Assembly: GCA_009785175.1 (NCBI GenBank)
Contig: WQWV01000002.1
Span: forward strand, 22,749-86,748
DNA: 64,000 nucleotides
Source of the DNA: Alphaproteobacteria bacterium
GTDB taxonomy: Bacteria > Pseudomonadota > Alphaproteobacteria > Rs-D84 > CACZYB01
Direction: 5' to 3'
In this document: positions 1-64,000 of the stretch, piece by piece
Layout of the letters: each line of letters begins with the position of its first letter
Position numbering within the stretch: position 1 is the stretch's first letter
Made by a program: the position numbers and the translations under genes
The notes under the pieces: model-generated
The model's database searches: none
Told to the model about the DNA's origin: nothing
The model's input: the letters and a program-made list of their open reading frames with translations, nothing else

Positions 1-411
1 CATGGCCACATAGCCGCCGGTGATTGCCGCGGTGCGCGTTCCCCCGTCCGCTTGCAATACATCGCAGTCTATGAATATTTGCCGCTCGCCCATGGCTTTC
101 AAATTCACTACACTACGTAGAGAGCGGCCGATAAGGCGCGAGATTTCGACCGTGCGGCCGTTGGGGTGAATCTTGGTATGATCGCGGTCGGTGCGTGTTT
201 GCGTCGCGCGCGGCAACATAGAATATTCCGCGGTTATCCAGCCGCTACCGGAATTACGCAAAAACGGCGGAACCTTGTTCTCGATCGTCGCGGTGCAAAG
301 AACTTTCGTATCGCCGAAGCTTATCAAACAGCTGCCCTCGGCATACTTGTTCACGCCCGTGATTATCGAGATTGTCCGCGTTGCGTCGTGTTTCCGATTG
401 TTCGCGCGCAT
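1..411 (-). CDS. rph: ribonuclease PH (N-terminal 137 aa; C-terminal part lies beyond window start)
   Basis: Reverse-strand translation [44 protein letters not shown]...[19 protein letters not shown] matches RNase PH family blocks; AAGGAG 7 nt upstream of ATG at 411. Confidence 0.85.
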
Positions 412-420
412 TTTCGCTCC

Positions 421-449
421 TTGACTTAAGATGGTTTTTACGGTATCAT
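421..449 (+). promoter_or_regulatory. sigma70-like promoter TTGACT-N17-TATCAT upstream of zapB-like gene
   Basis: TTGACT 421-426, TATCAT 444-449, 17-nt spacer; places TSS downstream of the ATG at 431, favouring GTG 479 as start. Confidence 0.4.
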
Positions 450-478
450 TTTACATTGGGATTTACAAAAAGGCAAGA

Positions 479-700
479 GTGAAACAAAGTCTTGAAAATT
501 CGGTAATCGAGCTTGTCGGCGCAATATCAAAACTCGAGGCGGCGGCGGGAGCTTTACGCGCGGATTCGGGGCGGCGCGAGCTTGAAATAGAAGAGCTCAA
601 AGGCGAAATCGCCCGACTTAATTCCGATGCGTTCAAAATGGGAGAAAAAATCGAGCTGGCGCGCGCAAAACTTGCCGAGCTGAAGGCCGAGGTAGCATGA
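479..700 (+). CDS. zapB: coiled-coil cell division protein, ZapB-like (GTG start; alternative ATG at 431)
   Basis: 74-aa coiled coil VKQSLENSVIELVGAISKLEAA... resembles ZapB MSLEVFEKLEAKVQ; stop overlaps zapA start (ATGA). Confidence 0.55.
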   Translation: MKQSLENSVIELVGAISKLEAAAGALRADSGRRELEIEELKGEIARLNSDAFKMGEKIELARAKLAELKAEVA

Positions 701-1029
701 GCCGCGTAGATTTTTCCATCAACGGCAAGCCCTATTCCGTCGACTGTCCGATGGGGCAAGAAGCCTATATCCAAAGCCTTGCCACAATCATAAACACCAA
801 GGTCGGCAACCTTGCTATGTCGTTTCGCGAAGCGGACCAGGAAACTTTGATCCTGATGGCGGCGATTTTAACGACCGGCGAGCTTGAAAAAATAAAGTTC
901 CGCAAAGACGAGCTTGAGAACCAGCGCGCTAAGTTCACCGAAAATTCCGCGCTCGAGGACGAGCTTGCCGCAACAATTTCCGATTTGGCGGCCAAGGTCA
1001 AATCCATCGCGCTTAAACTTGAATCATAA
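697..1029 (+). CDS. zapA: cell division protein ZapA
   Basis: 110 aa MSRVDFSINGKPYSVDCPMGQEAYIQSLA... similar in length and pattern to ZapA; translationally coupled to zapB. Confidence 0.7.
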   Translation: MSRVDFSINGKPYSVDCPMGQEAYIQSLATIINTKVGNLAMSFREADQETLILMAAILTTGELEKIKFRKDELENQRAKFTENSALEDELAATISDLAAKVKSIALKLES

Positions 1030-1038
1030 GGGGGAGCA

Positions 1039-1974
1039 ATGGCCAAAAAATCACGGCGCGAGGTGCCGATAGAAGTCTATCCCGAACCGACGGCAACGTA
1101 TGTAGCGCCCGCGGCGCCCTCTTCCGGCGGAGGGTTTTTCGTGAAATTCTTGGCGGTGATTTTATTCATGCTGGCCGGAGCAGGCCTATTCTATCTATAC
1201 ACCGAAAACGTGAAAACCAACATGAGGTTCGAGGCGTTAAGCGGCGGCGTTTCCGGCAACGAGGCGCTTGACAAGTATCTTGAAAAAATCGCGACGCTTA
1301 GACAGCTTGACGTCGAGGAGCAGGTAAAATCGCTTGGCGCGAAACTCGAAGGACAGCTTGATGCGGCGCGACGGAATTTCGTGGCACGCTCGGACATGGA
1401 AACGCTCTCTAGGCGCGTGGACGGAGTCGAGGAATACAACCGCGCTCATAGCGGTAAAAGCATGGCCGTATTATCCCTTGCCGCAACGATACAAAACAAT
1501 GCCAGAATGGGAATCAACTATGGCCAGCAGCTAAGAATGCTTGTCTCTTTGACCAAGGGCGACGCGGCGTTCGAGGAGGACATCGCTACACTTATGTCGT
1601 TTGAAAACGCGGCGATTTCGGATATAGAAATGGCGCGGAGGATCGAGATAGGCGCGGCGGAAATCGTGCTTGAGGCCAAACGAGCTTCGGGTGAAATCAG
1701 CACATGGTATGGCGAGATATTCGCGCGCTTCAAAAACCTTATCAAAATCCGATCGCTTAGGGGTTGGAGCAACGACGGCATAGAAGGCGCCGTCAACTTC
1801 GCCGTGATCGCCGCCTATGCCGGGGATTTCGCGGGCGCGTTGGCCGCGCTTGAGGGGGCGGGTGCGAAGGGGTCGATCGTAGGCGACCTTGCAATAAAAG
1901 TCGCTATGAATGCCGCCGCGACCCGAATTTTCGATACCGCATCCGCACGCGCGATCGCAACGCTTAACAAATAG
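1039..1974 (+). CDS. hypothetical membrane-anchored protein (one N-terminal TM helix, coiled-coil/periplasmic remainder)
   Basis: 311-aa ORF, hydrophobic segment FLAVILFMLAGAGLFYLY, SD GGGGGAG upstream. Confidence 0.5.
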   Translation: MAKKSRREVPIEVYPEPTATYVAPAAPSSGGGFFVKFLAVILFMLAGAGLFYLYTENVKTNMRFEALSGGVSGNEALDKYLEKIATLRQLDVEEQVKSLGAKLEGQLDAARRNFVARSDMETLSRRVDGVEEYNRAHSGKSMAVLSLAATIQNNARMGINYGQQLRMLVSLTKGDAAFEEDIATLMSFENAAISDIEMARRIEIGAAEIVLEAKRASGEISTWYGEIFARFKNLIKIRSLRGWSNDGIEGAVNFAVIAAYAGDFAGALAALEGAGAKGSIVGDLAIKVAMNAAATRIFDTASARAIATLNK

Positions 1975-1983
1975 GAGGCACAA

Positions 1984-2220
1984 ATGGTTATTCGGTTCTT
2001 GAGATTTTTAATGGCGCTGGCGCTTATCTTGGTCGCCGGTTTCAGCCTATGGATTTTAACCCTCGGACGCGTGGTGATGGTGTTCGCGGGATACGAAATC
2101 GTAGCAAACCCCCTTGTCGCAATGCTGCTTTTTTGTGGTGTAGCGTGGGTGCTTGAACGCATATACCGCATCGTGTTCGCTATTATCAGCGGCCTTATCG
2201 GCAAGGAGAAGAAAGCGTAA
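1984..2220 (+). CDS. small integral membrane protein (2-3 TM helices), hypothetical
   Basis: 78-aa ORF entirely hydrophobic helices, AGGAGG SD 8 nt upstream. Confidence 0.45.
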   Translation: MVIRFLRFLMALALILVAGFSLWILTLGRVVMVFAGYEIVANPLVAMLLFCGVAWVLERIYRIVFAIISGLIGKEKKA

Positions 2221-2256
2221 TCCAAGCGAGCCCAAGGCGAGAACCGCCCGCACAAA

Positions 2257-2279
2257 CGCCAACTGCTCTTGGCGTTTTG
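2257..2279 (+). terminator. rho-independent terminator-like hairpin CGCCAA-ctgctc-TTGGCG + T run (member of GCCAA-hairpin repeat family)
   Basis: perfect 6-bp stem followed by TTTTGG, 37 nt after stop of 1984..2220. Confidence 0.5.
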
Positions 2280-2478
2280 GGGCAGATTAAACCTGTGTTA
2301 TTTAAGCGAAGCGCGCCCCGCCCCCTATCGCGCTTTGCGAGAAAAGCTATAAATACAACTATACGGGACCCCGGTTCGCTACGTCCGCCTTTGGCGTGCC
2401 TAGCTTACCTTCCCGTAGAGTTGTATTTGGATTGTGCTTACACTTGCTCATAAATCGAATTCATGATATAATTTCCGA

Positions 2479-3381
2479 ATGGTGAAAAAGGACTTCCTTA
2501 AATCGGCGGCGGGAAAAATAAAGCGGAAGTATGACCGCGCGTTGGCATACGTCGCACTTACCATAATGGGCATAACCGGCTGTGGATTTTTGGCCAAGAA
2601 CATCGAGGCTTCGGATTTCGTAAACATGCCGCAGGCCGCCCTTACCTGGACCCCTAAACCAAGCAGGCTTGTAAACATAACTATGGCCGATGCGGCATAC
2701 ATTGACGACGCGAATTTCCTTAAGAGCCAGATCGACAAGATGGACGCCGCGGCGCCGCATGTGATACGGCAACTTCTGGGATTCGGCACTACATTCAAAA
2801 TTCTTTCCAACGAGCCGAGATATTATGGCTACAACATGTTCATAGACTTCGCGTTCCCGGATACGCTATATATCATGCGCTCGACTATTCAGAATGTTCG
2901 GAACGGGCAGAGGGGGGAGTTATCATTCTGGAAAGACATAGCGCACGAAGCCCAGCACTTCGCCCAGATCGAGGGAAGAATGTTCAATCACTTCGCCAAC
3001 ATGACTCAAGAGGAGAGCAAGATAGCCTTCACATTCCTCGAGCTTGACGCGCAGGTCAAGGGCTTGATGAATTTCGACCTTAGGAAATACAGAAGCGTCG
3101 GCGCGCGAGATCGCGCCCTTAGGCAGCAGATAGACCAATTCCGCGATAATATAGCAAGGATAAAAAGAGCGGAGAGGAACAGGTTCGGCAGCGCGGAAGG
3201 GGTAGGCTTTGTCGACGATACGCGCCTTCTTAATTTTATGCGAGGGGCGGCGGTGCTTGGCGATCCAAGGATTGCGGGATATTCGGACGCGGCGCTTGCC
3301 TATGTCCTTGCGGTTATAAAAGCTATGGACAGCGGCGAGCGTTCGGTTGCTCGAGCCCAGACGGTTCAGGCGACAAGGTAG
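2479..3381 (+). CDS. hypothetical lipoprotein/membrane-anchored protein with HEXXH motif (putative zincin-like metallopeptidase)
   Basis: 300 aa; N-terminal hydrophobic LTIMGITGCGF (lipobox-like); IAHEAQHFAQ contains HExxH. Confidence 0.45.
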   Translation: MVKKDFLKSAAGKIKRKYDRALAYVALTIMGITGCGFLAKNIEASDFVNMPQAALTWTPKPSRLVNITMADAAYIDDANFLKSQIDKMDAAAPHVIRQLLGFGTTFKILSNEPRYYGYNMFIDFAFPDTLYIMRSTIQNVRNGQRGELSFWKDIAHEAQHFAQIEGRMFNHFANMTQEESKIAFTFLELDAQVKGLMNFDLRKYRSVGARDRALRQQIDQFRDNIARIKRAERNRFGSAEGVGFVDDTRLLNFMRGAAVLGDPRIAGYSDAALAYVLAVIKAMDSGERSVARAQTVQATR

Positions 3382-3403
3382 TATAAATAACTAAGAATAA
3401 ACC

Positions 3404-3590
3404 CAAATCCCCTCCGGTGGACAGCTCGAGGCAACGAGAGCGCCGGTTCCGTTGTAAAGATTTCAAGCTACGCGTTCACGCGCGCACGCACAGCGTGGGG
3501 GCGGCGTGGTGCGCGCAGCTCTTCGAGCTGGAGAACACAATGTATAAAAAGATTTGTGCGTAGGCGGGATCGCCAAATCGTTGGCGTTTG
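3404..3590. repeat. composite intergenic mosaic repeat (R2 core GGACAGCTCGAGGCAACGAGAGCG + R3 hairpin with loop CAGCGTGGGGGCGGCG + 57-bp unit + GCCAA hairpin); second copy at 37503-37790
   Basis: 57-mer gcgcgcagctcttcgagctggagaacacaatgtataaaaagatttgtgcgtaggcgg is identical at 3511-3567 and 37700-37756; R2 core shared at 3417-3442, 37515-37540, 26268-26290. Confidence 0.85.
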
Positions 3591-3625
3591 TGTGGGCGAT
3601 GGGAGCGGGAGGCTCGCAGGGGATA

Positions 3626-4369
3626 TCAATCCAATGCGGCGTGAAGATCGCCCCAGGCGTCTTTCCTTAGCGACGTGTCCTTTACCATAGCGGATAGTGA
3701 AAACGTTGTGTGAATCGGAATGCCATTCATTATCGGTTTTTCGGCACGCCAGATGGCAACGGAATCGCCCCGGGCGAATAAAATATTCGGGGCGGCGGAG
3801 CCTAGTGCCAAGATTGCCTTAGGCTTTATCAATTCTATTATGCGGGCAAGAATCGGGGCAAGGAATTTCATCTCGGGCGCGGTTAATGCGCGGCGGCCGG
3901 GCGTGATAAATGCGCTTGCCGGAATCGCGTGGACTTCGGCTTCGCTTAGACCCGCTTTCGCAAGCATGGATTTCAATAGCGCGCCCTCGGCACCATCGGA
4001 GAATGCCGCGCCGGATTTGTCGTCTTCTATGGTAGGCAATTCTGAAATGATAAGTAATTTCGGGGCGGCCGCGGCGCCAAAACCCTTTACTATGGTGGTT
4101 GCGAATTTGGCGAGCGGGCAATCGGAAAACGCAGCGAGTTTTTCGTATAGTTCATCAAGCGTGTTTGCTGTGGCTGAGATGCTTGCTGCCTGTTCGACAA
4201 TATCGTCGGTGGAAAGTAGCGGAGTGTCGGAGGTTGCCTCGACCGGCGCAAATGCAGGCGCTTTATTTGACGTGGCAAGCCGAGCCGGCGAGTCAGAAAA
4301 TTCGTATTCCTCGCCCGCGTCCAAAAGGAAGCGTAGCGTTGTCATCGCGTCGGCGGCGGAGTTTTGCAT
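3626..4369 (-). CDS. uracil-DNA glycosylase superfamily protein (family-4-like fold, catalytic GEAPG/Fe-S Cys motifs not conserved), N-terminal low-complexity extension
   Basis: C-terminal 130 aa align block-wise with family 4 UDG (…GAEGALL…KPKAILALG…GIPIHTTFSLSAM…AWGDL), but GEAPG is SELPT and CRPP is absent; start chosen at MQNSAAD (4369), the longer ORF reaches 4456. Confidence 0.55.
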   Translation of the reverse strand: MQNSAADAMTTLRFLLDAGEEYEFSDSPARLATSNKAPAFAPVEATSDTPLLSTDDIVEQAASISATANTLDELYEKLAAFSDCPLAKFATTIVKGFGAAAAPKLLIISELPTIEDDKSGAAFSDGAEGALLKSMLAKAGLSEAEVHAIPASAFITPGRRALTAPEMKFLAPILARIIELIKPKAILALGSAAPNILFARGDSVAIWRAEKPIMNGIPIHTTFSLSAMVKDTSLRKDAWGDLHAALD

Positions 4370-4414
4370 GGAGATATTATAATATAAGGATTTGGGAATG
4401 CAAGGAGAGAGCAA

Positions 4415-4500
4415 GCCATGAACGCCGAGCTGGCGGCGACGCACTTGTGCGCGCATGCCTGCGTGGGGGCGGCGGTCATGCGCGAAGCGAGCAAGCTCGC
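4415..4500. repeat. R3 structured repeat copy (5' arm AACGCCGAGCTGGCGG + hairpin CGCGCATG/CATGCGCG with loop CCTGCGTGGGGGCGGCGGT)
   Basis: conserved loop shared with copies at 3480, 9086(rc), 32623, 46736, 61501; stem sequence differs but remains complementary. Confidence 0.8.
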
Positions 4501-4567
4501 TGGAAAGCTTATATATACTTCACTGGATACTGCGATCAAGTCGCAGTATGACTGGAAGGGTATGAAA

Positions 4568-5245
4568 TTACTTACACCCCATCTCGTCGGCGCGGCCGGC
4601 GGCGAAGGATTTATATTCGGCGCTTGGCGCTGATTCGACCACTGTAAGCAGAGCTTTGCACGCTTCGGCCTCCATGCCCAATTCCGAGAAAGAAAGGCCC
4701 ATATAGAGGAGATTTTCATAGAATTCCTCGTCGCGGGTATCGCCCTTGGCCTTGATATTGTCGGCAAACGCTATCACCGCGCCCTCGAAATCGCTGTTGT
4801 CGAAAAGGGAGAGAGCGTATTCGAACGAAGCTTCTTCATCCTCGGCGGCGATGGCCGGCACTATGGGTTTGGGAGCGGGCGCTATGGCCGAAGGGGCGGC
4901 GGGCGGCGCAACGGGTTTAACGGGCTCGGGCCTGGCTGCTATGGGCGCGGGCGCTGGGCGGTTTCTTAAATCTTCCATCTGCTTCCTGAGCTCGGCGTTT
5001 TGGCGACGAAGGCCCTCGACCTCGGCATTGGCGTCGGTGATCTGAAGCTGAAGATCCTTCGTCTGGCGCTCGGATTGGGTGCGAAGATTGCGAAGTTCGA
5101 AATTCGAGCGCTCGAGCTCGTCGGTCATACGGGCGATCGATTGTTCGTATGCGTCCATGCGCTCGACAAGGCTATTTATGGCCGGATTGGCGGACGCAGC
5201 GGCGGCGGTGAAAAATGCTACTATGAATACGGCTAGTTTTCTCAT
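4568..5245 (-). CDS. periplasmic coiled-coil/TPR protein, CpoB(YbgF)-like
   Basis: signal peptide MRKLAVFIVAFFTAAAASA, heptad coiled coil, Pro/Ala linker, C-terminal TPR-like block; architecture of CpoB. Confidence 0.5.
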   Translation of the reverse strand: MRKLAVFIVAFFTAAAASANPAINSLVERMDAYEQSIARMTDELERSNFELRNLRTQSERQTKDLQLQITDANAEVEGLRRQNAELRKQMEDLRNRPAPAPIAARPEPVKPVAPPAAPSAIAPAPKPIVPAIAAEDEEASFEYALSLFDNSDFEGAVIAFADNIKAKGDTRDEEFYENLLYMGLSFSELGMEAEACKALLTVVESAPSAEYKSFAAGRADEMGCK

Positions 5246-5361
5246 GTTTTCCCTCTGGCGCCATAATATAGGATGGAAATTTTTTAATCAATAGGAATTT
5301 TTTACTTGACAAAATATTATAATATGATAGATTATGTCCAGGTAAAACAAGCGAGGTAAAT

Positions 5362-5979
5362 ATGTATGTCCCACGCGATGTAATATACTACTCGAAAATC
5401 GAAGCCGTCCCCTCAAACACAGAGGGCACCAAATCCGGCCCCACTAAAATTATCAGCTCGCGAGAAGTCGTAAAAAGTGTTCTTGAATATGAAAACCGTA
5501 AAGAATATATAACTTTGGACAACAACTGTATACCCTCGATCGGAATCCCCGGCGAGTTGGCTTTCGAAGGGGTGAAAAACGAGATCGCGCCCGACGAAGC
5601 TCTTCACATCGTCGTTGCGACAATAAAAGAAATCACAAAGCAGTATGCCAAGATCGTTCCGACCATTTTCAGGAGGGGCAAATACTGCTCGTTCGATTCG
5701 GTGCAACGTCGGAAAATGGATAATGAATACAGTCAGTTCATAAACGCCGCGGACGTCCTTATCGCGCTTATGGGCGAAGTGGATTTCGTCGAGATGGAAG
5801 ATTCCAAACTTCCGCTTGGCCGTGAACGCGGGCGGCACAACGTCCTTTATATGGCGAAAATGCTACGCGACAAAGCGGCGCTTGCGCGGGCGGGGGAAAT
5901 AGTGGTCAACACCGAGGCGGCGTATTGGGAACGGCTGGCGCAATTAAAGCAGGAACAGGTGCAATTGGTCATGGGTTAG
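5362..5979 (+). CDS. hypothetical protein (205 aa), AT-rich promoter region upstream
   Basis: ORF with AGGTAAA SD; TTGACA at 5308 upstream; no recognisable motif. Confidence 0.45.
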   Translation: MYVPRDVIYYSKIEAVPSNTEGTKSGPTKIISSREVVKSVLEYENRKEYITLDNNCIPSIGIPGELAFEGVKNEIAPDEALHIVVATIKEITKQYAKIVPTIFRRGKYCSFDSVQRRKMDNEYSQFINAADVLIALMGEVDFVEMEDSKLPLGRERGRHNVLYMAKMLRDKAALARAGEIVVNTEAAYWERLAQLKQEQVQLVMG

Positions 5980-5980
5980 T

Positions 5981-7063
5981 TTAGTCGGCGGTAGGCTCGC
6001 CTTCGGGCTTTTTCTTTTCCTTGATCATGCGGCGCAGCATAGCCGTTTGCTTTAGGAAATCCGCCACCGGTTGCGCGGGATAGCCCGACACGATTTCGCC
6101 ATCATTTAGATTCTGTATCACGCCAGCACCGGCACCGACCTGAACCCTATCGCCAAGCGTAAGGTGGCCGTTGATTCCGGCCTTGGGCCCGATAAGGCTC
6201 CAATCGCCGATCGTGGTCGAGCCCGCGATGCCAGCCATCGCCGCTACGATACAATTCTCGCCGAGCTTACAATTATGCCCTATCATAACAAGGCTATCGA
6301 TTTTCGTGCCGCGGCCGATCACCGTGTCGCCCTGTGCGCCCCTATCGACCACAGAGTTAGCACCGATCCACACGTCGTCCTCGAGTATAGTCTGGCCGAT
6401 TTGAGGGACCCATTGGTGGCCCATCGCGTTGGTGTGCCAGCCGAAGCTGTCGCCCCCGATGTTCGCGCCTTCGCCGATATGCACGCGCTTGCCAAGCGTG
6501 GCGTGCGAGATGACCGCGTTTTCAAGAATGTCGCAGTCGTCGCCGATTTCTACGCCGGCCTTGATTTTCGCGCCGCTTGCGATGAACACGCGCGCGCCGA
6601 TTTTTGCGCCCTCGCCAATGGACGCGAAGTCGTCGATGTGCACGGACGATTTATCCTTGAATGTCGCGGTCGGGTCGACGAAGGCCATTTCGGATATGCC
6701 GTTTATCTCGCGCGATTTGTCGCGATAGAAAAAGTTGCTAAGCTGTATGAATGCGCCCTTCGGGTCGAAGGTGATTAGCTTCGCGACGCCCTCGGGTATC
6801 AATTCCGCGTCGTTTGGAGCGACAAAACACGCGGCGGCTTTTAAGTTTTTAAGCAGCGCTTTGAATTTTTCCGTGCGCGCGATTAGGTCAGAGGCGCTGC
6901 CGGCGCTTGAAAAAAAGCAAACCGAATTCTCGTCCGCGTCTTCTAGCCCCGAAAGTTTCGTTATCGTGCGGCCGCCGTCGCCTTCGAGTTCCGCGCCAAT
7001 CATGTCGGAGATTTCGGCAAGGCTTATGCCGTCGGATACGTTGTAAAATCTTGATAATGTCAT
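5981..7063 (-). CDS. lpxD: UDP-3-O-(3-hydroxyacyl)glucosamine N-acyltransferase
   Basis: 360 aa with long left-handed beta-helix hexapeptide repeats (…IGDDCDILENAVISHATLGKRVHIGEGANIGGDSFG…) and LpxD-type N-terminal domain. Confidence 0.85.
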   Translation of the reverse strand: MTLSRFYNVSDGISLAEISDMIGAELEGDGGRTITKLSGLEDADENSVCFFSSAGSASDLIARTEKFKALLKNLKAAACFVAPNDAELIPEGVAKLITFDPKGAFIQLSNFFYRDKSREINGISEMAFVDPTATFKDKSSVHIDDFASIGEGAKIGARVFIASGAKIKAGVEIGDDCDILENAVISHATLGKRVHIGEGANIGGDSFGWHTNAMGHQWVPQIGQTILEDDVWIGANSVVDRGAQGDTVIGRGTKIDSLVMIGHNCKLGENCIVAAMAGIAGSTTIGDWSLIGPKAGINGHLTLGDRVQVGAGAGVIQNLNDGEIVSGYPAQPVADFLKQTAMLRRMIKEKKKPEGEPTAD

Positions 7064-7154
7064 ATCGCTATTGTAGCGGGATTTTGGGGCGGAGTCAAGG
7101 GAATGCTTGACTTATCATGTATTGTTATTATAATTGCCAGTGAAAGGAAATATT

Positions 7155-7853
7155 ATGAAACTTGCCATCAATCCCGAGATTTTCGCAAAGTATGCGCCGA
7201 TAAGGATTGGCGTTTTGGTTTTAGAAAATATAAACAACTCGTCCGATGTAGGCGCGTTTTTCGATGCGGAATATGCCGCGCTCGAGGAGGGTATCGCCGC
7301 AAAATTCGAGGGCGTGGAATTGGCGTCCTATCCGGTCGTGCGCCGCTGGCGCGAGATATACAAATCCTTCGGCGAGAAGGACGCGCGCTCGTCCATCGAG
7401 GCGCTTATCAAACGCGTGAAAAACGGCAAGGGGCTTTATCGCGTCAACCCGCTTGTCGACGTGTATAATTTGGCTTCGTTGAAATTCGAAATGCCGGCTG
7501 GCGGGGAAAATGTCGCGGCGATCGGCGGCGATATGGAGCTTACTTTCGCGGACGGCTCGGAGAAATTTTTGCCTATCGGAGCGACGGATACGGAAACGCC
7601 CAACGTCGGCGAAGTCGTTTACAAATTCGGCTCGACGATCGTATGTCGGAATTTTAATTACCGCGAGTCGGACATCACCAAGTTGACGGCGGATACAACG
7701 CGCGCGATCATAGTGTTCGAGGATGCGCTTGTAGAGGACGGGCGGTTGTCGGAAGCGCTTGCCTATATGGGCGAGAAGGCGGCGGAATTGCTTGGCGCGA
7801 AGGTCGTGCGTAGTGCGGTGCTTTCGGCCGATGCGAATGAAGTAGAGATTTAG
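7155..7853 (+). CDS. B3/4 domain protein (PheT B3/B4-like tRNA-binding domain, stand-alone)
   Basis: 232 aa; AAGGA 8 nt upstream of ATG 7155; sequence pattern of DUF B3/4 family (…YRVNPLVDVYNLASLKFEMPAGGENV…). Confidence 0.55.
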   Translation: MKLAINPEIFAKYAPIRIGVLVLENINNSSDVGAFFDAEYAALEEGIAAKFEGVELASYPVVRRWREIYKSFGEKDARSSIEALIKRVKNGKGLYRVNPLVDVYNLASLKFEMPAGGENVAAIGGDMELTFADGSEKFLPIGATDTETPNVGEVVYKFGSTIVCRNFNYRESDITKLTADTTRAIIVFEDALVEDGRLSEALAYMGEKAAELLGAKVVRSAVLSADANEVEI

Positions 7854-7860
7854 CTTATAC

Positions 7861-7896
7861 GACTGGATTCCGGCTCGGGGCCGGAATGACCATGAC
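7861..7896. repeat. R1 hairpin repeat copy (ACTGGATTCCGG-ctcggg-GCCGGAATGAC variant)
   Basis: member of family ACTGGATWCCGGKTCRAGCCCGGHATGAC found 6 times in window. Confidence 0.8.
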
Positions 7897-7900
7897 ATAA

Positions 7901-8380
7901 CTACTTGCCGGAGTTTTTTCCCTTGAATTTGGAGAGAATAGCCTTGTCGGATTCCTTTTTATCCTTCAATTCTTCCTTTTCACACTTGGCGATGGCTGCG
8001 GCATGTGGCTTTTTGCCATAGCAGATTCTTTTTTCGCCGATAAAAACTCCATCTTCTATTATAAGCAATTTTTCGTTGCCAAGAGATATTTCAAACTTGT
8101 GGAAGCACTCACTATTCTTAGGGTCGCTGATTAGGCGAATATCGGATTTTTTAATGCGTTTGACAATTTCGTCCGAAATTTTCCTGTTCGTTCTGCTATC
8201 GGCATCAAGTTTTAGGGTTTCAAGCCATGATTCACTATCTTCATCGGCATTAAGAATGTCTTCTATCTTGTATGATATTTTTTGCGATGTCCACTTCGCG
8301 AACGGGGAAACCTTGAACCCGACGCGCAATACGTGCATGCCGCCCCTAAAGATGCTTTTAACGCTGTTTCTTATGACCAT
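7901..8380 (-). CDS. hypothetical protein (159 aa), GC-poor, downstream of poly-G promoter
   Basis: ORF with AAAAAGGAGAAAATC-ATG SD; lower GC than neighbours. Confidence 0.5.
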   Translation of the reverse strand: MVIRNSVKSIFRGGMHVLRVGFKVSPFAKWTSQKISYKIEDILNADEDSESWLETLKLDADSRTNRKISDEIVKRIKKSDIRLISDPKNSECFHKFEISLGNEKLLIIEDGVFIGEKRICYGKKPHAAAIAKCEKEELKDKKESDKAILSKFKGKNSGK

Positions 8381-8409
8381 GATTTTCTCCTTTTTGGCTA
8401 TGATTTCCT

Positions 8410-8436
8410 ATTCTACCCCCCCCCGTCGTTTGTCAA
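8410..8436 (-). promoter_or_regulatory. TTGACA-[aacgac+G9]-TAGAAT promoter with homopolymeric G9 tract (C9 on + strand 8416-8424) in 15-nt spacer
   Basis: read on minus strand: cTTGACAaacgacgggggggggTAGAATaggaaatcatagccaaaaaggagaaaatcATG. Confidence 0.55.
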
Positions 8437-8589
8437 GTATTTTAACTATCTGCAGTCGACGGTAGAACTTGTGGGACGAAAATAAAGAGCGGACAATCGC
8501 ACGTCCGGGCAAGCACGAACTTGTGAGTGCCAACGCCCGGGTGGGGCGTGCGTTGGCCGCCTGGCGGCGCGCATACAAATATACGTTAT

Positions 8590-9051
8590 TTAACTATGCG
8601 CCCTTGTAATCGCGATCGCAAGCGCGTCGGCTGAGTGCTCGGAATCGGTTGCGGGTTTGCCAAGCAGCACGCCGACCATCATTTGAATTTGTTCCTTGGT
8701 CGCATGGCCCACACCGGTGATAGATTTTTTCACGAGATTAGGCGAAAATTCCGCGACAGGAATTCCAAACAACGCAGGCACAACAAAAGCCACTCCGCGA
8801 GCCGCGCCAAGTTTCAAAGTCGATTGCGGATTCATGTTCACGAACACGTCTTCTATCGCGGCGGCGGAGGGAGCGAACTTTTCCACAACCTCGCGCAGGC
8901 CGTCGTGTATCAATTTAAGGCGTTCGGACATGGGCGCCTTCTCGGGAACCTTGATCGTCCCGTTTGCGATGTGGACAAGGCTGTTGCCGCGACGCTCTAT
9001 GACTCCCCAGCCGGTGAAGCGAAGGCCGGGATCTATGCCGAGTATTATCAT
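8590..9051 (-). CDS. ruvC: crossover junction endodeoxyribonuclease RuvC
   Basis: 153 aa MIILGIDPGLRFTGWGVIE... with conserved D7, E, D, D catalytic pattern of RuvC. Confidence 0.9.
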   Translation of the reverse strand: MIILGIDPGLRFTGWGVIERRGNSLVHIANGTIKVPEKAPMSERLKLIHDGLREVVEKFAPSAAAIEDVFVNMNPQSTLKLGAARGVAFVVPALFGIPVAEFSPNLVKKSITGVGHATKEQIQMMVGVLLGKPATDSEHSADALAIAITRAHS

Positions 9052-9059
9052 AATATATC

Positions 9060-9150
9060 CTCCGATAAAGCTCCGTTAGGAGCTTGCGCGCACCACGCCG
9101 CCCCCACGCTGTGCGTGCGCGCCCTTCGGGCTCGCCGCCCTGCTCGGCGT
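9060..9150. repeat. R3 structured repeat copy, reverse orientation
   Basis: rc reads ...acgccgagcagggcggcgagcccgaagggcgcgcacgcacagcgtgggggcggcgtggtgcgcgca... Confidence 0.8.
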
Positions 9151-9166
9151 GGTTTGCCCTTTATCA

Positions 9167-10489
9167 TCATGGCGCCAATCTATTCGGGCCGCGGAATAGG
9201 AACTGTGCATCGCGGATCGAATCCAGGTTCAGGAGCTGCTTGGCTATCCTTTGGCCGCCCATGCCCCAACCGCCGTGCGGAGGCATGCCGAAACGGAAGA
9301 AGTTGGCGAACCACTGAAGCCCTTCGAGCTTCAATTTCTTCTCGGCGATCTGGGCCACAAGCTTCTCGTAATTCTCTTCGCGCTGCGCCGTGGTCGCTAT
9401 TTCCACACCCTTATAAAGCAAGTCGGCCGAGATCGAAATCGGCGATACGCCGTCGTCGCTTGAAACTCCCTTCTTGTGATAGAAAGGCCGCGCGCTCCAC
9501 GGGAATTCGGTTATGAACACAAAGTCGGAGCCAAGCTCGGCCGATACGTATTCGCCAATAGCCTTTTCCTCGGCGGTGGTCATATCGCCATCGGCAACAT
9601 CGTGGCCGCGCGATTTTAGGATTTCGCGAGCCTTGTGCATGGTCAGGCGCACCATAGGTTTTTTAAGGCCGATGTCCTTTATGCCCAGGTGCTTTTCGAT
9701 TTCCGCGCCACAGGATTTATCCACCTCGGCAAGCACCGCGGCAAGAGATCCCTCGAGCATATCCATAACGTCGCTGAAAGAATCGATATATCCCATCTCG
9801 GCGTCGTGGCCGATGAACTCGGTCGCGTGGCGAGTGGTGAACGAGTTGTCGGCGCGGAAAACCGAACCGATTTCGAATACCTGCTCGAGCCCGGAGGCGA
9901 TGCCCATCTGCTTAAAGAACTGGGGCGATTGGGCAAGGTATGCCGTCTGGCCGAAATAGTCGAGCGAGAAAAGCTCGGCGTTAGATTCCGACGGAGATGC
10001 CATGAATTTGGGCGTGTGGATTCCTATGAAGCCTTTGGAAATCAGAAATTCGGAATAGCCGCGGTCGATGGCGGAGAGCGCCTTCATTATCGTGGCATCG
10101 CGTTCGCGGCGCAACGTCAAGAAGCGCCAGTCCATGCGCTTTTCGGCGCTGACCTCGTCATCGCCTTTTTCTATTATCGGAATCGGGAGAAGCGGGTCGG
10201 CCGCGGACATGACGTCCAAGCTTTCGATTTGAATCTCGAGCCCTTCCTTGGTGCTTTTGGTTTCGACTACGGCGCCGGTGATTTTGATTACCGATTCCGT
10301 GGCAAGCTCCTTTACGGTTTCGAATGCCGCGTTGTCCTTGCCGATAACGCATTGCACGGTGCCGGTGATGTCGCGCACGATTATGAACGCGACCGAGGAC
10401 TGTTTACGCAAAGTTTGCGCGTGGCCGGCGATGAGGACTTTCTTGCCGATATGGGCGGAAAGTTCGGATAGATGTATTCTGTTTTGCAT
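9167..10489 (-). CDS. class II aminoacyl-tRNA synthetase, archaeal-type aspartate--tRNA ligase / asparagine--tRNA ligase (cannot distinguish)
   Basis: 440 aa; N-terminal OB anticodon-binding domain, class II motifs (…FRADNSFTTRHATEF…, C-terminal GGWGMGGQR motif 3). Confidence 0.8.
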   Translation of the reverse strand: MQNRIHLSELSAHIGKKVLIAGHAQTLRKQSSVAFIIVRDITGTVQCVIGKDNAAFETVKELATESVIKITGAVVETKSTKEGLEIQIESLDVMSAADPLLPIPIIEKGDDEVSAEKRMDWRFLTLRRERDATIMKALSAIDRGYSEFLISKGFIGIHTPKFMASPSESNAELFSLDYFGQTAYLAQSPQFFKQMGIASGLEQVFEIGSVFRADNSFTTRHATEFIGHDAEMGYIDSFSDVMDMLEGSLAAVLAEVDKSCGAEIEKHLGIKDIGLKKPMVRLTMHKAREILKSRGHDVADGDMTTAEEKAIGEYVSAELGSDFVFITEFPWSARPFYHKKGVSSDDGVSPISISADLLYKGVEIATTAQREENYEKLVAQIAEKKLKLEGLQWFANFFRFGMPPHGGWGMGGQRIAKQLLNLDSIRDAQFLFRGPNRLAP

Positions 10490-10772
10490 GTTGGCTCCTT
10501 TGGTTAGTGCAAGGACGCGGAATTGCGTGGTGCCACCTTGCTTCGCTTTGCCGCCGGGGCGGCTCTGCCTCTTTATGTTTACGCCTCGCCATTGTCAGAG
10601 GGTCATGGGCGTTGAGTGGGATTATAGAACGGGGTGGGAAAATTGTCAATAGGGACGACCGATTCGCCGTTTTTCCTATTATTCCGAGCATTATTTTATT
10701 GAAAAAATCAAAATTTATCTCTTTGTATTTACCTATTTTATAAATTATTATTAACTTTTTGATAAAAACATA

Positions 10773-10805
10773 TTGACAATAATATAAATATGATGTTATT
10801 ATCAA
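10773..10805 (+). promoter_or_regulatory. promoter TTGACA-N18-TATTAT overlapping imperfect inverted repeat TTGACAATAA..TTATTATCAA (candidate NrtR operator) upstream of nadM-pncB-pncA
   Basis: seen in very AT-rich segment 10650-10845; IR arms 9/10 complementary. Confidence 0.35.
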
Positions 10806-10845
10806 ATTGTGAACAACAAATAAACCTAACTGAAAGGGTTCAAAA

Positions 10846-11115
10846 ATGAAATATGTAGAAAAAGAATCTACGCTTGCCAAAACCTTGTGCGTAAATTGTG
10901 AAAACTGTAAAAGCGATCCATGGTGCTTAACATACGATTGTTATGACAAAACCGGCAAAACCCCTCCCCCACCAAAAGGTAATTACACTGTCGGCATTAC
11001 CAACAGAACAGGCGATGAGCGTTATATCGATGGGAGCGTAGCGAAATGCGAAGCATTCATGCGGAGCACACAATCCCTTATACAACGTTCCAAGGGCTAT
11101 GGCTACGGAGCTTAA
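10846..11115 (+). CDS. small Cys-rich protein (89 aa, 8 Cys), hypothetical; GC-poor
   Basis: MKYVEKESTLAKTLCVNCENCKSDPWCLTYDCYDK...; GAAAGGG SD; no signal peptide. Confidence 0.4.
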   Translation: MKYVEKESTLAKTLCVNCENCKSDPWCLTYDCYDKTGKTPPPPKGNYTVGITNRTGDERYIDGSVAKCEAFMRSTQSLIQRSKGYGYGA

Positions 11116-11117
11116 AA

Positions 11118-11657
11118 ATGAAAATAGGCGGACGCGAAAATAAAAAGCACAAGATCGGATTGACCGTCCTTCGCGGTCAGCCGTTCCATATCGGACACGA
11201 CTCGCTTTTGCGTCGTATGTTGTCCGAGTGCGATATCGTCGTGGCTATGCTTGGAAGCGCGCAGGAGGCCCGCACCGCGGACAATCCCTTCACGGTCGCC
11301 GAGCGTATGAACATGATCGCTCCTTGGTTCGAAACTAACATCGCAAACGGAACGCTTTGCCTTGGCGCGATAGACGACCTTGGCAACGCGAAACTTTGGG
11401 CGGGATATGTCCTTGCGAAAGTTTGGAAAGATTTCGGCCTTGAGGCCACCGCATACTATTCCGGCGCAGAGAGGGACAGCGAGCTTTTCGCGGACGCCGG
11501 CATGGCGATCGAAAACCTTGACCGCAAGATCATTCCGATCTCTGCCTCAAAGATCCGTGCCGGTTTGCGAGCCGGGGACGAGGCCGTCCTTGAATTCATA
11601 TTCCCGTCGAACAGAGCGATCGTAAAACGAATTTTAACCAACCAAAACACACACTAA
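11118..11657 (+). CDS. nadM: nicotinamide/nicotinate mononucleotide adenylyltransferase, NadM-like cytidylyltransferase
   Basis: 179 aa; (H/T)xGH motif GQPFHIGH, C-terminal ISASKIR (SxTxIR-like) motif of nucleotidyltransferase superfamily. Confidence 0.7.
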   Translation: MKIGGRENKKHKIGLTVLRGQPFHIGHDSLLRRMLSECDIVVAMLGSAQEARTADNPFTVAERMNMIAPWFETNIANGTLCLGAIDDLGNAKLWAGYVLAKVWKDFGLEATAYYSGAERDSELFADAGMAIENLDRKIIPISASKIRAGLRAGDEAVLEFIFPSNRAIVKRILTNQNTH

Positions 11658-11674
11658 ACAAAAGGAAAAACAAA

Positions 11675-13168
11675 ATGAAAAACGTAAACAAAAATACCCC
11701 CCCCCATAACAAATTCTGGTGCGACCTTTATCACCTTACAATGGCGCAGGCCATGTTCCTTGAGGGAACGCACAACGACCCCGAAACCCAGGAGATGTTC
11801 ATTCGCAAGAACCCCTTCAAGGGAGAGTTCACCGTCGTAGCAGGTCTTGCACCTGTGATAGAATGGATCGCCCAATACGGATTTTCGGACGACCAGCTTG
11901 CCTATCTTGCCAGTTTGAAAAACACCAACGGCACGCCCAGGTTCAAGCCGGAATTCCTAGAGCTCCTTAAAAACGAACCGCTACAAATAACCATAGACGC
12001 CATGCCCGAGGGAGAAATAGTATTCCCCAACGAACCCATCGTGCGGATTTCCGGGCCGGCATGGCAGGTAAACCTTGTCGAATCGGCGTTCCTTCAATCC
12101 ATAAACTCGGCATCGCTTATCGCCACAAAGGCCGCGCGCATAAAGGGCGCCGACGAAGGAAAAATCTTCGCCGAGTTCGGACTGCGCCGCGCCCAAAACC
12201 CCATGATGGCATCACGTAGCGCTATCATCGGCGGGTTCAACTCGACCTCGAACGTAGACGCAGGTTTCCAATACGGAATCCCCGTGTCCGGAACCCACGC
12301 GCACAGCTTTATCATGCGTAAAAAGACCGAGCAGGCCGCTTTCGAATCATGGCTTAAACACAATCCAGACAACGCCATGGTGCTGATCGACACATACGAC
12401 ACGATCAACGGGATCAAGCTTGCCATCGAGGCGTCGAAAAAGACCGGTGTGCCGTTGATGGGAGTGCGACTTGACTCGGGCGACCTTGCGGCGCTTTCGA
12501 TCGAGGTTAGGCAGCTACTTGACGCCGCCGGCATGAAGACCACCAAGATCGTGGCAAGCAACGACTTGAACGAATACAAGATCACCGAACTTAAAAAACG
12601 CGGAGCCAAAATCGACTTCTATGGCGTAGGCACCGACGTCGCGACCGGCGGCGACCAGCCCGCGCTTGGCGGAGTATACAAGCTCAAGAAAACCCAAGAC
12701 GGCAAGGTCATAAAATGCTCGGAAGACCCGATCAAAACAACTATACCCGGAGCCACGGAAACTATCCGAATCCTTAGCGAAACCGGCAACTTCAAGCGCG
12801 ACGTCATCACGACCCTAGGGTTCGTGGCGGCAAATGCGGGACGCCTTAGCAAAGACATGAACGGATCAAATATGGACGGATCCTTCGCATGGCCGTATAC
12901 AAAGGGCGAGCGGTTCTATAAACCGATGAGACGAATGGTAAGCCGAGGCAAGGTCAACCCGACGGCAACCAAGCGTTCGGTCATGGAGATCGCCGCGGAC
13001 GCCAAGGCAAACCTTGCAAAACTCGATGCCTCGCACAAGCGCATAACCGTTCCCGCCAAATATCCATATGAAGGCGAATATCCGACAGCCTATCCGGTCG
13101 ACGTCGAAATCGGTCTTTTCAAAGAGCGTAGACGCATGATCGAACAAGCAAAACAGAAACAAAAATAA
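11675..13168 (+). CDS. pncB: nicotinate phosphoribosyltransferase (type II PRTase; could alternatively be nicotinamide PRTase)
   Basis: 497 aa; N-terminal DLYHLTM motif of NAPRT/NAMPT family; adjacent pncA favours nicotinate specificity; C9 tract in codons 8-10. Confidence 0.7.
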   Translation: MKNVNKNTPPHNKFWCDLYHLTMAQAMFLEGTHNDPETQEMFIRKNPFKGEFTVVAGLAPVIEWIAQYGFSDDQLAYLASLKNTNGTPRFKPEFLELLKNEPLQITIDAMPEGEIVFPNEPIVRISGPAWQVNLVESAFLQSINSASLIATKAARIKGADEGKIFAEFGLRRAQNPMMASRSAIIGGFNSTSNVDAGFQYGIPVSGTHAHSFIMRKKTEQAAFESWLKHNPDNAMVLIDTYDTINGIKLAIEASKKTGVPLMGVRLDSGDLAALSIEVRQLLDAAGMKTTKIVASNDLNEYKITELKKRGAKIDFYGVGTDVATGGDQPALGGVYKLKKTQDGKVIKCSEDPIKTTIPGATETIRILSETGNFKRDVITTLGFVAANAGRLSKDMNGSNMDGSFAWPYTKGERFYKPMRRMVSRGKVNPTATKRSVMEIAADAKANLAKLDASHKRITVPAKYPYEGEYPTAYPVDVEIGLFKERRRMIEQAKQKQK

Positions 13169-13189
13169 AGAAAGAAAAAGGTGAATATT

Positions 13190-13918
13190 ATGAAAGCATT
13201 ATTTGCAAACAACACAAACGATACTAACAACGAAAAAGACTGGCTGTTCACGCATATCGAGGGTCAAAACGACTTCATGAAGGCCAAGGGCGTGCTTGGA
13301 AGCCAGGGGGCCGAGGATCTGATCGAACCCACCAACCGCTTTGTCCGCGAAGGTGTCAGAAGGAAGGCGTTCGGGCATATACTTACCACCGGCGATTACC
13401 ACGTCGAGGAGGAATACCTTGCTTGCACCTATTCCCCCGAGGGAGCGACGTATCCCCACCACTGCGGACCCGGAACGTGGGGCTTTGAATACGCCATAGA
13501 CTTTCCGGCCAAAGGTCCAATGCGCACCCAGCTTTGGAAAAAGGATACGAGCATGTGGCACAACTCTGCGACAATCAACGGCAAGCCCGCGAATGTCGAG
13601 GCGCGCTTCCCCAAACAAAAGTGGAAGATCGTAATGGGCGGCGTGTGCACCGACATCTGCGTCGAGCTTGCGTTCGAACAATTCCTTGTCCGCGGATACG
13701 AAGTCGTAATCCTTACCGATCTTGTCAAAGGATACCAGAAGGAAATCGCGCAGGTTGTAGCCGAAGGCGGCGTGATACCCGGCGGATACCAGAAATACAT
13801 CGCGACCGGACAGCTGCGCCTTATGACGTCCGAGCAGTTCATCGCCGAGAACGCGAAGGTAGCAGAAGCGGGAAACGCCAAGGTTGGCGCAATACGCGAT
13901 GCAAGGGCCGGGAGATAG
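13190..13918 (+). CDS. pncA: nicotinamidase / isochorismatase-family cysteine hydrolase
   Basis: GVCTDICV catalytic-Cys motif, D and K of triad present; ATG 13190 preceded by AAGGTG. Confidence 0.7.
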   Translation: MKALFANNTNDTNNEKDWLFTHIEGQNDFMKAKGVLGSQGAEDLIEPTNRFVREGVRRKAFGHILTTGDYHVEEEYLACTYSPEGATYPHHCGPGTWGFEYAIDFPAKGPMRTQLWKKDTSMWHNSATINGKPANVEARFPKQKWKIVMGGVCTDICVELAFEQFLVRGYEVVILTDLVKGYQKEIAQVVAEGGVIPGGYQKYIATGQLRLMTSEQFIAENAKVAEAGNAKVGAIRDARAGR

Positions 13919-13965
13919 CGCGCCAAAACATGGGGAGGATCGTTGGTTTCCTCCCCTGAAATATA

Positions 13966-13993
13966 TTGACAAAAGATATTTTGTGGTTAATAT
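13966..13993 (+). promoter_or_regulatory. promoter TTGACA-N16-TAATAT with palindrome ACAAAAGATATTTTGT (candidate NrtR operator) upstream of nadE-nudix-nrtR
   Basis: 14/16 palindrome overlapping -35/spacer. Confidence 0.35.
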
Positions 13994-14015
13994 TAACAAA
14001 ATAGGAAAAACTGAA

Positions 14016-15467
14016 ATGTTGGATAAAAATAAGATTGTGATCGCCCAGCTTAACCCCATTGTCGGGGACATAAAGGACAATGCACGAAAAATCATAGAAG
14101 CATACCGTGCGGCGGCGGACGGGACGGATTTAATCATCACTCCCGCCGACGCGTTGACCGGCGCGCCGCTTGGCGACCTTGCGGGAAACCAGGATTTTCT
14201 TGTTGAGGTCGAGCGCGAAATGGCGCTTCTTGCAGGCAAGATTGGGAAAGCGCCGATTGTAGTTTCGATAGGCGGCAACATCTATCTTATCCAAAACGGC
14301 AAGGTCGAGATGGGGAACGATTTCGTCCTTGGCAAAACCAATGTCCGTGTCGCGTCGAATGGCACGAACGTGCCCATCTGGAATCCGGGAATCTATATAT
14401 CGCTTGATACTATCCCGTTTAGAATCGGGCGGGCCGAGGAGCGTGAAAAGCTTGCCCGGGACGCGTCAAAAACACAGGACGTGATCTGGGTCAACCGAGT
14501 CGGAGCAGAGGGAGAGCATATCTTCGACGGCGGAAGCTTTGCGATCGCAAAGGGCGGGGAAAAAATCTTCCAGATGCCGCGATGGATAGAGGGCGTGCAA
14601 ACGGTTGTAAAACAAAACTCCCTGCCCGCACAGGAATCCGAAATCTCGGAAATGTATAACGCCGCCGTGCTGGGCCTTAGCGACTACTATGTCAAGAACG
14701 GCTTCTTCAAGGGCGTGCTTTTGGGAATGTCGGGCGGGCTTGATTCCGCGCTTGTGTTCGCAATCGCCGCAGCCGCAATCGGTGCGAAGGCCGTGCGTCC
14801 CGTCGCAATGCCGTCAAAATACACGACGGGGGCAAGCAACTCCTTAGCGGAGGAAATGTGCAAGAACTATGGCGTGGAATTACAGGTCGAACCGATAGAG
14901 CACATGGTCGAACCTTTCCGTAAAACGCTTGATCCGAAACGCAGTATCACCGACGAGAACCTTCAGGCGCGCGTGCGCGGAATGCTTTTGATGGGAATAT
15001 CGAACGAGGAGGATCGGCTTTTGCTTTCCACATCGAACAAATCCGAAGTTGCGGTCGGCTATGGCACGCTTTACGGCGACATGTGCGGCGGATACAACCC
15101 CATCAAGGACATCTATAAAACCGATGCCTTCGAAATGTGCCGGCATATAAACAAGCAGGCCGGTCGCGAGATGATACCCGCCGAAATAATCAACCGCGCG
15201 CCGTCGGCGGAACTTAGCGCAGGGCAGAAGGACAGCGACTCGCTTCCGCCGTATCCCGTGCTTGACCATATAATAAAATCGCTTGTCGAGGACGGGTTGC
15301 CGGTCGATAAGATAGACGCAGACCGAGCCACTGTCCTTAGGGTCGCAAAAATGATCCAAAATGCCGAGTTCAAGCGGAGCCAAGCTTGTATCGGGCCCTC
15401 TATTTCCAAACGAGCGTTCGCCGATACCAACATGCCTGTGTTAAATAAATTCGAGAGGCAGAGATGA
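14016..15467 (+). CDS. nadE: glutamine-dependent NAD+ synthetase (N-terminal nitrilase/CN-hydrolase domain + NAD synthetase domain)
   Basis: C-terminal domain has SGGLDS PP-loop; N-terminal carbon-nitrogen hydrolase domain; 483 aa from ATG 14016. Confidence 0.85.
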   Translation: MLDKNKIVIAQLNPIVGDIKDNARKIIEAYRAAADGTDLIITPADALTGAPLGDLAGNQDFLVEVEREMALLAGKIGKAPIVVSIGGNIYLIQNGKVEMGNDFVLGKTNVRVASNGTNVPIWNPGIYISLDTIPFRIGRAEEREKLARDASKTQDVIWVNRVGAEGEHIFDGGSFAIAKGGEKIFQMPRWIEGVQTVVKQNSLPAQESEISEMYNAAVLGLSDYYVKNGFFKGVLLGMSGGLDSALVFAIAAAAIGAKAVRPVAMPSKYTTGASNSLAEEMCKNYGVELQVEPIEHMVEPFRKTLDPKRSITDENLQARVRGMLLMGISNEEDRLLLSTSNKSEVAVGYGTLYGDMCGGYNPIKDIYKTDAFEMCRHINKQAGREMIPAEIINRAPSAELSAGQKDSDSLPPYPVLDHIIKSLVEDGLPVDKIDADRATVLRVAKMIQNAEFKRSQACIGPSISKRAFADTNMPVLNKFERQR

Positions 15468-16069
15468 TAAAATTTCCAATGATCAACCGCCCACGAACCG
15501 TGATCCCGGACGATGCAAAACTTGTATACGACTCGGGCAGTATTTTGAAAACATACGAGTATGAGCAGGCGCAATTCGACGGGACGGCACGCAAATACGC
15601 GCTTGGCTGGCTTCGCGATTCCGCGTTTTGTATTCCGGTCAAAAACGAACGCTCCGTAATAATGCTTGAGCAGGAACAGGCCGGAGCCGCCGCCCCATTC
15701 TATGGTTTGCCCGGCGGATTCGTCGACGACGGAGAAGAACACGAGGGTGCGGCAAAACGCGAACTTGTCGAAGAGACCGGACACAAAAGCGACACCTTGA
15801 TCCACTTCATCGAACACAACAAATCGGATAAGATCGCTAATACCGAAAGCATATTCATAGCATACGACTGCGAGCGTGTAGGCGCGCAAAAACTCGACGC
15901 CGCGGAAAAAATAAAGGCTTTCGAAATCTCTATCCGCGAATTTATATGCGACATGCTTGTCCACCCCGATTTCCGCGAGAAATGGATCATGCAATATCTT
16001 GCCTTGCGATTTTCACGAAAAAAGCTTATAAATATATTAAAGGAAAACAAGTTCACAAAACAGAGGTAG
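15464..16069 (+). CDS. Nudix hydrolase (probable ADP-ribose pyrophosphatase)
   Basis: canonical Nudix box GGFVDDGEEHEGAAKRELVEETGH; overlaps nadE stop. Confidence 0.75.
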   Translation: MIKFPMINRPRTVIPDDAKLVYDSGSILKTYEYEQAQFDGTARKYALGWLRDSAFCIPVKNERSVIMLEQEQAGAAAPFYGLPGGFVDDGEEHEGAAKRELVEETGHKSDTLIHFIEHNKSDKIANTESIFIAYDCERVGAQKLDAAEKIKAFEISIREFICDMLVHPDFREKWIMQYLALRFSRKKLINILKENKFTKQR

Positions 16070-16074
16070 GAGAT

Positions 16075-16824
16075 ATGGCAACTATATACAAATCCGAAGG
16101 CGAATTTTTGGCCGCGTATGACGCGAACGCCTTCGACCGACCTTCCGCCACCTCGGATGTGCTTATATTTTCCGTATCGTCCTCAGAAGGCGAGAACTGG
16201 CGACGCGCCGCCAAAAAGGCGTTCAGCGTATTGCTTGTAAAACGCGACGACTATCCGTTTTTGGGCAAATGGAACCTGCCGGGCGGATTCGTAAAAATCG
16301 ATGAAACATCGGCCAACGCGGCTATGAGAATTTTGAAGAACGAAACCGGAGTTGCCGATAAAATCCACCTCGAGCAGCTATACACTTTCGATACGCCAAA
16401 CCGCGATCCGCGAACACGCGTGATTTCCATCGCGCACATGGCGCTTGTCGACAAGGCCCTGCTTCACTATGCCGCCGAGCGCGTCGCGAAATGGTTCGAT
16501 GTCGAGATGAAGGACGGGCGACTTTCGCTTTGTTCGGACGGGGAGTGTTTGTCGGGCGGCGACCTTGCCTTCGACCATGCCGAGATAATCAAAACCGGCG
16601 TGCTTCGCATGCGCGGGAAAATCGAATACACCGACATAGTTTTCGACATGATGCCCGCCGAATTCACGCTTGGCGAACTGCAACAGGTATACGAGGCCGT
16701 GTTGGATCGGAAACTTCTGCCCGCCGCTTTCCGCCGTGTGATCGCGGACAAGGTCGAGGCGACCGGCGGAATGCAGACCGGTTTGGGGCACCGCCCGTCG
16801 GCGCTTTTCAGATACAAAAGATAA
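16075..16824 (+). CDS. nrtR: NrtR-type Nudix-related transcriptional regulator of NAD metabolism (degenerate Nudix domain + C-terminal winged helix)
   Basis: 249 aa; degenerate Nudix signature GGFVKIDETSANAAMRILKNETGV; C-terminal ~100 aa basic domain; located inside NAD salvage cluster; AGGAGA SD. Confidence 0.65.
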   Translation: MATIYKSEGEFLAAYDANAFDRPSATSDVLIFSVSSSEGENWRRAAKKAFSVLLVKRDDYPFLGKWNLPGGFVKIDETSANAAMRILKNETGVADKIHLEQLYTFDTPNRDPRTRVISIAHMALVDKALLHYAAERVAKWFDVEMKDGRLSLCSDGECLSGGDLAFDHAEIIKTGVLRMRGKIEYTDIVFDMMPAEFTLGELQQVYEAVLDRKLLPAAFRRVIADKVEATGGMQTGLGHRPSALFRYKR

Positions 16825-16893
16825 CGGGCGTTGCCGCGGGGCGAAGAAAAGCCTTGCATTTCCTATGCGGTGTGTGTATAAGTGTGCATCTAT

Positions 16894-16970
16894 CGCGGGA
16901 TAGAGCAGCCTGGTAGCTCGCAAGGCTCATAACCTTGAGGTCATTGGTTCAAATCCAATTCCCGCAACCA
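16894..16970 (+). tRNA. tRNA-Met (anticodon CAT), initiator-like (C1:A72 mismatch, sequence close to fMet tRNA)
   Basis: cloverleaf: acceptor CGCGGGA/TCCCGCA with C1-A72, D arm GAGC-AGCCTGGTA-GCTC, anticodon loop CTCATAA, T arm, CCA encoded. Confidence 0.85.
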
Positions 16971-16985
16971 ATTCAAATAAAAAAT

Positions 16986-17006
16986 GCCCCCTAGTGGGGC
17001 GTTTTC
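16986..17006 (+). terminator. rho-independent terminator hairpin GCCCC-ctagt-GGGGC + T run after tRNA-Met
   Basis: perfect 5-bp GC stem followed by GTTTTCTT. Confidence 0.55.
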
Positions 17007-17130
17007 TTATTTGAAGTGATTATGGAACGGTTTTAACCAATGGAAAAATTGGTTCACCCGCGGGCAATAGGCGGAATAACGCCGGTTTGCGAAGCAAAAT
17101 TGCCAAGGGCCGTCGAGCGCAGCGAAGACG

Positions 17131-17150
17131 AAATCCAATTCCCGCAACCA
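17131..17150 (+). repeat. exact 20-nt direct repeat of tRNA-Met 3' end (AAATCCAATTCCCGCAACCA), 180 bp downstream of the gene
   Basis: identical to 16951-16970. Confidence 0.9.
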
Positions 17151-17185
17151 AAATAAATGAAACCGTCCCTTGGGGCGGTTTTTGC
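17150..17185 (+). repeat. direct repeat DR-left CAAAATAAatgaAACCGTCCcTTgGGGCGGTTTTT (hairpin + T run); partner at 17844-17877
   Basis: about 34 nt, 28 identical to 17844-17877; the pair flanks a single GC-poor reverse-strand ORF. Confidence 0.75.
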
Positions 17186-17245
17186 ATACCGGTGCTGGCT
17201 TACGCCAAGTTCAGGATTAAAAGTAGAAAAAATTGGTTTGAAGGC

Positions 17246-17707
17246 TTAGCTTTGAACCAACAACAACGGATAAGAAACAGGGGGATTAGAAAAATAAACG
17301 CGAACATCTCCTCCTTCTTCCATAAGTTCTATCATCTCGGCATTTCCTCTTTCGATAAGCTTAAAGCTAGGCTTGCCTAGATAATCGTGCTTGAATTTAG
17401 TGTAATCAGCAAGTGTGAAGTCGCAATCGCCAAGCTCTGGTCGGGTAATGTCCAGTTTCCTAATTTTCAATATATGCAGGATACCCGCTGGAGTATCCAG
17501 TGGCGGAATTTCATATACTTTGCCAGACGGGGTATCGTCTACTACGCGTCCGATAGAAGCGGCTTCGGCGTCCATATTTACATAAGAGGTTTCATCTTGT
17601 GCAAATATACAAACCCAGCTAAGAATTGCGTCGGGTTCTCCAACGGTTTTATCTTTCAAGGCTAGGCATTTCTTGACTATTTCTAAAATGAGCGGCTTTA
17701 GCTGCAT
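17246..17707 (-). CDS. hypothetical protein (153 aa), GC-poor, flanked by direct repeats
   Basis: ORF with AAGGAGATATGCCATG context; no recognisable motif. Confidence 0.45.
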   Translation of the reverse strand: MQLKPLILEIVKKCLALKDKTVGEPDAILSWVCIFAQDETSYVNMDAEAASIGRVVDDTPSGKVYEIPPLDTPAGILHILKIRKLDITRPELGDCDFTLADYTKFKHDYLGKPSFKLIERGNAEMIELMEEGGDVRVYFSNPPVSYPLLLVQS

Positions 17708-17843
17708 GGCATATCTCCTTCGTGGAATTATATAGTAATTATTTTACGAATCAATCAACTTCTCCCTAAAACCCCTAATCTCCCTCGCCAAACCCGCAAA
17801 CTCCGCGAAGTCAGCAGCTATGAACTTGCTTATTTCGCTCAAT

Positions 17844-17877
17844 CAAAATAAGCAAACCGTCCTTAGGGCGGTTTTTT
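17844..17877 (+). repeat. direct repeat DR-right CAAAATAAgcaAACCGTCCTTAGGGCGGTTTTTT
   Basis: see 17150-17185. Confidence 0.75.
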
Positions 17878-17885
17878 ATTGAAAC

Positions 17886-18356
17886 TTGGGCGATATATGG
17901 ATTAAGATTGACGTTATGACAATACGCCCAGCAATGCCCGCCGACATAGACTTCATCATTGAAGCAAACGTCGCGATCAACGAAATATCAGGCTCGACCG
18001 CTTTGGCCGGACTTCGCCAACGGCTGAACGCAGATATATTTTCGGACGAGCCAAAAGCCTATGTCATAATCGCCGAAATGGACGGACGGCCGGTTGGAAT
18101 GGCGCTTTACTCGTGGACATACTTCGCCAACGACGGGCGCATAATGTGGCTTTCCCAAGTTTACGTCAAGCCGGAATATCGACGCCACCGAGTCGCCTTC
18201 GCGCTTTTCCGCGAGTTGAAAAACGCTGCGGCGGCAGGAGGAGCGCACGCCATAGTCGGAGGCGTGGATTCGGAAAACTTGCGCGCTATGAAAGTATACA
18301 ATTTCATCGGAGCGCAGGCGCTTGATAAATACAAGCTTATGTGTTGCAAAATATAA
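17886..18356 (+). CDS. GNAT family N-acetyltransferase
   Basis: acetyl-CoA binding motif region …QVYVKPEYRRHRVAFALFREL…; 156 aa. Confidence 0.7.
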   Translation: MGDIWIKIDVMTIRPAMPADIDFIIEANVAINEISGSTALAGLRQRLNADIFSDEPKAYVIIAEMDGRPVGMALYSWTYFANDGRIMWLSQVYVKPEYRRHRVAFALFRELKNAAAAGGAHAIVGGVDSENLRAMKVYNFIGAQALDKYKLMCCKI

Positions 18357-18366
18357 AGGGTAAAAA

Positions 18367-18711
18367 ATGAAAAAGAACACCGATAAAAAACAAGGATTCA
18401 ACGGTTGGAACCTTAGGGACGAGCGCCTTATCGCAAATCTGATTTTACTTTCCAGCACCGAAAAATGCGCCGACAAAACGTTGCGCGGTTTTTTCCCCGA
18501 TGCCAAAACCGACTATGAAAAAACTCAAATCCTCAAGCGATATTACGAATTCAATATAGCGAGCGGAACGGGACACAAAGAGGACCATCATTATTACGGC
18601 CTTATCCTTGCCTATCTTTTATCCATGGTCCGAGATTTCGGCGTAAACTTTGTCATTAGACCCAAATATCGGGAAAGAGCCGACAAGGCTAAAAACGCAA
18701 AACAGAGATAG
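18367..18711 (+). CDS. hypothetical protein (114 aa)
   Basis: ORF with AGGGTAAAAA-ATG context; no motif. Confidence 0.4.
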   Translation: MKKNTDKKQGFNGWNLRDERLIANLILLSSTEKCADKTLRGFFPDAKTDYEKTQILKRYYEFNIASGTGHKEDHHYYGLILAYLLSMVRDFGVNFVIRPKYRERADKAKNAKQR

Positions 18712-18775
18712 GAATATCCTCTTCTTTAGACTTTCCTCCTATTGTGATAAAATACCCATGAAAAGGAGAAATGCT

Positions 18776-19099
18776 ATGGACGAGGAACACACAAAACTTT
18801 GGGGCGCAATCGACAAGGTCGCAAACCGTTCGGGATTATCTACAAGCGCTTTGGCAAAAAGGTCGGGACTGGACGCAACATCTTTTAACAAAAGCAAAAG
18901 ATTTTATCCCTATGGAAAAAAACGATGGCCAACTATGGAGTCGATAAGCAAGGTGATCCTTAGCACCAATTCCGATTGGCACGAGTTTCTTGATATGCTC
19001 GAGGAATGCGAGACCGAAACGGCAGAAGCAGGAAAAGCCTCGGCACCCGGGGATTATCCGCTTCGCGGCGTCGAGATCAAGGGGAACAAGAAGGTTTAG
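18776..19099 (+). CDS. small helix-turn-helix (XRE-like) DNA-binding protein
   Basis: 107 aa; …GLSTSALAKRSGLDATSFNKSKR… HTH pattern; AGGAG 7 nt upstream. Confidence 0.55.
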   Translation: MDEEHTKLWGAIDKVANRSGLSTSALAKRSGLDATSFNKSKRFYPYGKKRWPTMESISKVILSTNSDWHEFLDMLEECETETAEAGKASAPGDYPLRGVEIKGNKKV

Positions 19100-19270
19100 G
19101 GATAAATCAAAAGTTATTCGTTGGCTCCGCTAGTCGAAAATACTTTCGATTTTGGAATACTTTTTATACAGAGCAAGCCAAGAACGCCACGGGCGTGCTT
19201 GAGCCTGCGAAAGCCGGCGCCCGGGTGGGGCGTTCGCCGGCCCGCTCCGCGGGGGTAGCACAATAGGCTT

Positions 19271-19300
19271 GACTGGATACCGGTTCAAGCCCGGCATGAC
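19271..19300. repeat. R1 hairpin repeat copy (GACTGGATACCGGTTCAAGCCCGGCATGAC)
   Basis: family member. Confidence 0.8.
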
Positions 19301-19347
19301 TAAAAGGCTATCTTGCATTTTCCCGCAAGCCCTGCTACCATACCTTC

Positions 19348-20127
19348 ATGTTCGATAAAATCGCCGCAATAGGCCGCCTTGGAATAAACTTCGTCCGCGA
19401 GATCTACGACGTCATAGTATTCGCCGTGCGCGCAGTCATAAACATGTTCACGCCGCCGTTTTACCCGCGCGCCCTGATAACAAACATGGTCGAGATAGGA
19501 TTTTTTTCGCTTCCCGTAGTCGCGCTTACCGCATTGTTCGCAGGAATGGTGCTTGCCATGCAAAGCTATTCCGGGTTCGCGGAATTTTCCGCCGACGGAG
19601 GAGCGGTCGCGATGGTTGTCGTAATCGCAATCACGCGAGAGCTCGGCCCCGTCTTCGCCGGCCTTATGGTAGCGGGACGAATTGGCGCGACACAGGCCGC
19701 CTCAATCGGCACAATGCGCGTATCCGAACAGATCGACGCGCTTAAAACCCTTTCGACAAGCCCGTTCAAATATTTGGTTTCGCCCCGCATACTCGCCGGC
19801 GTGCTTACCATGCCGTTTTTGGTCTTCATCGCGAACGTGATCGGGATTTTCGGGGGATTTTTGGCTGCCGTATTCACGCTCAACCTAAACCCGTTCGTAT
19901 ACATAAAGGAAACGTATGAGGCGCTTACTTTCTATGACGTCTATGTGGGATTGGTCAAGGCGGCCGTATTCGGATTCATCATCACGCTTATGGGTTGCTA
20001 TTTCGGATACAACGCAAAGGGCGGAGCCGAGGGCGTAGGCAAGGCCACCACAAACGCCGTCGTCATGAGCTCGATCTTGATATTGATCCTTAACTATGTC
20101 CTTACCGCGATATTCTTCGAGGGCTAG
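19348..20127 (+). CDS. mlaE: phospholipid ABC transporter permease MlaE (YrbE family)
   Basis: 259 aa, 5-6 TM, strong family pattern …ITRELGPVFAGLMVAGRIGA…TLSTSPFKYLVSPRILAG…. Confidence 0.8.
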   Translation: MFDKIAAIGRLGINFVREIYDVIVFAVRAVINMFTPPFYPRALITNMVEIGFFSLPVVALTALFAGMVLAMQSYSGFAEFSADGGAVAMVVVIAITRELGPVFAGLMVAGRIGATQAASIGTMRVSEQIDALKTLSTSPFKYLVSPRILAGVLTMPFLVFIANVIGIFGGFLAAVFTLNLNPFVYIKETYEALTFYDVYVGLVKAAVFGFIITLMGCYFGYNAKGGAEGVGKATTNAVVMSSILILILNYVLTAIFFEG

Positions 20128-20129
20128 GC

Positions 20130-21119
20130 ATGTTCAAAAAACTAAAAGATTATGGTTATGTGTTGACCAGCCCGAGGTATATGAAAAAATACCTGGTCCG
20201 TTTTCTTGGCAATTTCATTCCCACCAAATACCTTAGGGCGAAATTCAATATCCTTTGCTTTTGGCCGGGACAGATCAGCTTTGACCACACGCGCCTTCCA
20301 ATCATGCCCACCAAATGCGAGCGTATCGACGTCGCGCTTAGTTTTAACAAAGAGTATGTCAAGTTCGCCGCGGTCGTGATACTATCTCTTATCGAATCGT
20401 CGCGCGGCCGGTGCGATTACGATATCTGGTGCATAGTGGATTCGACGGTGGACGAGGAGGATAAAAAACTTTTGGCCGGCTTTGTCGACGGAACGGATTC
20501 AAGAATAAAATTCATACTTAACAACGACGATTTCGCGCATGCCAGAAGCGGCAAGTGGTCGCCCGTGGTATGGTGGAGGCTACAGCTTCCGGTATTGTTG
20601 CCGGCAAGCGTCAAGCGCGTGGTGTATGCGGATTGCGACACGGTATTCATCGGCGATTTGGCCGAGATTGCGCGCATGGATTTCGGAGATAATTTGATTG
20701 CCGGTTGCCGCGACTCGATATGGCGCAAATCGTATTTCGATGGGAAGCCGCGCGGAGATACCTATATCAACGCCGGCTTTACCGCCATGAACCTTGACGC
20801 AATCCGACGGGAAAAAATCATGGACCGGTGGATAGCCGAATCCAAGCGGCCGCATTCCTTCAACGATCAGGACGTAATAAACTATACCTGTGCCGGACGA
20901 GTAATGTTGCTACCTAGACGGTTCAACACCGATCCCAATCCCTTCATGTTCGACCCGGATATTTCGGAGCAGGATAGGCTCGAGATGAAATACAACACCG
21001 TCATGCTGCATTTGACTAATGTCCATAGGCCGTGGAAGCGCGGCGGACGAATCGTATCTCCGTTCGAGAAGGCATGGTTGTATTGGGCGGGAAAGACCGG
21101 GTTGTTTAAGTTTACCTAA
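20130..21119 (+). CDS. glycosyltransferase family 8 (LPS alpha-1,3-glucosyl/galactosyltransferase-like)
   Basis: GT8 pattern incl. DxD (YADCDTVFIGDLAEI), HLTNVHRPW C-terminal motif. Confidence 0.7.
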   Translation: MFKKLKDYGYVLTSPRYMKKYLVRFLGNFIPTKYLRAKFNILCFWPGQISFDHTRLPIMPTKCERIDVALSFNKEYVKFAAVVILSLIESSRGRCDYDIWCIVDSTVDEEDKKLLAGFVDGTDSRIKFILNNDDFAHARSGKWSPVVWWRLQLPVLLPASVKRVVYADCDTVFIGDLAEIARMDFGDNLIAGCRDSIWRKSYFDGKPRGDTYINAGFTAMNLDAIRREKIMDRWIAESKRPHSFNDQDVINYTCAGRVMLLPRRFNTDPNPFMFDPDISEQDRLEMKYNTVMLHLTNVHRPWKRGGRIVSPFEKAWLYWAGKTGLFKFT

Positions 21120-22704
21120 TCAACAACGGCGTTAATTCATCAAGCATTTTTTTTGCGGTAGGCGCAGCCGTGCAACCGGCGCCGATACATTTTCCATTCT
21201 TCGGTTCGTCAAGCATAACTACTATAGTATAACGCGGGCTTTCAAGCGGAATGGACGCCGCGAAGAAAGTCATCGTGCGCGTGGGATCATACTTGCCGTC
21301 CGACCCGCGCTTTTGCATGGTGCCGGTCTTGCCGCCCGAGACAAACTCGCTTGTCGATGCGCCGCGACCCGTGCCGTCCGTTATAACAAGACCCAAAAGG
21401 CGCTTCATCTCGACGGACGTATTCTCGCGCATGACTTGCCGCGCGGTGAAGGGAGTATCGAAATCGCGTTTCAGTATCGTAGGATTGATATACATTCCAC
21501 CGCCGACTATCGCATTCATAGCAACCGCCGTATGCAAAAGCGAAATCGCCAAGCCGTTGCCATAGGACACCGTTCGTCCGGTCGTCCTGGTCCACTCGGA
21601 CCGTATCGGAGCAGCGAGTCCGGGCAGCTCGAAATCAAGGCGCTCGAAGAAACGAAGCTTGCCAAGGAACTCGGTTTGTTTCGCGAATCCTATGGCGTCG
21701 GCGATATGGATCGAGGCGCGATTGCTCGAGTAAAAAAACGCCTCGTCGAAACTTAAAATCCGTTTGTAAAAATGCGAATCGCGAACGTTGAAGGCGCCGA
21801 TGTGCACAGCCTTGCTGACATCGAAATTAGTCTTTTGATCAAAGCCGTGCTCGATCGCAAGCGCGTGGTTGAAAATCTTCATGACCGAACCCTGTTCATA
21901 GGATTCAGAAATCACCTTGTTGCGATGAGGGCGAGAAAGCGCGAACGAATTCGCGCTTGATGAATCGAAATCAGGCAAGCTTACCAGCGCGACAACTTCT
22001 CCGTTTTTAACATCGATCACGACGCCCGCGGCGGCTATGGCGTTAAACCTTTCGAGCGCGTATAGAAGCGAGGAGTGCAGCGACTGCTGAACAAACCGAT
22101 CGACCGAGAGCTTAAGCGGTTCGGCGACGTATGCCGCGCCATTGTCGTCAAGGTATTTTTCTATGCCGAAGACGCCTTTGTTTTCCCTATTAATCCCTCC
22201 TATGACGTGGGCGAAAAGTCGGCCGTGCGGATAGTATCTTTCCTCGCGCGGAATGAATCGAATTCCAGGATCGCGAAGCGCCGCTATCCTATCCATGTCC
22301 TCTTTGGATACCGAGCGCGAAAGCACCGCGCATTTGCGCTTAAGAGCGAAAGCGTCCGAGATTTGTTTCTTTGAAAACTGCGGCATAAGGCGATTAAGGT
22401 TCGCGGCCGAGGCGACCGGATCCTTTACATCCACTCCATTTATGCAAAGCTCGAACACGGGAAGATTCAGCGCCAGCAATTCACCGTTGCGATCGACAAT
22501 ATCGCGCCTTACATTCACGGTGGACAGGCGCGCGGATTTGGGATTTCGCATCTCGTTAATCTGGAGCTGCGCTATACGAAAAATAAATATGGCGAAGGCG
22601 AGGCAGATCGCGACGCGAACCAAGATAAGCCGCATATCCCCGCCCCTTTTTTGAAACCACGCAAGCGGCAGGTGGCGGCCGTATATGAAGCCGGGGTCAT
22701 TCAT
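21112..22704 (-). CDS. ftsI: peptidoglycan D,D-transpeptidase, class B penicillin-binding protein (FtsI-like)
   Basis: N-terminal TM anchor; SxxK (GSVMK), SxN (SSN), KTG (KTGT) motifs; downstream of ftsL. Confidence 0.8.
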   Translation of the reverse strand: MNDPGFIYGRHLPLAWFQKRGGDMRLILVRVAICLAFAIFIFRIAQLQINEMRNPKSARLSTVNVRRDIVDRNGELLALNLPVFELCINGVDVKDPVASAANLNRLMPQFSKKQISDAFALKRKCAVLSRSVSKEDMDRIAALRDPGIRFIPREERYYPHGRLFAHVIGGINRENKGVFGIEKYLDDNGAAYVAEPLKLSVDRFVQQSLHSSLLYALERFNAIAAAGVVIDVKNGEVVALVSLPDFDSSSANSFALSRPHRNKVISESYEQGSVMKIFNHALAIEHGFDQKTNFDVSKAVHIGAFNVRDSHFYKRILSFDEAFFYSSNRASIHIADAIGFAKQTEFLGKLRFFERLDFELPGLAAPIRSEWTRTTGRTVSYGNGLAISLLHTAVAMNAIVGGGMYINPTILKRDFDTPFTARQVMRENTSVEMKRLLGLVITDGTGRGASTSEFVSGGKTGTMQKRGSDGKYDPTRTMTFFAASIPLESPRYTIVVMLDEPKNGKCIGAGCTAAPTAKKMLDELTPLLIR

Positions 22705-23002
22705 TCCCCGCCTCGAACTTGGGATTGATCGGAATGTCGAAAACGGATATTATATCGCGCGCAGTGATCGCCTTGAAATCGGAAAGTCTCGCATCGGAAA
22801 GTTGACGCACGCGCGTAATCGAAAGAAGCGATATGATCTCGGCGCGCACCACGCGGATTTCGGTTTCCGCCCCGGCTATATCACGCTCGACGCCCGCGAT
22901 CTCTTTGTTCAAAAGGTTCGCGCGGTATTGCAAAATCGCGGAGGTTATCACAAGCATCATCGAGCTTGCGATACATACGCCATATACGGTCGATTTCTTC
23001 AT
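22697..23002 (-). CDS. ftsL: cell division protein FtsL
   Basis: 101 aa bitopic coiled-coil protein between rsmH and ftsI. Confidence 0.65.
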   Translation of the reverse strand: MKKSTVYGVCIASSMMLVITSAILQYRANLLNKEIAGVERDIAGAETEIRVVRAEIISLLSITRVRQLSDARLSDFKAITARDIISVFDIPINPKFEAGNE

Positions 23003-23859
23003 ATCCTTATGCCAGCCCGAAGTTTCGCAGAGGCAGCGCGCGGGTTCAAGGCTACCTCTTCCGTGCTAGGAATTATAGCATTTTTGGCCAGAGTTTGGAA
23101 GTCCTTTTTTACTTGGGCGGGCGTGGGCGCATAGCGGGAAGCGCTTGGCTGTTTGGGTGTGAAAAAATTTTTCGCGATGCGGTCTTCAAGCGAGTGGAAG
23201 GACACTATTACAAGGCGGCCGCCGGCGGCAAGAAGCGATTTCGTTGCGGCAAGTGCGGTGGCGAGCTCGTTCAACTCGTCGTTGACCGCGATACGCAGCG
23301 CCTGGAACACTTTGGGAATGTCCTTGTGCGGGAGGAGTTTTGTAAGTTGAGCCGTCGTTTCTATGGGGCGATTCGATATTAATTTTTTTGTAATCGAACC
23401 TGCGTGCGATACCTCGCCATATTCGCGGAGGATTTTTGCTATGCGCTCGGGTTTGGAGGTATTCAAAATGTCGGCGGCGGTTTTGGTTGCGCCCTCTCCC
23501 ATTCGCATATCCAACAGGGCGTCAAAACGGAAAGAAAATCCACGCGACGCCGTGTCGATCTGCATCGACGATACGCCGATGTCCATGACTATGGAATCTA
23601 CTTTTTCTTTGATGATGCCGATTTGCGAGAAGGGAAGATTGTGAAACTCTAGGTTGCCGTATTTTTTCTGTAGCTCCTTTACACGGGGCAAAACGCTCGG
23701 ATCGCGATCGAATGCGATGACATTAGCGCCAGTCTTTAATATTGCCTCGGTATACCCGCCATAGCCGAAGGTGCAGTCGATGATTGTTTGGCCTTTGGCC
23801 GGTTTTAGAATTTCCAAAACTTCATTTAGGAGGACGGGAATGTGTGGCGCGTTTTGCAT
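22999..23859 (-). CDS. rsmH: 16S rRNA (cytosine1402-N4)-methyltransferase RsmH (MraW)
   Basis: MQNAPHIPVLLNEVLEIL…CTFGYGGYTEAIL matches RsmH N-terminus; TATAAT lies 9 nt upstream of this ATG. Confidence 0.85.
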   Translation of the reverse strand: MQNAPHIPVLLNEVLEILKPAKGQTIIDCTFGYGGYTEAILKTGANVIAFDRDPSVLPRVKELQKKYGNLEFHNLPFSQIGIIKEKVDSIVMDIGVSSMQIDTASRGFSFRFDALLDMRMGEGATKTAADILNTSKPERIAKILREYGEVSHAGSITKKLISNRPIETTAQLTKLLPHKDIPKVFQALRIAVNDELNELATALAATKSLLAAGGRLVIVSFHSLEDRIAKNFFTPKQPSASRYAPTPAQVKKDFQTLAKNAIIPSTEEVALNPRAASAKLRAGIRI

Positions 23860-24151
23860 GCCTATATTATAACACAAAGTTCGAAAGAAGGCTAGGAACT
23901 TAACCCGTAAAAAAGGTGCTTGTATTCCCCGAGTGTTGTGCTATCCTTTGATTGTATCCGAGAGGGTGCCAAGGCTTAAAGAACCTTGCGATAAGGGTGT
24001 TGGATATGTCCCTAAACATACCCCTGCTTGAGCGGGGAGCCGTTGCTATAAAATAGGAGAAATCCGAAGGCAGCGGGGTCATCTTATCGTGATTTCTTTA
24101 ACTCCCCGCGCCTTTTCTTGGATCATAAAAAACCAAGGAGAGAGATCGTTC

Positions 24152-24337
24152 ATGAACGAGCAAAAGCAAATCTTAAACACCATCAAGGAAATCGCGGCCG
24201 ATATCAAGGTGTTGAGTAGTGAAGATGCAGACGGCACCAAAAATAAAATCAATGCTATTAAAAACGAGATAGGCGAGCTTAAAGCATACCTGCAAATCTC
24301 GTCGATGATGAAAATGCGGTTTGTCGAAGAGGGTTAG
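24152..24337 (+). CDS. small coiled-coil protein (61 aa), hypothetical
   Basis: AAGGAGAGAG SD 7 nt upstream of ATG. Confidence 0.4.
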   Translation: MNEQKQILNTIKEIAADIKVLSSEDADGTKNKINAIKNEIGELKAYLQISSMMKMRFVEEG

Positions 24338-24433
24338 CCCGCGAGCGTTCTACGAGCGTTGCCTCAAAAAGGCCACCAATGTGGAGTGAGCTGCATGCGC
24401 GTATTATAGCACGAAGGCGCGGGGCTGGCAATA

Positions 24434-24871
24434 TTATCTATCGCGCTTGGCTTTATCCATCATCTCGGATAGTCCCAAAATCGGGTTCTTGCCCTGATAT
24501 TGCTTTTTGGATTCCTCGTTGGAAACCACGAAAGAGTTTCCGAATTTCTTTTCGTATTGGCGCAACAGAGCGGGAAATTTGTCGGGATCTATGCCGCCGG
24601 ATATTTTTATCGAGGCGAAATCCGCTTCTTTGAGTTGTGGGAATTGCTTGAGAAGAAAAGGTTTGGCAAATTCGGTAGCACGCGGAAGCGAGTGCGTCAT
24701 AAGGTCGTCGCCCGTCATGAAATTCAATACATCATACACATCATCAATGCGCCCGTCGGAAACTAGGTATCCCGTAGTGATATTCAAAATCTGCGCGAGA
24801 GTGAATTCTTTTTTCGTGATGTCCTTTTTAAGTTTGGACGTCCCAGTATTCAGGTCTTTTTTCGATACCAT
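24434..24871 (-). CDS. hypothetical protein (145 aa) inserted between mraZ and rsmH
   Basis: AAAGGAG SD; promoter with A9 tract and palindromic operator upstream. Confidence 0.5.
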   Translation of the reverse strand: MVSKKDLNTGTSKLKKDITKKEFTLAQILNITTGYLVSDGRIDDVYDVLNFMTGDDLMTHSLPRATEFAKPFLLKQFPQLKEADFASIKISGGIDPDKFPALLRQYEKKFGNSFVVSNEESKKQYQGKNPILGLSEMMDKAKRDR

Positions 24872-24898
24872 ATTTATCTCCTTTGGTTAATAATTTCA

Positions 24899-24961
24899 AT
24901 GATACAATCTATTTTTTTTTGTCAACTATTTTCCTGTTCCGCTCCGCGGAAAATAGTTGAC
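24899..24961 (-). promoter_or_regulatory. promoter TTGACA-[A9 tract]-N15-TATCAT overlapped by perfect 13-bp inverted repeat GTCAACTATTTTC-N15-GAAAATAGTTGAC (candidate operator)
   Basis: T9 at 24912-24920 on + strand; IR arms 24921-24933 and 24949-24961. Confidence 0.5.
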
Positions 24962-25236
24962 GGGGGAGTTTCAAATCATAAACCCAAATCTTATGCAACG
25001 GGCGGATAAGCCAGGCACGAAGTGCCGCAGCGAATCAGGGCCCCGTTGTAGAAGATTTATGCTTTTCGCGCTTTGCGCGAGGGGGGGGGCGCCCTGCGGG
25101 CTTGGAAAGCCTATGGTTTGATTTGCCTTAAAACTCTCCGCCCGGGGAGTTTTGGCGGCGACCCGCCTTCGCATAGCTCCGGCGAGGCAGGGGCTAGTGT
25201 TGGCGCACTCGCGGGGGAAGTTTCATTATACGTTGC

Positions 25237-25686
25237 TTAGTTTTTCGGAATCACCAGACTCGGGCGTTCGCGTTGGGCGCGGGTGCGGTCAAGTTCCTGC
25301 TGCTCCTTGAAGTCGGCGGCGTTCCAAATCTGAAAAGTCTTGCCGCGGCCGACGAAAAGCGCCTTGCCATTTATACCCGCGTGAGCGAGTAGATCCGCTG
25401 GAACAACTATGCGGCCGGCGGAATCGAACTGTAGGCTGCGCGCGTCCGAGAATATCAACGAGTTTATGCTTTGCGCCTCCGAGCCGAAAAGATCCATCGT
25501 GTCGGCGGCGTCGGAGATTTTCTCCATGCGATCCATAGTGCAGCCCTCGATACATTTCGCGGTGAACGAGCGGTAAAGGACTACGCCCGCGTAAATCCCC
25601 TCGGGGACGGCGTGGCGGAACTCGACTGGCACGGACGTGCGGCCTTTCGAATCGATTGTTCCCTCGATGGCGCCTAAAAACAACAT
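25237..25686 (-). CDS. mraZ: transcriptional regulator MraZ
   Basis: two DxxxR/DSKGR-type repeats (IDSKGRTSVP… and FDSAGRIVVP…), 149 aa. Confidence 0.85.
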   Translation of the reverse strand: MLFLGAIEGTIDSKGRTSVPVEFRHAVPEGIYAGVVLYRSFTAKCIEGCTMDRMEKISDAADTMDLFGSEAQSINSLIFSDARSLQFDSAGRIVVPADLLAHAGINGKALFVGRGKTFQIWNAADFKEQQELDRTRAQRERPSLVIPKN

Positions 25687-25711
25687 GGTTCTATCCTAGT
25701 CCCCATATCTT

Positions 25712-25800
25712 TAACTGTCAATGACAAAGTTTGACGTCGAATGCCATTTCTTGACATCATAAAATAAATTGAAATATTTGAAGCTTTTTACTTGACATGC
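25712..25800. promoter_or_regulatory. mraZ upstream region with repeated (T)TGACA/GTCAA motifs incl. palindrome TGTCAATGACA and -35/-10 (TTGACA-N17-TAGGAT) ending 6 nt before mraZ ATG
   Basis: minus-strand reading: GTCAA…GTCAA…GTCAttGACAgttaaagatatggggacTAGGATagaaccATG. Confidence 0.35.
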
Positions 25801-25883
25801 GAATCGGGGTTTGCAAGAATGGCATCGAGGCAACAAAATCCACCTTCGTGCCTGGCGATGGCGGACTAAAGAGAGGAGAAACC

Positions 25884-26240
25884 ATGGAAACCAAAAACAA
25901 GACTGTCCTTATGACCGTCATCGACGATATCCTTGGCGACATAATGTGGGCCGAAAGGAACGGCATGCTTATATCGCTTAAAGAGGCTATCGCGCGTTCC
26001 ATAGCGGGAGGATCGAACGGCAACATCGAGGCGCTTAGCCGCGACGAGCTGATCGGAGCATACACAGCTTTCCAAATCCGCAAGCAGCAGTTCACCAACA
26101 ACACCAAGGAAATGACCAACGCGAAGATCGCCGAGTGCCTTAAGCTCTTCATCTTCGACACCGCGCGCGAGCAGATGGCGGCGCTTGAGGAATCGGTTTC
26201 GGTGGACTCCGCGATCGAGAAGAAGTTCAAGGTTGCTTAA
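25884..26240 (+). CDS. hypothetical protein (118 aa), divergent from mraZ
   Basis: AGAGGAGAAACC-ATG. Confidence 0.5.
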   Translation: METKNKTVLMTVIDDILGDIMWAERNGMLISLKEAIARSIAGGSNGNIEALSRDELIGAYTAFQIRKQQFTNNTKEMTNAKIAECLKLFIFDTAREQMAALEESVSVDSAIEKKFKVA

Positions 26241-26250
26241 TCATTAGCCT

Positions 26251-26550
26251 AAATCTCCCCTTGTGGACAGCTGGACGAGGCAACGCCGAAGTGCCAGCAA
26301 GGTTCCATAAGGGGAGATTTGTGTTCAAGCGGCAAAGCCGCGCCTGCCCCCTTTAATAACAATGGTTTAATTTGCCCAAAAAAGCCAAGAGCAGTTGGCT
26401 TTTGTTAGGCGATGCTTGCATGGGCTCGCGGGGAATTTTTTCTATTGTCATTCCGGCCACCGGGCCGGAATCTAAGCCGACTGGATACCGGGTCGAGCCC
26501 GGTATGACAAGAGATTAAATCCCCCTTGGTGGTGCCTTGGGGGATTTTTG
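26251..26550. repeat. composite intergenic repeat block: R2 element (26251-26320), GCCAA hairpin/terminator (26385-26410), tandem hairpins incl. R1 copy (26449-26508), R2-mini hairpin (26515-26550)
   Basis: each sub-element has copies elsewhere in window. Confidence 0.8.
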
Positions 26551-26566
26551 TAAGGCTTGCTTTTAA

Positions 26567-26929
26567 CTAGCGCTGAAAGCTTGTATAATAGGCGACGGGT
26601 TTGCGGTTATGGGTATGATAGCCTACAGCAAGGCGGCATACTTCGCCACGAAAAGGATCCTTGTGCTCGGCCTTCAATATATTCTTATCGGCAAGGCATT
26701 TGGTCATGATCGTATTATATAAAAACTGGCCTTCTTTTTCCTTGTCGGTGAATATGTGTCCGTCAACCCAGACCAAGTAATGTCCGGTGCGGCGTTCGAT
26801 ATATGCTCTTGTCCTATCCAAGGAATTAAGAATAGAGTAATTGCCATTCACTATTGCAAACTTGACGCGATTGTATTGGATATCTTTGAGCAGATCACTT
26901 ATTTGGGGTTGTCCGTAAACTTCGGTCAT
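26567..26929 (-). CDS. hypothetical protein (120 aa) downstream of poly-G promoter
   Basis: AGGAG 8 nt upstream of ATG 26929; longer ORF start 26968 would lie in the promoter. Confidence 0.5.
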   Translation of the reverse strand: MTEVYGQPQISDLLKDIQYNRVKFAIVNGNYSILNSLDRTRAYIERRTGHYLVWVDGHIFTDKEKEGQFLYNTIMTKCLADKNILKAEHKDPFRGEVCRLAVGYHTHNRKPVAYYTSFQR

Positions 26930-26964
26930 ATTAAAAACTCCTTTGGTTTTTGTTATTAATAGAC

Positions 26965-26994
26965 ACAATACCCCCCCCCGGAAGATTTTGTCAA
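26965..26994 (-). promoter_or_regulatory. TTGACA-[aaatcttcc+G9]-TATTGT promoter with G9 tract (C9 on + strand 26971-26979) in 18-nt spacer
   Basis: same architecture as 8410-8436 and 32971-33000. Confidence 0.5.
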
Positions 26995-27013
26995 GTGGAA
27001 ACTTAGGGATATT

Positions 27014-27901
27014 TTATGCTTGGCGGACCTTGATTTGCGCGCTTAGCGCGGCGCGGTATTTGTCGTTCGGGGAATCCATATAGAAATGTGTCCAGGAATG
27101 AAACGAGTAATCGCGGATTTTATCTATATCAAGCCTTAGGCCGGAGAGTTTTTCATAGCGGGCGACGATTTTACTTAATGTATCGAAGCCATAGTGCAGC
27201 CCGATCTGGCTGAAATCCTGGTGTATATCGCCTATGCCGGCGTCGCCGAAGTCATAGATTCCCTCGATCTTGCCCTTCTTGAAATCGAACGCTATATTTT
27301 TCGGCATGATGTCGAAATGCGAGAAACGCACTATGGCATTCTCGTTGGCGAGTATAAACTTTTTATAGAAAGATTTAAGGAAGGCGCGGTCGGAGGCGCT
27401 TAATTTTTTATCGGCGGCGGTGCGCGCTATGATCTCGGCCGGTTTCGGATAGCGCTCGAACCTATCCCAATACGGAATATACACATTATTGAAAACTTCG
27501 TCCGTCATCGAATGCAGGCCGAAAACGAAGGCCGCTATGTCGTCGCAGAATTTTTGCCGTTTGGCGGGAGGGAGGGCGTCAAGCCCGGCCTGAAAAATAA
27601 AATTTCCGGGAATCTTCTTGTGCCAGGAATAAGTGTATTCACCCTCTTGGATTTTGGAATTCGGAATCGGAAGGCTTGTTTTACCGTGAAGGAACCGCAG
27701 AAGCGCATTATCCTGCTTGAATTCATGCACGATATTTTTGCGCTGGGGAAATTTGACTATTATATCGTCGTTGATGGCAAAGGCGAAAGTGCCCTTGGCC
27801 TTGGGACAAGGAAGCGATAGGGATTTTATGGCGAAATCGCGCGACAGCAAATCAGTCATAAAATGCAAATCATACGCCTGGTGCCGGGAAAGTATTTTCA
27901 T
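27014..27901 (-). CDS. aminoglycoside phosphotransferase (APH)/choline-kinase family protein kinase-like enzyme
   Basis: Brenner motif HFDIMPKN and DFGDAG. Confidence 0.65.
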   Translation of the reverse strand: MKILSRHQAYDLHFMTDLLSRDFAIKSLSLPCPKAKGTFAFAINDDIIVKFPQRKNIVHEFKQDNALLRFLHGKTSLPIPNSKIQEGEYTYSWHKKIPGNFIFQAGLDALPPAKRQKFCDDIAAFVFGLHSMTDEVFNNVYIPYWDRFERYPKPAEIIARTAADKKLSASDRAFLKSFYKKFILANENAIVRFSHFDIMPKNIAFDFKKGKIEGIYDFGDAGIGDIHQDFSQIGLHYGFDTLSKIVARYEKLSGLRLDIDKIRDYSFHSWTHFYMDSPNDKYRAALSAQIKVRQA

Positions 27902-28001
27902 AGGGTAATTTTACACTATGTTCGGGACAAAGGCACGGAAAAAATTCACGCTTGACGGCGCTTCTCCCCCGCCCTATAATCCCCATGAATAAGGAGTTTT
28001 C

Positions 28002-29372
28002 ATGATCAAAGTCGCGGTCGCTATCGCCGCTATCGTTTTGTTATTCGGAGTCGAAGCAGGAGCCAGAAAAGATTCCCGTATCGCCGATGCTTGCAAGTTC
28101 AACAAGGACATAGACACCGAAGTTTTGGATTTGGCGGACGCGATAGAACTCGCGCTTTGCAACAATCCCTCGACACGCGCAACGTGGCTTGCGGCAAAGG
28201 CTGCTACCGCATCTTACAACCGCGCGTATGCGCCATATCTCCCTACCCTTTCCGCCGAGGCAACATATCAGCAGGGGCGCACGGATCAATATACATACGT
28301 CGAGGACAACACGTTGATGACCAACGGAACATCGATCGGCGCGTCGGCAAGCTGGCTTTTGCTTGACTTCGGTCGGCGTGGCGCGAACTATGACATGGCG
28401 CGCGCAGCGATGATGTCGCGCGAGTTCCAGCACAATTCGAACATGCAGGAGACGGCGTTCGTCGCAATCCAAAATTTCTATAACCTTATCTCGGCCGACG
28501 AAGCGCTTGTGGCGGCGCGTGCGAACGAAGATGCTTCGGGCAAGGCCGCGCAAATCGCGGGCCGAAAATTCGAGCTTGGTATCAACTCGCGCGCCGACGT
28601 GTTGCAGGCGGAAACGGCTTTTTACCAAACGCAATTAAATACGACCCGACAGGAACAGGCTGTGTTGATCACCCGCGCGCAGCTTGCCCAATCCCTTGGC
28701 CTTCCTTCAAGCATAGCCCTTCAAATAGCTATGCCAGAAGAGAGCGAGAAGCATTCGATCGAGGCCGAGCAAAACCTTGACGAGCTTATCGCCACGGCGC
28801 TTGCCAACCGTTCGGATTTGCGCGCGCGTATCGAAGACGTGAAATCGTCGAAGGCGGGGATCGACGCTGTGCGGAGCGACTTCCTCCCTACGCTTACCGC
28901 GTTCGGTCGATCAACATGGAATTTCGACCACGACCATGATGCGAACGACCGGCCGTTCCATCACCAGCGCAGCATGGCCGCCGGCCTGACTTTGTCCGTG
29001 CCTTTGTTCAAAGGGTTCGACACGACGTTCGCCTATAGCGCGGCGAAATACAACTATCGCGCGGCGCAGGAAAATCTTAAACTAACCGAGCAGCAGGTCG
29101 AGCTTAGCGTAGTGAACGCATACCACAATTTCTCGACCGCGCAAAAATCGTTGGTGCTTGCGAAAAAAATGTTGGAATCCGCCACGGAATCCGAGCGCGT
29201 CGCTATGGGCTCGTATCAAGCCGGGCGCGGAAATATCCTTAACCTTTTGGATGCACAGGCCGCGCTTGCCCGCGCACGAAACGAGCTTATCGCCGCGCAA
29301 TACGGGCTTTACACTTCGAAGGTAGCGTTATTGAGAATGATTGGAATGCTCGACGCGCGCAACATGCACTAA
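28002..29372 (+). CDS. TolC-family outer membrane efflux protein
   Basis: signal peptide, two OEP repeats with conserved Leu heptads. Confidence 0.75.
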   Translation: MIKVAVAIAAIVLLFGVEAGARKDSRIADACKFNKDIDTEVLDLADAIELALCNNPSTRATWLAAKAATASYNRAYAPYLPTLSAEATYQQGRTDQYTYVEDNTLMTNGTSIGASASWLLLDFGRRGANYDMARAAMMSREFQHNSNMQETAFVAIQNFYNLISADEALVAARANEDASGKAAQIAGRKFELGINSRADVLQAETAFYQTQLNTTRQEQAVLITRAQLAQSLGLPSSIALQIAMPEESEKHSIEAEQNLDELIATALANRSDLRARIEDVKSSKAGIDAVRSDFLPTLTAFGRSTWNFDHDHDANDRPFHHQRSMAAGLTLSVPLFKGFDTTFAYSAAKYNYRAAQENLKLTEQQVELSVVNAYHNFSTAQKSLVLAKKMLESATESERVAMGSYQAGRGNILNLLDAQAALARARNELIAAQYGLYTSKVALLRMIGMLDARNMH

Positions 29373-29393
29373 CAATCGAGATGAGGGGTCATC

Positions 29394-30602
29394 ATGGTAG
29401 AAAATAAAATAGAAACGGGTGGACGGCGGCAGCGAATCACGCGCATCGCAATCATCGCGATCGCAGTGGTGATCGGAGCGTGGCTCATTTTCAAACCACG
29501 TGCCAACAACGCGCGGCGCACGACCGAGGCTACGTTCATCTTCACAGCCATAGAAAAACGCGACATCAAGGCGCAGATAAGCGCGAACGGAAACCTTAAC
29601 CCCGTATCGATCGTAAACGTAGGCGCGCAGGTCAGCGGTATAGTCGAGAAAATCCTTGTCGACTTTAATTCCGTCGTGCGGCCGGGCCAACTTTTGGCCG
29701 AAATAGATCGACAGACGTTCGAGGAAACTTTCCGTTCCGTATCCGCGAACCAAAAATTGGCCGAGGCGAACTATCGCTTTTCGGAACTTGAATATAACCG
29801 GGCGCAGGAGCTTTTCGCCGAAGGCTTCATCGCTCGCGTCGAGATGGATCGCGCGGAAACCGACATGATCGCCGCGCACGCAAGGCTTATCCAGGCAAAC
29901 GCGGACGTCGAGCGGGCGAGGCTTAACCTTGGATATACAGAAATACGCTCGCCGGTCGCAGGCATAGTAATATCCCGCGCGGTCGAAGAGGGACAAACCA
30001 TACAGGCAAGCTTCTCCGCCCCTACTTTGTTCGTTATCGCAGAGAGCCTTAAGAACATGCAGATCGAAGCGGACATTTCCGAGGCCGACATCGGAAACAT
30101 CAAGCGCGGGCAGAATGTGGAGTTCACCGTAGATGCGTTCCCACTTAAAACCTTCCACGGCGTTGTGGACCAGATACGACTTAGCCCCACCACCGAGCAA
30201 AATATCGTAGTATATAAAGTCATTATACGCGTAGAGAATAAAAACGAAGCGTTGCTTCCGGGAATGACCGCGTTCGTGGACATCAACACACAGGAGAAGA
30301 AAGGCGTCCTTTCCGTCCCCAACACCGCTTTCCAATTCAGACCAAATGCACACGACGAAACCATAACCGACTATCCGGAAAACCGCCGCCTTGCCGTCGG
30401 ACAGGGATTCGTCTTCACCTTCGATTCCGCACGCGGGCGTATTGTAGCAAACAGGGTCAACCGCGGAATCACAAACGGGCAGTTCACGGAAATCCTTGAT
30501 AGCGAACTTCGCGAGGGCGATCGCGTGATCAACGAATACAACGATCCCTCGCTTCGCCGAGCCCGACCGCAAGCTCCGCGCCGTCAGGGCGGGCCGATGT
30601 AG
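29394..30602 (+). CDS. HlyD/MacA-family periplasmic adaptor (membrane fusion protein)
   Basis: N-terminal TM, coiled-coil hairpin, lipoyl and beta-barrel blocks (…LGYTEIRSPVAGIVISR…). Confidence 0.75.
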   Translation: MVENKIETGGRRQRITRIAIIAIAVVIGAWLIFKPRANNARRTTEATFIFTAIEKRDIKAQISANGNLNPVSIVNVGAQVSGIVEKILVDFNSVVRPGQLLAEIDRQTFEETFRSVSANQKLAEANYRFSELEYNRAQELFAEGFIARVEMDRAETDMIAAHARLIQANADVERARLNLGYTEIRSPVAGIVISRAVEEGQTIQASFSAPTLFVIAESLKNMQIEADISEADIGNIKRGQNVEFTVDAFPLKTFHGVVDQIRLSPTTEQNIVVYKVIIRVENKNEALLPGMTAFVDINTQEKKGVLSVPNTAFQFRPNAHDETITDYPENRRLAVGQGFVFTFDSARGRIVANRVNRGITNGQFTEILDSELREGDRVINEYNDPSLRRARPQAPRRQGGPM

Positions 30603-30610
30603 GAATTGCC

Positions 30611-31336
30611 ATGTCCGCGAAACTTCCACCGGTAATAAAAATCGCCTCGCTTCATAAAACATATTATATGGACGGAGGACAGAATTATCCCGTGCTGCAC
30701 GGCCTTGATTTGAAAATCGAAGCGGGGGAATTCGTGGCGATCATGGGCCCGTCGGGTTCCGGCAAATCGACGCTGATGAATATCCTTGGTTGCCTTGATA
30801 AACCTACGCGCGGCGAATACTATATCGACGGCGTGCTTGTATCCAAGATGAACCAAGACGAGCTTGCCGACGTTCGAAACCAAAAAATCGGATTCGTGTT
30901 CCAGGGGTTCAATTTGCTTATGCAGCGCTCGATAATCGACAATACCAAAATCCCGATGATGTATCTTGGGTTGACCGGTGCCGAGCAGGACGAGCGTGCC
31001 ATGAAAGCGCTTGCCCATGTGAAGCTTACAGGATTCGAAACGCGCTTGCCGACACAAATTTCCGGCGGTATGCAGCAGCGAGTGGCAATCGCGCGCGCTT
31101 TGGTAAATTCGCCTTCGCTTCTGCTGGCCGACGAGCCAACCGGAAACCTTGATTCCAAAACGTCCGACGAGGTGATGAAAATCTTCACCGACCTTAATCG
31201 CGAGGGAAAGACCGTAGTCGTCATCACGCACGAACCGGACGTGGCGCGGTATGCAAAACGCCTTGTCTATATCAAGGACGGACTTATCAAATACGACGGA
31301 GATGTGAAAAAATTCAAGGCGGGTGCGAATGGATAG
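30611..31336 (+). CDS. ABC transporter ATP-binding protein, MacB/LolD-type
   Basis: Walker A GPSGSGKST, signature LSGGMQQRVAIARAL, Walker B LLLADEPT. Confidence 0.85.
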   Translation: MSAKLPPVIKIASLHKTYYMDGGQNYPVLHGLDLKIEAGEFVAIMGPSGSGKSTLMNILGCLDKPTRGEYYIDGVLVSKMNQDELADVRNQKIGFVFQGFNLLMQRSIIDNTKIPMMYLGLTGAEQDERAMKALAHVKLTGFETRLPTQISGGMQQRVAIARALVNSPSLLLADEPTGNLDSKTSDEVMKIFTDLNREGKTVVVITHEPDVARYAKRLVYIKDGLIKYDGDVKKFKAGANG

Positions 31337-32561
31337 AAGGATTGTCATAGCGCGCGCGGTCGCAAGCGAGGCCTGGATCTCGATCAAGGCAAACAAGCTG
31401 CGCTCGTTCCTAACTACCCTTGGTATTATCATAGGCGTGTGCGCGGTCGTCATCATGGTCGCGGCCGGACAGACCGTCCAGAATATGATCAACCAGCAGC
31501 TTAGCGGTATCGGCGCAAACTTGCTGATCATCCGTCCAGAATTCACGACGCAGGGCGGACTGCGCGGCGGAACGCAATCTATAATCCGCACGAACGACGC
31601 CGACGCCATACGAAACGTCCGCAACATAATCGCCGTATCGCCTATGGTCATGACTACGCGTCAAATAGCATACAAAAGCCAGAACTTCGCAACCCAGCTT
31701 ATCGCAAGCACGACGGATGTCGCCAAAACCGGAAACTATGAAATCGAGTCCGGGCGGTTCTTTGACGAGCGCGACATGCGAGGCGCTGTGCCGGTGGTCG
31801 TAATCGGCTCGACAATTCAACAAGAATTGTTCCACGGTGCAGATCCTGTGGGCGAGGTTATCCGAATCGGAAACGTGCCGTTCACTGTCAAAGGCCTTTT
31901 GAAAACCAAAGGGCAAGGTATCGGCGGGCAGGATCAGGACGCGGTCGTCCTTATGCCCATCACCACTTTCCGTCGACGCATATTCGGCACGCGCATTCCA
32001 AACCGCGTCCAGATGATAATGGCGCAGGTATCCGACGAACGCTTTATCGAAGAGGCTAAATTGCAAATCGAAGTCGTCTTGCGCGAAACTCGCCGGTTGA
32101 AACCGGACGCGGAAAACGACTTTATCATCGATAATATGACCGAGATGTTGAACACTATTCGAAGCGTCGGATTATATCTTTCGGTGCTGCTTGCCTCGAT
32201 TGCGGGAATATCGCTTGTCGTCGGCTCGATCGGAATCATGAATATGATGTTGGTGTCGGTTTCCGAGCGGACGCGGGAGATTGGAATCCGCAAAGCCATC
32301 GGCGCGAAGAATTCCTCGATTTTAATGCAATTTTTGCTCGAGTCGATTTTGATTTCGTTTATCGGGTCGATGGTGGGTATGGTGCTTGGCATAGGGCTTG
32401 GTCAGATCGCGGGCGCGGTGATGGGCTATGCCGTGCCCATATCATATATGACAGTGCTACTTGCCGTCGCTGTGGCGATTGTGGTGGGCGTCGCGGCCGG
32501 TATCGTGCCGGCGATGAAGGCGACGCGGCTTGACCCGATCGAGGCGTTGAGGTATCAGTAA
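31329..32561 (+). CDS. ABC transporter permease, MacB/FtsX-type (split MacB)
   Basis: MacB_PCD periplasmic domain between TM1 and TM2, C-terminal FtsX 3-TM bundle. Confidence 0.8.
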   Translation: MDRRIVIARAVASEAWISIKANKLRSFLTTLGIIIGVCAVVIMVAAGQTVQNMINQQLSGIGANLLIIRPEFTTQGGLRGGTQSIIRTNDADAIRNVRNIIAVSPMVMTTRQIAYKSQNFATQLIASTTDVAKTGNYEIESGRFFDERDMRGAVPVVVIGSTIQQELFHGADPVGEVIRIGNVPFTVKGLLKTKGQGIGGQDQDAVVLMPITTFRRRIFGTRIPNRVQMIMAQVSDERFIEEAKLQIEVVLRETRRLKPDAENDFIIDNMTEMLNTIRSVGLYLSVLLASIAGISLVVGSIGIMNMMLVSVSERTREIGIRKAIGAKNSSILMQFLLESILISFIGSMVGMVLGIGLGQIAGAVMGYAVPISYMTVLLAVAVAIVVGVAAGIVPAMKATRLDPIEALRYQ

Positions 32562-32572
32562 ATAAACTTTCT

Positions 32573-32690
32573 AGCGAAGCCACAGCCGCCAGCAGGGCGA
32601 AAGAGCAGTATTGCGCGCACCCCTGCGTGGGGTGGCGGTTGTGCGCGCAGCGAGGCGAGCTCGCTGGAAAGTCAATGTATAAACGTGAAA
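32573..32690. repeat. R3 structured repeat copy (hairpin GCGCGCAC/GTGCGCGC, loop CCCTGCGTGGGGTGGCGGTT) + conserved 3' arm GAGCTCGCTGGAAAG
   Basis: 3' arm also shared with copy at 4486-4520. Confidence 0.8.
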
Positions 32691-32872
32691 ATGCCCCGGC
32701 CAAGGAGGAGAGAGAGAATAAGGAGGGAATGGCCGGGGCTACTATGTCATACCGAAATGAGGGGTCGTCCCGGTTAAACACAGACCTGCTGAAAAGCAGA
32801 TAGCACTATTTTAGACAGGATTTACATTATTTGTCAACCGATTTCTTAAAATATTATTTTGTCAAGGTATAA

Positions 32873-32893
32873 TATCCTGTATTTACAGGGATA
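32873..32893 (+). promoter_or_regulatory. inverted repeat TATCCTGTA-tt-TACAGGGATA (candidate operator) ~80 bp upstream of poly-G promoter
   Basis: 9/10 complementary arms. Confidence 0.3.
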
Positions 32894-32970
32894 ATTTATA
32901 TATAAAATTCCTATGGGCGCGCTTTTGCGAATCGGTATATAGACCTTTGGCGGGATAGAATGCTTTATGC

Positions 32971-33000
32971 TTGACAAAATCCTGTGGGGGGGGGTAGATT
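32971..33000 (+). promoter_or_regulatory. TTGACA-[aaatcctgt+G9]-TAGATT promoter with G9 tract (32986-32994) in 18-nt spacer, driving the 33032-34666 operon
   Basis: -35 32971-32976, -10 32995-33000, AAGGA SD then ATG 33032. Confidence 0.55.
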
Positions 33001-33031
33001 GTGTCTAGAATAATAGTTCAAAGGATTAATA

Positions 33032-33448
33032 ATGAAAAGATTCCAACTTTCGGTAAGTAGCGGCAAGGCGGTGGAGAATCACCTGGTCGAATGCAAAAAC
33101 TGCTCCAACAAATGCGCCATGCAAAACCGTGTCGACGAAAGCCCTCGGGACGCAATAAACGGATACGAGGAAGTAGTAAACTTCCTTATGAAAACACACG
33201 GCTGCATCGTGGCGCGAAATGTCGTCGCAAGGCTTCTGGGTTTTAACTGGAGAGCAAGCAAAAAGGACGTCGAATTCCTTATCTTTGCCGACAAGGGCGG
33301 AAAGAACGGCAAAATAAAACTTGCAATCAATTTCCCGGAAGATTATTCCGATATGGAGAAGGCTATAGTAATGATCGACGATATGAAGCACGTCATACAA
33401 CACCACAACAGGTCCCCTATAGCAGGCGCCAAAAAAGGCGGGAAATAA
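33032..33448 (+). CDS. novel small protein, paralog 1 of 3 (N-terminal Cys cluster C-x2-C-x3-C; conserved KIxLxINF…DM block)
   Basis: 138 aa; shares N-terminal CxxDCxxC-NKP-like motif and C-terminal GKIKLAINFPEDYSDMEKAIVMIDDM block with next two ORFs; GC-poor. Confidence 0.55.
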   Translation: MKRFQLSVSSGKAVENHLVECKNCSNKCAMQNRVDESPRDAINGYEEVVNFLMKTHGCIVARNVVARLLGFNWRASKKDVEFLIFADKGGKNGKIKLAINFPEDYSDMEKAIVMIDDMKHVIQHHNRSPIAGAKKGGK

Positions 33449-33450
33449 AC

Positions 33451-33879
33451 ATGAACCGTTTCGAATTTAACATCAACTATGCCGGCAAGGGAATTATCGA
33501 TTGCGCGGTCGATTGCAAAAGCTGCCTTTATAAACCCGAGCGCTGGGACCGCTCGAACTGTGTAAGGCTTCAACCGCACGAAACCGTCGACGGCGCCGCA
33601 AACGTCGGGCTATACCTTACCAACGAAGCGAAAGATTGCGCGGTGGCGGCCAAGGTCGGCTCGTCGCTTGTCCAGAAATACAACGGCGGCGCGCTTTCGA
33701 TTTCCATACCGAAAACAAAAAGCGGCGCGTGCAACAAAATCGAAATCAACCTTTTCGTGCCCGAGGCGGACATGGGTGGCGACTATATTCGATCGCTTGT
33801 CGGCAAAATAGCCACGGAAATCGAGCGTTTCGACATAACCAAGGGCGCCACCATGGCATCACTTAAAGGAAGCAAGTAA
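33451..33879 (+). CDS. novel small protein, paralog 2 of 3
   Basis: 142 aa; IDCAVDCKSCLYKPE…NKIEINLFVPEADMGGDYIRSLVGKI; 2-nt intergenic gap. Confidence 0.55.
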   Translation: MNRFEFNINYAGKGIIDCAVDCKSCLYKPERWDRSNCVRLQPHETVDGAANVGLYLTNEAKDCAVAAKVGSSLVQKYNGGALSISIPKTKSGACNKIEINLFVPEADMGGDYIRSLVGKIATEIERFDITKGATMASLKGSK

Positions 33880-34349
33880 TGAAAACTCTCTCCTTCACAA
33901 TGAAAAACGACGGCGCGGACGTCAAGACATGCTCGATCGACTGTGCGAACTGTCTCAACAAGCCGGCGGACGCGGAGTCGTGCATAAAAATCGCGCCAAG
34001 CGAAGCCATACTTAAATGGACCTTCGTAATGAAATACCTCGAGCAATTCAAGGGCCGAAACCTTGGCGGAGATATAGGCGAAACCGGCATAGAAAAAATG
34101 GGCTGCATTATCATCAGGGACATATACAACACAGTAATGCAATACGGAAAAAGCATACGTATACCCGAACTTCGCATGTCCAAAGCAACGGAGGGCGAGG
34201 GGAAAATCGGCCTTAGCCTTAACGTTTCCAAAAAAGACATGGACAACGATCGAATCATAGAGTTCATCGACCGAATAGCCTATGCTATTATGGAGCGCGA
34301 CAGCTCGATGCTCGAGACCGCCCAAGGTCAGCTTCAATACGGAGGCTAA
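33879..34349 (+). CDS. novel small protein, paralog 3 of 3
   Basis: 156 aa; CSIDCANCLNKPADAESC…GKIGLSLNVSKKDMDNDRIIEFIDRI; start overlaps previous stop. Confidence 0.55.
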   Translation: MKTLSFTMKNDGADVKTCSIDCANCLNKPADAESCIKIAPSEAILKWTFVMKYLEQFKGRNLGGDIGETGIEKMGCIIIRDIYNTVMQYGKSIRIPELRMSKATEGEGKIGLSLNVSKKDMDNDRIIEFIDRIAYAIMERDSSMLETAQGQLQYGG

Positions 34350-34351
34350 AA

Positions 34352-34666
34352 ATGCAAATCATAACAAAAAAGTATTTCGGCATAGGGGCGGTTGCGAAGA
34401 AACTTGTTTTGATGGAATCGCATGCGATGAGGGAAATAGGAGAATACCTTATGATGAGGCAAGCCGTATTCGCCCTGCCCCCCTATAACGAGTGGTATGA
34501 GATAATACTTACCGTGCGCGGAGAGGCCAATACCACGATAGAAGTTTGCGCTACCAGAGATTTGGCGCCAGCCCAGCGACGGGCGGTAGAAACAGACGCG
34601 AAGGTGATGCAAGGCATAATCGACCATTACAAAAATAAAAATAATACGGGCAAAAGTGGACGCTAG
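34352..34666 (+). CDS. hypothetical small protein (104 aa), fourth gene of operon
   Basis: 2-nt gap after paralog 3. Confidence 0.45.
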   Translation: MQIITKKYFGIGAVAKKLVLMESHAMREIGEYLMMRQAVFALPPYNEWYEIILTVRGEANTTIEVCATRDLAPAQRRAVETDAKVMQGIIDHYKNKNNTGKSGR

Positions 34667-34669
34667 TTT

Positions 34670-35164
34670 TCAAGACGTCCTTGAGACCTTCATCAACCGC
34701 TGCTTCTCGCGTTTCCATTCGCGTTCCTTGATCGTCGCGCGTTTATCGAAATTCTGTTTGCCGGTGGCGATGGCTATGAGGAGTTTCGCTTTGCCGCGGT
34801 CGTTGAAATAAAGGCGCAGCGGGATTATTGTAGAACCTTTCGCGGAAAATGCTCCGGCGATTTTTTCGATTTCCTTTTGTTTCATCAAAAGGCGACGCGG
34901 GCGTTTTTCAGTGCGGGCGGCGAAGGGGCTTTCGGCCTCGAACTTGCCGATGGTGATATTGTTTATAACAAGACCCTTGGCGTCCGGGCTTACGTATCCG
35001 TCGGCGATATTCGCGCGGCCAAGGCGGAGCGATTTGACTTCGCCACCCGTGAGGCTTAGGCCTGCTTCAAACGTTTCGCCGATGGCGTAGTTAAACCTGG
35101 CGCGGCGGTTTTCGGCAACCACGCCCGTCGAGATGAATTTCTGTTTTACTTCTTTTTTGCTCAT
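34670..35164 (-). CDS. smpB: SsrA-binding protein SmpB
   Basis: 164 aa; …RARFNYAIGETFEAGLSLTGGEVKSLR… SmpB signature. Confidence 0.9.
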   Translation of the reverse strand: MSKKEVKQKFISTGVVAENRRARFNYAIGETFEAGLSLTGGEVKSLRLGRANIADGYVSPDAKGLVINNITIGKFEAESPFAARTEKRPRRLLMKQKEIEKIAGAFSAKGSTIIPLRLYFNDRGKAKLLIAIATGKQNFDKRATIKEREWKREKQRLMKVSRTS

Positions 35165-36012
35165 TTTTCATTACCCCTACTGGATTCCGGGTCAAGCCCG
35201 GAATGACGAAAGGAGAGCCCCAAATCATACATCTCATTTTTATTAAGTCCAAATAAATCCGCGGCGGTGCTTGCGGCTTCCTTTAGCGGCAACGATTTAA
35301 GCAAGCGTTTCATTATCTTTGCGGCGTCCACGTTGTCGGCGGTCTTTTCCGCTGGCGCGATGAGGCCAACTATTTCGCCCTTCGGCGATTTGAAGTGCGC
35401 GGCGAGGTCGGAGGCGGTGCCGGACTGAACCTCCTCGTAGAGTTTCGTCATCTCGCGCGCGATTGTTATTTGCCGGTCGGGCATGATTTCCGCGATTGCT
35501 TTTAATGTAAGCGGCAGGCGAACGGCGGATTCGAAAAATATCACCGTGGCGTCGAGGTTGCTGTGCCGCTCAAAAAATTCCTTGCGCGCCTTGGCTTTTT
35601 CCGGGACAAAGCCTGCGAACAAGAAACAATCGCTTGGAAGGCCCGAGAGCACCAGCGCGTTGATGGCCGAGCATGCGCCGGGAACGGACGTGATGAAAAC
35701 TCCCTTGCGGCGCAATTCGCGCACAAGTTTGAATCCGGGATCGGAGATCAGCGGCGTGCCGGCGTCGCTTATCAACCCTATCCTTTTGCCGGAGGCTATA
35801 AGTCCCGCGATTTCGGCCGTCTTGCCCGCCTCGTTATGATCGTGCAAACTTATCAACTTGGATTTAATCCCAAGGTGGGAGAGAAGCTTGCCCGCAACGC
35901 GCGTATCCTCGGCCGCGATAAAATCCATGGCGCCAAGCGTTTCCACCGCCCGGCTTGAGATATCGCCAAGGTTGCCGATCGGCGTCGCAACTATGTAAAG
36001 TCCAGCTTGCAA
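35161..36012 (-). CDS. rsmI: 16S rRNA 2'-O-ribose C1402 methyltransferase RsmI (tetrapyrrole methylase fold); C-terminal ~15 aa are encoded by an R1 repeat
   Basis: LYIVATPIGNLGDIS…AEDTR N-terminus typical of RsmI; divergent from lpoA as in E. coli yraL/yraM. Confidence 0.85.
   Translation of the reverse strand: MQAGLYIVATPIGNLGDISSRAVETLGAMDFIAAEDTRVAGKLLSHLGIKSKLISLHDHNEAGKTAEIAGLIASGKRIGLISDAGTPLISDPGFKLVRELRRKGVFITSVPGACSAINALVLSGLPSDCFLFAGFVPEKAKARKEFFERHSNLDATVIFFESAVRLPLTLKAIAEIMPDRQITIAREMTKLYEEVQSGTASDLAAHFKSPKGEIVGLIAPAEKTADNVDAAKIMKRLLKSLPLKEAASTAADLFGLNKNEMYDLGLSFRHSGLDPESSRGNEK
35179..35207. repeat. R1 hairpin repeat copy inside 3' end of rsmI ORF
   Basis: ACTGGATTCCGGGTCAAGCCCGGAATGAC. 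Confidence 0.8.
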
Positions 36013-36056
36013 AGTTCAATTCCTTTTGCTATATAATAAAACACTTTCGAGGGAAA

Positions 36057-37478
36057 ATGAAGAAGTTTTTGGCTTTGGTGCTTTTTATCGCTGCTTGCGC
36101 GGACAAATCGGCGCAGAGGCCGCGACCGATCACGCCGCGGGCAAGCGGGCACGTCCGTGTGCACGAAGAGCAGCGCCGCGCCTATTTCGAAGGCGCTACC
36201 GCCGGTATCAGCCGCATAGATTCCCTTGAACTTGGCGCGCCGCCACCACGTTTCGAGGAGGCGCAAATAGGTAGGCAGATAATCCCATCTGAATCTTCGG
36301 AGGCGCGGACGGGACGGCGGCGAATCGCTGTGCTGCTCCCTAAAAACAACCCTGTGGCCGAAGATTTGAAGCGGGCGGCTCAGCTTGCTTTGTTTAATTT
36401 GCGTAATGATTCCGTCGAGCTTGTATTCTTCGATACCGACTCTACTCGCTCAAGCGGACGAGACGCGGCGCGTGAAGCCGTTGCGGGCGGTGCGGACGTG
36501 ATCGTAGGGCCGCTTTTCGGCGATGCGGTCGAGGGCGCTGCGGGCGCCGCCTCAAATATCCCTGTGATCTCTTTTACAACCAACCGCGACGCCGTGGGCA
36601 AGAACGCTTTCTCGATCGGCCTTATGCTTGAGGACCAGACGGCGAAAATCGCACGGTTCGCTGCGGGCGCCGATGCAGGACGACTTTTGATCCTTACACC
36701 CGATTCCACAAGCGGGCGGGCGGTGCGGCGAGCTTTCCGCGATTCCGCGGCCGGAATAGAAATCGCGGGAGATGCGGTATACGACAAGCGCAACCTACAA
36801 TCGGTTATCCGAAAGCTTACCAACTATGACGAGCGTTCGCGCGAGCATAGCGAATATTCAAAGTCCGTCGAGGAGCGCCTTGCCTATCTTATCGAACTGC
36901 GCGAGAAATTCCCCGAGGATTACGAGGCCGTGTTCGATCATACGCGATTCGCCAATTCCGATGCCGAAGTCGCTTTTCTTGAGGCGTTGCGCGCGGATCT
37001 GCGCCGGCGGCCAACCCTTACGCCCGCGCCGTTCGATTCCGTATTTATCTTCGGCGACGATGTGAACGACCTTGTGATGATAGGCTCGACGCTTTCGTAT
37101 TTCGACGTTAGGCCGGATTCGATCAAGATCTTCGGACTGTCGCAGATGAACAACGACGCCGTGCTGCGCGAGATTTCTTTGCGCGGGGCCTTCTTTCCCA
37201 TGGCCAATTCGGCACTGAACGCGAAGTTCGAGGCGGCGTTCGAGAGATACTTTAGGGCCAAACCCAACCGCTTGGCCGCGCAGGCGTATGACGCGGTCGC
37301 GCTTGCCGCCGCGTTGCCCCGTATCGATGTCGCGGCGCTTCGCGATCAGGAGGGGTTCGCCGGGCTTCTTGGCGCTTTTAGGTTCAAACCCGACGGCACG
37401 GCCGAGCGCGCGATGGATATAATGCAGATCATTTCCAATGGCCGGGCGCGGGTTGTGAAGCCGGCTGAGGGATTTTGA
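36057..37478 (+). CDS. lipoprotein with periplasmic-binding-protein type I fold, LpoA-like (PBP1A activator) candidate
   Basis: lipobox LFIAAC; C-terminal domain resembles LppC/LpoA; conserved divergent pairing with rsmI. Confidence 0.5.
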   Translation: MKKFLALVLFIAACADKSAQRPRPITPRASGHVRVHEEQRRAYFEGATAGISRIDSLELGAPPPRFEEAQIGRQIIPSESSEARTGRRRIAVLLPKNNPVAEDLKRAAQLALFNLRNDSVELVFFDTDSTRSSGRDAAREAVAGGADVIVGPLFGDAVEGAAGAASNIPVISFTTNRDAVGKNAFSIGLMLEDQTAKIARFAAGADAGRLLILTPDSTSGRAVRRAFRDSAAGIEIAGDAVYDKRNLQSVIRKLTNYDERSREHSEYSKSVEERLAYLIELREKFPEDYEAVFDHTRFANSDAEVAFLEALRADLRRRPTLTPAPFDSVFIFGDDVNDLVMIGSTLSYFDVRPDSIKIFGLSQMNNDAVLREISLRGAFFPMANSALNAKFEAAFERYFRAKPNRLAAQAYDAVALAAALPRIDVAALRDQEGFAGLLGAFRFKPDGTAERAMDIMQIISNGRARVVKPAEGF

Positions 37479-37502
37479 AAATTCTTAATCAAGCATAACC
37501 CC

Positions 37503-37790
37503 AAATCTATACCTATGGACAGCTCGAGGCAACGAGAGCGAGGTTCCATGGGAATAGATTTGTAGCTACGCGCAAAGCGCTCCCTCCCCCCCCATTTTTT
37601 TGATAACACAGGTTTAATCTGTCTCAAACAAAACATCGACGTAGCGATACTCGCATCACGTCCTAGCGCCACTACGCCGGCAGGGCGGAAGCGCCAATGG
37701 CGCGCAGCTCTTCGAGCTGGAGAACACAATGTATAAAAAGATTTGTGCGTAGGCGGAACGCCAAGAGCAGTTGGCCTTTGTGAGGCGGCG
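37503..37790. repeat. composite mosaic repeat, second copy (R2 core, C8/T7 tract, R3 fragment, identical 57-mer at 37700-37756, GCCAA hairpin)
   Basis: see 3404-3590. Confidence 0.85.
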
Positions 37791-37817
37791 CGAGTGCTTG
37801 CGCAGCTCGCGAGGAAC

Positions 37818-38222
37818 TTACTTATTACTTGTCCTTATACCATTTTCCCGGAGGAGTTTCACGGTGATGCCGTCGCCATCGGTCAAGGTGCCGCTAAATG
37901 TTCCATCATAGACTTGGCCGGTGCCGCACGAGGGACTTTTGGATTTGCCGATGAATTCGTCCGCGCCGATTTCACGCGCGAGCCTCAAGACCTCCTCTGC
38001 GCCGCGTTCGAACCCTTCGGTATAGTCGTTGCCGGCGGCGGATTTCGCCCTGCCATTTTTGAGCTCGCAACATTCGCGCGGAGTGGGCAGGCCGCCAAGC
38101 TGCTCGGGACAGACCGGAATCGCCTTGCCCGACGCAACCATTTCCAAGATTTCGGGATCGAGCTTGCCCGTGCCGTTAAACCGGCAGTTCAAGCCGCACA
38201 AACACGCGCTTACAAGTTTCAT
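37818..38222 (-). CDS. DUF523/TudS-like Cys-rich protein (putative Fe-S thiouracil desulfidase family)
   Basis: CLCGLNCRFNG…PVCPEQLGG…CGTG motif pattern of DUF523. Confidence 0.55.
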   Translation of the reverse strand: MKLVSACLCGLNCRFNGTGKLDPEILEMVASGKAIPVCPEQLGGLPTPRECCELKNGRAKSAAGNDYTEGFERGAEEVLRLAREIGADEFIGKSKSPSCGTGQVYDGTFSGTLTDGDGITVKLLRENGIRTSNK

Positions 38223-38638
38223 TATTTGCCCTTCTTAAAAAACGCCTTCGCTTTCTTCCATGCGATTTTGCGATATTTCAAAAACGCCCAGGAGTAAAGC
38301 GGTATAATTATGCTCATCGATATAAGGAAAGAAAGCATCCACGAATCAAGCGGCGCGCCGTAGGCCGTCAATATACCGCCCATTATCACGCCAAGCAGGC
38401 GCAGAATGCCATAACCAATCGCGATATAGGCGGCAGCTTCGATTGCGAAGATCGGAATATTTCTTTTGCCGGCGTCAAGAGCCAGTTTGAAGAGAACAAC
38501 TATCGGCGTTAAGTTTATAACCAAGCCCGCGGCGGCCATGAACGTGTCCGCCACCCCGACTATGATTATAGAATAGCACAACGCCGCCGCGATGACGGCT
38601 ATGCCTATCAAGCAGAGATAATATTTACGGGCTGTCAT
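38222..38638 (-). CDS. hypothetical integral membrane protein (4 TM), paralog A
   Basis: start MTARKYY; C-terminus …WAFLKYRKIAWKK resembles upstream paralog. Confidence 0.45.
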   Translation of the reverse strand: MTARKYYLCLIGIAVIAAALCYSIIIVGVADTFMAAAGLVINLTPIVVLFKLALDAGKRNIPIFAIEAAAYIAIGYGILRLLGVIMGGILTAYGAPLDSWMLSFLISMSIIIPLYSWAFLKYRKIAWKKAKAFFKKGK

Positions 38639-39168
38639 TTTTTCCTCCTTGCCAAAAGATTCCAGAAACCTGCCTTGTATTTCAAAAACGCGAAGGCGAG
38701 AACGGGCATCAAAACGCTTGCCGGCATGGCTATGATGAAGGCCATCATGTTGCCGACATACTCGCAACCGCTTGCCTCGGGACAGACATTATTCTGGATA
38801 TAGAGAATAAGCGTGAAGGCATACTCCATAATAAGAGCGTATGCGCCAAGGAAGATTATTATCTCGCCAAGCGCAGGAAGAAGCGCGCGACGAGTTTTTA
38901 TGCCGCGAAGCATTATCGCGATCACTATGACCGGAATTGCCGCAAGGCTTGCTATTTGAATCAGGCTTAGGACTATCACCGGCGTATGGAATGCGTCCGG
39001 CAGCGGGCATTCCCATATCGGCTCGCACCTAAACAACGGTATGTGCATAAGCAGTATCACGGCGCCTACTATCGCCATCGCGCCCGACCATAAAAGCCAG
39101 GGCGAGATTTTTTTCAGTTTGTTTTTTAGGTTTTTCAGTTTGTTTTTGATGGTGGCAAATTTTATCAT
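38635..39168 (-). CDS. hypothetical integral membrane protein (4-5 TM), paralog B
   Basis: AGGAG SD; C-terminus …AFAFLKYKAGFWN. Confidence 0.45.
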   Translation of the reverse strand: MIKFATIKNKLKNLKNKLKKISPWLLWSGAMAIVGAVILLMHIPLFRCEPIWECPLPDAFHTPVIVLSLIQIASLAAIPVIVIAIMLRGIKTRRALLPALGEIIIFLGAYALIMEYAFTLILYIQNNVCPEASGCEYVGNMMAFIIAMPASVLMPVLAFAFLKYKAGFWNLLARRKK

Positions 39169-39406
39169 TTCTTTCTCCTGGAATATTTTATCCTTTATAG
39201 AGTGCGAGGTCAAGTATATATCCTTCTTCTGCTCGCTTGCGAGCGCGCACATGCGAGCGTCGCCTCACAAAGGCTCCGGTGGAGCGTTTGGAGGCAAATT
39301 AAACTATATGTTTTCGCCCGCGCGCGCCGAAGGCGCTTATACACAAATCTGATATAGCGGAGGCCTGGCTCTCCTTCGTCGAGCTGTCCGCTATATCAGA
39401 TTTGGG

Positions 39407-39435
39407 GTTATACTTCACTGGATACCGGGTCAAGC
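39407..39435. repeat. R1 hairpin repeat copy (ACTGGATACCGGGTCAAGCCCGGTATGAC)
   Basis: canonical copy, perfect 8-bp stem. Confidence 0.85.
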
Positions 39436-39463
39436 CCGGTATGACGAGGGAGCGGGCGGCAGG

Positions 39464-40753
39464 TCAAGTCGCTTTCTTTTTCCTAAGCTCGGTCCAATGA
39501 TCAATGCGTTTTTTAAGTTCCGCCTCGTAGCCTTTGCCGTTCGGTTTATAATATTCGCGGCGGGCAAGGCCGTCCGGAAAATAATTCTGGCCCGAGAATC
39601 CGTCCTTGGTATCAGGATCGTATTCATATCCTTTGCCGTATCCCAAATCCTTCATCATCTTGGTCGGTGCGTTAAGGATATGAGCGGGAGGAGCAAGCGA
39701 GCCGGTGGATTTCGCGTCGGCAAGCGCCTTGCCAAACGCGGCATAGGAAGCATTCGATTTCGGCGCGGTGGCCATATAGATCACCAACTGCGCGACTACC
39801 AAATCCCCCTCGGGAGAGCCCATGCGTTCGTATGCCTGCCACGACGCAATCGCGCGCGTCAACGCCGCGGGTTCGGCAAGGCCTATGTCCTCGACACTCA
39901 TGCGCGTCAAGCGACGCAAGAGGTATTTCATATCCTCGCCGCCGGCTATCATACGCGAAACCCAATAGAGCGCCGCGTCGGGGTCGGAGCCGCGAACTGC
40001 CTTGTGGAGGGCTGAAATCAGATTATAGTGCGCGTCGCCCCCCTTGTCATAATTCGGAAAACGCGTTTGTGCAAGCTTGGCGAGGCCGGCCTTGTCCAGC
40101 GTCTTGCCCTTGGAAAAATCATAGACGTATTCGATAAGATTTAGGAGGTAGCGCCCGTCGCCGTCGGCCATGTTGACAAGCGCGTCGGTCGCGTCGGCGT
40201 CAAGCGGAAGCGGTTTTCCCATTTCGGTCGTCGCGCGGACTAGCAAGCGTTTCAACGCTTCGGGCGAGAGGCGTTTAAGCACCACCACCTGTGCGCGGGA
40301 AAGCAACGCGGAGTTAAGCTCGAAACTCGGGTTTTCCGTGGTCGCGCCGATAAGCGTTATCGTGCCGTCCTCGACATAGGGCAAAAAGCTGTCCTGCTGC
40401 GCTTTGTTAAACCTATGGATTTCATCGACGAAGAGAATCGTGCGGCGGCCGGCAAGGCGGCGATCCGCTGCTTCGGCGAATATTTTTTTCAATTCCGCGA
40501 CGCCGGTGAAGACTGCGGAGGCGGAAACAAATTCCGCGTCGGCGTATTTGGCGACAAGTTTCGCAATCGTAGTCTTGCCGCAACCGGGAGGGCCCCAAAG
40601 AACCATAGACTTGACGTTCCCGCTTTCAAGCATGTTCGTTATGACGCCGTTATCGCCAAGGATTTCCTCTTGCCCGACAACATCGGAGAGCGAGCCCGCG
40701 CGGAGGCGTTCGGCAAGCGGTGTTCCGATTTTCGTGGCAAAGAGTTCAGGCAT
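39464..40753 (-). CDS. rarA: replication-associated recombination protein A (AAA+ ATPase RarA/MgsA)
   Basis: Walker A GPPGCGKTT, Walker B, MgsA C-terminal domain. Confidence 0.9.
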   Translation of the reverse strand: MPELFATKIGTPLAERLRAGSLSDVVGQEEILGDNGVITNMLESGNVKSMVLWGPPGCGKTTIAKLVAKYADAEFVSASAVFTGVAELKKIFAEAADRRLAGRRTILFVDEIHRFNKAQQDSFLPYVEDGTITLIGATTENPSFELNSALLSRAQVVVLKRLSPEALKRLLVRATTEMGKPLPLDADATDALVNMADGDGRYLLNLIEYVYDFSKGKTLDKAGLAKLAQTRFPNYDKGGDAHYNLISALHKAVRGSDPDAALYWVSRMIAGGEDMKYLLRRLTRMSVEDIGLAEPAALTRAIASWQAYERMGSPEGDLVVAQLVIYMATAPKSNASYAAFGKALADAKSTGSLAPPAHILNAPTKMMKDLGYGKGYEYDPDTKDGFSGQNYFPDGLARREYYKPNGKGYEAELKKRIDHWTELRKKKAT

Positions 40754-40756
40754 CTG

Positions 40757-41929
40757 CTACTCCCCTTCCGTGTCCGAAAACGCCGTTGGAATAGCAAGCT
40801 CGTTATTAGTTTTCGCGCCAAGCTTTTTTATTTCCGTGGCAAGAAATTCAACTCCGCCACGACCCGAGAGCGGCACCACCGCTTTGTCAAACGCGGTGCG
40901 AGCGGTGGTAAGAGCGTTCCTTAGCGTGCCGAGGTGTTCTAGGTGCGTGTTGATTTTATCGTAAAGGTCGCCGGCGCGGGCGGCGATTTTGCCTGCGTTC
41001 TCGTTCCGCTTTTCGATATCCCAAAGGTTCTTTATCGTGCGGAGAATCGGAAGCAGCGATGACGGAGTGGCCACCATAACGTTGCGGCTGGCGGCATAGG
41101 CATAAATCTCGGGGTCGGCCTCGAGCGCGGCGAGGTAGGAGGCCTCGAACGGCATGAACATCACAACGAAGTCAAGCGCGTTCGCCTTCATATACTTATG
41201 ATATTCCTGGGTCGAAAGATCGTCTATGTGCCGCTTGACCGCGGCGGTGTGCGATTTGAGTTGTTTTTTCGCCTCGTCGGGGTCGGTGGCTTTGCGATAT
41301 TCCGCATAGTTCACCGTGTTGACCTTTGAATCAATAACCAATCCGGAGTCCTTTTTCAAATATATAAAGCAGTCGGGACGGCGGTTGTTGCCGGAATCGT
41401 CCTTGAAGTTCGCCTGTAGGAAATAATCCTGACCCTTCGCGTATCCCGAAAGGTCGAGTATTTCCTCGAGTATATCCTCGCCGCGGTCGCCGGCCGATTT
41501 AGGATTGCTGAGGATTTTCGAGAGGTCGGAAACGTTCCTGGCCATCTGCTCGGATAATATCTTGAAATACTCGCGGCCTTTGCCGGTTTCGAGTTTATCG
41601 GATTCCACCATTTTTTTGAAGGTTTCAAGTTGGTCGGAGAAGGGCTTCATCTGGGCGTCGATATTGGTTTTATGCTCGTTTACAAACGCACGGCGTTGAA
41701 GCTCGAGCGCGTCCTTGGAAAGTCCGGCGAACACTTCTTTGAAATTTTCCGCCGAAGTCAATTTCGTTTCGGCGGCGATAGCGCGGGCGTTCGAATCCTT
41801 CGCTTCGAGCTGCGCTGTGGCCAACATGGATTTAAGCGTGTCGGTATCCGTGTTAGCCGGCGTTTTCAAAATTACCTTGGCCGCAAGGAATCCAAGCCCT
41901 GCGCCAATGGCGAAAATCAATATTTCCAT
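40757..41929 (-). CDS. rmuC: DNA recombination protein RmuC
   Basis: N-terminal TM + long coiled coil + RmuC C-terminal domain (…FVVMFMPFEASY…). Confidence 0.8.
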   Translation of the reverse strand: MEILIFAIGAGLGFLAAKVILKTPANTDTDTLKSMLATAQLEAKDSNARAIAAETKLTSAENFKEVFAGLSKDALELQRRAFVNEHKTNIDAQMKPFSDQLETFKKMVESDKLETGKGREYFKILSEQMARNVSDLSKILSNPKSAGDRGEDILEEILDLSGYAKGQDYFLQANFKDDSGNNRRPDCFIYLKKDSGLVIDSKVNTVNYAEYRKATDPDEAKKQLKSHTAAVKRHIDDLSTQEYHKYMKANALDFVVMFMPFEASYLAALEADPEIYAYAASRNVMVATPSSLLPILRTIKNLWDIEKRNENAGKIAARAGDLYDKINTHLEHLGTLRNALTTARTAFDKAVVPLSGRGGVEFLATEIKKLGAKTNNELAIPTAFSDTEGE

Positions 41930-41976
41930 TTACAAATTCCCTTAACTCCGCTAATATTATAACAACGGAAACAAAA

Positions 41977-42510
41977 ATGGAACCAAAAAAATTACAGCTG
42001 GTAATCGAGCCGGACGAGAGGCTTCATAAAAAATCCCTCCCGTTCGATTTCGCGACTATGAACGCGCGCGCGCTTGCGATCGCCATGGCAAACGTCATGG
42101 CCCTGCACGAGGGCATAGGACTTGCCGCGCCGCAAGTCGGACTGCCGCTTCGCTTGGTTATAATAGACGAGGCGACGGTCGCAGAATACGACAAGGCGGA
42201 CACGCCCGACGAGCCGCTTTTCGTCATGATAAATCCGCGCGTGCTTTGCCTTAGCGACAAGGAGGTCGAGGCCGAGGAGGGATGCCTATCCCTTCCGAAA
42301 ATGTTCGCCGACGTCGTGCGACCCGAGAGCATTGAAATAGAATATCACGACATAAACGGGAACGTTTGCCGACGCAAGGCTTCGGGCACCATGGCGCGGT
42401 GCATCCAGCACGAACTCGACCACCTTGAGGGCAAGTTGTTCATCGACCACCTTAGCCCCTTAAAGCGCTCTATGATACGAAGTAAGTTGAGAAAGCCCAG
42501 GAAAGAATAA
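41977..42510 (+). CDS. def: peptide deformylase
   Basis: GIGLAAPQVG, EGCLS, HELDHL motifs. Confidence 0.9.
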   Translation: MEPKKLQLVIEPDERLHKKSLPFDFATMNARALAIAMANVMALHEGIGLAAPQVGLPLRLVIIDEATVAEYDKADTPDEPLFVMINPRVLCLSDKEVEAEEGCLSLPKMFADVVRPESIEIEYHDINGNVCRRKASGTMARCIQHELDHLEGKLFIDHLSPLKRSMIRSKLRKPRKE

Positions 42511-43712
42511 TGTTCAAATCCGCGGCGACAAAGTTGAGAAAATCGGCCGGGGGAAAGTGGCTGCCTATCGTGCTTTTCGCACTTGGGACACGGCTTGTGC
42601 TTGCCTCGGAATCGCCTACGTTCGTGGACGAGGACGCGCTTGCGGCGCAGCTTAAAGCCCCGATGAAAAACGTCGCCGTGGCGTCGGCGAAATCCATCGA
42701 AATCCGCATGAGTATGCAGCGCGATGATATGGTTGCGGCGGCGGATACTGTGAAAGCAGCGCTTGAGCGAATGAAGACCTCCGCCCCTTGGGCTATCGAA
42801 TTCATACGCGACAACAATATGCGCTTTATGGTTTCCCTCGGAGGGGACGGCGACGGCATACCCGGCGCAGGAAGCTTCTCGCCAAACCGGCCGGACGAGA
42901 TACAGATAACGCCCCTTATGACCTTCTTGTCCGACGAGAACGGGGAACTCGACTTCTCGAAAAAAAGATATACCAAGGTGGAGGAGATGGAAAACACCAT
43001 TATCCACGAGCTTATCTACGCATGGCAATATCGAAATTTGATGAATGCCGGAATAAATAATCTAGTAAACAAGATGGATCTTGAACAAAAGATCCTTTAC
43101 CTATTCTTCCTTGAATACGACGCCGTGGGAAAAACACAGATAGCCACCGGCGGCGAACACACTGTGCGCGAAGGCAATATCAGCCGAATGTGGGGTATAT
43201 ATTACATCGACCAACACATGAATCCCTCCGCTTATTCAAACGCGGACTTCGCCAAATTCGACAGCCTTTATACCGCGATACGCGCCGATGTCGAAATGAA
43301 CCTTGGCACCGGAATATCGGACGAGGAATTCAAAAAAGTGATAAGGGCGACTTTGGCTACTGGCTCGGCGGACATGGCGCACAGGGATTTTACGGATTCG
43401 GAAATAGACGAGATGAGGCGACGTTTCCTTGCGGGATTAAAGCCGGAGCAAAGGACGGCCTTGAGATACCTTGACATGAACGCGGTCATATTGGACAGGC
43501 AAGACGTGCTGCTTGATAAACGGAAGGATTTGTTGGGACAGGCCGAAAAATTATCAAAGAAAAGAAATATGACTAACAAAGGGAAGATTGCGAATCAACA
43601 GAAAATAAACAGCGCAATGGAAAAACACGACGAATATAAAAACACCTATAAACGGTTGGAATGCGTTTCCCAAGAGTTCGACGAGTATGCAAAAAGGAAA
43701 ACAAGACGATGA
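42510..43712 (+). CDS. hypothetical secreted protein (400 aa) inserted between def and fmt
   Basis: signal peptide; no recognisable domain; translationally coupled on both sides. Confidence 0.5.
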   Translation: MFKSAATKLRKSAGGKWLPIVLFALGTRLVLASESPTFVDEDALAAQLKAPMKNVAVASAKSIEIRMSMQRDDMVAAADTVKAALERMKTSAPWAIEFIRDNNMRFMVSLGGDGDGIPGAGSFSPNRPDEIQITPLMTFLSDENGELDFSKKRYTKVEEMENTIIHELIYAWQYRNLMNAGINNLVNKMDLEQKILYLFFLEYDAVGKTQIATGGEHTVREGNISRMWGIYYIDQHMNPSAYSNADFAKFDSLYTAIRADVEMNLGTGISDEEFKKVIRATLATGSADMAHRDFTDSEIDEMRRRFLAGLKPEQRTALRYLDMNAVILDRQDVLLDKRKDLLGQAEKLSKKRNMTNKGKIANQQKINSAMEKHDEYKNTYKRLECVSQEFDEYAKRKTRR

Positions 43713-44632
43713 CCAAACTTCGCGCGATATTCATGGGCACGCCCGAGTTCGTGATTGGCTCGTTGGAATTGGTCGCGGCGGAATGCGAGCTTGTCGGCGT
43801 GTTCACAAAGGCGCCTGCACCCGTCGGACGCAAGCAGATTTTGACCCCCTCGCCGGTGGCGGTGTGGGCGGAGGCGAATGCGGCCGGCGTGCCGGTCATC
43901 ACTCCTCGTTCGCTTAGAAAGCAGCCGGAATTCGTTGAGGAGGTTCGGTCGCTCAAACCCGACATAATCATCGTGTTTGCGTATGGTTTGATTTTGCCGC
44001 AAAGTGTCCTTGATATCGCGCCGTGCGTTTGCGTGCACCCGTCCGCCCTGCCCCTTTACCGAGGAATGAATCCTATCGGCCGCGCGATTTGGAACGGTGA
44101 TTCTTTCACCGAGGTCGACCTGATCGCGATGGATGCCGGAGTAGATACGGGTGCGGTTTTGCTGCGTCGGCGGATTGAATTGAATCCTTCGATTACGCGC
44201 GGCGCGCTTGAGGAAATTGTTGCGGCGGAATCGGTTTCTGCCTTGCGCAAATACTTGGCTGCGCCGGCCGATTTTCCGCCCGTGGCGCAAGAAGGCGAGG
44301 CGTCGATGGCGGCCGCGTTTAGCGCGGAGGAATTGGCGATCGATTTTTCGCTTCCGGCGCGTGCGGTGTTGGCGCGAATCAACGCCCTGCTCCCGACCCC
44401 CGCGGGATATTTCGTCGCGAACGGAGAGAAGATAAAAATACACTCCGCCGTCATTCCGGCGAACGCCGGAATCCAGTCTATATATAAAAACTGGATACCG
44501 GGTCAAGCCCGGTATGACAACGGACGATTGTTCATAATGTGTAGCGATGATGTAATAGAAATCCTTCGGGCCCAGCGTCCGGGCGGAAAGATTTTGGCGG
44601 CGCGAGATTTCCTAAACGGGTTCAAGATATGA
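43709..44632 (+). CDS. fmt: methionyl-tRNA formyltransferase; carries in-frame R1 repeat insertion (codons for …KNWIPGQARYDNG…)
   Basis: N-terminal formyltransferase domain (HPSALPLYRG), C-terminal Fmt domain; R1 at 44490-44518. Confidence 0.85.
   Translation: MTKLRAIFMGTPEFVIGSLELVAAECELVGVFTKAPAPVGRKQILTPSPVAVWAEANAAGVPVITPRSLRKQPEFVEEVRSLKPDIIIVFAYGLILPQSVLDIAPCVCVHPSALPLYRGMNPIGRAIWNGDSFTEVDLIAMDAGVDTGAVLLRRRIELNPSITRGALEEIVAAESVSALRKYLAAPADFPPVAQEGEASMAAAFSAEELAIDFSLPARAVLARINALLPTPAGYFVANGEKIKIHSAVIPANAGIQSIYKNWIPGQARYDNGRLFIMCSDDVIEILRAQRPGGKILAARDFLNGFKI
44490..44518. repeat. R1 hairpin repeat copy inside fmt coding sequence, in frame
   Basis: ACTGGATACCGGGTCAAGCCCGGTATGAC. Confidence 0.85.
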
Positions 44633-45801
44633 AACCAAGTGTGCGCCGCAACATAGCAATCTTCAAGGCGATGAATGCCTTCATGTTCTTCTGGCCGCTT
44701 TCGGCTGTGGCTATAATTTATTTCGAGTCTATCACAGGAAGCTGGGCAACCGCCGCACTTATCTTCTCGCTTTCCAACATAACGCAGGCCGCATTCGCGA
44801 TTCCGGCCGGGATAATATCCGATGTATGGTCCAGAAAAAAAGTGGTCCTTACCGCAAACACTTTCAAAATCATGACGGGCCTTACCTTCTCGTTCGCGGG
44901 ATACATAGAAAACGCCACGCTATTGTTCATCGGCGCGGTGCTTTGGGGCATAAACACGTCCTTGAACCAAAGCACGGAAGAGGCGTTCATACATGAAACG
45001 ATGGCCGACCTTAAGAAGAAAAACAAATACGACATAGTCTATTCCTCAATCAAAATATGGCGCTATGTGGGCTCGACCGTTTCGACATTGACCGCGGCGG
45101 CGGTAATATATTTCTGGAGCCTCAACACGCTTGCCTGGATTTCAGTAATCCCAGGCGTGTTCCAATTCGCGGTCAGCTGCTTCCTTGTGGAACCGAAAAG
45201 CTATCGGCCGCGCAAGAACGCGTCGCTTGGACACTTCATGGCGGCGGTCGGGAATTTCATGAAGAACAGGCGGGCGCGCAAAATCGCGCTTGCAGGCACT
45301 ATGGACACAAGCTGGGGCGAAACGCAATACCGCCTCAACAGCGTATACTACGCCCTTTTCGTGCCGTTGTGGGCGGTGGATTTCATAGTGTTTATCGCCA
45401 GGGCTTTCGCGGGGATAAGTTTTTACATAGCGATACACCTTAGGAAAATCGGATTGTTCCAGATGGCGCTTGTGTCGAATTTGTGGAAGTTCATTATGGT
45501 GGGCCTGGGACTTTTGCTTAACAACATAGCATCGCCGTTCATAATGGCGGCTTCGAGCCTTGGCACAGGACCGCAAACCTCCGCGGTATCGGCGCTTATG
45601 CAGAAGGAATTCTCGGATTCGGAGCGGGCGGCAATGCGAGCGGTCGTGAACATGTTCGGAAGCTTGATGCTGGCGACATCGTTCTGGATTTTCGGATTGG
45701 TCGCGGATTTGTATTCGGCGCATATCGCGCTTCTAGGACTGTTGGCATATAAGGGTTTAATCACCGTCTATTACTGGCGGTTGATGAGGAGTTATAAGTA
45801 A
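44629..45801 (+). CDS. MFS-type membrane transporter (12 TM)
   Basis: 390 aa polytopic; MFS-like motif region …GIISDVWSRKKV…. Confidence 0.55.
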   Translation: MKPSVRRNIAIFKAMNAFMFFWPLSAVAIIYFESITGSWATAALIFSLSNITQAAFAIPAGIISDVWSRKKVVLTANTFKIMTGLTFSFAGYIENATLLFIGAVLWGINTSLNQSTEEAFIHETMADLKKKNKYDIVYSSIKIWRYVGSTVSTLTAAAVIYFWSLNTLAWISVIPGVFQFAVSCFLVEPKSYRPRKNASLGHFMAAVGNFMKNRRARKIALAGTMDTSWGETQYRLNSVYYALFVPLWAVDFIVFIARAFAGISFYIAIHLRKIGLFQMALVSNLWKFIMVGLGLLLNNIASPFIMAASSLGTGPQTSAVSALMQKEFSDSERAAMRAVVNMFGSLMLATSFWIFGLVADLYSAHIALLGLLAYKGLITVYYWRLMRSYK

Positions 45802-46700
45802 TGATTGCGTTAGAGGCAAGGAGGAAATGGCTTGACTTCTTGCGCTCGGAGAGGCGGTTTTCGGCGCACACGTTGGTCGCATACGAAAACGATATCGGAG
45901 ATTTTTTGAAGTATGTCGGCGGGCGCGATTTGTCCGACATCTCCTTGCGCGAATTTCGCGGATTCGTCGCCACCATGGCGCGAGAGGAATTGCGCGCGAC
46001 CTCTATTGCCCGGAAAGTTTCGGCCCTTAAAAGCTTCTATCGATTCCTCGAGCAGAACGGGATAGCGAACAATCCATACGTCGCGATTTTGCGCCTGCCG
46101 AAGCAGCCGAAAAAACTTTCGAAATCGCTTGGCCACGAGGACGTGGGCGAGATTTTGGACGCCTTCAACGCGATCGCTAAACTACCATGGATAGCACGGA
46201 GAAATCGCGCATTATTTACTTTGATATATGGCGCTGGCTTGCGAATTTCCGAGGCGCTTGGCGTCAACATCGAGGCGGTGGGAGAGGACGAAATACGCAT
46301 TCGCGGCAAGGGATCGAAGGAGCGGATCGTGCCGCTTCTATCAGTTATAAAAACCGAGATCGAATCGTATATCAATGCTATGCCTTTTTCGCGCACGACC
46401 GGGCCGTTGTTCATCGGGGAAAAAGGAGCGAGGCTGTCGGCGCGCGTGGCGGAACGCGACTTTGCGGCGGCTAGAAATTATTTACAACTATCGGCAAGCG
46501 CTACGCCCCATTCACTTCGTCATTCGTTCGCGACGCACCTGCTTGCCGCGGGTGCCGATTTACGGACTATACAAGAGCTGCTTGGGCATTCGTCGTTGTC
46601 TACAACTCAACTTTATACCAAAACGGATATGGGCACGATCGCGAAGCAATATGCGAAATCGCATCCGCGGGCTTCGTTTAACAAAAAGTCCTTCGCGTAG
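45801..46700 (+). CDS. xerC: tyrosine recombinase XerC/XerD family
   Basis: core-binding N domain; catalytic R…HxxR…Y (HSLRHSFATHLL, LGHSSLSTTQLYT). Confidence 0.8.
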   Translation: MIALEARRKWLDFLRSERRFSAHTLVAYENDIGDFLKYVGGRDLSDISLREFRGFVATMAREELRATSIARKVSALKSFYRFLEQNGIANNPYVAILRLPKQPKKLSKSLGHEDVGEILDAFNAIAKLPWIARRNRALFTLIYGAGLRISEALGVNIEAVGEDEIRIRGKGSKERIVPLLSVIKTEIESYINAMPFSRTTGPLFIGEKGARLSARVAERDFAAARNYLQLSASATPHSLRHSFATHLLAAGADLRTIQELLGHSSLSTTQLYTKTDMGTIAKQYAKSHPRASFNKKSFA

Positions 46701-46800
46701 CAAGCGACGCCGAGCAGGGCGGCAAGCGGTGTATACCGCGCGCGTCCAGCGTGGGGGCGGCGGAGCGCGCGGAGCCCTTCGGGCTGGAGGGTCAAATTAT
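46697..46800. repeat. R3 structured repeat copy (stem CCGCGCGC/GCGCGCGG, loop GTCCAGCGTGGGGGCGGCGGA)
   Basis: 5' arm GACGCCGAGCAGGGCGG conserved. Confidence 0.8.
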
Positions 46801-46857
46801 GCAAGGTAGGAATTCCCTCCCCTTTATTCGGTGCCGGTCGTGCGCTACAATCCCCAC

Positions 46858-47385
46858 ATGAAAAAAATTACAGCATTTATCGGAGCGATTGCAGTCGCCC
46901 ATGGAGCATCGGCGATGGAACTTAAAAGCTCGTCTTTCGGGGACAACGAATTCATTCCGGTCGAGTATGTCGACACGCATTGCGCGGGCGAAAACATCTC
47001 GCCGGAATTACGATGGAGCGGGGCGCCCAAGGGAACCAAAAGCTTCGCGCTTGTCATGCACGATCCCGATGCTCCGCACGAGCATGGGTGGTATCACTGG
47101 ATCGTAATCGACATACCGCCAAGCGTGGCCGGAATCGGGCGCGGTGCGAAATTTTCCCCGCCTGCGCGAGAGCTTGCTAACAACTCGGGCGCACGAGGAT
47201 ACAGCGGTCCCTGTCCCCCAATCAACGGAGGAGTGCACCACTATCACTTCATGGTTTTCGCGCTTCAGGCGGAAACAGTTTCATTCGACGAGGAAATGCT
47301 GCCGCACGAGATCGCGAAACTTATACGCGACCTTGCGATCGACGGCGCGAAATTGACCGGGCTTTACGAAGTGGTGGAGAGATAA
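46858..47385 (+). CDS. YbhB/YbcL-family phosphatidylethanolamine-binding protein (PEBP/RKIP-like), secreted
   Basis: signal peptide; DPDAP and HHYHF motifs of bacterial PEBP. Confidence 0.75.
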   Translation: MKKITAFIGAIAVAHGASAMELKSSSFGDNEFIPVEYVDTHCAGENISPELRWSGAPKGTKSFALVMHDPDAPHEHGWYHWIVIDIPPSVAGIGRGAKFSPPARELANNSGARGYSGPCPPINGGVHHYHFMVFALQAETVSFDEEMLPHEIAKLIRDLAIDGAKLTGLYEVVER

Positions 47386-47439
47386 GTTTTAATTGCATAT
47401 CGCGCGCTCTGAAGATATAATTATTTTTCGGAGGCGGCA

Positions 47440-49215
47440 TTGATCACCTGGAACTCGAACGGCAAAGTCGGCGGCAAGGGAGCTGCGTTATTTCGATTGA
47501 CCGATATGGGTTTGCCGGTGCCGGAATTCTTCGTCGTGTCGACCGACGCGATGGCGGCATTCATAAAAGAAAACGATATACGGGCCGGAGATTCCAAGGC
47601 TATCATGCGCGGAAAACTTTCGCCTGAGCTCGAGAAGGAAATTACCGCCGCCGCTGCTGCGCTGGGGGGGGGTAAATTCTCCGTTCGTTCGTCCGCGACG
47701 ATGGAGGACGGAGCCGAAAAATCCTTCGCGGGGCAATTTTCTTCTTTCTTGAATGTCGACAAAAAGGGCTTGCCTGCGGCGATCAAAAAAGTGTGGGCAT
47801 CGTTGTTTTCCGGCGGAGCGGCCGCGTATGCCGGGCGCGGATTCGATTCACATTCCATGGCAGTCATAGTTCAAAAGATGGTGAAGCCTTACGCCGCAGG
47901 AGTCGCCTTCTCGATCAACCCTATGGCCGCCGATAAAAACTATATGCTTATCGAATCGTGCGCGGGCACGGGCGACAAGCTTGTGTCCGGAAAAATCACG
48001 CCCTCTAAATATTTCGTGCGTAGATCGTCCAAAAAAACAGACGCGGTTTATGGGCGCCGGCATATATCCGAATCATCGCTTAAAAAGCTTGCCTCGTTCG
48101 TGCTTGAAATCGAGCAGGAATTCGGCACGCCGACCGATGTAGAATGGTGCGCGTCGGCAAGCGGCAAAATCCATATACTACAGGCCAGGCCGATAACATC
48201 CTTCGCGCCGGCACCGATCGAATACAGAAAACTTTTCTCGCGCCCGCATTCGATAATGAAACTTCAACTTTACAGACATGCCGAAGACGACGGGTTGAGG
48301 GCGCTTACGAACGGGGATTATCATTACACGCCTTTGTTCACATACGACGCGGCAAGGGACACCGTCGACGTTCATTACAATTTCAATGCGCCCGAGCAGC
48401 ACCCGGCAAATATCCTTCGCGAGATGGATTGCCGATACGCATGGACGGCCAACAAATACCGCGCGGCGGAGAAGGCGGTTCCGGCGGTGCTTGAATACAT
48501 ATCGGGAAAAAGGAAATTCGAGGCCGAAAAATTCCTTGGGCTTTTGCGCATGGTTTATACGCTTTCGAATCTTGGCAACGTGTCGGAGTATACGAAATCG
48601 AAAAGAATGCGGCGACTTGCGGCGGGATTCAGAAAGAAATACGACTATGTCGCCTATCGCGCCGAGGACTTCTTGATCGAAAAGGCGGCCGAGGTCGCGG
48701 CGCCGGAACTAAGGGACGACCTTCGCTTCTTAACCTTCGAAGAAGTGTTCGGAGGACGGCGCGTGTCGCGGCGCGAAATCGACGTCCGTAAAAAAGGGTT
48801 CGTGTATTTCGGCGGAGAGTTGACATGCGCGGCAAGCCTTAAACCGGTGCTTGAGAAAAATAATTTTTTCATCGCGGAGGAGGCGCCGAAACACGGAGCG
48901 CTTAGGGGACAGTCGATATGTCGCGGCGTGGCCACCGGTGTCGTGCGAATCATCTATGGCCCGAAGGACTTCGGCAAATTCCGGGCGGGCGACATAATAG
49001 TCGCGCCGATGACCTTGCCAAGCTTCACGCCGTTGATGAAAATCGCCGCCGCAATCATAACGGACGAGGGCGGTGCGACGTGCCATGCCGCGATAGTCGC
49101 GCGCGAGCTTAAGGTTCCATGTATCATAGGCGTGAAAAACGCGACGTCGGTTTTGGCGGACGGAGAGAAAATAAGGGTCGACGCGAATACCGGCGCTATT
49201 TCCTATGAACGCTGA
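47440..49215 (+). CDS. PEP-utilising enzyme family protein (pyruvate,water dikinase-like N-terminal ATP-grasp + C-terminal phosphohistidine mobile domain); TTG start; G9 tract in codons ~75-77
   Basis: C-terminal GGATCHAAIVARELKVPCIIGV; N-terminal PPDK_N-like. Confidence 0.7.
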   Translation: MITWNSNGKVGGKGAALFRLTDMGLPVPEFFVVSTDAMAAFIKENDIRAGDSKAIMRGKLSPELEKEITAAAAALGGGKFSVRSSATMEDGAEKSFAGQFSSFLNVDKKGLPAAIKKVWASLFSGGAAAYAGRGFDSHSMAVIVQKMVKPYAAGVAFSINPMAADKNYMLIESCAGTGDKLVSGKITPSKYFVRRSSKKTDAVYGRRHISESSLKKLASFVLEIEQEFGTPTDVEWCASASGKIHILQARPITSFAPAPIEYRKLFSRPHSIMKLQLYRHAEDDGLRALTNGDYHYTPLFTYDAARDTVDVHYNFNAPEQHPANILREMDCRYAWTANKYRAAEKAVPAVLEYISGKRKFEAEKFLGLLRMVYTLSNLGNVSEYTKSKRMRRLAAGFRKKYDYVAYRAEDFLIEKAAEVAAPELRDDLRFLTFEEVFGGRRVSRREIDVRKKGFVYFGGELTCAASLKPVLEKNNFFIAEEAPKHGALRGQSICRGVATGVVRIIYGPKDFGKFRAGDIIVAPMTLPSFTPLMKIAAAIITDEGGATCHAAIVARELKVPCIIGVKNATSVLADGEKIRVDANTGAISYER

Positions 49216-49564
49216 CCTTGAACAAATCCCCGTCGACGGTTTCGATTTCGAAATCAAGCGCGCCCGCGGCCCAGATTTCGCGATACAGTTTCTTAATGCT
49301 CCGACCGTTGAACGGGCATGAAAAATTTTCCCATTTGCCGTCTGGTAAAACAACCGCCGTTATTTTTTCCTTTATGTCCGGGCGTTTGTTTATCAGTCCG
49401 ATGGAATAAAGCATAGAATCGTCCCCCAACTCATATCCCAAACACTTAAAGGGAATATCGGGATATTTCTTTTCCATTTCGGATACGAATTCCCCGATGA
49501 GTTTCATTTGGGAATCATCGGCGTCAACGGGAAACCTGCGCTCGAATCCATAGAATATATCCAC
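49196..49564 (-). CDS. hypothetical protein (122 aa)
   Basis: co-directional with deoC-like gene. Confidence 0.4.
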   Translation of the reverse strand: MDIFYGFERRFPVDADDSQMKLIGEFVSEMEKKYPDIPFKCLGYELGDDSMLYSIGLINKRPDIKEKITAVVLPDGKWENFSCPFNGRSIKKLYREIWAAGALDFEIETVDGDLFKVSVHRK

Positions 49565-50281
49565 TCATTCCCCCTTCGCCACATAACGAATCGCCGCGAG
49601 CGGAACGCTTACCACAAGCCGGTTAATCGGAGTCTTGATTATCTTGCCGAAAAGGCGGAACGCCTCGTCCACAATGAATTCCCCCGAGTTAGAATCGAAA
49701 CAAAAATCCACCTGCTTTTCCGCAAAACGCGCCTCCTCGAGCACGGCGTTAAGATGCGCGAGCGTGGAATTCTTCACATTGAAACCGCTTGCCGTCTTGA
49801 TACATTTTATATTATAGCCCGAAAGCAGGTGCACCGCGCGCTTTATATCCGCCGCTCCGGGCAGCACCGCCGTTTCAAGCGCTATCTTAAGCGGCGTTTT
49901 GCCGTTGCCGCTGGCCTCGATCGCCGCAAGCAGATACTCGTCGATCACCGCCGGAATATTATCATAGTTCACACAGAAAAATCCGGCGGGAAGCGCGACC
50001 TCGACCATACCCGCGCCGCGCGCGACCGCGTCCTTGATTTCCCTGAAAATTATCTCGGGCAGACTAAGCGCAGTCGCAGCGTCGATCAAACCCACGCGAG
50101 TAATAGAAGTGTTCTTTGTCCACTTGAACGCGTCGTCAAGGCGGGTGCGCGGAACCGTTATATAACCGAAGCCGCGCGCAATCGCCTCTTTGCACATGAA
50201 CGCAAGGTCAAGCGCGTCCGGCTCGCGCGGGCTGCTGAGGTTAAGGCGTGCGGAGTATTTGTCTAATTGATTATATTGCAT
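49565..50281 (-). CDS. DeoC/LacD-family class I aldolase (deoxyribose-phosphate aldolase-like)
   Basis: Schiff-base lysine context IKTASGF; TIM-barrel aldolase pattern. Confidence 0.55.
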   Translation of the reverse strand: MQYNQLDKYSARLNLSSPREPDALDLAFMCKEAIARGFGYITVPRTRLDDAFKWTKNTSITRVGLIDAATALSLPEIIFREIKDAVARGAGMVEVALPAGFFCVNYDNIPAVIDEYLLAAIEASGNGKTPLKIALETAVLPGAADIKRAVHLLSGYNIKCIKTASGFNVKNSTLAHLNAVLEEARFAEKQVDFCFDSNSGEFIVDEAFRLFGKIIKTPINRLVVSVPLAAIRYVAKGE

Positions 50282-50313
50282 TGCTTTATATCCGAGTATA
50301 TAATACCACGGAT

Positions 50314-51054
50314 ATGAGAAAGTTCAAAGTCATTTTGGCGTTCGGCGCCGCACTTGTTTTCGCGGGTCCTATTAGAGCGGAAACACGCGACCTATGGCCA
50401 TACTTTTCACGCAATATGCACGAGTTCAACATGGGATTCGTCCGCGCGGTTCAACCAAACATAGAAGAATACCGTCGGGACAAGATTCCGTTCGTGCACA
50501 GGAGTCTTCTTAACTTCACTCGCAACTTCTCGGAACCCACCAACTTTGTAAACTCGACGCTTACCGCCGATTTGGAAAGCATGGGCGTGTCGCTTGGCCG
50601 GTTCGTCATCAATTCTACCGTCGGCCTACTCGGAATATTCGACGTGGCAAGCGAAATAGGGCTCAAGCGCGACCGACGCGACTTCGGCACCACCCTCGGA
50701 TTCTGGGGCGTGCCGGAAATGGGATTCTTCGAGGTGCCTATCGCAGGGCCAAAGACCACACGCGACGCAGTGGGTTGGGCGGGCGACGCAGCTATGGATC
50801 CGTGGAACTGGGTGATCGGATTCTGGCCGGCGTTCGCGATCGGGCTTGTCGGAGGACTTTTGGAATTCGACGAGAACTATGACGTGATTTACAACTTCCA
50901 GATGAACGCGATCGACTCGTATGCCTCGCTTAAATCCCTACACCTACAGATGAGGCAGCGTCGAATCGACGAGGTCAACAGCCTATTCTTCACCGGGCGC
51001 GTGCGGCCCAACTCGTGGGAGTTCGACATGGACATGGCGATGGACGAAGAATGA
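50314..51054 (+). CDS. mlaA: MlaA/VacJ family lipoprotein
   Basis: signal peptide; …NSTVGLLGIFDVASEIGL… VacJ signature. Confidence 0.8.
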   Translation: MRKFKVILAFGAALVFAGPIRAETRDLWPYFSRNMHEFNMGFVRAVQPNIEEYRRDKIPFVHRSLLNFTRNFSEPTNFVNSTLTADLESMGVSLGRFVINSTVGLLGIFDVASEIGLKRDRRDFGTTLGFWGVPEMGFFEVPIAGPKTTRDAVGWAGDAAMDPWNWVIGFWPAFAIGLVGGLLEFDENYDVIYNFQMNAIDSYASLKSLHLQMRQRRIDEVNSLFFTGRVRPNSWEFDMDMAMDEE

Positions 51055-51941
51055 TTAAAATCAGTATAGAAGAGGATTGCGGAAAACTTAATTCTTTTCT
51101 AAAGAAGAAATATCCCTCGCTTACGCTTACACATCTTCAGAAACTATGCCGCGTGGGAGAAATACGAATCAACGGCAAGCGCGTTGAGTATAAGGCGCCG
51201 CTTTGCGCCGGCGACGAGCTTAAACTTCCGCCGTTCATCGTCGAATACGAAGCGCCAAGGAAGATTTCCCGATTTGACACGGCGCAGCTCGACCTTATCC
51301 TTGAGAACATATTGTATCAAGATTCCGAAATCGTAGTCATCAACAAACCCGAAGGCCTTGCGTCCCAAGGAGGAAGCAAAGTCCTTATCTCGGCAGACCG
51401 ACTTATCAACGAGGCATTGGGCGGAGAATTCCGTCTTGTCCACCGGCTTGATTCGGAGACCAGCGGAGCGTTGGTGTTCGCTAAAAACTACAATGCAGCA
51501 AAGGAGATTGCCGACATGTTCGGGCGGCGCGAAGTGGAAAAAACCTATGTCGCGCTATGCCTTGGAAACACCGAGCGCAAAAGCGGCACTATCACGCGCC
51601 CGATTGAAAACAAAGAGGGCAAGGCGCAGAAAGCCGAAACGCAATACCGCGTGCTTGACGAAGCCTTCGGGCTTTTCAGCATTGTCGAATTCAAACCGCT
51701 TACCGGTCGAATGCATCAAATACGCATACACGCGAAATCCATCGGAATGCCCATAGTGGGAGATGCGAAATACTCGCTTCGCGGGGCGATGGAAAAGCTC
51801 GAGGAACGACTTGGTTTCAAACTGCCGCGCCGAATGTTCCTTCATGCCTATAAAATCGCGATACCGGAAAAGAAGATCATTACCGCGCCGATGCCGAAGG
51901 ATTTTTCGGCCGTCATGAAGCCGCTGGGGCTTGCGCTATGA
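51051..51941 (+). CDS. RluA-family 23S rRNA pseudouridine synthase (RluC/RluD-like, S4 domain + catalytic domain)
   Basis: HRLDSETSGALVFAK catalytic Asp motif. Confidence 0.8.
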   Translation: MIKISIEEDCGKLNSFLKKKYPSLTLTHLQKLCRVGEIRINGKRVEYKAPLCAGDELKLPPFIVEYEAPRKISRFDTAQLDLILENILYQDSEIVVINKPEGLASQGGSKVLISADRLINEALGGEFRLVHRLDSETSGALVFAKNYNAAKEIADMFGRREVEKTYVALCLGNTERKSGTITRPIENKEGKAQKAETQYRVLDEAFGLFSIVEFKPLTGRMHQIRIHAKSIGMPIVGDAKYSLRGAMEKLEERLGFKLPRRMFLHAYKIAIPEKKIITAPMPKDFSAVMKPLGLAL

Positions 51942-54055
51942 TGAAAAAAATGATCGGCCTTGTTTCGCACCTCGTCGGACTTATGAAGTTTGCGCTGTTC
52001 GTGCTTGTCGCCGCAATGGTCGCGATCTTTATCGCAATGTTCAACACCGACCCCGGCGAATACAGGCTTGAGATCGAGCGCAACATCACCGCCATCGTCG
52101 GGCGCGAGGCAAGAATCTCGGGAAGCCTTCGCTGGAAAATGTCGCCGTTTACGCCCGGTATCGAAATCTCGGGCCTTAAGATATTCGACCAGAACGGACG
52201 GGATAAGTTCATAACCGCCGACGATGTCGCAGCGAACCTTTCCATACGCGACATTGTCCGCGGACGGCTTGTCATAGACTCGGTCGATATAAACGCGCCG
52301 ATGATAAGCCTTAACATATCCGAAGGAGGCAAGCGCAACTGGGACTTCACAAGTCTTAACGGAGGACGCAGAGGCGAGGATTCCGACAGCCTTAACATAA
52401 ACATCAACAGAATAAACATAACGGATGCGAAAATAGTATACCGCGATATGCGCGACAACACCGAGGTGATAGCCAGGATACAGCGCGCCACGCTTTCCAT
52501 GGCCTCTGCGATGGAAATAAACCTTAACATTGCCGCAATGATCGAGGGGCATGCCGTATCCGGCACATTCCGCACAACACGCCTTGCCGGAGAGGAATTC
52601 GTATCCATACTTGGCAGCATCAACGCTTTTAACGGGCGCGCGCGCGTCATGGGCAAGATACGCAACGTCGACGGGCGGCAGGTGGCGGCGGCTAATGTCA
52701 GGATATCGCTTGAAAATCTAATGAACCTTCCGTGGGTGCCGAATAATCCCGAAAGGTTCGAGGCGCCTATCGCATCCGAATTCGACATAATAATCGACGG
52801 GAGGCGAATAAAGCTTGAAAACCTATCCGCGAACTTTAAGAACCTCTCGATCGCCGGCAAGGCGGATATAGACATTTCCGGCGCGCGGCCGCGAATAATC
52901 GCCGAGATTGCCGCGCCAATGCTTGACATACCAACCATATTCTATCCCGCATGGGAAGAGGCATACCGCGCGCGCGTAGCAGATCCCCGTAAACGAAGGC
53001 TAAGCACTGGCTGGGCGGCGAATGCTATGGCTTTTGCGGGCACGCCATTATATCCACAACTGTTGGATTTGGCGGACATGGAGCTTAGTATCAAAATCAC
53101 GCGCCTTATGGCTATGCCCGACAAGAGCGTCGATAACATAGAACTACGCGCACTTGTCGCAGGCGGACAGGCAATAATCGAGCCCCTTCGTTTCGAATAC
53201 AAGGGTGGGCGGACACATGGCCGAGCGTTCGCACAAAACATCGACGGCGAGCTTGACGCTCTATTGCTTTTCCACTCGAACACCAATATCGGAAAAATAG
53301 TCGATTCCACCGGCTATCCCGGCCTTGTCATAGGAGGGGACGCAAGAGTCGATGCTGCTGCGATGGCGCGCGGCCCGGATTTGACCACATTCGTATCCTC
53401 GATGAACGGCGTGTTGCGCGCGCATACTACAAGCAAGGCCAAGACCGTCAGGATCGAAAGCATATTCGCGGCCCAGGACATCGCAACCTCGATCGCGCGG
53501 ACATTCTTGCCTGGCGGTAGGCGGACAAGCGACATATCCTGCCTTGCAATAAACATTCCAATACGGGGCGGCGTGGCATTCTCGGAACGCGGGATAGCAA
53601 TCGAAACTCAGGCCGCGAACATCGTCATCGATGGCAAGGTCGACCTTGGGCGCGAGAGAATCGACGCCTCGATCATCACGCTTGACAAGGGACCGAACCT
53701 GTCCCTTTCCATATCCGATTTGGTGCGCATACACGGTTCGATCGCAAACCCGGAAATCGGGATCAGCAGAAGCGGGCTTACCGCAACAGCACTTGATATC
53801 GGCGTCGCGACCGCTGTGGTAGGCACGATCGGAATCTTGACGGGGGGCATAGGGTTGGCTGCTGCTGGCGGACTTGGCGTATTGGGCAACGCGTGGCTTA
53901 ACGCGCTTGAGGCCGACAGGACGCCGTGCCTGACCGCACTTGGAAATACGGCCGTGATGTTGGACGCGGCGGGCGAAACAGTGTCCGTCAGGGGCGAGGT
54001 GGAGCGGTTGTTGAACCTGCGCGAGAAAGAAGTCCGGGCGGCTTGGAAGCGTTAA
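51938..54055 (+). CDS. AsmA-family outer-membrane biogenesis protein
   Basis: N-terminal TM anchor; long beta-rich periplasmic region; AsmA N- and C-terminal domain patterns. Confidence 0.65.
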   Translation: MMKKMIGLVSHLVGLMKFALFVLVAAMVAIFIAMFNTDPGEYRLEIERNITAIVGREARISGSLRWKMSPFTPGIEISGLKIFDQNGRDKFITADDVAANLSIRDIVRGRLVIDSVDINAPMISLNISEGGKRNWDFTSLNGGRRGEDSDSLNININRINITDAKIVYRDMRDNTEVIARIQRATLSMASAMEINLNIAAMIEGHAVSGTFRTTRLAGEEFVSILGSINAFNGRARVMGKIRNVDGRQVAAANVRISLENLMNLPWVPNNPERFEAPIASEFDIIIDGRRIKLENLSANFKNLSIAGKADIDISGARPRIIAEIAAPMLDIPTIFYPAWEEAYRARVADPRKRRLSTGWAANAMAFAGTPLYPQLLDLADMELSIKITRLMAMPDKSVDNIELRALVAGGQAIIEPLRFEYKGGRTHGRAFAQNIDGELDALLLFHSNTNIGKIVDSTGYPGLVIGGDARVDAAAMARGPDLTTFVSSMNGVLRAHTTSKAKTVRIESIFAAQDIATSIARTFLPGGRRTSDISCLAINIPIRGGVAFSERGIAIETQAANIVIDGKVDLGRERIDASIITLDKGPNLSLSISDLVRIHGSIANPEIGISRSGLTATALDIGVATAVVGTIGILTGGIGLAAAGGLGVLGNAWLNALEADRTPCLTALGNTAVMLDAAGETVSVRGEVERLLNLREKEVRAAWKR

Positions 54056-54104
54056 ACAAAAAGTCCTTCACTTCGTTCAGTGTACTTTTTGTTAGGGAAT
54101 TCTT

Positions 54105-54141
54105 GTCTTCACTACGCTTATAAATGCCGCTTCGTGAAGAC
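54105..54141 (+). repeat. hairpin A: 8-bp stem GTCTTCAC/GTGAAGAC, 21-nt loop TACGCTTATAAATGCCGCTTC, followed by T-rich run
   Basis: partner hairpin B at 54595-54631 has same loop, different but complementary stem. Confidence 0.8.
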
Positions 54142-54206
54142 GGGTTTTGTTTTCTTATATAACCCCTTGATTTTTCATAGCGATAAGTATATATTTAGTC
54201 CACTTT

Positions 54207-54289
54207 GGGGGTGTGGCGGAATTGGTAGACGCGCTAGACTCAAAATCTGGTTGGAAACAGTGTGGGTTCGATTCCCACCGCCCCTACCA
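54207..54289 (+). tRNA. tRNA-Leu (anticodon CAA), type II with long variable arm
   Basis: GGGGGTG acceptor, TGGCGGAATTGGTAGAC D arm, anticodon loop CTCAAAA, long variable arm, GGGTTCGATTCCC T arm, CCA encoded. Confidence 0.85.
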
Positions 54290-54431
54290 AAAAGTTTTAT
54301 GCCCTTGCGGCATAGAAATTTTTTGGTGAGAGATGATGGAAAGAAGCCATAAAAGTGGGTTCGGAACAAGGCGAGAGGTGAGCGAAGCGAGCGAGCCGCA
54401 GTGAACGCGGAGGGCACAGCCCGAAGCGAAC

Positions 54432-54450
54432 ATTCCCACCGCCCCTACCA
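54432..54450 (+). repeat. exact 19-nt direct repeat of tRNA-Leu 3' end (ATTCCCACCGCCCCTACCA), 161 bp downstream
   Basis: identical to 54271-54289. Confidence 0.9.
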
Positions 54451-54594
54451 CCCTTCGCCTCTGCGAGGCTTCGGGTGGCAAGCCGCCCGAACAAGTAAGA
54501 GGGCGAAGGTGTGCCCTCCGAAGCTTTAGCGAAGGACGGGCTGAAGTGATTACAAATCTCAGGCAACCTCTGAGATTTAATTTGGGAAAGTCGT

Positions 54595-54631
54595 GTCCTA
54601 ACTACGTTTATAAATGCCGCTATGTTAGGAC
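54595..54631 (+). repeat. hairpin B: stem GTCCTAAC/GTTAGGAC, loop TACGTTTATAAATGCCGCTAT
   Basis: see hairpin A. Confidence 0.8.
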
Positions 54632-54696
54632 GAAATTTTTGAAAGAGGGGGAAGAAGAATTAACAACGCCGCGCAAGTGTCGGCTGATATAGGGCT

Positions 54697-54909
54697 ATGA
54701 TGAAAAAATACGGCACATTGGATATAATCGACTATATGATATGGTCCAACGCAACGCGATACGGAGCAGATGAAAACGCGATCAAACAGCTGATGAACCT
54801 TATCTTTTCGATGTTCAACTCACCGCTATATATTATGGAGCTTTGCAGTCGGCAGTCCCGAGCGGCATACATTGCCGAAATGGGCGATCCAAACAAATGG
54901 GGAAGATAG
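54697..54909 (+). CDS. hypothetical small protein (70 aa), GC-poor
   Basis: ORF after tRNA-Leu locus. Confidence 0.35.
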   Translation: MMKKYGTLDIIDYMIWSNATRYGADENAIKQLMNLIFSMFNSPLYIMELCSRQSRAAYIAEMGDPNKWGR

Positions 54910-54919
54910 GGTATAAAAC

Positions 54920-55456
54920 ATGATTTTCGTGCATGAATCCAATAAAAGAAACAGGCGCAATCTTGGCCGATCGATCGCAAAGATAAGAGCCGAGCTTGAA
55001 AAGGTAGCACCGAACAGCCGCGAATTCGAAATACTGTGCGGGCGACTTTTGGCCCTGTTCGTAATAAAGCACGACATCGCCGGGCCCAAAAAGCCCTTTG
55101 TCGCGGACAATGCCAAAATCGCCATTTGGGAAATAGAGAACAAGGAAAGAGGGCTTAGGGAATTCATGCTTGCGGCAATGGAATTCTATACCGACGACGA
55201 ATATTTCAAACGCGCAGCAACCGACAAGGGCACAAGAATCAACTCTTTGTCGACGCCATTTTACCAAGAACTTAGAAACTGGGACGTGGTCATAATGGAC
55301 GAGGCATACATCGCCGCGCTTAAGGCGGACCAGGACGACGAGGTGGAAAGAATAAACAAGAGTGGGAAAGAGCAAAAGCTGATAGAACACAATAAGGCAT
55401 ATGAGAAAATCAGAAAAGAGCTTTTGGAAATAAACAAGGTTCGAGCGGGGAAATAA
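54920..55456 (+). CDS. hypothetical protein (178 aa), GC-poor
   Basis: ORF; no motif. Confidence 0.45.
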   Translation: MIFVHESNKRNRRNLGRSIAKIRAELEKVAPNSREFEILCGRLLALFVIKHDIAGPKKPFVADNAKIAIWEIENKERGLREFMLAAMEFYTDDEYFKRAATDKGTRINSLSTPFYQELRNWDVVIMDEAYIAALKADQDDEVERINKSGKEQKLIEHNKAYEKIRKELLEINKVRAGK

Positions 55457-55462
55457 GCGTAG

Positions 55463-56974
55463 ATGTTCTCGAAAATCCAGACTTGCGCGTTTATGGGAAT
55501 CAAGACCTCGCTTGTGTCCGTCGAGGTGATGATTTCCGCGGGACTTCCGAAATTCGCGATCGTGGGTTTGCCGGACAAGGCGATATCCGAAGCGCGCGAG
55601 CGGATCACTTCCGCATTCTTATCCATGGGTTTGGCGTTGCCGCCGAAGAAGATTATCGTGAACTTGGCGCCGGCCGACGTGCTTAAAGAGGGCTCGCATT
55701 TCGACCTTCCCATCGCATTAGCAATTTTGGGTGCGCTTGATATCGTGCCGTCAGAGGAGGTCGCCAATTATTTGGTTATGGGCGAGTTGTCTTTGTCCGG
55801 CCACATAAAACCCGTGAACGGAATCCTGCCTGCGGCGATTGGTGCGAAGGATGCGGGACTTGGCATAATCTGTCCTGCGGCTCAGGCCGGCGAGGCGCTT
55901 TGGAGCGGGAACGAAAACTCGCTTGGCGCGAACACTTTGTCCGAAATCGTAAATCATTTCAAAGGTTCGCAGTTGATCGCACGCGCCGTCATGCCATCGG
56001 CGTTCGACGTTAAACATTCGGTCGACATGCGCGATATCAAGGGGCAGAACCAGGCTCGTCGCGCGCTTGAAATCGCTGCGGTCGGTTGCCACCACATGCT
56101 TATGATCGGGCCGCCGGGCGTGGGAAAATCCATGCTGGCTTCGCGTTTGCCTACTATTTTACCGCCGATGAATGCCAAGGAGATGCTCGAACTTTCCGTT
56201 ATAAATTCCGTGGCGGGCATGAAGATGGAAGAAGGTCTTTGCATATCGCGGCCGTTCCGAGCGCCGCATCACACCGCGTCGCAGGCTTCGCTTACCGGCG
56301 GAGGAATGCATGCCAAACCCGGCGAGGCGTCGTTGGCGCATAATGGCGTTTTATTCCTGGACGAACTTCCCGAATTCTATACGGCGTCGTTGGATTCTTT
56401 GCGCCAGCCGTTGGAGAACGGAGAGATTACAATCGCCCGGGCGAACGCCCACATAACCTATCCCGCGAAGTTCCAGCTTGTCGCCGCGATGAACCCGTGC
56501 AAGTGCGGGCATTTCGGGAATCCGAACAAGGCCTGTGCGTCCGCGCCGCTTTGCGCGCTTAAATATCAGAACCGAATTTCCGGCCCGATGTATGATCGAA
56601 TCGATTTGGTGGTAGAGGTCGAGAATCTTAATCCGTGGGAACTTAACACCATCGAGCCGAGCGAAGACTCCGCGACGATACGCGCGCGGGTTATACGTGC
56701 ACGCGAGTTCGAGATGGAGCGTTTGCGGCGCCACTTTGGCACCGACGGATTGTTGAACGCCGGACTTAGCGGCAAGCAAATCGAGGAGAGCGCGAACATG
56801 AGCCCGGACGCGCACTCTATGCTTATCAAAGCCGCGGAGAAATTCGGGTTGTCCGCACGCGGCTATTACAAAATTATGCGAATCGCGCGCACCGTCGCCG
56901 ATATGAGGTTCAGCGATTCCCTCGACACGCCGGACGTGAGCGAGGCATTAATGTTCAGACGAAAGGTAGGTTGA
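55463..56974 (+). CDS. comM: YifB/ComM-family Mg-chelatase-like AAA+ ATPase
   Basis: N-terminal Lon-protease-like domain, Walker A GPPGVGKS, ChlI domain. Confidence 0.85.
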   Translation: MFSKIQTCAFMGIKTSLVSVEVMISAGLPKFAIVGLPDKAISEARERITSAFLSMGLALPPKKIIVNLAPADVLKEGSHFDLPIALAILGALDIVPSEEVANYLVMGELSLSGHIKPVNGILPAAIGAKDAGLGIICPAAQAGEALWSGNENSLGANTLSEIVNHFKGSQLIARAVMPSAFDVKHSVDMRDIKGQNQARRALEIAAVGCHHMLMIGPPGVGKSMLASRLPTILPPMNAKEMLELSVINSVAGMKMEEGLCISRPFRAPHHTASQASLTGGGMHAKPGEASLAHNGVLFLDELPEFYTASLDSLRQPLENGEITIARANAHITYPAKFQLVAAMNPCKCGHFGNPNKACASAPLCALKYQNRISGPMYDRIDLVVEVENLNPWELNTIEPSEDSATIRARVIRAREFEMERLRRHFGTDGLLNAGLSGKQIEESANMSPDAHSMLIKAAEKFGLSARGYYKIMRIARTVADMRFSDSLDTPDVSEALMFRRKVG

Positions 56975-57240
56975 AAATGGGTATACCAGAATTTATACGA
57001 CGCCAGGACCCTGATTTCTTCGATAAAAGGGATAGGGATTTGAAACGTAGAAATGACAGAGGGAGAGGTGGCGGAAGGTCATATTCACGCAGCTATTCAT
57101 CGCGCTCTGATTATGTATCGCCAAACAGTATGGAAGGAAGATGGAGTGCAAAACCAACGGAGCTTTCTCAACTTGAAAAAGACGAAGCCGCGCGGCGCGT
57201 GAAACAAACACTTGCAAAAATGAAAGGAAACAGGAAATGA
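56971..57240 (+). CDS. hypothetical low-complexity basic protein (R/S/G-rich), GC-poor
   Basis: ORF overlapping comM stop. Confidence 0.35.
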   Translation: MKMGIPEFIRRQDPDFFDKRDRDLKRRNDRGRGGGRSYSRSYSSRSDYVSPNSMEGRWSAKPTELSQLEKDEAARRVKQTLAKMKGNRK

Positions 57241-57812
57241 GGCACTATAGAGAACTCGCGATGGTCGACGCATACGTCCGGCAGGCAAACAGCACGATAA
57301 AGCTTGTCGAAGACGACAACATAATCACAATTAGGAAGCGCTTGGATTACAATTGGCTTGACGCGGACTATAAATTCACCAACAAGGTATACAACGTGCT
57401 TGTTCCCGAATTGCGTTCGCCGATAAAGCTTAGCCGGACGAATGTTTATAAATCCGACGGGGGGGGGTGGGAATATTACGGCTGCTATTCGTCCATATAT
57501 GTAGGATCGCTTACCCCATACAGCTATTCATCGTCAGTAAACTGCGACGCGGACGAAATGTTCAACCTTATTGAAAAGCAAATCGAAAACGGAAAGAAAT
57601 GTATCCTTGCAATCAGATATGAAAATAGAAACCAAAAACCGGGCGACGCCTCGATGGAACATAGAAAAAGACAGGCGCAAGCCCACGCCGACTGCGATGC
57701 GGAAGCATTCTTTAAGATTAGAAAAGCCGCAACGAAAGTCGCAACTGTGCAAGACATAGCGACGGCGAAAAAGACCCTTAAGGCCATAATGAACGACAAA
57801 CGGAAAAGGTAA
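57237..57812 (+). CDS. hypothetical protein (191 aa) with in-frame G9 tract (57459-57467, codons GGG GGG GGG)
   Basis: ORF; GC-poor. Confidence 0.45.
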   Translation: MRHYRELAMVDAYVRQANSTIKLVEDDNIITIRKRLDYNWLDADYKFTNKVYNVLVPELRSPIKLSRTNVYKSDGGGWEYYGCYSSIYVGSLTPYSYSSSVNCDADEMFNLIEKQIENGKKCILAIRYENRNQKPGDASMEHRKRQAQAHADCDAEAFFKIRKAATKVATVQDIATAKKTLKAIMNDKRKR

Positions 57813-58027
57813 AATAGAAAGTAAGCAAAAACTGGTCAAAGAAGAAAGCATACGTCTTTAACAAAAGCAAGGAATTGATACCCTCGCCCGATGCTAAAAT
57901 AGAACGACCGTGCAAAATCCGCGTTGGCCGCTATAAAGCACCTTATACTATAATTATCTGGATTGCATCTGCTACGCGTTCCCTCTGTTCCCGGCTTGTG
58001 GGGGGGGGGTAATGACGAGAGAGAGCT

Positions 58028-58753
58028 CTATCGCGCCTCGTATTTCTTCATATAATTCGGACTGAACTTCTTGGTATTGAACCATTGGAATTTCGTCGCG
58101 CCGTGCACGGGGATAATAGTGTGCGTGCCCGGAAGTCCGCGAGCGGTTATATTATTCTGCGCTTCGGCAGCAATCTCGTCGATATCAAGCGCAGAGCCAA
58201 GCACCAACTTCGCAACCGTAATCGCATAAAGCGCGTGCGTGTGCGCGAACGCGACCTCGGACAGCAGGGACAAATCCCACCACATATCACGCTCGAAGGC
58301 GATCTGGGCTATGGGTTTAGTGCTATAATATTTCTCGGCCATATTATATACGGTGGTGCCGAAATAGCGGTCGCCGCTTTCGAGCGCATTTTTATAAACG
58401 CTCATGTCGCCATTGAATGGCGAGGTGATTCCCGGGTGGATATTTGTCATCATGGCGCGCCCGGTAAGGTCGTCGGGCACGTTAGCCCTGTATCCGGCAA
58501 GCGCTACAAGCTTGATATTAGGATTTTGCCTTAGGAAGTTGCGAAGCGCGGCGGATTGGTAATCGGTCGAGAAGTGGTGAACTTCGACGCCTAGGTTTTC
58601 AAGTTTGCCATAAATCCCGGCATGACCCGGCGCCATGTCGCTTCCGCCGATAAAGTCGATGTTGGGATAGTGCGTCTTAGAATACTTTACTATTTCCGCC
58701 GCGTCAGATCCGCCGCCGGAAGCCATGACCAGAACTGTGGGCCGCGACTTCAT
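58028..58753 (-). CDS. formyltransferase, PurN (GAR transformylase) family, divergent paralog A
   Basis: SGGGSDAAEIV folate loop, NIHPGI (Asn/His catalytic pair), 241 aa. Confidence 0.6.
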   Translation of the reverse strand: MKSRPTVLVMASGGGSDAAEIVKYSKTHYPNIDFIGGSDMAPGHAGIYGKLENLGVEVHHFSTDYQSAALRNFLRQNPNIKLVALAGYRANVPDDLTGRAMMTNIHPGITSPFNGDMSVYKNALESGDRYFGTTVYNMAEKYYSTKPIAQIAFERDMWWDLSLLSEVAFAHTHALYAITVAKLVLGSALDIDEIAAEAQNNITARGLPGTHTIIPVHGATKFQWFNTKKFSPNYMKKYEAR

Positions 58754-58756
58754 AAA

Positions 58757-59488
58757 TTATCGTCCCGAGTATCTTTTCATGAACCTGGCATCGAACGATT
58801 TGGCATCGAATCCATTGAATTTCGAAGTTCCGTTGGCGGGTATAATGGTTGTGGCCACGGGAAGGTCGCGCTGTTCAAGATTCTTTTGCGCCGTCGCCGC
58901 TATCTTTTCCATATCAAGCCCCTTTTCGGCGCCCATCGCACGGTTCGCAAGAACTATGGGATAGAACGCGTGCTCGTGGGAAAGTCCGATTTGGCGGAAC
59001 GTGTCCAAATCCCAAAACTCGCTTCGTTCAAAGGCAAGCTGCGCTATGACGGGGCCGGCATCGTGATCGCTGGTGGCCTTGTGCACCGTTGCGCCGCTAT
59101 AGTAATCGCCGGCCTCGATGGCGTCGGCATAGGCGTCCTTGCTTCCTTGATAGAGCGGAAAAATGCTTGGGTGAATGTTTATAATATCGTTATCGGCGAC
59201 CATATCGTCAGGAAGGAACATCATGTATCCGGCAAGCGCGGTAAGTTGCACCTCTGGATTTTTAAGAAGGAATTCGCGGATTGCGGCGAAATCGTCGTTC
59301 GACGGCATGTGCTTGACCTCGACGCCAAGTTTTTGAAGGCGTTCATAGATTCCAGCCTTGCCCGGCGCCTTGTTGCAACCGCCTATGAATTTGATGGGCA
59401 GTTTGTTTGACTGGGCGTATTTGACTATTTCTTCGGCGTTCGAGCCGCTTCCGGACCCAAGTATAAGCACTTCGTGTTGCGATTTCAT
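58757..59488 (-). CDS. purN: phosphoribosylglycinamide formyltransferase PurN-like, paralog B
   Basis: GSGSGSNAEEIV, NIHPSIFPLY, …VHKATSDHDAGPVIAQ… align closely with PurN incl. catalytic N/H/D. Confidence 0.6.
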   Translation of the reverse strand: MKSQHEVLILGSGSGSNAEEIVKYAQSNKLPIKFIGGCNKAPGKAGIYERLQKLGVEVKHMPSNDDFAAIREFLLKNPEVQLTALAGYMMFLPDDMVADNDIINIHPSIFPLYQGSKDAYADAIEAGDYYSGATVHKATSDHDAGPVIAQLAFERSEFWDLDTFRQIGLSHEHAFYPIVLANRAMGAEKGLDMEKIAATAQKNLEQRDLPVATTIIPANGTSKFNGFDAKSFDARFMKRYSGR

Positions 59489-59499
59489 TTTATTTTTCC

Positions 59500-59691
59500 T
59501 TAGCGGGTTTTAGAATTGGCGGTGGCGTTCAACTTGGTCGATTGCATGTGCTCGCGGAAACCATCAACTATGAATGCGCCCATGGTAAGAATAGTGGCAA
59601 GCAGGAGAAGGCCGCCGATTATGGATGCACCCAAATCCGAGCTTTGGCTTTCGTTTGCTGGCGCGACGGGAGTTTTGTGTGTAGCTTTCAT
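59500..59691 (-). CDS. small single-TM protein (63 aa), hypothetical
   Basis: AAAAGGA SD. Confidence 0.35.
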   Translation of the reverse strand: MKATHKTPVAPANESQSSDLGASIIGGLLLLATILTMGAFIVDGFREHMQSTKLNATANSKTR

Positions 59692-59841
59692 ATAATAATC
59701 CTTTTAGGTTCTTTTACGAACTAAATTACTAAATAATATAATTTTGTCAAGCAAAACTTTATCGGGAAGTCGCGTGGGCAACAGTAATCAGGATTGACAT
59801 TTGCGCGCGGCTATCCTAAACTTGACCCAAGGAGAGCAGGT

Positions 59842-60015
59842 ATGAAAAAAATTCTTTTGATAGGTATGTTCGTGGCGGCATGCAACTCGCAGTTCGATCC
59901 CTCGCCGGTCGGTGTCGGTTTCGACGCGAACGAGCTTAAAACTTCGCCATGCGCCTGTATCCAGATTGAAAACAAACCCGGGCTTCCCGAATGGTTCGCG
60001 AACGCGATGGCATAA
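59842..60015 (+). CDS. small lipoprotein (57 aa)
   Basis: MKKILLIGMFVAAC lipobox; AAGGAGAG SD. Confidence 0.45.
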   Translation: MKKILLIGMFVAACNSQFDPSPVGVGFDANELKTSPCACIQIENKPGLPEWFANAMA

Positions 60016-60770
60016 ACAATCCTGAGGGGGCTTTCGACGCTGTATTCCCTTTCAACTCCGACGCGGGCACGGACGGATCGCGCAGATACATAGCCGGAAT
60101 ACACAAACTCTCGCGCCTTGCCTTTGCCGCGGTCATGCTTTGCGCCGTAGTGTTGCTTGCCAGCGTGTTCAAAGCTTACGACATAGGCGTGCAACCCTTC
60201 TTGATCGCATGGGACGCAAAAGAACGCGAATTCCGAATCGTTCCCCAATCGCGCGGCGGAAACGTCCGCCACATGGACGAGCGCCGATTCCTTGAGGAAG
60301 CGTTCGTGCGAGAATATATAACGCGAATGTTCGGAGTCTCTTCTATTGCGGCAGTAAACGAATCGAATTGGTGCGGCTGCGAGCGGACTTTGCAGTTTGG
60401 CGCCTATAATCCCAGCGGGCGGTGCTTCGTTTGCAACTTTTCAAGCCCGGCGGTATACGAGACGTTCGCGGTGAACCTTTTGCCCCTTCTTCAATCCCAA
60501 GTTGGCGCAAGACCGGTCAAGATAAACGATGTCCGCCTTTTGGATTCATGGAGCGACCCGAGGCCTACGGGCGTGGCCGCCTTCATGCCGGGGGCAAGGA
60601 ATGCCGTCCGCAACATGTATTCCGAATATCGAATCGATTTCGAGGCGATCGGAGGCGAACGCCTGAGCGCCAACATATTCGTAGTAGGGCCGCTTGACAA
60701 CCCCTCGGGCTTTTATATGGTGCGCGGGGCAAGATTCTATTTCACGCCAGAAGCAAGGTGGGTAAAATGA
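59991..60770 (+). CDS. hypothetical bitopic membrane protein (N-terminal TM + ~200 aa periplasmic domain)
   Basis: start uncertain (several in-frame Met). Confidence 0.45.
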   Translation: MVRERDGINNPEGAFDAVFPFNSDAGTDGSRRYIAGIHKLSRLAFAAVMLCAVVLLASVFKAYDIGVQPFLIAWDAKEREFRIVPQSRGGNVRHMDERRFLEEAFVREYITRMFGVSSIAAVNESNWCGCERTLQFGAYNPSGRCFVCNFSSPAVYETFAVNLLPLLQSQVGARPVKINDVRLLDSWSDPRPTGVAAFMPGARNAVRNMYSEYRIDFEAIGGERLSANIFVVGPLDNPSGFYMVRGARFYFTPEARWVK

Positions 60771-61456
60771 GCCTACGTATCGCCACTTCGCGGTTTATGC
60801 TTACTATCACAAGCCTTGTTTGCATCGGGCTGGCTGCGCTTTTGTTGGTCGGCTCGATCGGCTTCTATAACGCTATCGGGCAAGAGGCGGTGCGGGGAAT
60901 CGTAATTCAGGACGCGAAATCCGAAATCAAAGGCATGGTGTTCACACCGCTTGTAATGGCTGCCCTTGGCCGCGAAAAGCGCGAGGAGATCCTTCGTAGG
61001 CTTATCGTGCAATACATCGTGCAGCGCTATACGTTGAGCGGCAGCGAGGCCGAGATGAGGCGCGTGTTCGGAACCGGATCCATATTCGACATGACGGGCG
61101 CGGCGCTTAAGCTTGCCTCGTATAGTCCAGAGCAAGGGGATTACGGCCAGCCGTTCGCCTCGATTGTCGCCGAGGCCGAAGAACGGGGGCGCCTTTTGAC
61201 CGAGGGAACAACGCGCACCGTCGAAATCATCGGCCAACCGCAGCTTTATAAAGATATGTGGATCACAAATGTCGATTTTATCTATCGAACGCCCGGGATT
61301 TGGCGGCGCGAGGACGCTACGCGCGAATCGTATGAGATCCAGATGGTGCTTGAGCCGTTCGGGGCGTTGCGGATGCCCTCGACCGCCGCACGCCTTGGGG
61401 TGGCAAGCGCCATGTTCGATTGGTATATAAAGTCGATTAATAGGGTGAAGAAGTAA
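60758..61456 (+). CDS. hypothetical bitopic membrane protein (N-terminal TM + periplasmic domain)
   Basis: overlaps previous stop. Confidence 0.45.
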   Translation: MGKMSLRIATSRFMLTITSLVCIGLAALLLVGSIGFYNAIGQEAVRGIVIQDAKSEIKGMVFTPLVMAALGREKREEILRRLIVQYIVQRYTLSGSEAEMRRVFGTGSIFDMTGAALKLASYSPEQGDYGQPFASIVAEAEERGRLLTEGTTRTVEIIGQPQLYKDMWITNVDFIYRTPGIWRREDATRESYEIQMVLEPFGALRMPSTAARLGVASAMFDWYIKSINRVKK

Positions 61457-61466
61457 TCCAGAGCAA

Positions 61467-61560
61467 GCCAGAACGCCGAGCTGGGCGGCCGCGCAGTATT
61501 GCGCGCTGACCTGCGTGGGGGCGGCGTTCAGCGCGCAGCTCGATAAATCGAGCTAAAAAA
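61467..61560. repeat. R3 structured repeat copy (stem GCGCGCTGAC/GTTCAGCGCGC, loop CTGCGTGGGGGCGGC)
   Basis: 5' arm GAACGCCGAGCTGGGCGG. Confidence 0.8.
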
Positions 61561-61772
61561 CTATCTATAGGAGAGAATCGCGCCAATGGGAAACTTTTGC
61601 CAAAAAATACCCTTTTTAGACGCAAAAACGACGTAAAAACCTCTAAAAATTTGTCAGCTAAAATATTACACTTTTATTTGATTTTCTAAGTGATTGTTTT
61701 TCCCAAATCAAAATCAGGTCAAGAAAAAAATTAGTAAAAAATAACAAAATATTGATTTACAGGAGGGGCAAA

Positions 61773-61788
61773 ACACTATATATTGTGT
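61773..61788 (+). promoter_or_regulatory. NrdR box ACACTATATATTGTGT upstream of nrdD
   Basis: matches NrdR operator consensus acaCwAtATaTwGtgt; 70 nt upstream of start. Confidence 0.5.
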
Positions 61789-61861
61789 TTAGAGAAGGAA
61801 AACATTCTAGGGCTTGGGTTTATGGGGGTTAATCACTCGGCCACTTAAAAAGGAGATCGAA

Positions 61862-63883
61862 GTGTCGGATAAGGTTGTAGAGCTTGTTGCACTTGTAAAA
61901 GCAAACCCGAAAAGTATTCTTAGTCGGGCGGGCGACATCGTCGCGTTCGACGCAAACAAAATTTTCAATGCCATAAAACTTGCCGGAGATGCCACCGTCC
62001 CGTTCGAAAACGCGAAGCTTGTAGCCCTTACCAACCAAGTCATAGAAGTCATCAACTCGAAATATTCAGAAACCCAGGTCATAGAGCAGGAGAAAATCCA
62101 GGACATAGTCGAGCTTGTCCTTATCCAATCCGGTTATGCACAAACCGCGAAATCCTATATACTTTACCGCGCAAAACGCGAAGCCGCACGTTCCGACGAG
62201 AAGGTCAAGATGGACATCGGCGCGGCGGTCGAGGACTATATCGGCCAGCTTGATTGGCGTGTGAACGAAAACGCGAACCAGGGATACTCGCTTGGCGGGC
62301 TGATCCTTTCCATTTCCGGCAAGGCGATCGCCAACTACTGGCTTTCCCACATATACGCACAAGAAGTCGGCGAGGCGCACAGGAACGGCGACTATCATAT
62401 ACACGATTTGAGCATGTTGTCCGGCTATTGCGCGGGCTGGAGCCTTCGCATGCTTCTCGAAGAGGGATTCAACGGCGTGCCGGGACACATCGAATCGGTG
62501 GCGCCCAAGCACCTTAGCGCCGCGGTCGGCCAGATGGTCAACTTTATGGGCACGTTGCAGAACGAATGGGCGGGCGCGCAGGCGTTCTCGTCCGTCGACA
62601 CATACCTTGCCCCGTTCGTGAAGCTCGACAACATGAGCTATAAAGATGTCAAACAGAAAATCCAGGAGCTTGTATTCAACCTTAGCGTGCCTTCGCGCTG
62701 GGGCACACAAACACCGTTCACGAACTTCACCTTCGACTGCGTATGCCCGGACGATTTGAAGAAGCAACATCCGCGCATCGGCGGCAAAGAAGTCGACTTC
62801 ACATACGGCGAACTTCAAAAAGAAATGGACATGATCAACCTTGCCTATATCGAAATCATGACCACCGGCGACGCAAAGGGACGGCCGTTCACATTCCCCA
62901 TACCGACATACAACATAGCGAAAGACTTCAAATGGGAGGGCGAGTTCGCCGACGCGCTTTTCGAAATGACCGCGAAATACGGCCTTCCGCAGTTCCAGAA
63001 CTTTGTCAGCTCGGATTTGAACCCAAGCGACGTGCGCTCGATGTGCTGCCGTCTGAGGCTTGACGTCAAGGAGCTTTTGAAACGCGGAAACGGGCTTTTC
63101 GGTTCGGCCGAGCAGACCGGCTCGATCGGCGTGGTGACCATAAACTGCGCGCGTCTTGGATATAACCACAAGGGCGACTGGGACGGCATGATGGCGCGCC
63201 TTGACCACCTTATGTATTTGGCCAAAAACTCGCTTGAGATCAAGCGCAAGATGTGCCAGAAGTTCATGGAGGGCGGGCTTTATCCGTTCACGAAGCGCTA
63301 TCTTGGCACCTTCCGCAACCACTTCTCGACAATCGGCGTCAACGGTGTCAACGAAATGATCCGCAACTTCACGGGCGACGAATACGACATAACCGACCCG
63401 CGCGGGCAGCAGATGGCCGTCGATTTCCTTGTCCACATTCGCGAGAAGATGAAGGAATATCAGGAGGAAACCGGGAACCTCTATAACCTCGAGGCGACGC
63501 CCGCAGAGGGCTGCACATACCGTTTCGCGCGCGAAGACTCGAAGCGCTATGACGACATAATCCAGGCCGGAACCAAAGAGGCGCCCTATTACACAAACTC
63601 GTCCCAGATTCACGCCGGGCACACCGACGATCCGTTCGAAGCCCTTGATTTACAGGACACTTTGCAATCGCTTTACACCGGCGGAACTACGCTGCACCTT
63701 TATATGAACGAGCGCATTTCGGATTCGAACGTTTGCCGCAACATCATCAAAAAAGTTTTCGAGAACTACCGCGTGCCGTCGATCACGATCACGCCCACCT
63801 TCTCGATTTGCCCAAGACACGGGTATTTGACCGGCGAGCACGAATACTGCCCGCTTTGCGACGCCGAAATCATTAAAAGATAA
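61862..63883 (+). CDS. nrdD: anaerobic ribonucleoside-triphosphate reductase, class III (GTG start)
   Basis: ATP-cone-like N-terminus; …GDYHIHDLS… and following block align with T4/E. coli NrdD; C-terminal Cys cluster and glycyl-radical-like PRHGYL; AGGAGA 7 nt upstream of GTG. Confidence 0.8.
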   Translation: MSDKVVELVALVKANPKSILSRAGDIVAFDANKIFNAIKLAGDATVPFENAKLVALTNQVIEVINSKYSETQVIEQEKIQDIVELVLIQSGYAQTAKSYILYRAKREAARSDEKVKMDIGAAVEDYIGQLDWRVNENANQGYSLGGLILSISGKAIANYWLSHIYAQEVGEAHRNGDYHIHDLSMLSGYCAGWSLRMLLEEGFNGVPGHIESVAPKHLSAAVGQMVNFMGTLQNEWAGAQAFSSVDTYLAPFVKLDNMSYKDVKQKIQELVFNLSVPSRWGTQTPFTNFTFDCVCPDDLKKQHPRIGGKEVDFTYGELQKEMDMINLAYIEIMTTGDAKGRPFTFPIPTYNIAKDFKWEGEFADALFEMTAKYGLPQFQNFVSSDLNPSDVRSMCCRLRLDVKELLKRGNGLFGSAEQTGSIGVVTINCARLGYNHKGDWDGMMARLDHLMYLAKNSLEIKRKMCQKFMEGGLYPFTKRYLGTFRNHFSTIGVNGVNEMIRNFTGDEYDITDPRGQQMAVDFLVHIREKMKEYQEETGNLYNLEATPAEGCTYRFAREDSKRYDDIIQAGTKEAPYYTNSSQIHAGHTDDPFEALDLQDTLQSLYTGGTTLHLYMNERISDSNVCRNIIKKVFENYRVPSITITPTFSICPRHGYLTGEHEYCPLCDAEIIKR

Positions 63884-63945
63884 TTTGAATTAGAAAGACG
63901 ATTTACGTAAGGGAAACGACCAACAAAGACTAAAAGGGAGGAGAA

Positions 63946-64000
63946 ATGTCTATGTCAACGAATGCTACGAACAGAACCAAATGCGAAGTCTGGACCCGCG
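63946..64000 (+). CDS. possible anaerobic RNR activase (5' end only)
   Basis: GGGAGGAG SD then ATG; position immediately downstream of nrdD. Confidence 0.25.
   Translation, partial: MSMSTNATNRTKCEVWTR

Follow-up and report, generated by a model that had tools for sequence, protein, structure and literature searches.

Putatively phase-variable G/C homopolymer tracts in promoter spacers and early reading frames of an uncultured alphaproteobacterium

To our knowledge, homopolymer phase variation is known almost only from a few cultured host-adapted pathogens, namely, Campylobacter, Helicobacter, Neisseria, Haemophilus, and Treponema pallidum. The genome of Campylobacter jejuni is 1.6 to 1.7 Mb in length, that of T. 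pallidum has a GC content of about 52%, and the porA and opc genes of Neisseria meningitidis have homopolymers in their promoter spacers. Tamas et al. reportedly found in 2008 that transcriptional slippage rescues homopolymer frameshifts in insect endosymbionts. PhasomeIt finds a median of about 20 tracts per C. jejuni genome; Campylobacter poly-G tracts are 77% intragenic, 53% G9, and 26% G10, with G on the coding strand in 95%, and the threshold length for frequent slippage of poly-G/C is 7 nt or more, with switching shown for 8 nt or more (PMC6321876). In T. pallidum, poly-G promoter switches operate at tp0126, tprE/G/J, and tprL (PMC7864442, citing Giacani 2007 and 2015). The tp0126 run, mostly of 9 G, lies in the -35/-10 spacer, and a spacing of 17 nt gives the strongest transcription (PMC7864442). 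The simple-sequence contingency loci of N. meningitidis include variable repeats in metabolic genes (PMC5084427).

The stretch of DNA analyzed here (the window) is 64 kb from an NCBI MAG of an uncultured alphaproteobacterium (locus tags FWD15_*; genome GC, 52%) whose closest sequenced relative is a termite-gut MAG. Extension of the window with an independent assembly gave an 81-kb composite, which is all of the genome seen here. The assemblies compared (JGI/NCBI, ENA ERZ27264051, and Logan SRR10512954 and SRR5215205) are consensus sequences of one clonal strain. We conclude that the G/C tracts of this DNA are a real, non-random, unusually dense, and putatively phase-variable set of the Campylobacter, T. 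pallidum, and Neisseria type in a new lineage.

Inventory and excess of G/C tracts

Nine G/C runs of at least 8 nt occur in the window. An earlier note on this DNA had listed the same nine, all of which are present, with the C8 run starting at 37586 and not at 37585; the span that it gave its feature, from 11697, leaves out the tract at 8416 that it lists itself. The tracts, with two A runs considered below, are as follows.

8416..8424, minus strand: G9, most of the 15-bp promoter spacer between TTGACA (8436-8431) and TAGAAT (8415-8410)
11697..11705, plus strand: C9 in pncB (11675-13168), codons 8-11, AAT ACC CCC CCC CAT (NTPPH)
24912..24920, minus strand: A9 in a promoter spacer, between TTGACA (24925-24920) and TAGATT (24911-24906) or TATCAT (24904-24899)
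25081..25089, plus strand: G9 in an intergenic repeat whose GC-rich core is variable, within that core, between mraZ and a DUF7736 gene
26971..26979, minus strand: G9, the 3' half of the 18-bp promoter spacer between TTGACA (26994-26989) and TATTGT (26970-26965)
29163..29169, plus strand: A7 in a TolC-family outer-membrane efflux gene (28002-29372); A6 in ENA
32986..32994, plus strand: G9, the 3' half of the 18-bp promoter spacer between TTGACA (32971-32976) and TAGATT (32995-33000)
37586..37593, plus strand: C8 in the core of another copy of the repeat found at 25081, between convergent genes at 36057-37478 (plus) and 37818-38222 (minus)
47664..47672, plus strand: G9 in a gene with PPDK_N and PEP-utilizers domains (47440-49215, 591 aa), codons 75-78 (L-G-G-G)
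57459..57467, plus strand: G9 in an orphan 191-aa open reading frame (57237-57812; FWD15_01350), codons 75-77 (G-G-G)
58000..58009, plus strand: G10 between the 3' ends of two convergent genes

The lengths of G/C runs in the window are bimodal, with four runs of 6 nt, none of 7, one of 8, seven of 9, and one of 10. For 64 kb, independent bases predict 2.1 runs of at least 8 nt (0.55 of at least 9 nt), a first-order Markov model predicts 1.24, and a third-order model 0.58, while extrapolation of the window's own decay over lengths 2 to 6 gives 0.19. The Poisson probability of nine or more runs ranges over the null models from 1e-4 to 1e-12, and the excess over composition claimed by the earlier note holds under all four (9 observed versus 0.19 to 2.1 expected). 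A set of 94 unrelated loci (1.54 Mb) has 7 runs of this kind, which corresponds to 0.3 per 64 kb. A/T runs in the window decay smoothly and show no excess (2 of at least 8 nt versus about 11 extrapolated), and no other simple repeats were found, the enrichment being limited to G/C homopolymers.

The composite holds 15 tracts, about 1 per 5.4 kb, 10 of them 9 nt and 3 of them 10 nt long; all fifteen, among them the nine of the window at 8 to 10 nt, are of slippage-prone length. Against a codon-preserving shuffle, coding G/C runs of 6 to 7 nt are depleted (5 versus 15.2 expected) and those of at least 8 nt are enriched (6 versus 1.3; P = 0.001); for the coding tracts of the window alone, the excess over a conservative synonymous-codon shuffle is marginal (3 versus 0.9; P = 0.049). 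Nine of the 15 composite tracts are intergenic, versus an intergenic fraction of 14.6% (P = 7e-5). Coding tracts are biased toward the 5' end, at relative positions of 0.015 to 0.395, with five of seven within the first 13% of the gene (P = 6e-4), and six of the seven have G on the sense strand (gene C, described below, being counted). The preference is for the DNA sequence itself: GGG makes up 14.5% of glycine codons, yet 4 of 10 Gly-Gly-Gly tripeptides are encoded by runs of at least 8 G (P = 4e-5). The GGG and PP residues that the tracts encode occupy nonconserved positions in the proteins.

Tracts in promoters, genes, and intergenic repeats

At 8416, 26971, and 32986, the tract lies between recognizable -35 and -10 hexamers, so that its length would set a spacing near 17 bp. 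The layout is TTGACA-N-G9-TAnnnT, then about 25 nt, then AGGAG and ATG, while the ordinary promoters of the window have the same hexamers and 16- to 18-bp spacers without a tract. Based on the known spacer-length dependence of sigma-70 promoters, we infer that expression from these three depends on tract length. The promoter at 8416, with an AGGAG ribosome-binding site and ATG about 30 nt downstream, precedes an orphan gene of 159 aa (7901-8380, minus strand) that lies downstream of ruvC (8590-9051, minus strand). It is probably in a low or OFF state, because its 15-bp spacer is outside the 16- to 18-bp range of the ordinary promoters; G10 to G12 would bring the spacer back within that range. 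The promoter at 26971, called by an independent consensus scan (10 of 12 matches) and paralogous to that at 32971, precedes an orphan gene of 120 aa (26567-26929, minus strand). The tract at 32986 belongs to the promoter of an orphan four-gene cassette (33032-34666), in which genes 1 to 3 are CxxC-containing paralogs with 24 to 26% identity to each other and no homologs outside this organism. The A9 run at 24912 is an A/T analogue of the G-tract promoters; it lies upstream of the DUF7736 gene (24434-24871, minus strand), which is inserted between mraZ and rsmH, and a paralogous TTGAC-A9-TA promoter occurs 6 kb to the left of the window. Neither the spacer role of the three G tracts nor this A9 run had been mentioned in the earlier note. 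The orphan small-gene cassettes behind G-tract promoters are wedged between housekeeping genes.

Three window tracts had been described previously as lying in frame within coding sequence, in pncB, the PEP-utilizing enzyme (GGGK), and a hypothetical gene (DGGGW), where slippage by one nucleotide would truncate the product. Reading of the codons confirms the frames, and the computed frame-shifted products are truncated in all three cases. The pncB tract, the sole coding tract with C on the sense strand, would yield 54 aa at C8 and 11 aa at C10. Since the conserved FWCDxYHLTMAQ motif begins directly after the C9 run, the ATG at 11675 is the true start; Pfam NAPRTase_N covers residues 16 to 144, and none of the homologs, which share 57% identity or less, has PP at the tract position. 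The tract is within a nonconserved N-terminal extension. Given this position and the variable repeats in metabolic genes of N. meningitidis (PMC5084427), its presence in a salvage enzyme is less anomalous than had been supposed. In the PEP-utilizing enzyme (CTG GGG GGG GGT AAA, LGGGK, codons 75-79), the GGG is in a variable linker right before the conserved VRSSATxED motif; G10 would lead to an immediate TAA stop (78 aa) and G8 to a product of 103 aa. The 191-aa frame (GAC GGG GGG GGG TGG) would give 88 aa at G8 and 112 aa at G10. We rejected the idea of pseudogenes rescued by transcriptional slippage, as every tract-bearing gene in the window is in frame at the DNA level.

Just outside the window, the composite includes a family of secreted Cys-rich paralogs that carry tracts. 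In paralogs A, B, and C the tract position is conserved, just before or within the signal peptide, and genes B and C have a common 5' CTAT-Gn context. From its annotated start, gene B (G9) reads in frame. From the equivalent start, gene C (G10) reaches a stop after 22 codons, but G9 or G12 would make it encode a 94-aa product that has a signal peptide. The OFF status of gene C is not certain, because at G10 it can also be read in frame from an alternative ATG whose G is the first of the tract. Gene calls near the tracts differ between pipelines (pncB, 497 or 475 aa; gene B, 348, 332, or 262 aa), which would be a reason for caution in MAG annotation if phase variation is confirmed.

The remaining three tracts are in neither a promoter nor an early reading frame and have no plausible regulatory role. 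The 25081 tract shares homologous flanks with a G8 tract at window-equivalent position 66228 and with tract-less copies, and we found there no significant RNA structure and no open reading frame opened by a length change. No promoter, open reading frame, or significant RNA structure was detected at 37586, and the 58000 tract has no evident gene target. These three are probably mutable bystanders.

Length variation and competing explanations

Pairwise comparison with ENA and the two Logan samples, over about 100 kb, shows not a single SNP; the sequences differ at just two places, each time in the length of a homopolymer. All other tracts are identical in three to four consensus assemblies. The tract at 58000, the only G/C tract that differs between samples, is G10 versus G11 in SRR5215205, the sole difference in the 6,213 bp of that contig; this could be an Illumina or assembly error. 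The A6 allele of the TolC-family gene in ENA, the sole difference in more than 20 kb, causes a frameshift, whereas the A7 allele, also carried by Logan SRR10512954, retains the full second OEP repeat (231 versus 188 bits). Every coding or promoter G/C tract has a constant length across the JGI/NCBI, ENA, and Logan consensus assemblies of this one clonal strain: those at 8416, 11697, 32986, and 47664 are 9 nt in ENA and Logan, that at 57459 in ENA and SRR5215205, and that at 26971 in ENA. The intergenic tract at 25081 is G9 in ENA and SRR5215205, the length at 37586 is identical in ENA, and the A9 run at 24912 is the same length in ENA and SRR5215205. Apart from that of paralog C, which at G10 is not in frame with the upstream start, all coding tracts are ON. 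No OFF alleles were found in the other assemblies, and none of ten predicted OFF-state proteins occurs in a collection of 15 billion proteins.

We consider it probable that these homopolymers are hypermutable and belong to the simple-sequence contingency-locus type. This reading has its best support in the promoter spacers, the 5' bias, the GGG preference, the depletion of 6- to 7-nt runs, the peak at 9 to 10 nt with G on the sense strand, and the G10/G11 difference, none of which had been mentioned in the earlier note. The note had seen the same signature and is supported in part: the excess, the in-frame tracts, the truncations, and the overall match agree with it, but no coding tract varies in the assemblies. 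Strand slippage during replication would add or remove one G:C pair. At the level of transcription, where the G run is the 3' half of the -35/-10 spacer in three promoters, a one-base change would reset the spacing (18, 18, and 15 bp as sequenced) and hence promoter strength. At the level of translation, a one-base change in the early run of pncB, the PEP-utilizing enzyme, the 191-aa frame, or the secreted Cys-rich proteins would cause a frameshift and truncation. High-frequency switching of expression through these spacers and frames would follow, and may be adaptive.

Sequencing or assembly artefacts, for example two-colour-chemistry poly-G or homopolymer miscalls, are effectively refuted as an explanation. 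The organism is known only from metagenome assemblies, and both observed length differences could be errors, but identical tracts recur at identical positions in JGI/NCBI, ENA ERZ27264051, Logan SRR10512954, and SRR5215205 and are therefore not products of a single assembly, as the earlier note had allowed they might be. In addition, coding tracts hold conserved genes in frame, promoter tracts complete otherwise canonical spacers, and C and G runs both occur on the same strand. It is unlikely that the tracts arose neutrally, as a side effect of a mutational regime specific to the lineage, in which weak mismatch repair or a slippage-prone polymerase expands G/C runs to an equilibrium near 9 nt wherever they are tolerated. 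The tracts would then be mutable without being used as switches, and their placement in intergenic DNA, nonconserved loops, and N termini would reflect least harm. Such a regime would account for tracts without regulatory logic (at 58000 between gene ends, and at 25081 and 37586 in a repeat core), for the nonconserved protein positions of the coding tracts, and, if frameshifts are purged, for their being in frame in every assembly; the polymorphic A7 run also suggests general homopolymer instability. However, it leaves unexplained the threefold depletion of 6- to 7-nt runs alongside the enrichment of those of at least 8 nt, and the exact replacement by the tract of the 3' half of otherwise canonical spacers. 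Nor does it predict a 5' bias within genes, as tolerated loops occur along whole proteins, or the conserved position at the signal peptide in paralogs A, B, and C, and in 18.8 kb of the nearest sampled relative no G/C run exceeds 6 nt.

The tracts also have a preferred immediate context. TAnnnT directly follows 7 of the 15 and T precedes 9 of the 15, versus 1.3% and 26%, respectively, for short G runs (P about 1e-9), and the 18-mer TAT-G9-TATTTT is shared by gene B and, in antisense, by pncB. One could imagine a T-G9-TAnnnT module, recognized by a protein or acting as a structural or promoter element, that spread through the genome and whose length is kept at 9 by its function, and 10 of the 15 tracts are indeed exactly 9 nt, invariant across assemblies. 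We consider a fixed-length element of this kind very improbable. Lengths of 8, 9, 10, and 11 are all seen, and a peak at 9 with minorities of 8 and 10 is the pattern of the mutable tracts of Campylobacter and T. pallidum; direct reading of the flanks shows no -35 element at a usable distance from the intragenic copies, and, four paralogous pairs aside, the flanks have nothing in common past the first few bases. Part of the TA bias comes from TAA and TAG, which provide an immediate stop upon slippage. More speculatively, and we doubt that it will prove so, this could be the densest homopolymer phasome yet described: at about 1 tract per 5 kb, there would be several hundred loci in a genome of typical size, reaching into core NAD salvage and orphan cassettes within conserved operons. 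In this speculative reading, the tracts may also originate or spread through a T-Gn-TAnnnT module, as a propagating promoter-like unit or a site-specific generator of tracts, and not by random expansion of short runs.

Comparison with known systems

The phase-variation strategy of the cultured pathogens appears to be present in an uncultivated alphaproteobacterium, with mostly orphan genes plus metabolic enzymes as its targets. If this is confirmed, stochastic switching would be a wider ecological strategy among uncultured symbionts, and the tracts would single out specific orphan genes for which variable expression is presumably important, be it in the host or against phage. The T-Gn-TAnnnT context, if upheld, would bear on how contingency tracts originate.

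The insect endosymbionts resemble this organism as a host-associated lineage with long homopolymers in essential or metabolic genes. In those AT-rich, reduced genomes, however, the runs are poly-A/T and the genes are out of frame; the present genes keep their frame and carry G/C runs, with no enrichment of A/T runs. In N. meningitidis, as would be the case here, promoter homopolymers change the spacing of elements and intragenic G/C tracts cause frameshifts, and the variable repeats in metabolic genes of that species are a precedent for pncB; Neisseria differs in its many tetra- and pentanucleotide repeats and A/T tracts, only G/C homopolymers being enriched here. T. pallidum shares promoter poly-G (within the -35/-10 spacer at tp0126), the predominance of 9 G, and a similar GC content. 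Its targets are outer-membrane protein genes, in contrast to the orphan genes without signal peptides found here, and its length heterogeneity was measured directly, with fragment analysis and reporter assays.

The overlap with the Campylobacter poly-G phasome includes the restriction to poly-G/C, lengths that peak at 9 and then 10, an abundance above chance, intragenic tracts that nearly all have G on the coding strand, and the presence of both translational (frameshift) and promoter-associated tracts. In Campylobacter, switching has been demonstrated, the genome has about 30% GC, 77% of tracts are intragenic, and the targets are mainly surface-structure genes. The present case comes from a 52% GC alphaproteobacterium, with about 47% of tracts intragenic and with orphan cytoplasmic proteins and metabolic enzymes as the targets. 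Finally, with 15 tracts in the 81 kb seen here versus a median of about 20 in a whole C. jejuni genome, the density of tracts in this DNA is higher by roughly tenfold.

Abundance, length and placement of the tracts

An exact run search of the window recovers all nine G/C homopolymers of at least 8 nt (tracts, named here by their start in the window) listed in the earlier note, with one start corrected from 37585 to 37586.

Table. G/C tracts in the window (exact run search, forward-strand base) and adjoining TAnnnT sites
8416, C9: promoter spacer; TAnnnT at 8410-8415
11697, C9: coding, pncB; TAnnnT at 11691-11696 (antisense)
25081, G9: intergenic repeat
26971, C9: promoter spacer; TAnnnT at 26965-26970
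32986, G9: promoter spacer; TAnnnT at 32995-33000
37586-37593, C8: intergenic repeat
47664, G9: coding, PEP enzyme (47440-49215, + strand); TAnnnT at 47673-47678
57459, G9: coding, 191-aa ORF (57237-57812)
58000, G10: between two convergent gene ends

The tract set is real and statistically robust. At the window's GC content of 52%, independent bases predict 2.1 runs of at least 8 nt (0.55 of at least 9 nt) versus the nine observed; the expectation is 1.24 under a first-order and 0.58 under a third-order Markov model, and 0.19 by extrapolation of the window's own run-length decay, in which each additional base multiplies the count by 0.17. Across these null models, P lies between 1e-4 and 1e-12. 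The excess is larger than the earlier note had estimated. Unrelated loci totaling 1.54 Mb contain seven runs of this length, a density of 0.3 per 64 kb. More than half of these background tracts come from one locus of an unrelated termite-gut Bacillota MAG (Lab288P1bin80), where 21 kb contains four G8 runs, most of them in a terminator-like G8-TTTTT context. The length distribution is more telling than the number of runs: G/C runs of 6, 7, 8, 9 and 10 nt number 4, 0, 1, 7 and 1, whereas A/T runs fall smoothly (71, 18, 1, 1) and show no excess. A search for di- to pentanucleotide arrays found none.

Exact-protein look-ups retrieved three assemblies of the same strain (ENA ERZ27264051, Logan SRR10512954 and Logan SRR5215205), from which the window was extended to an 81.3-kb composite. 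It contains 15 tracts (two of 8 nt, ten of 9 nt and three of 10 nt), a density of roughly one every 5.4 kb. Nine of the 15 are intergenic, compared to 14.6% of the DNA (P=7e-5). The coding tracts lie at relative gene positions of 0.015-0.395, five of the seven inside the first 13% of the gene (P=6e-4), and in six of the seven the sense strand carries G. Of the 10 Gly-Gly-Gly tripeptides, 4 are encoded by runs of at least 8 G, although GGG accounts for 14.5% of glycine codons (P=4e-5). Within-gene synonymous shuffling of the composite predicts 1.3 coding runs of at least 8 nt, versus six observed (P=0.001); for the window alone, the values are 0.9 and three (P=0.049). Coding runs of 6-7 nt are depleted about threefold in the composite (5 observed versus 15.2 expected from the same shuffle). 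Thus, long runs are retained while those of intermediate length are avoided, and the depletion suggests selection against accidentally mutable runs. Only four paralogous tract pairs occur; of the nine tracts in the window, at least eight arose independently.

Promoter-spacer tracts

The earlier note had concentrated on coding sequence and overlooked the clearest cases, which are promoter spacers. On the sense strand of the downstream gene, the tracts at 8416, 26971 and 32986 each read as G9. In each case the run occupies the 3' part of a spacer that separates a perfect TTGACA from a TAnnnT hexamer, the -10 box; AGGAG and ATG follow after about 25 nt. Two of the three promoters are also recovered by an independent consensus scan. 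The present spacers are 15 bp (8416) and 18 bp (26971 and 32986); ordinary promoters in the window (5306, 10649, 25721 and 59794) have the same hexamers and 16-18 bp spacers with no tract. An A9 run at 24912 has the layout of the G9 promoters.

Table. Genes downstream of homopolymer-containing promoters
8416: 159-aa orphan, downstream of ruvC
26971: 120-aa orphan
32986: cassette of four orphan genes (33032-34666), the first three being CxxC-containing paralogs
24912 (A9): DUF7736 gene, wedged between mraZ and rsmH

The genes driven by tract promoters have no signal peptide and no PADLOC or NCBIfam match, and a profile search of 1.84 billion proteins with the orphans returned only the organism's own copies. 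PHROGs, PADLOC and NCBIfam were likewise uninformative about the function of the putatively switched cassettes; Pfam gave only DUF7736, and one PHROG of unknown function was matched.

The genes mraZ and rsmH are normally adjacent. The DUF7736 (PHROG_15963) gene region between them (24434-24962) has its own TTGAC-A9-TAGATT promoter, whose -35 region is overlapped by a 14-bp inverted repeat (GTCAACTATTTTCC ... GGAAAATAGTTGAC, ~24921-24961) that looks like a candidate operator. Another A9 promoter, paralogous to this one, is found 6 kb left of the window.

Coding tracts, their sequence context and tracts without evident target

Three tracts lie in frame within genes, as the earlier note described, and simulated one-base changes agree with its claim that a slip of one nucleotide either way would truncate each product; in the +1 versions of pncB and the PEP enzyme, a stop follows the tract immediately. 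The C9 of pncB encodes part of T-P-P-H within a non-conserved N-terminal extension; the tract is directly followed by the conserved FWCDxYHLTMAQ motif, which identifies the ATG at 11675 as the true start. In the PEP enzyme (591 aa, PPDK_N/PEP-utilizers), the GGG belongs to a variable linker that immediately precedes the conserved VRSSATxED motif. The 191-aa ORF is an orphan.

The pncB gene (protein MCL2439087.1; locus tags prefixed FWD15_ in the NCBI and JGI MAG) is part of a complete NAD-salvage operon (11046-16824) with NadD-like, pncA (isochorismatase family), nadE, Nudix and NrtR-like regulator genes, and a frameshift at its C9 could have polar effects on the whole pathway. A tract is indeed unusual in such a salvage enzyme, as had been claimed, but it has precedent, since variable repeats are reported in metabolic genes of N. 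meningitidis (PMC5084427). A 475-aa JGI call for pncB was considered as a different tract length and rejected: it comes from the same 88,849-bp contig as the 497-aa NCBI call and reflects the gene caller.

Further coding tracts occur outside the window in three secreted Cys-rich orphan paralogs, genes A, B and C, all with a G9 or G10 tract at codons 11-14.

Table. Cys-rich family on the flanking loci L102 and L104
L102 13797-14100: window-equivalent 65658-65940
L102 16530-17576: window-equivalent 68391-69437
L104 4063-4821: window-equivalent -3376 to -2618

Genes B and C, just right of the window, have a common 5' 'CTAT-Gn' context. In gene B the G9 is in frame and just ahead of the signal peptide. 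Gene C (G10) meets a stop after 22 codons from the equivalent start, and G9 or G12 would give a 94-aa signal-peptide protein; its ON/OFF state is ambiguous, as G10 also puts in frame an alternative ATG whose G is the first of the tract. Genes A and B have a common C-terminal GAGGAVAAxISIGTAGSAEDNLKRF motif. The length of gene B differs by gene caller (348, 332 or 262 aa), and a homolog search with it found none; in the function search on the cassettes and gene B, the AlphaFold model (pLDDT 46) gave no basis for a fold search.

Read as poly-G, the 15 composite tracts are followed directly by TAnnnT in seven cases and by TA in eight, and are preceded by T in nine; for runs of 3-6 G, the frequencies are 1.3%, 3.1% and 26% (Fisher P ~1e-9 versus long tracts). 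This T-Gn-TAnnnT context occurs in none of seven control tracts from other genomes. It also occurs within genes, namely the PEP enzyme, genes A and B and, on the antisense strand, pncB; these copies have no -35 element. The preceding T is often part of TAT, and an identical 18-mer, TAT-G9-TATTTT, occurs in pncB (antisense) and gene B. An immediate stop after slippage, provided by TAA or TAG, explains the context only partly; it may reflect common origin or a preferred site of tract formation.

For the tracts at 25081, 37586 and 58000, neither an evident target nor significant RNA structure was found: Rfam matched only two tRNAs, and folding z-scores of the non-coding tracts range from -0.25 to +1.25. 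The first two occupy the variable GC-rich core of an intergenic repeat, at the site of an ordinary small hairpin in other copies. Short intergenic repeat families (50-180 bp, 70-97% identity) form a network across the window, and the family with the variable GC-hairpin core has a G/C tract in three of six copies.

Table. Intergenic repeat copies
2226-2417
3393-3601
4408-4503
9087-9157
24973-25065
26332-26431
32577-32671
37491-37787
46699-46775
61473-61536

Variation, rival explanations and known systems

Over ~100 kb of pairwise comparison with the other same-strain assemblies, we found no SNPs and two differences, both in homopolymer length. One is G10 versus G11 (in SRR5215205) at 58000. The other, the sole difference in >20 kb between the window and the ENA assembly, is A7 versus A6 at 29163-29169 in a TolC-family outer-membrane gene (28002-29372) of a MacAB-type efflux operon: the A7 allele of the window is intact, and A6 causes a frameshift that cuts short the second OEP repeat. 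These differences fit homopolymer hypermutability, although homopolymer sequencing error could also produce them. At promoter and coding tracts, all assemblies agree on length; these are consensus sequences of one clone, and an exact look-up of ten predicted slipped products in a collection of 15 billion proteins found none. Assembly breaks were tried as a proxy for heterogeneity and rejected, as contig ends coincide with tracts in no consistent way; the ENA and SRR5215205 contigs both break at 21606-21612, inside ftsI/PBP3 (21112-22704), where there is no homopolymer or obvious repeat.

Judged by sequence similarity, this is an isolated lineage. For pncB the next-best match has 54% identity, and the efflux membrane-fusion protein had no match above 42% in a scan of JGI metagenomes. 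The closest GTDB genome in a scan with Asp/Asn-tRNA synthetase (68% identity) is a termite-gut alphaproteobacterial MAG, whose 18.8 kb has no other gene in common with this region and no G/C run longer than 6. Near the window's end, NrdD (anaerobic ribonucleotide reductase) is called as 673 aa (61862-63883); after a 68-bp gap, a separate 64-aa ORF (from 63952, past the window end) is likewise an NRDD family match. The gene may be split or frameshifted, or the arrangement in two pieces may be genuine.

We consider it probable that the tracts are slippage-prone homopolymers acting as putative contingency loci. Those in promoter spacers would adjust the transcription of the orphan cassettes or turn it on and off, those in 5' coding sequence would switch translation, and a few would be bystanders. 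A contingency-locus signature had been proposed in the earlier note; it holds and is richer than described, with promoter spacers and a 5' bias, whereas actual switching is something that we infer. Homopolymer instability peculiar to the lineage, with the tracts as its neutral by-product, would account for those that have no evident target and for the A7 polymorphism. It is an unlikely reading, given the exact placement in promoters, the shortage of 6-7 nt runs and the bias toward the 5' ends of genes. Elements acting in cis at a fixed length are a more doubtful proposition still. Sequencing or assembly artefact, which the earlier note regarded as grounds for abandoning its claim, is effectively excluded, because the same tracts are reproduced across different pipelines and reading frames are conserved.

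Homopolymeric contingency loci are of a known kind; what is new is the presence of such putative loci in an uncultured lineage where they were not expected, and their local density is unusually high. In length spectrum, in strand bias and in being exclusively G/C homopolymers, they resemble the Campylobacter phasome, in which 53% of tracts are G9, 26% are G10 and 95% have G on the coding strand, with a median of ~20 tracts per C. jejuni genome (PMC6321876). The predicted promoter layout matches that of T. pallidum tp0126 and tprL, in which poly-G, mostly 9 G, lies between -35 and -10 and transcription is best at 17 nt (PMC7864442).

Follow-up and report, generated by a model that had tools for sequence, protein, structure and literature searches.

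The sequence 16971–17833, behind the initiator tRNA gene of an alphaproteobacterium, is probably what at least two site-specific integrations into the 3' end of that gene left behind; alternatively, it may stem from a single integration of an element that was already composite. The DNA that we examined was a 64-kb stretch, called the window below, of contig WQWV01000002.1 (Alphaproteobacteria bacterium, GCA_009785175.1). The sequence-only reading had proposed integration scars at both tRNA genes of this window, and this is still the best-supported explanation of what we observed: the displaced copies of the tRNA ends are direct and exact, a third copy has decayed together with its terminator, and the gene enclosed by the repeats is foreign in composition.

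Serial copies of tRNA 3' ends

ARAGORN and Rfam detected two tRNA genes in the window, tRNA-Met(CAT) and tRNA-Leu(CAA). The tRNA-Met bears C1 opposite A72, plus A11:T24, which we take to mark it as the bacterial initiator type. The repeats and terminators of its locus are as follows.

16894–16970, plus strand: tRNA-Met(CAT) (ARAGORN; Rfam tRNA, 63.3 bits)
16951–16970, plus strand: copy 1 of the direct repeat, tRNA positions 57–76, from halfway through the T loop to CCA
16981–17005: stem of terminator T1, behind copy 1, terminator-like on both strands
17131–17150, plus strand: copy 2 of the direct repeat, the tRNA 3' end, exact over 20 nt
17139–17183, plus strand: left copy of a 45-nt repeat, made up of the tRNA's final 12 nt and terminator T2
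17160–17183: hairpin of terminator T2, behind copy 2, with a minus-strand fold as well, before a T-rich tail
about 17834–17877, plus strand: copy 3, a decayed tRNA 3' end (TTCGCTCAATCA) with terminator T3 (repeat analysis, terminator scan, alignment and fold)
17854–17874: stem of terminator T3, behind copy 3 (-14.5 kcal/mol, z -3.8)

The tRNA gene had been described as followed by an exact 20-nt copy of its own 3' end, and this was confirmed: the 20-mer AAATCCAATTCCCGCAACCA occurred exactly twice in the 64 kb, at 16951–16970 and 17131–17150, in the same orientation (0 occurrences expected from shuffled sequence), and no third match was found in the window when up to three mismatches were allowed. 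A viral origin of this 20-mer was rejected, its sole match being an unrelated phage tRNA-Met gene.

The second repeat at this locus had been given a length of 34 nt. The repeat itself is real (0 expected), but its length was understated: in the best local alignment, 17139–17183 matched 17834–17876 over 45 columns, 37 of them identical, with two 1-nt gaps and a score of 27 (shuffled queries scored 11.0 ± 1.4, with a maximum of 16). The tRNA-derived start of this repeat reads TTCCCGCAACCA in the left copy and the decayed form listed above in the right copy. Given the span of the alignment, the repeat starts inside the tRNA-derived part and continues through a terminator hairpin that has a T run behind it, and the tRNA-Met locus thus holds three serial copies of a unit made of a tRNA 3' end and a terminator. 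The sequences at the islet junctions are GAAGACG/AAATCC...ACCA/ATTCAAAT and CTTAT/TTCCCGCAACCAAAATAA, where slashes mark the boundaries.

All three terminators have the G+C-rich hairpin and T run of an intrinsic terminator. T1 and T3 were detected by a terminator scan, and in T2 and T3 the hairpin is directly followed by the T run. The T1 stem is enlarged into an imperfect palindrome with 26-nt arms (16966–17021, 77% complementary) that takes in the ACCA end of the tRNA, and T2 folds with -13.7 kcal/mol on the plus strand and -10.7 kcal/mol on the minus strand. There is no plus-strand gene upstream of T3 for it to terminate, and the promoter-like site of the next gene, encoding a GNAT acetyltransferase, follows copy 3 immediately, both of which favor the integration-scar reading. 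An Rfam match of T3 to Phe_leader was rejected (25 bits, relative to a gathering score of 55) as mere terminator likeness. Logan contigs of two samples end or start at 17813–17842, one base to the left of copy 3, a hint of a variant in the population.

The tRNA-Leu gene had been said to carry the same pattern, and it does.

54207–54289, plus strand: tRNA-Leu(CAA) (ARAGORN, Rfam)
54207–54450, plus strand: tRNA-Leu locus, comprising the tRNA, a terminator, a 142-nt spacer and a second occurrence of the tRNA 3' end, exact over 19 nt

The 19-mer ATTCCCACCGCCCCTACCA is present at 54271–54289 and again, 161 nt downstream, at 54432–54450 (0 expected by chance). Within the spacer, GTGGGTTCG at 54355–54363 is the equivalent of a 9-mer, ATTGGTTCA, in the spacer of the tRNA-Met locus. 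Both spacers of the window hold the 9 nt found just before the repeat in their own tRNA, 68 nt (Leu) and 74 nt (Met) upstream of the copy. It looks as if a 28-nt fragment reaching from the T arm to CCA had been split in the T loop.

Islets between the repeats and the genes beyond them

The repeats of the tRNA-Met locus delimit two islets, and the native genes resume beyond copy 3.

16971–17130: islet A, a non-coding stretch of 160 bp that separates copy 1 from copy 2
17048–17056, plus strand: 9-mer ATTGGTTCA, the T-stem 5' strand and first T-loop bases of tRNA-Met, 74 nt upstream of copy 2
17184–17833: islet B, 650 bp enclosed by the pair of 45-nt repeats, with the lowest GC of the region
17246–17707, minus strand: ORF153, encoding a protein of predicted YecM/VOC fold, of foreign composition
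17727–17754, minus strand: promoter-like site of ORF153 (TTGATT, 16-nt spacer, TATAAT; 10 of 12 positions)
17879–17908, plus strand: promoter-like site of the GNAT gene, directly behind copy 3
17934–18356, plus strand: GNAT acetyltransferase (Pfam Acetyltransf_1, E 4.6e-15), outside the repeats
18367–18711, plus strand: 114-aa hypothetical protein, no family matches, GC3 0.50
18776–19099, plus strand: 107-aa protein, no family matches, GC3 0.54

The lone GC-poor, reverse-strand ORF that had been noticed within the repeat pair is present as described, with a GC of 0.429 and a GC3 of 0.396, relative to a GC3 of 0.60–0.67 in its neighbors (nrtR 0.664, mlaE 0.673, GNAT 0.603). It has its own expression signals, as the promoter-like site is accompanied by an AAGGAGA, Shine-Dalgarno-like, just upstream of the ATG, and T2 is likely to terminate it. 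The family of ORF153 comprised 37 homologs of about 154 aa without a Pfam domain, from bacteria and an archaeon, which were scattered over unrelated genomic contexts in a patchy distribution. One of them shares a 10-kb locus with a phage-integrase-family gene and has an AAA_13 protein encoded directly upstream, and another lies on an archaeal contig near a TraC-like ATPase gene. The homolog in a related contig, L087, is 74% identical to ORF153, has a GC3 of 0.36 (relative to about 0.6) and stops 13 nt from a convergent tRNA-Leu(TAG). A candidate tRNA-end repeat around this L087 homolog was not significant. The locus tags that NCBI gives for ORF153 and for the 107-aa protein begin with FWD15_.

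Searches of ORF153 against Pfam, NCBIfam, PHROG and PADLOC gave no match, the defense-system, phage and NCBIfam profile libraries returned nothing for ORF153 or the small ORFs, and a PDB sequence search with the profile of the ORF153 family was likewise without a match. The AlphaFold2 model of the protein (pLDDT 92.9) had E. coli YecM (PDB 1k4n) as its closest structural match in Foldseek (E 1.8e-5, TM 0.71 over the whole model), followed by many enzymes of the VOC (glyoxalase/bleomycin-resistance/dioxygenase) fold, and its sequence identity to 1k4n was 8%. At the level of structure, although not of sequence, the model thus predicts a VOC/YecM-like fold with paired beta-alpha-beta-beta-beta modules.

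The repeat-bounded ORF had been likened to a gene cassette, and this comparison did not hold. The likeness to an integron cassette consists of one small ORF enclosed by two similar repeats that form hairpins; VOC-fold proteins are also common as products of integron cassettes, and a cassette protein appeared far down the Foldseek list (rank 14, TM 0.22). However, the core motifs GTTRRRY and RYYYAAC are both absent from 17101–17950, and the repeats are 24-nt terminator hairpins behind tRNA-derived sequence rather than attC structures of 57–141 nt. Moreover, ORF153 has a promoter-like site of its own, it is a single unit and not part of an array, and neither intI nor attI nor any other recombinase gene was found nearby. 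We therefore regard an integron-type cassette bounded by attC-like sites as hardly credible.

No credible gene was found in islet A, which also gave no match to Rfam at E ≤ 1 or to the plasmid and phage collections and folded no better than shuffled sequence (z -0.06, -0.23). Because the T-stem 5' strand lies upstream of copy 2, a T-stem could close around an insert of about 70 nt, and copy 2 with its upstream spacer might form a functional RNA: a tRNA-like minihelix, or a small RNA, with the acceptor/T-arm 3' strand and CCA at its end, that is processed or recognized like a tRNA. The exactness of copy 2 would agree with such a function, as would a 12-nt sequence in a related metagenome contig, L118, in which the acceptor 5' strand is fused to the T-stem 5' strand (CGCGGGGATTGG) and which pairs with the copy. 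Against this, Rfam and ARAGORN were silent at copy 2 even at E ≤ 1, with only the two true tRNAs detected, and there is no plus-strand promoter-like site between T1 and copy 2. The spacers of the window folded no better than shuffles (z -0.06, -0.09, -0.23, -1.2), nor did pairing between copy 2 and its spacer exceed that of shuffles, and we consequently rejected the minihelix and consider a functional RNA of any of these kinds very improbable.

An island extending through the GNAT gene, the hypothetical gene and a small helix-turn-helix (HTH) protein had been suggested from the GC content of these genes. All three lie beyond the last repeat, and the GNAT gene is native in composition (GC 0.522, GC3 0.603), so it does not belong among the GC-poor genes, whereas the description stands in a mild form for the genes of the 114-aa and 107-aa proteins with their slightly low GC3 values. 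Both of these genes are probably native as well. No profile library detected an HTH in the 107-aa protein, and what speaks for that assignment is indirect: its few homologs lie between rpsA and gapR or, in one case, directly before a Peptidase_S24 fragment, which fits a small repressor-type DNA-binding domain, like the N-terminal domain of S24-type repressors, in a housekeeping setting. What had looked like a tRNA fragment at 19272–19300 was rejected, being one of five copies of a dispersed REP-like repeat. The acquired DNA therefore amounts to about 870 bp (16971–17833) and not to the whole stretch up to mlaE.

Related contigs and explanations other than integration

A syntenic relative of the window locus was not found, and there is consequently no empty site for this locus itself. 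A scan of GTDB genomes for MlaE gave best identities of 56–61% in loci without a tRNA-fMet nearby, the relatives of NrtR (70–75% identity) kept the NAD-salvage operon and had the tRNA-fMet downstream in no case, and exact-protein look-ups for the window proteins found identical sequence only. When metagenomes were scanned for the 20-mer, 19 loci were obtained, in which most tRNA-fMet genes had one copy and then one terminator. A downstream copy of at least 12 nt within 3 kb was present at 3 of the 16 distinct tRNA loci compared, namely the tRNA-Met and tRNA-Leu loci of the window and the locus on L118. In other contigs, partial tRNA-fMet 3' halves with the 20-mer stood beside what appears from translations to be a putative toxin-antitoxin-like gene pair, which suggests that tRNA-fMet serves as an attachment site in nature.

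The L118 locus resembles that of the window. Behind its tRNA-fMet is a 48-nt repeat (98% identical), consisting of 15 nt of the tRNA and most of the palindromic terminator, and the repeat spacing of 180 nt end to end is identical to that of the tRNA-Met locus. The 132-nt insert between the 48-nt repeats is a strong palindrome (z -8.4), at whose left end the tRNA end recurs in inverted form (14 nt, 93% complementary; duplex z -5.4). In L111, a relative of L118, the same flanking genes (70–77% identity) surround a single copy, which thus represents an empty site for the L118 insert. The entire tRNA module of L111 is inverted relative to the flanks that it has in common with L118.

Several of these observations are not what the decay of ordinary integrated elements would lead one to expect. 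The sequence between the copies is 160 bp at tRNA-Met, 142 bp at tRNA-Leu and 165 bp in L118, and such uniform sizes, like the 180-nt spacing common to the window and L118, are not expected from random deletion. The 9-mer sits 68–74 nt upstream of the copy, whereas a simple attL/attR geometry predicts that it be contiguous with the copy. Identity in the 45-nt and 48-nt repeats runs about 33 nt past the tRNA end, and blocks of identity between attP and attB are typically shorter than this. Finally, copy 2 remains exact with no obvious selection on it.

These features would be accommodated by a dedicated family of non-coding mini-elements of about 140–180 bp, matched to the tRNA at whose 3' end they reside, either as att-only units that a recombinase encoded at another site would move in trans or as palindromic MITE-like units. 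Three independent cases of similar size, a T-arm 9-mer matching its own tRNA in each spacer of the window, the very strong palindrome of L118 with its inverted tRNA-end copy, and the empty site in L111 all agree with such a family. The stretch from T1 to the 9-mer is also alike in the tRNA-Met and tRNA-Leu islets (z 3.97; 0 of 1000 shuffles), but this likeness of the left modules may have no other source than that, around the terminator palindrome, each repeats its own tRNA end in a degenerate, inverted form. The pairing of inverted copies was moreover not significant in the islets of the window (z -1.2, +1.6), and the spacers of tRNA-Met and L118 could not be aligned (z 0.67). Homology between the approximately 70-nt cores of the tRNA-Met and tRNA-Leu islets was rejected when dinucleotide content was kept (z -0.37); both cores are T-poor, and that of tRNA-Leu is the most T-depleted 68-nt stretch of the window. 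A candidate motif common to the two islets beside copy 2 was not significant. Further copies of the islet module were found neither in the window nor in 1.1 Mb of collected loci, nor were there any in the plasmid or phage collections. We therefore consider a dedicated family of mini-elements unlikely. Still more doubtful is its narrower form, in which minimal non-coding units specific to tRNA 3' ends, and matched to their tRNA by the 9-mer with the 19–20-nt end or by an inverted fold-back copy, would be moved in trans, possibly via a folded single strand that mimics the T-arm/acceptor duplex.

It is also conceivable that no mobile element was involved, and that template switching or fold-back priming at the terminator palindrome during replication or repair duplicated the tRNA end, first inverted and then direct. 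Template switching yields inverted and direct copies around a hairpin, and at all three loci the terminator palindrome takes in the ACCA end of the tRNA on one side and, on the other, an inverted and degenerate version of the tRNA end. What lies between the copies, however, is not derived from neighboring sequence, islet B holds a complete foreign gene (GC3 0.40), and the same outcome at two tRNA genes within 64 kb would require repeated rare accidents, all of which make an artefact of this kind improbable.

Comparison with known elements and a possible order of events

What was observed are the repeats, with their spacing and their significance over shuffles, an ORF153 that is foreign in composition, and neighboring ORFs in which no recombinase domain was found; the order of events, the type of recombinase and the reduction of the elements by deletion are inferred. 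A Pfam search detected no recombinase domain in the ORFs between the repeats or next to either tRNA gene, so that the units would be recombinase-less, CIME-like remnants. A tblastn search of the window with one tyrosine integrase, which is a weak test, gave nothing below E 2.8.

CIMEs (cis-mobilizable elements) have been described for streptococcal ICE families. The islets at tRNA-Met are likewise bounded by att-like repeats, have no recombinase or transfer gene, and stand in tandem at one site; they differ in having no known cognate ICE or IME and in that islet A is geneless. CIMEs, as att-flanked elements without recombination or transfer genes, and their tandem accretion at one attachment site have also been invoked for Dehalococcoides, whose tandem ssrA islands, with repeats in series and compositionally foreign cargo, are the closest described case for the tRNA-Met locus (PMC3146451). 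As a rule, islands in tRNA and tmRNA genes restore the target gene and leave its displaced 3' fragment at the far end of the island (PMC4383910). The tRNA-fMet locus, with three copies, and the tRNA-Leu locus share with such Islander-type islands the intact target and the directly oriented displaced 3' fragment, and the cargo of these islands, atypical in composition or patchy in distribution, has its counterpart in ORF153, a comparison that does not apply to the non-coding islet A. In contrast to these islands, which carry an integrase and are kilobases long, the tRNA-Met locus has neither an integrase nor an integration module, its units are 160 and 650 bp, one of its repeat pairs continues past the tRNA for about 33 nt, into the terminator, and its T-arm fragment lies apart from the displaced copy.

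Under the integration-scar reading, each incoming element would have brought a copy of the tRNA 3' end, thereby leaving the tRNA gene intact, and every integration would have shifted the earlier 3' end and its terminator downstream. Copy 3 (17834–17877) would then correspond to the tRNA's original end and its native terminator, now decaying directly before the promoter-like site of the GNAT gene. Copy 2 with its terminator (17131–17183) would be the end delivered by the element that carried ORF153 (islet B), and copy 1, the end in present use, would have come from the last element, of which the 160 bp of islet A would be left. Both islets would have shed any recombinase, leaving att-flanked, CIME-like remnants, and T2 would now probably terminate in both directions, stopping read-through from the tRNA on one side and transcription of ORF153 on the other. 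The tRNA-Leu gene would bear an equivalent scar.

The locus is thus best read as the trace that mobile DNA commonly leaves when it inserts into tRNA genes, decayed to tiny recombinase-less remnants; it adds one more case to a well-known kind of feature and is odd in a few details. On this reading it offers a small, clean example of a tRNA gene gathering layers of mobile-DNA scars, and of how one foreign gene, equipped with a promoter of its own and with a two-way terminator that it borrowed, can outlast its vehicle. With the acquired DNA delimited to 16971–17833, the GNAT gene and the two small genes that follow it are counted as native again. Should the uniform units of about 160 bp indeed be a dedicated mini-element, they would represent a new type of non-coding mobile unit that targets tRNA genes, in Alphaproteobacteria that are poorly known.

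The tRNA-fMet locus and the islet holding ORF153

The initiator-type tRNA-Met of the window directly follows a complete NAD-salvage cluster, which relatives keep; the sequence after nrtR was different in each relative that we examined.

~11100-16824: nadD-like, pncB, pncA, nadE, NUDIX and NrtR regulator genes
17231-17260: T-arm plus 3' end of the tRNA, as an inverted, degenerate copy

This inverted copy, which lies within islet B (the repeat-bounded segment that holds ORF153), is 73% identical over 30 nt, contains the exact 10-mer TTGGTTCAAA, and overlaps the final codons of ORF153. The C-terminus of ORF153 departs from that of its closest homologue exactly at this copy (PLLLVQS vs PLQLDKVK). 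At the right boundary of islet B, two Logan contigs from different sequencing runs (L084 and L002) meet, one ending at 17842 and one starting at 17813, with an overlap of 30 nt (17813-17842) located one base left of the decayed third copy of the tRNA end. As these contig ends may mark an assembly-graph branch, it is possible that a strain variant exists at this boundary.

A 74% identical homologue of ORF153 was found in another contig, L087, where its GC3 is deviant as in ORF153 (0.36 vs ~0.6) and where 13 nt separate its end from a tRNA-Leu(TAG) gene that runs towards it. A tRNA-end repeat was sought around this homologue in L087, and none was detectable.

L087 3369-3931: ORF153 homologue, after argS and a YbaK-like gene

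tRNA-fMet in metagenome contigs

In the related metagenome contig L118 (2001-2240), tRNA-fMet is followed by a 48-nt direct repeat, comprising 15 nt of the tRNA and the terminator, whose spacing of 180 nt equals that in the window and which flanks a strongly palindromic 132-nt insert (z -8.4). About 800 nt downstream, L118 has a VirB4/TrwK-like gene, matched by phmmer at E 4.7e-11. The promoter, tRNA-fMet and terminator module has opposite orientations in the two relatives L111 (3976-4160) and L118 (1880-2240), with LpxK, DUF374, a 216-aa ORF and the VirB4-like gene as common flanking genes; the second repeat copy, present in L118, is absent from L111.

In two further metagenome contigs, L107 and L116, tRNA-fMet is represented by its 3' half alone, which begins at the anticodon loop and has the same 20-mer as the window. 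This half looks like an attachment-site copy belonging to another element, and the two small ORFs adjoining it are possibly, judged by their sequences, an RHH-antitoxin/ParE-like pair.

T-poor stretches, dispersed repeats and the tRNA-Leu module

Purine-rich, T-poor stretches lie directly 5' of both displaced tRNA-end copies, with T at 8 of 74 nt (Met) and 2 of 68 nt (Leu), the latter being the lowest-T 68-nt run of the whole 64 kb. Both contain GCGAAGC motifs.

17057-17130: T-poor stretch, Met
54364-54431: T-poor stretch, Leu

The window also carries five dispersed copies of a REP-like hairpin repeat (ACTGGATACCGGGTCAAGCCCGGTATGAC), two of which each have a partner in inverted orientation (GTCATTCCGGC...GCCGGAATCCAG). 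One of the five, the copy preceding mlaE, was initially taken for a tRNA T-arm remnant.

19272-19300, 26480-26509, 35179-35208, 39417-39446, 44490-44519: REP-like repeat copies

Two 37-nt hairpins, spaced 490 nt apart, bracket the entire tRNA-Leu module.

54105-54141: hairpin, one side
54595-54631: hairpin, other side

Their 21-nt loops are almost the same (TACGYTTATAAATGCCGCT..), and their stems have two differences, both fully compensatory (GTCTTCAC/GTGAAGAC vs GTCCTAAC/GTTAGGAC), suggesting either that a structured site has been conserved or that the tRNA-Leu module was itself inserted.

Follow-up and report, generated by a model that had tools for sequence, protein, structure and literature searches.

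A real, lineage-restricted accessory operon of four orphan genes lies at 33032-34666 on the forward strand of the window, by which we mean the whole 64-kb stretch of alphaproteobacterial DNA that was analyzed, and it stands behind a sigma-70-type promoter whose spacer carries a tract of nine G residues. Our best guess is that it encodes a cytoplasmic, hetero-oligomeric metal-knuckle accessory module. The whole explanation, in which a slippage-tuned promoter would control such a complex and give the accessory operon an intracellular contingency or conflict role, is put forward tentatively, as an account that may well be right but falls short of being probable. Tract switching at the operon, metal binding, complex formation and the biological role are the parts of it that we infer.

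The operon consists of ORF1 (FWD15_01210, 33032-33448, 138 aa, paralog A), ORF2 (FWD15_01215, 33451-33879, 142 aa, paralog B), ORF3 (FWD15_01220, MCL2439113.1, 33879-34349, 156 aa, paralog C) and ORF4 (FWD15_01225, MCL2439114.1, 34352-34666, 104 aa), all on the forward strand. Each cistron is preceded by its own Shine-Dalgarno sequence, that of ORF1 being a Shine-Dalgarno-like AAAGGA at 33020-33025 (+), 6 nt 5' of the ATG. The intergenic gaps are 2, -1 and 2 nt. The first-pass annotation had read them as 2, 0 and 2 nt; both 2-nt gaps stand, whilst the middle one is in fact a 1-nt overlap (TAATG) between the ORF2 stop and the ORF3 start. Its description of an orphan operon of four packed ORFs agrees with these coordinates and with the absence of family matches (see below). 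Translation of the four cistrons is probably coupled.

The -35 hexamer TTGACA is located at 32971-32976 in a genome-typical context (cTTGACAAAat), followed by an 18-nt spacer at 32977-32994 and the -10 hexamer TAGATT at 32995-33000, all on the forward strand. This TTGACA-N18-TAGATT promoter matches 10 of 12 consensus positions and lies 31 nt upstream of the ORF1 ATG, and from the sequence transcription is predicted to start near 33007; it is probably the one promoter from which all four cistrons are transcribed. The promoter had been proposed in this form, with G9 in the spacer, and was recovered as such, although the tract, said to make up most of the spacer, fills only half of its 18 nt. It occupies the 3' half (32986-32994) and abuts the -10 box. 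At the level of sequence it thus has what is looked for in a phase-variable promoter, being a G/C homopolymer of at least about 8 nt and lying between the -35 and -10 hexamers. A second promoter-like site, TTAAAA-N16-TATAAT, is present further upstream at 32846-32873, and transcription from it could be independent of the tract. The gap upstream of the operon gave no Rfam match, even at E up to 5.

Long G/C runs are in excess across the window, with nine runs of 8-10 nt observed against about 1.2 expected, and eight of at least 9 nt against 0.30 expected. The run-length distribution is bimodal: 41 runs have length 5, four have length 6 and none has length 7, followed by one of 8, seven of 9 and one of 10 nt. 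TA directly follows six of the nine tracts. Two more TTGACA-(N)-G9-TA promoters, at 8416 (-) and 26971 (-), stand ahead of other orphan genes, and the one at 26971 shares with the operon promoter a 27-nt cassette that is 89% alike. Seven of the nine tracts are exactly 9 nt long whatever the resulting spacer (18, 18 and 15 nt), a length that could stem from a fixed element or a mutational equilibrium and not from selection for ON/OFF states. G9 tracts also occur in-frame in ORFs of the window, and a related Rickettsiales MAG from termite gut has them in the signal-peptide-coding parts of paralogous genes; tracts in-frame or in signal-peptide-coding regions are the classic layout of translational switches. 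Several tracts of the window fall within housekeeping-like genes (pncB-like, PEP-utilizing enzyme).

The promoter design recurs well beyond this genome. The architecture CTTGACAAA-N3-7-G≥9-TA was found at no fewer than 118 loci in GTDB, in diverse genomes that are nearly all MAGs, where about 5 loci would be expected by chance for CTTGACAAA-N3-7-G9-TA under uniform base composition. At the -10 positions that the search left free, TAnAAT emerges as the consensus (88/120 with A at position 4, 113/120 with T at position 6). Tract lengths in these matches range over 9-12 nt, and homologous cassettes within one genome may carry G9 in one case and G10 in the other (e.g. L010, L014). The cargo of these loci consists mostly of exported proteins. 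Their hosts belong to many phyla, are for the most part uncultured and in many cases come from the gut; the nearest poly-G-rich MAGs that turned up were from termite gut. Since the same promoter architecture recurs in at least 118 loci, phase variation at the operon is plausible by analogy. The idea of a contingency locus also draws indirect support from the genome's excess of G9 tracts, its orphan-gene promoters, the in-frame tracts in ORFs and the Rickettsiales MAG, alongside the recurring loci.

These data must be weighed against the possibility, which we regard as doubtful but worth serious consideration, that G9 is a fixed, non-switching spacer module beside the -10 box, and that the operon is constitutive or ordinarily regulated and no contingency locus at all. 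The predominance of exactly 9-nt tracts, the TA that so often follows them and the identical G9 in the shared cassette at 26971 are all consistent with a fixed module. So is the operon tract itself, which reads G9 in the NCBI MAG and in both the ENA and the Logan assembly; all three are probably from one sample, and an exact SmpB look-up for comparison of synteny and tract led to the same sample only. However, a fixed module does not sit well with the bimodal run lengths and their gap at 7, with the tracts in ORFs and in the signal-peptide-coding regions of the relative, or with the spread of lengths and the one-G differences between homologous cassettes in GTDB. In addition, G runs of at least 8 nt have proved hypermutable wherever tested (PMC7864442, PMC5084427).

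The products of the operon have almost no detectable relatives. ORF1-4 gave no match in Pfam (E up to 10), PHROGs, NCBIfam (E up to 1) or PADLOC (E up to 1), and a sequence profile search of the PDB returned E = 0.17 at best, in keeping with the earlier remark that the proteins resemble no known family. A word-indexed search of 5.8 billion protein clusters (queries ORF3, ORF4 and alignment A2) returned the window's own proteins alone. The exhaustive HMMER profile search covered 1.84 billion representatives; apart from the window's proteins it hit P0003 and P0004, the last of which was rejected as a low-complexity false positive. No relatives were found when JGI metagenomes, GTDB genomes and IMG/VR were scanned; tblastn gave no match among 50,697 phage records and, among 72,556 plasmids, a single weak, non-significant match that fell within a SusC/RagA gene (E = 0.4). 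In the roughly 15 billion proteins covered, one other locus came to light, an 881-nt contig (L003, ENA ERZ27257305) on which ORF1-like, ORF2-like and ORF3-like genes follow each other in the same order as in the operon.

Full-length pairwise BLASTP between ORF1, ORF2 and ORF3 gave E = 6e-6, 1e-10 and 2e-7. The three had been proposed to be paralogs, with failure under proper alignment named as grounds for dropping the idea, and the paralogy survived both BLASTP and alignment. The ORF1 ortholog fragment on L003 is 38% identical and the ORF2 ortholog (P0003) 45-46%, whereas the paralogs are 22-28% identical to one another. Relative to L003, dN/dS is about 0.2 for ORF2 and 0.4 for ORF1, with pN well below pS. 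Because L003 keeps the gene order, its orthologs are 38-46% identical and dN/dS is this low, the triplication is, as judged from the sequences, ancient and purifying selection acts on the genes; the first-pass view of rapidly diverged proteins has to be given up on the same grounds. No further paralogs were seen elsewhere in the 64-kb window or among the 118 poly-G-promoter loci. ORF4 was considered as a fourth paralog and rejected for want of sequence support (hhalign E = 0.47; HMM without a match).

The alignment of ORF1-3 showed the conserved C-terminal block and the N-terminal Cys cluster that had been described for all three paralogs, the latter as C18x3C22x2C25 in ORF2 (followed by C37, plus C63) and in ORF3 (followed by C35, plus C76), and as H17x3C21x2C24x3C28 plus C58 in ORF1. 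Common to the three is thus a [C/H]x3Cx2C motif with a further Cys, and the invariant columns include C22, C25 and C63 (ORF2 numbering). The positions are not strictly kept, as ORF1 has His first and the start of the ORF3-like protein of L003 has a different pattern. AF2 models were of medium confidence (pLDDT 65-70, with 65.5 for ORF2), falling below 50 in the Cys loop. ORF1-3 are predicted to have a beta-hairpin, a [C/H]x3Cx2C(x3-11)C knuckle and an alpha-alpha-beta-beta-alpha core; ORF4, which is without the Cys cluster, has a similar order of predicted secondary-structure elements. Structure comparison gave no convincing fold match for the operon proteins, the best BFVD matches being non-significant hits to uncharacterized jumbo-phage proteins (E = 0.024, TM 0.37).

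Two roles had been suggested for the locus at the outset, at the surface or in defence. Signal peptide and transmembrane segment are both absent, with a 19-residue hydropathy maximum of at most 1.07, which leaves a surface role without support; the products are predicted from their sequences to be soluble and cytoplasmic. For defence, no match was obtained to even one anti-phage component in PADLOC-DB v2, and neither PADLOC nor any other match lends support to a conflict role.

We think it quite unlikely that ORF1-3 form a tandem array of the immunity type, for example orphan genes conferring immunity to competitors' polymorphic toxins, with each protein acting alone. The three are tandem, strongly diverged, small and cytoplasmic, with an alpha+beta make-up, and lie in an accessory islet. 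Immunity arrays are common in dense gut communities, and the termite-gut origin of the nearest poly-G-rich MAGs suggests such a community. Yet the neighbors of the operon are macAB-tolC, smpB and rsmI, and no toxin, secretion-system or Rhs/CDI genes are nearby; no Pfam immunity family was matched either, so that neither a known family nor toxin/secretion adjacency places these genes among polymorphic-toxin immunity genes. A conserved Cys motif of metal type is unusual among immunity proteins, and retention of the A-B-C order in a second lineage, together with tight translational coupling, favors joint function.

The motif itself invites comparison with small Fe-S redox or radical-SAM-like proteins and with ZAS (Hx3Cx2C) regulators, Cx3Cx2C being exact in ORF2, ORF3 and P0003 and Hx3Cx2C in ORF1. 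We consider this very unlikely, as Radical_SAM, Fer4 and zf-HC2 were not matched in Pfam (E up to 10) or NCBIfam, the proteins, 138-156 aa long and predicted to fold into a beta-hairpin and a small alpha/beta core, contain neither a TIM-like barrel nor a helical anti-sigma domain, the motif is not kept in the ORF3-like protein of L003, and no ECF sigma gene is adjacent. Radical SAM enzymes were rejected on Cx3Cx2C being confined to ORF2 and ORF3, the lack of a PF04055-type profile match and the small alpha/beta model. ZAS proteins were rejected on Hx3Cx2C being confined to ORF1, the lack of a zf-HC2 match, the predicted position of the motif in a beta-hairpin/loop and the lack of a sigma gene nearby.

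The locus had also been called GC-poor and flanked by repeats. Total GC of the ORFs (0.47-0.53) is indeed below that of the neighbors (0.51-0.58), but GC3 is nearly host-like (0.54-0.65 against 0.61-0.67), and there is therefore no sign of recent transfer. Repeat copies do occur close by, namely a GC-rich, REP-like palindrome between macB and ORF1 (32577-32651, a dispersed copy of repeat families D2 and D5, no strand assigned) and a hairpin element past smpB (35179-35213). Both are copies of genome-wide intergenic elements rather than locus-specific flanks, and the operon is not bracketed by repeats, either direct or inverted; flanking repeats in a mobile-element sense are not supported. Least probable of all is that the operon is a prophage or mobile-element remnant carrying small accessory or anti-defence genes of phage type, for although its genes are orphan, small, tightly packed and slightly lower in total GC, and the non-significant BFVD matches were to jumbo-phage proteins, there were no homologs in the PHROG, phage-record or IMG/VR searches and only the one plasmid match at E = 0.4, integrase, tRNA and att-type flanking repeats are all absent, and GC3 is host-like.

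The reading that we prefer, a slippage-tuned accessory operon, would work as follows. Gain or loss of one G by replication slippage would alter the -35/-10 spacing: with G8 the spacing would be the optimal 17 bp and expression would be higher, with G9 it is the present 18 bp and expression would be low to intermediate, and from G10 upwards it would reach 19 bp or more and the promoter would effectively be off. The outcome would be heritable, reversible control of four genes at once. In the products of ORF1-3 the knuckle would be a putative metal site (Zn or Fe-S), whilst ORF4 would share the predicted order of the core and have no knuckle. The ORF1-4 products may act jointly as a hetero-oligomer, which is suggested by their coupled expression and by the same paralog order in a second lineage. 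Rather than forming a surface structure, they may serve inside the cell in contingency or conflict, for instance by giving immunity to, or defending the cell from, phage, competitors or mobile DNA.

If G9 does switch, the operon would be a contingency locus with an intracellular multi-protein cargo, from a family seen twice among about 15 billion proteins, while the poly-G promoter switches already known mostly target surface proteins or DNA-modification enzymes. A bolder version, which we consider unlikely, is that ORF1-4 make up a new intracellular, phase-variable, hetero-oligomeric metal-knuckle complex (e.g. for immunity or defence) in an alphaproteobacterial lineage apparently of termite guts, whose phasome would be exceptionally dense, at roughly one G9 tract every 7 kb, and in which slippage at G9 promoters (TTGACA-G9-TAnnnT) would switch cytoplasmic orphans and not surface antigens. 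The recurrence of the design at 118 or more loci, with the high tract density here, suggests that slippage-based promoter switching is widespread in gut microbiomes, and it suggests an under-described layer of population heterogeneity beside the well-studied invertible promoters.

Tandem immunity-gene arrays of polymorphic toxin systems and acquired interbacterial defence clusters are one class with which the operon can be compared. ORF1-3 resemble them in being tandem, highly diverged, small and cytoplasmic within an accessory islet; they differ in having no sequence or fold relation to immunity families and no toxin or secretion genes nearby, and in their conserved Cys/His knuckle and the paralog order kept between lineages. 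Phasomes are a second class, and C. jejuni has roughly 30 tracts per 1.6 Mb. As in the Campylobacter and Helicobacter phasomes (PMC6321876, PMC2823697), G/C runs of around 9 nt are over-represented in the window, their lengths are bimodal, and tracts are found both in promoters and in-frame in ORFs. Unlike in those genomes, the tracts are far denser here (nine over the 64 kb, or one every 7 kb or so), one third of them lie in canonical TTGACA promoters and several in housekeeping-like genes.

The closest parallels are promoters with poly-G spacers. Phase variation of this kind is represented in Neisseria meningitidis by the porA/opc type. In Treponema pallidum the length of the promoter poly-G sets activity: the optimal -35/-10 distance of TP0126 is 17 nt, and the tprL promoter works with G8 but is inactive with G10, most tracts being G9 (PMC7864442). 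Like TP0126, tprE/G/J and tprL, the operon has a G tract of about 9 nt between sigma-70 -35 and -10 elements, setting the length of the spacer. In contrast to the Treponema switches, that of the operon is predicted from sequence, its host is an uncultured alphaproteobacterium, and its cargo is four genes for cytoplasmic orphan proteins and not a protein of the outer membrane or surface.

The four orphan genes lie head to tail on the plus strand, ORF1 at 33032-33448 (138 aa), ORF2 at 33451-33879 (142 aa), ORF3 at 33879-34349 (156 aa) and ORF4 at 34352-34666 (104 aa), and are FWD15_01210 to FWD15_01225 of the NCBI MAG "Alphaproteobacteria bacterium", in which the contig that bears them is 88.8 kb long. 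The first and third junctions are 2 nt, as originally described, but the second is a 1-nt overlap (TAATG) and not a gap of 0 nt. Each start codon is preceded at 6–7 nt by a purine-rich Shine-Dalgarno sequence, and with the tight spacing the genes are arranged as in an operon with translational coupling. The operon is bounded by a macB permease gene (ending at 32561) and the convergent smpB (34670-35164, minus strand). Its neighbors are ordinary core genome, with tolC-macA-macB upstream and smpB, rsmI, an LppC-like gene, rarA, rmuC, def and fmt downstream. The stops of ORF4 and smpB are 3 nt apart (34666-34670) with no terminator-like site between them, so operon transcription would enter smpB antisense.

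The first-pass annotation called the locus GC-poor and flanked by repeat elements. The GC difference proved mild: total GC is 0.47–0.53, but GC3 (0.54–0.65) is close to that of the neighbors (0.61–0.67). Copies of genome-wide intergenic repeats are present (REP-like, 32577-32651; hairpin, 35179-35213), but the locus has no bracketing repeats. Searches there for an integrase, a tRNA or a phage signal were negative, and the sequence gives no sign of recent transfer. Dispersed intergenic repeats of several families occur in the window, with copies at 3388-3567 and 37486-37756, at 3480-3517, 9085-9122 and 46737-46789, and at 4432-4478, 32577-32651 and 61465-61539. They include GC-rich palindromic REP-like elements (…CTGCGTGGGGGCGGCG…) and a 57-nt repeat with 100% identical copies at 3511-3567 and 37700-37756.

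ORF1, ORF2 and ORF3 are paralogs that align over their full length at 22–28% identity, with BLASTP E-values of 6e-6 (ORF1/ORF2), 1e-10 (ORF2/ORF3) and 2e-7 (ORF1/ORF3), in agreement with the original claim. The alignment also contains the N-terminal Cys cluster and conserved C-terminal block that had been proposed. All three proteins have an M(K/N)RFxF start, a Gly at position 11–12 and a [C/H]x3Cx2C motif (C18/C22/C25 in ORF2 and ORF3, H17/C21/C24 in ORF1, where His17 replaces the first Cys), with one more Cys 4–12 residues past it. An invariant Cys stands where the second helix begins, and a long C-terminal helix comes after a GKIxLxLNVPxxD block.

An HMMER search with a three-paralog profile, covering 1.84 billion representatives of ~15 billion proteins, recovered the window's own proteins, one low-complexity false positive and one real relative, P0003 (137 aa), encoded on an 881-nt ENA contig (L003), which brings the family to two loci in total. 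Gene order on L003 matches that of the window, with the C-terminal part of an ORF1-like gene, the ORF2-like P0003 and the start of an ORF3-like gene. Identity is 38% between the ORF1-like protein and ORF1 and 45–46% between P0003 and ORF2. In the ORF3-like protein the position of the Cys motif differs. As identity is higher between the orthologs than among the paralogs, the triplication is older than the divergence of the two lineages. Counting by the Nei-Gojobori method gave pS = 0.72 (saturated) and pN = 0.36 for ORF2 with P0003, and pS = 0.62 and pN = 0.39 for ORF1 with its counterpart. The resulting dN/dS of roughly 0.2–0.4 for both pairs identifies protein-coding genes under purifying selection and, together with the age of the triplication, contradicts the description of the proteins as rapidly diverged.

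No match to ORF1-4 was obtained in Pfam (E up to 10), PHROGs, NCBIfam, PADLOC or PDB sequences, in line with the first impression that they resemble no family. No relatives were found in 5.8 billion protein clusters, JGI metagenome contigs, GTDB genomes, IMG/VR or phage records, and plasmids gave one weak, non-significant match (E = 0.4). This is a genuine orphan operon of very narrow distribution. None of the four proteins has a signal peptide or a hydrophobic segment (19-residue hydropathy maximum ≤1.07), so they are predicted to be soluble and cytoplasmic, which lends the suggested surface role no support. The Cys motif is read most economically as a Zn or small Fe-S knuckle. Reading Cx3Cx2C as a radical-SAM motif, or Hx3Cx2C as that of a ZAS anti-sigma factor, was rejected as the other defining features fail.

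The promoter of ORF1 has a -35 TTGACA (32971-32976), an 18-nt spacer and a -10 TAGATT (32995-33000), matching 10 of 12 consensus positions, and the ATG lies 31 nt past the -10 box. The hexamers, spacer length and G9 tract were all as first reported, but the tract (32986-32994), abutting the -10 box, makes up nine of the 18 spacer bases and not most of them. The NCBI, ENA and Logan assemblies all have nine Gs here, which is weak evidence against switching since all apparently derive from one sample. A second promoter-like site upstream (32846-32873) could bypass a G9 switch. The macB-ORF1 gap also holds a candidate small RNA (32640-32805, minus strand), divergent from the G9 promoter. Its own promoter, TTGACA-N18-TAAAAT (minus strand 32837..32808), matches 11 of 12 positions and is followed by three hairpins (fold z-score -5.1), the last being CCCCGGCC-[27-nt CU-rich loop]-GGCCGGGG and then CAUUUUC. 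The candidate had no Rfam match (E up to 5), and an anti-Shine-Dalgarno seed is a possible role for its CU-rich loop.

G/C runs in the 64-kb window have a bimodal length distribution, with 41 of 5 nt, four of 6 nt, none of 7 nt, one of 8 nt, seven of exactly 9 nt and one of 10 nt. The nine runs of 8–10 nt compare with first-order Markov expectations of ~1.2 (≥8 nt) and ~0.3 (≥9 nt). Classical poly-G phasomes are far sparser than this density of ~1 tract per 7 kb. TA directly follows six of the nine tracts, which fall in promoter spacers (three), in frame within ORFs (three) and at other intergenic sites (three: 25081-25089, plus; a C8 inside a dispersed-repeat mosaic, 37586-37593, minus; 58000-58009, plus). 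The promoter tracts are that of ORF1 and those at 26971-26979 and 8416-8424 (both minus), each as TTGACA...G9-TA close upstream of orphan genes, with spacers of 18, 18 and 15 nt, respectively. The 8416 and 26971 promoters read TTGACA-(N6/N9)-G9-TA(GAAT/TTGT), in 8380-8440 and 26929-26995 (minus strand), and the latter shares a 27-nt cassette (89% identity) with the ORF1 promoter. The genes behind them (7901-8380, 159 aa; 26567-26929, 120 aa) are Pfam-less, of lower GC and low GC3, and encode no signal peptide. A 35-nt hairpin repeat, ACTGGATACCGGGTCAAGCCCGGTATGAC, lies close past the 3' end of both (7862-7896 and 26480-26514). The in-frame tracts, C9 or G9, occur in a pncB-like gene (11675-13168, plus; nicotinate phosphoribosyltransferase by N-terminal sequence only; tract 11697-11705, minus, codons 8–10), a PPDK_N/PEP-utiliser enzyme gene (47440-49215, plus; tract 47664-47672, plus, as a GGG run) and a 191-aa orphan (57237-57812, plus; tract 57459-57467, plus), all in the intact (ON) frame. 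That most tracts are exactly 9 nt whatever the spacer counts against switching at the ORF1 site.

The pattern CTTGACAAA-N3-7-GGGGGGGGGTA was then scanned for in one genome per GTDB species, giving at least 118 loci against ~5 expected (our calculation, uniform composition). Nearly all loci of the form CTTGACAAA-N3-7-G(9-12)-TAnAAT are in MAGs. Among the matches listed, the free -10 positions converge on TAnAAT (A4 in 88/120, T6 in 113/120), upstream flanks are A/T-rich, and 62 of 82 downstream ORFs have a signal-peptide-like start by a crude rule. By these sequence features the matches behave as real promoters. Tracts among those listed are of 9 (n = 79), 10 (n = 27), 11 (n = 9) and 12 nt (n = 5), and homologous cassettes in a single genome can differ as G9 vs G10 (for example loci L010 and L014). 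Taxa listed include Clostridia, Treponema and other Spirochaetia, Alphaproteobacteria, Elusimicrobia, Verrucomicrobia, Bacteroidota and others, with termite-gut Alphaproteobacteria and Rickettsiales MAGs among them. Literature searches, aimed at other points, found no systematic description of the pattern, and its cross-phylum and genome-wide occurrence deserves attention. One such locus in the termite-gut Rickettsiales bacterium Gx485_bin9 (L078, 945-7181) carries four G9 tracts within 7.2 kb. Three lie in the signal-peptide-coding 5' part (…KKRT-GGG-K…) of paralogous genes, directly before a hydrophobic signal-like segment. Tracts at this position are classic for translational phase variation, and the arrangement suggests a family of exported proteins whose translation is phase-variable.

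At ORF1, slippage in the G9 run would shorten the 18-nt spacer to 17 nt, making the promoter stronger, or lengthen it to 19 nt, leaving the promoter weak or off, and could thereby place all four cistrons under heritable, reversible control. The three knuckle proteins and ORF4 may form a cytoplasmic hetero-oligomer; their role would be an accessory one in contingency or conflict, which is the weakest step.

The poly-G promoter of ORF1 is interesting and has precedent. In Treponema pallidum, the experimental precedent for transcriptional poly-G promoter variation, promoter tracts are 7 to 11 nt and mostly 9 nt, TP0126 is transcribed best at a 17-nt -35/-10 distance, and tprL is active at G8 and inactive at G10 (PMC7864442). 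The cargo here, three ancient cytoplasmic Cys-knuckle paralogs and one partner, is unlike that of the usual poly-G switch.
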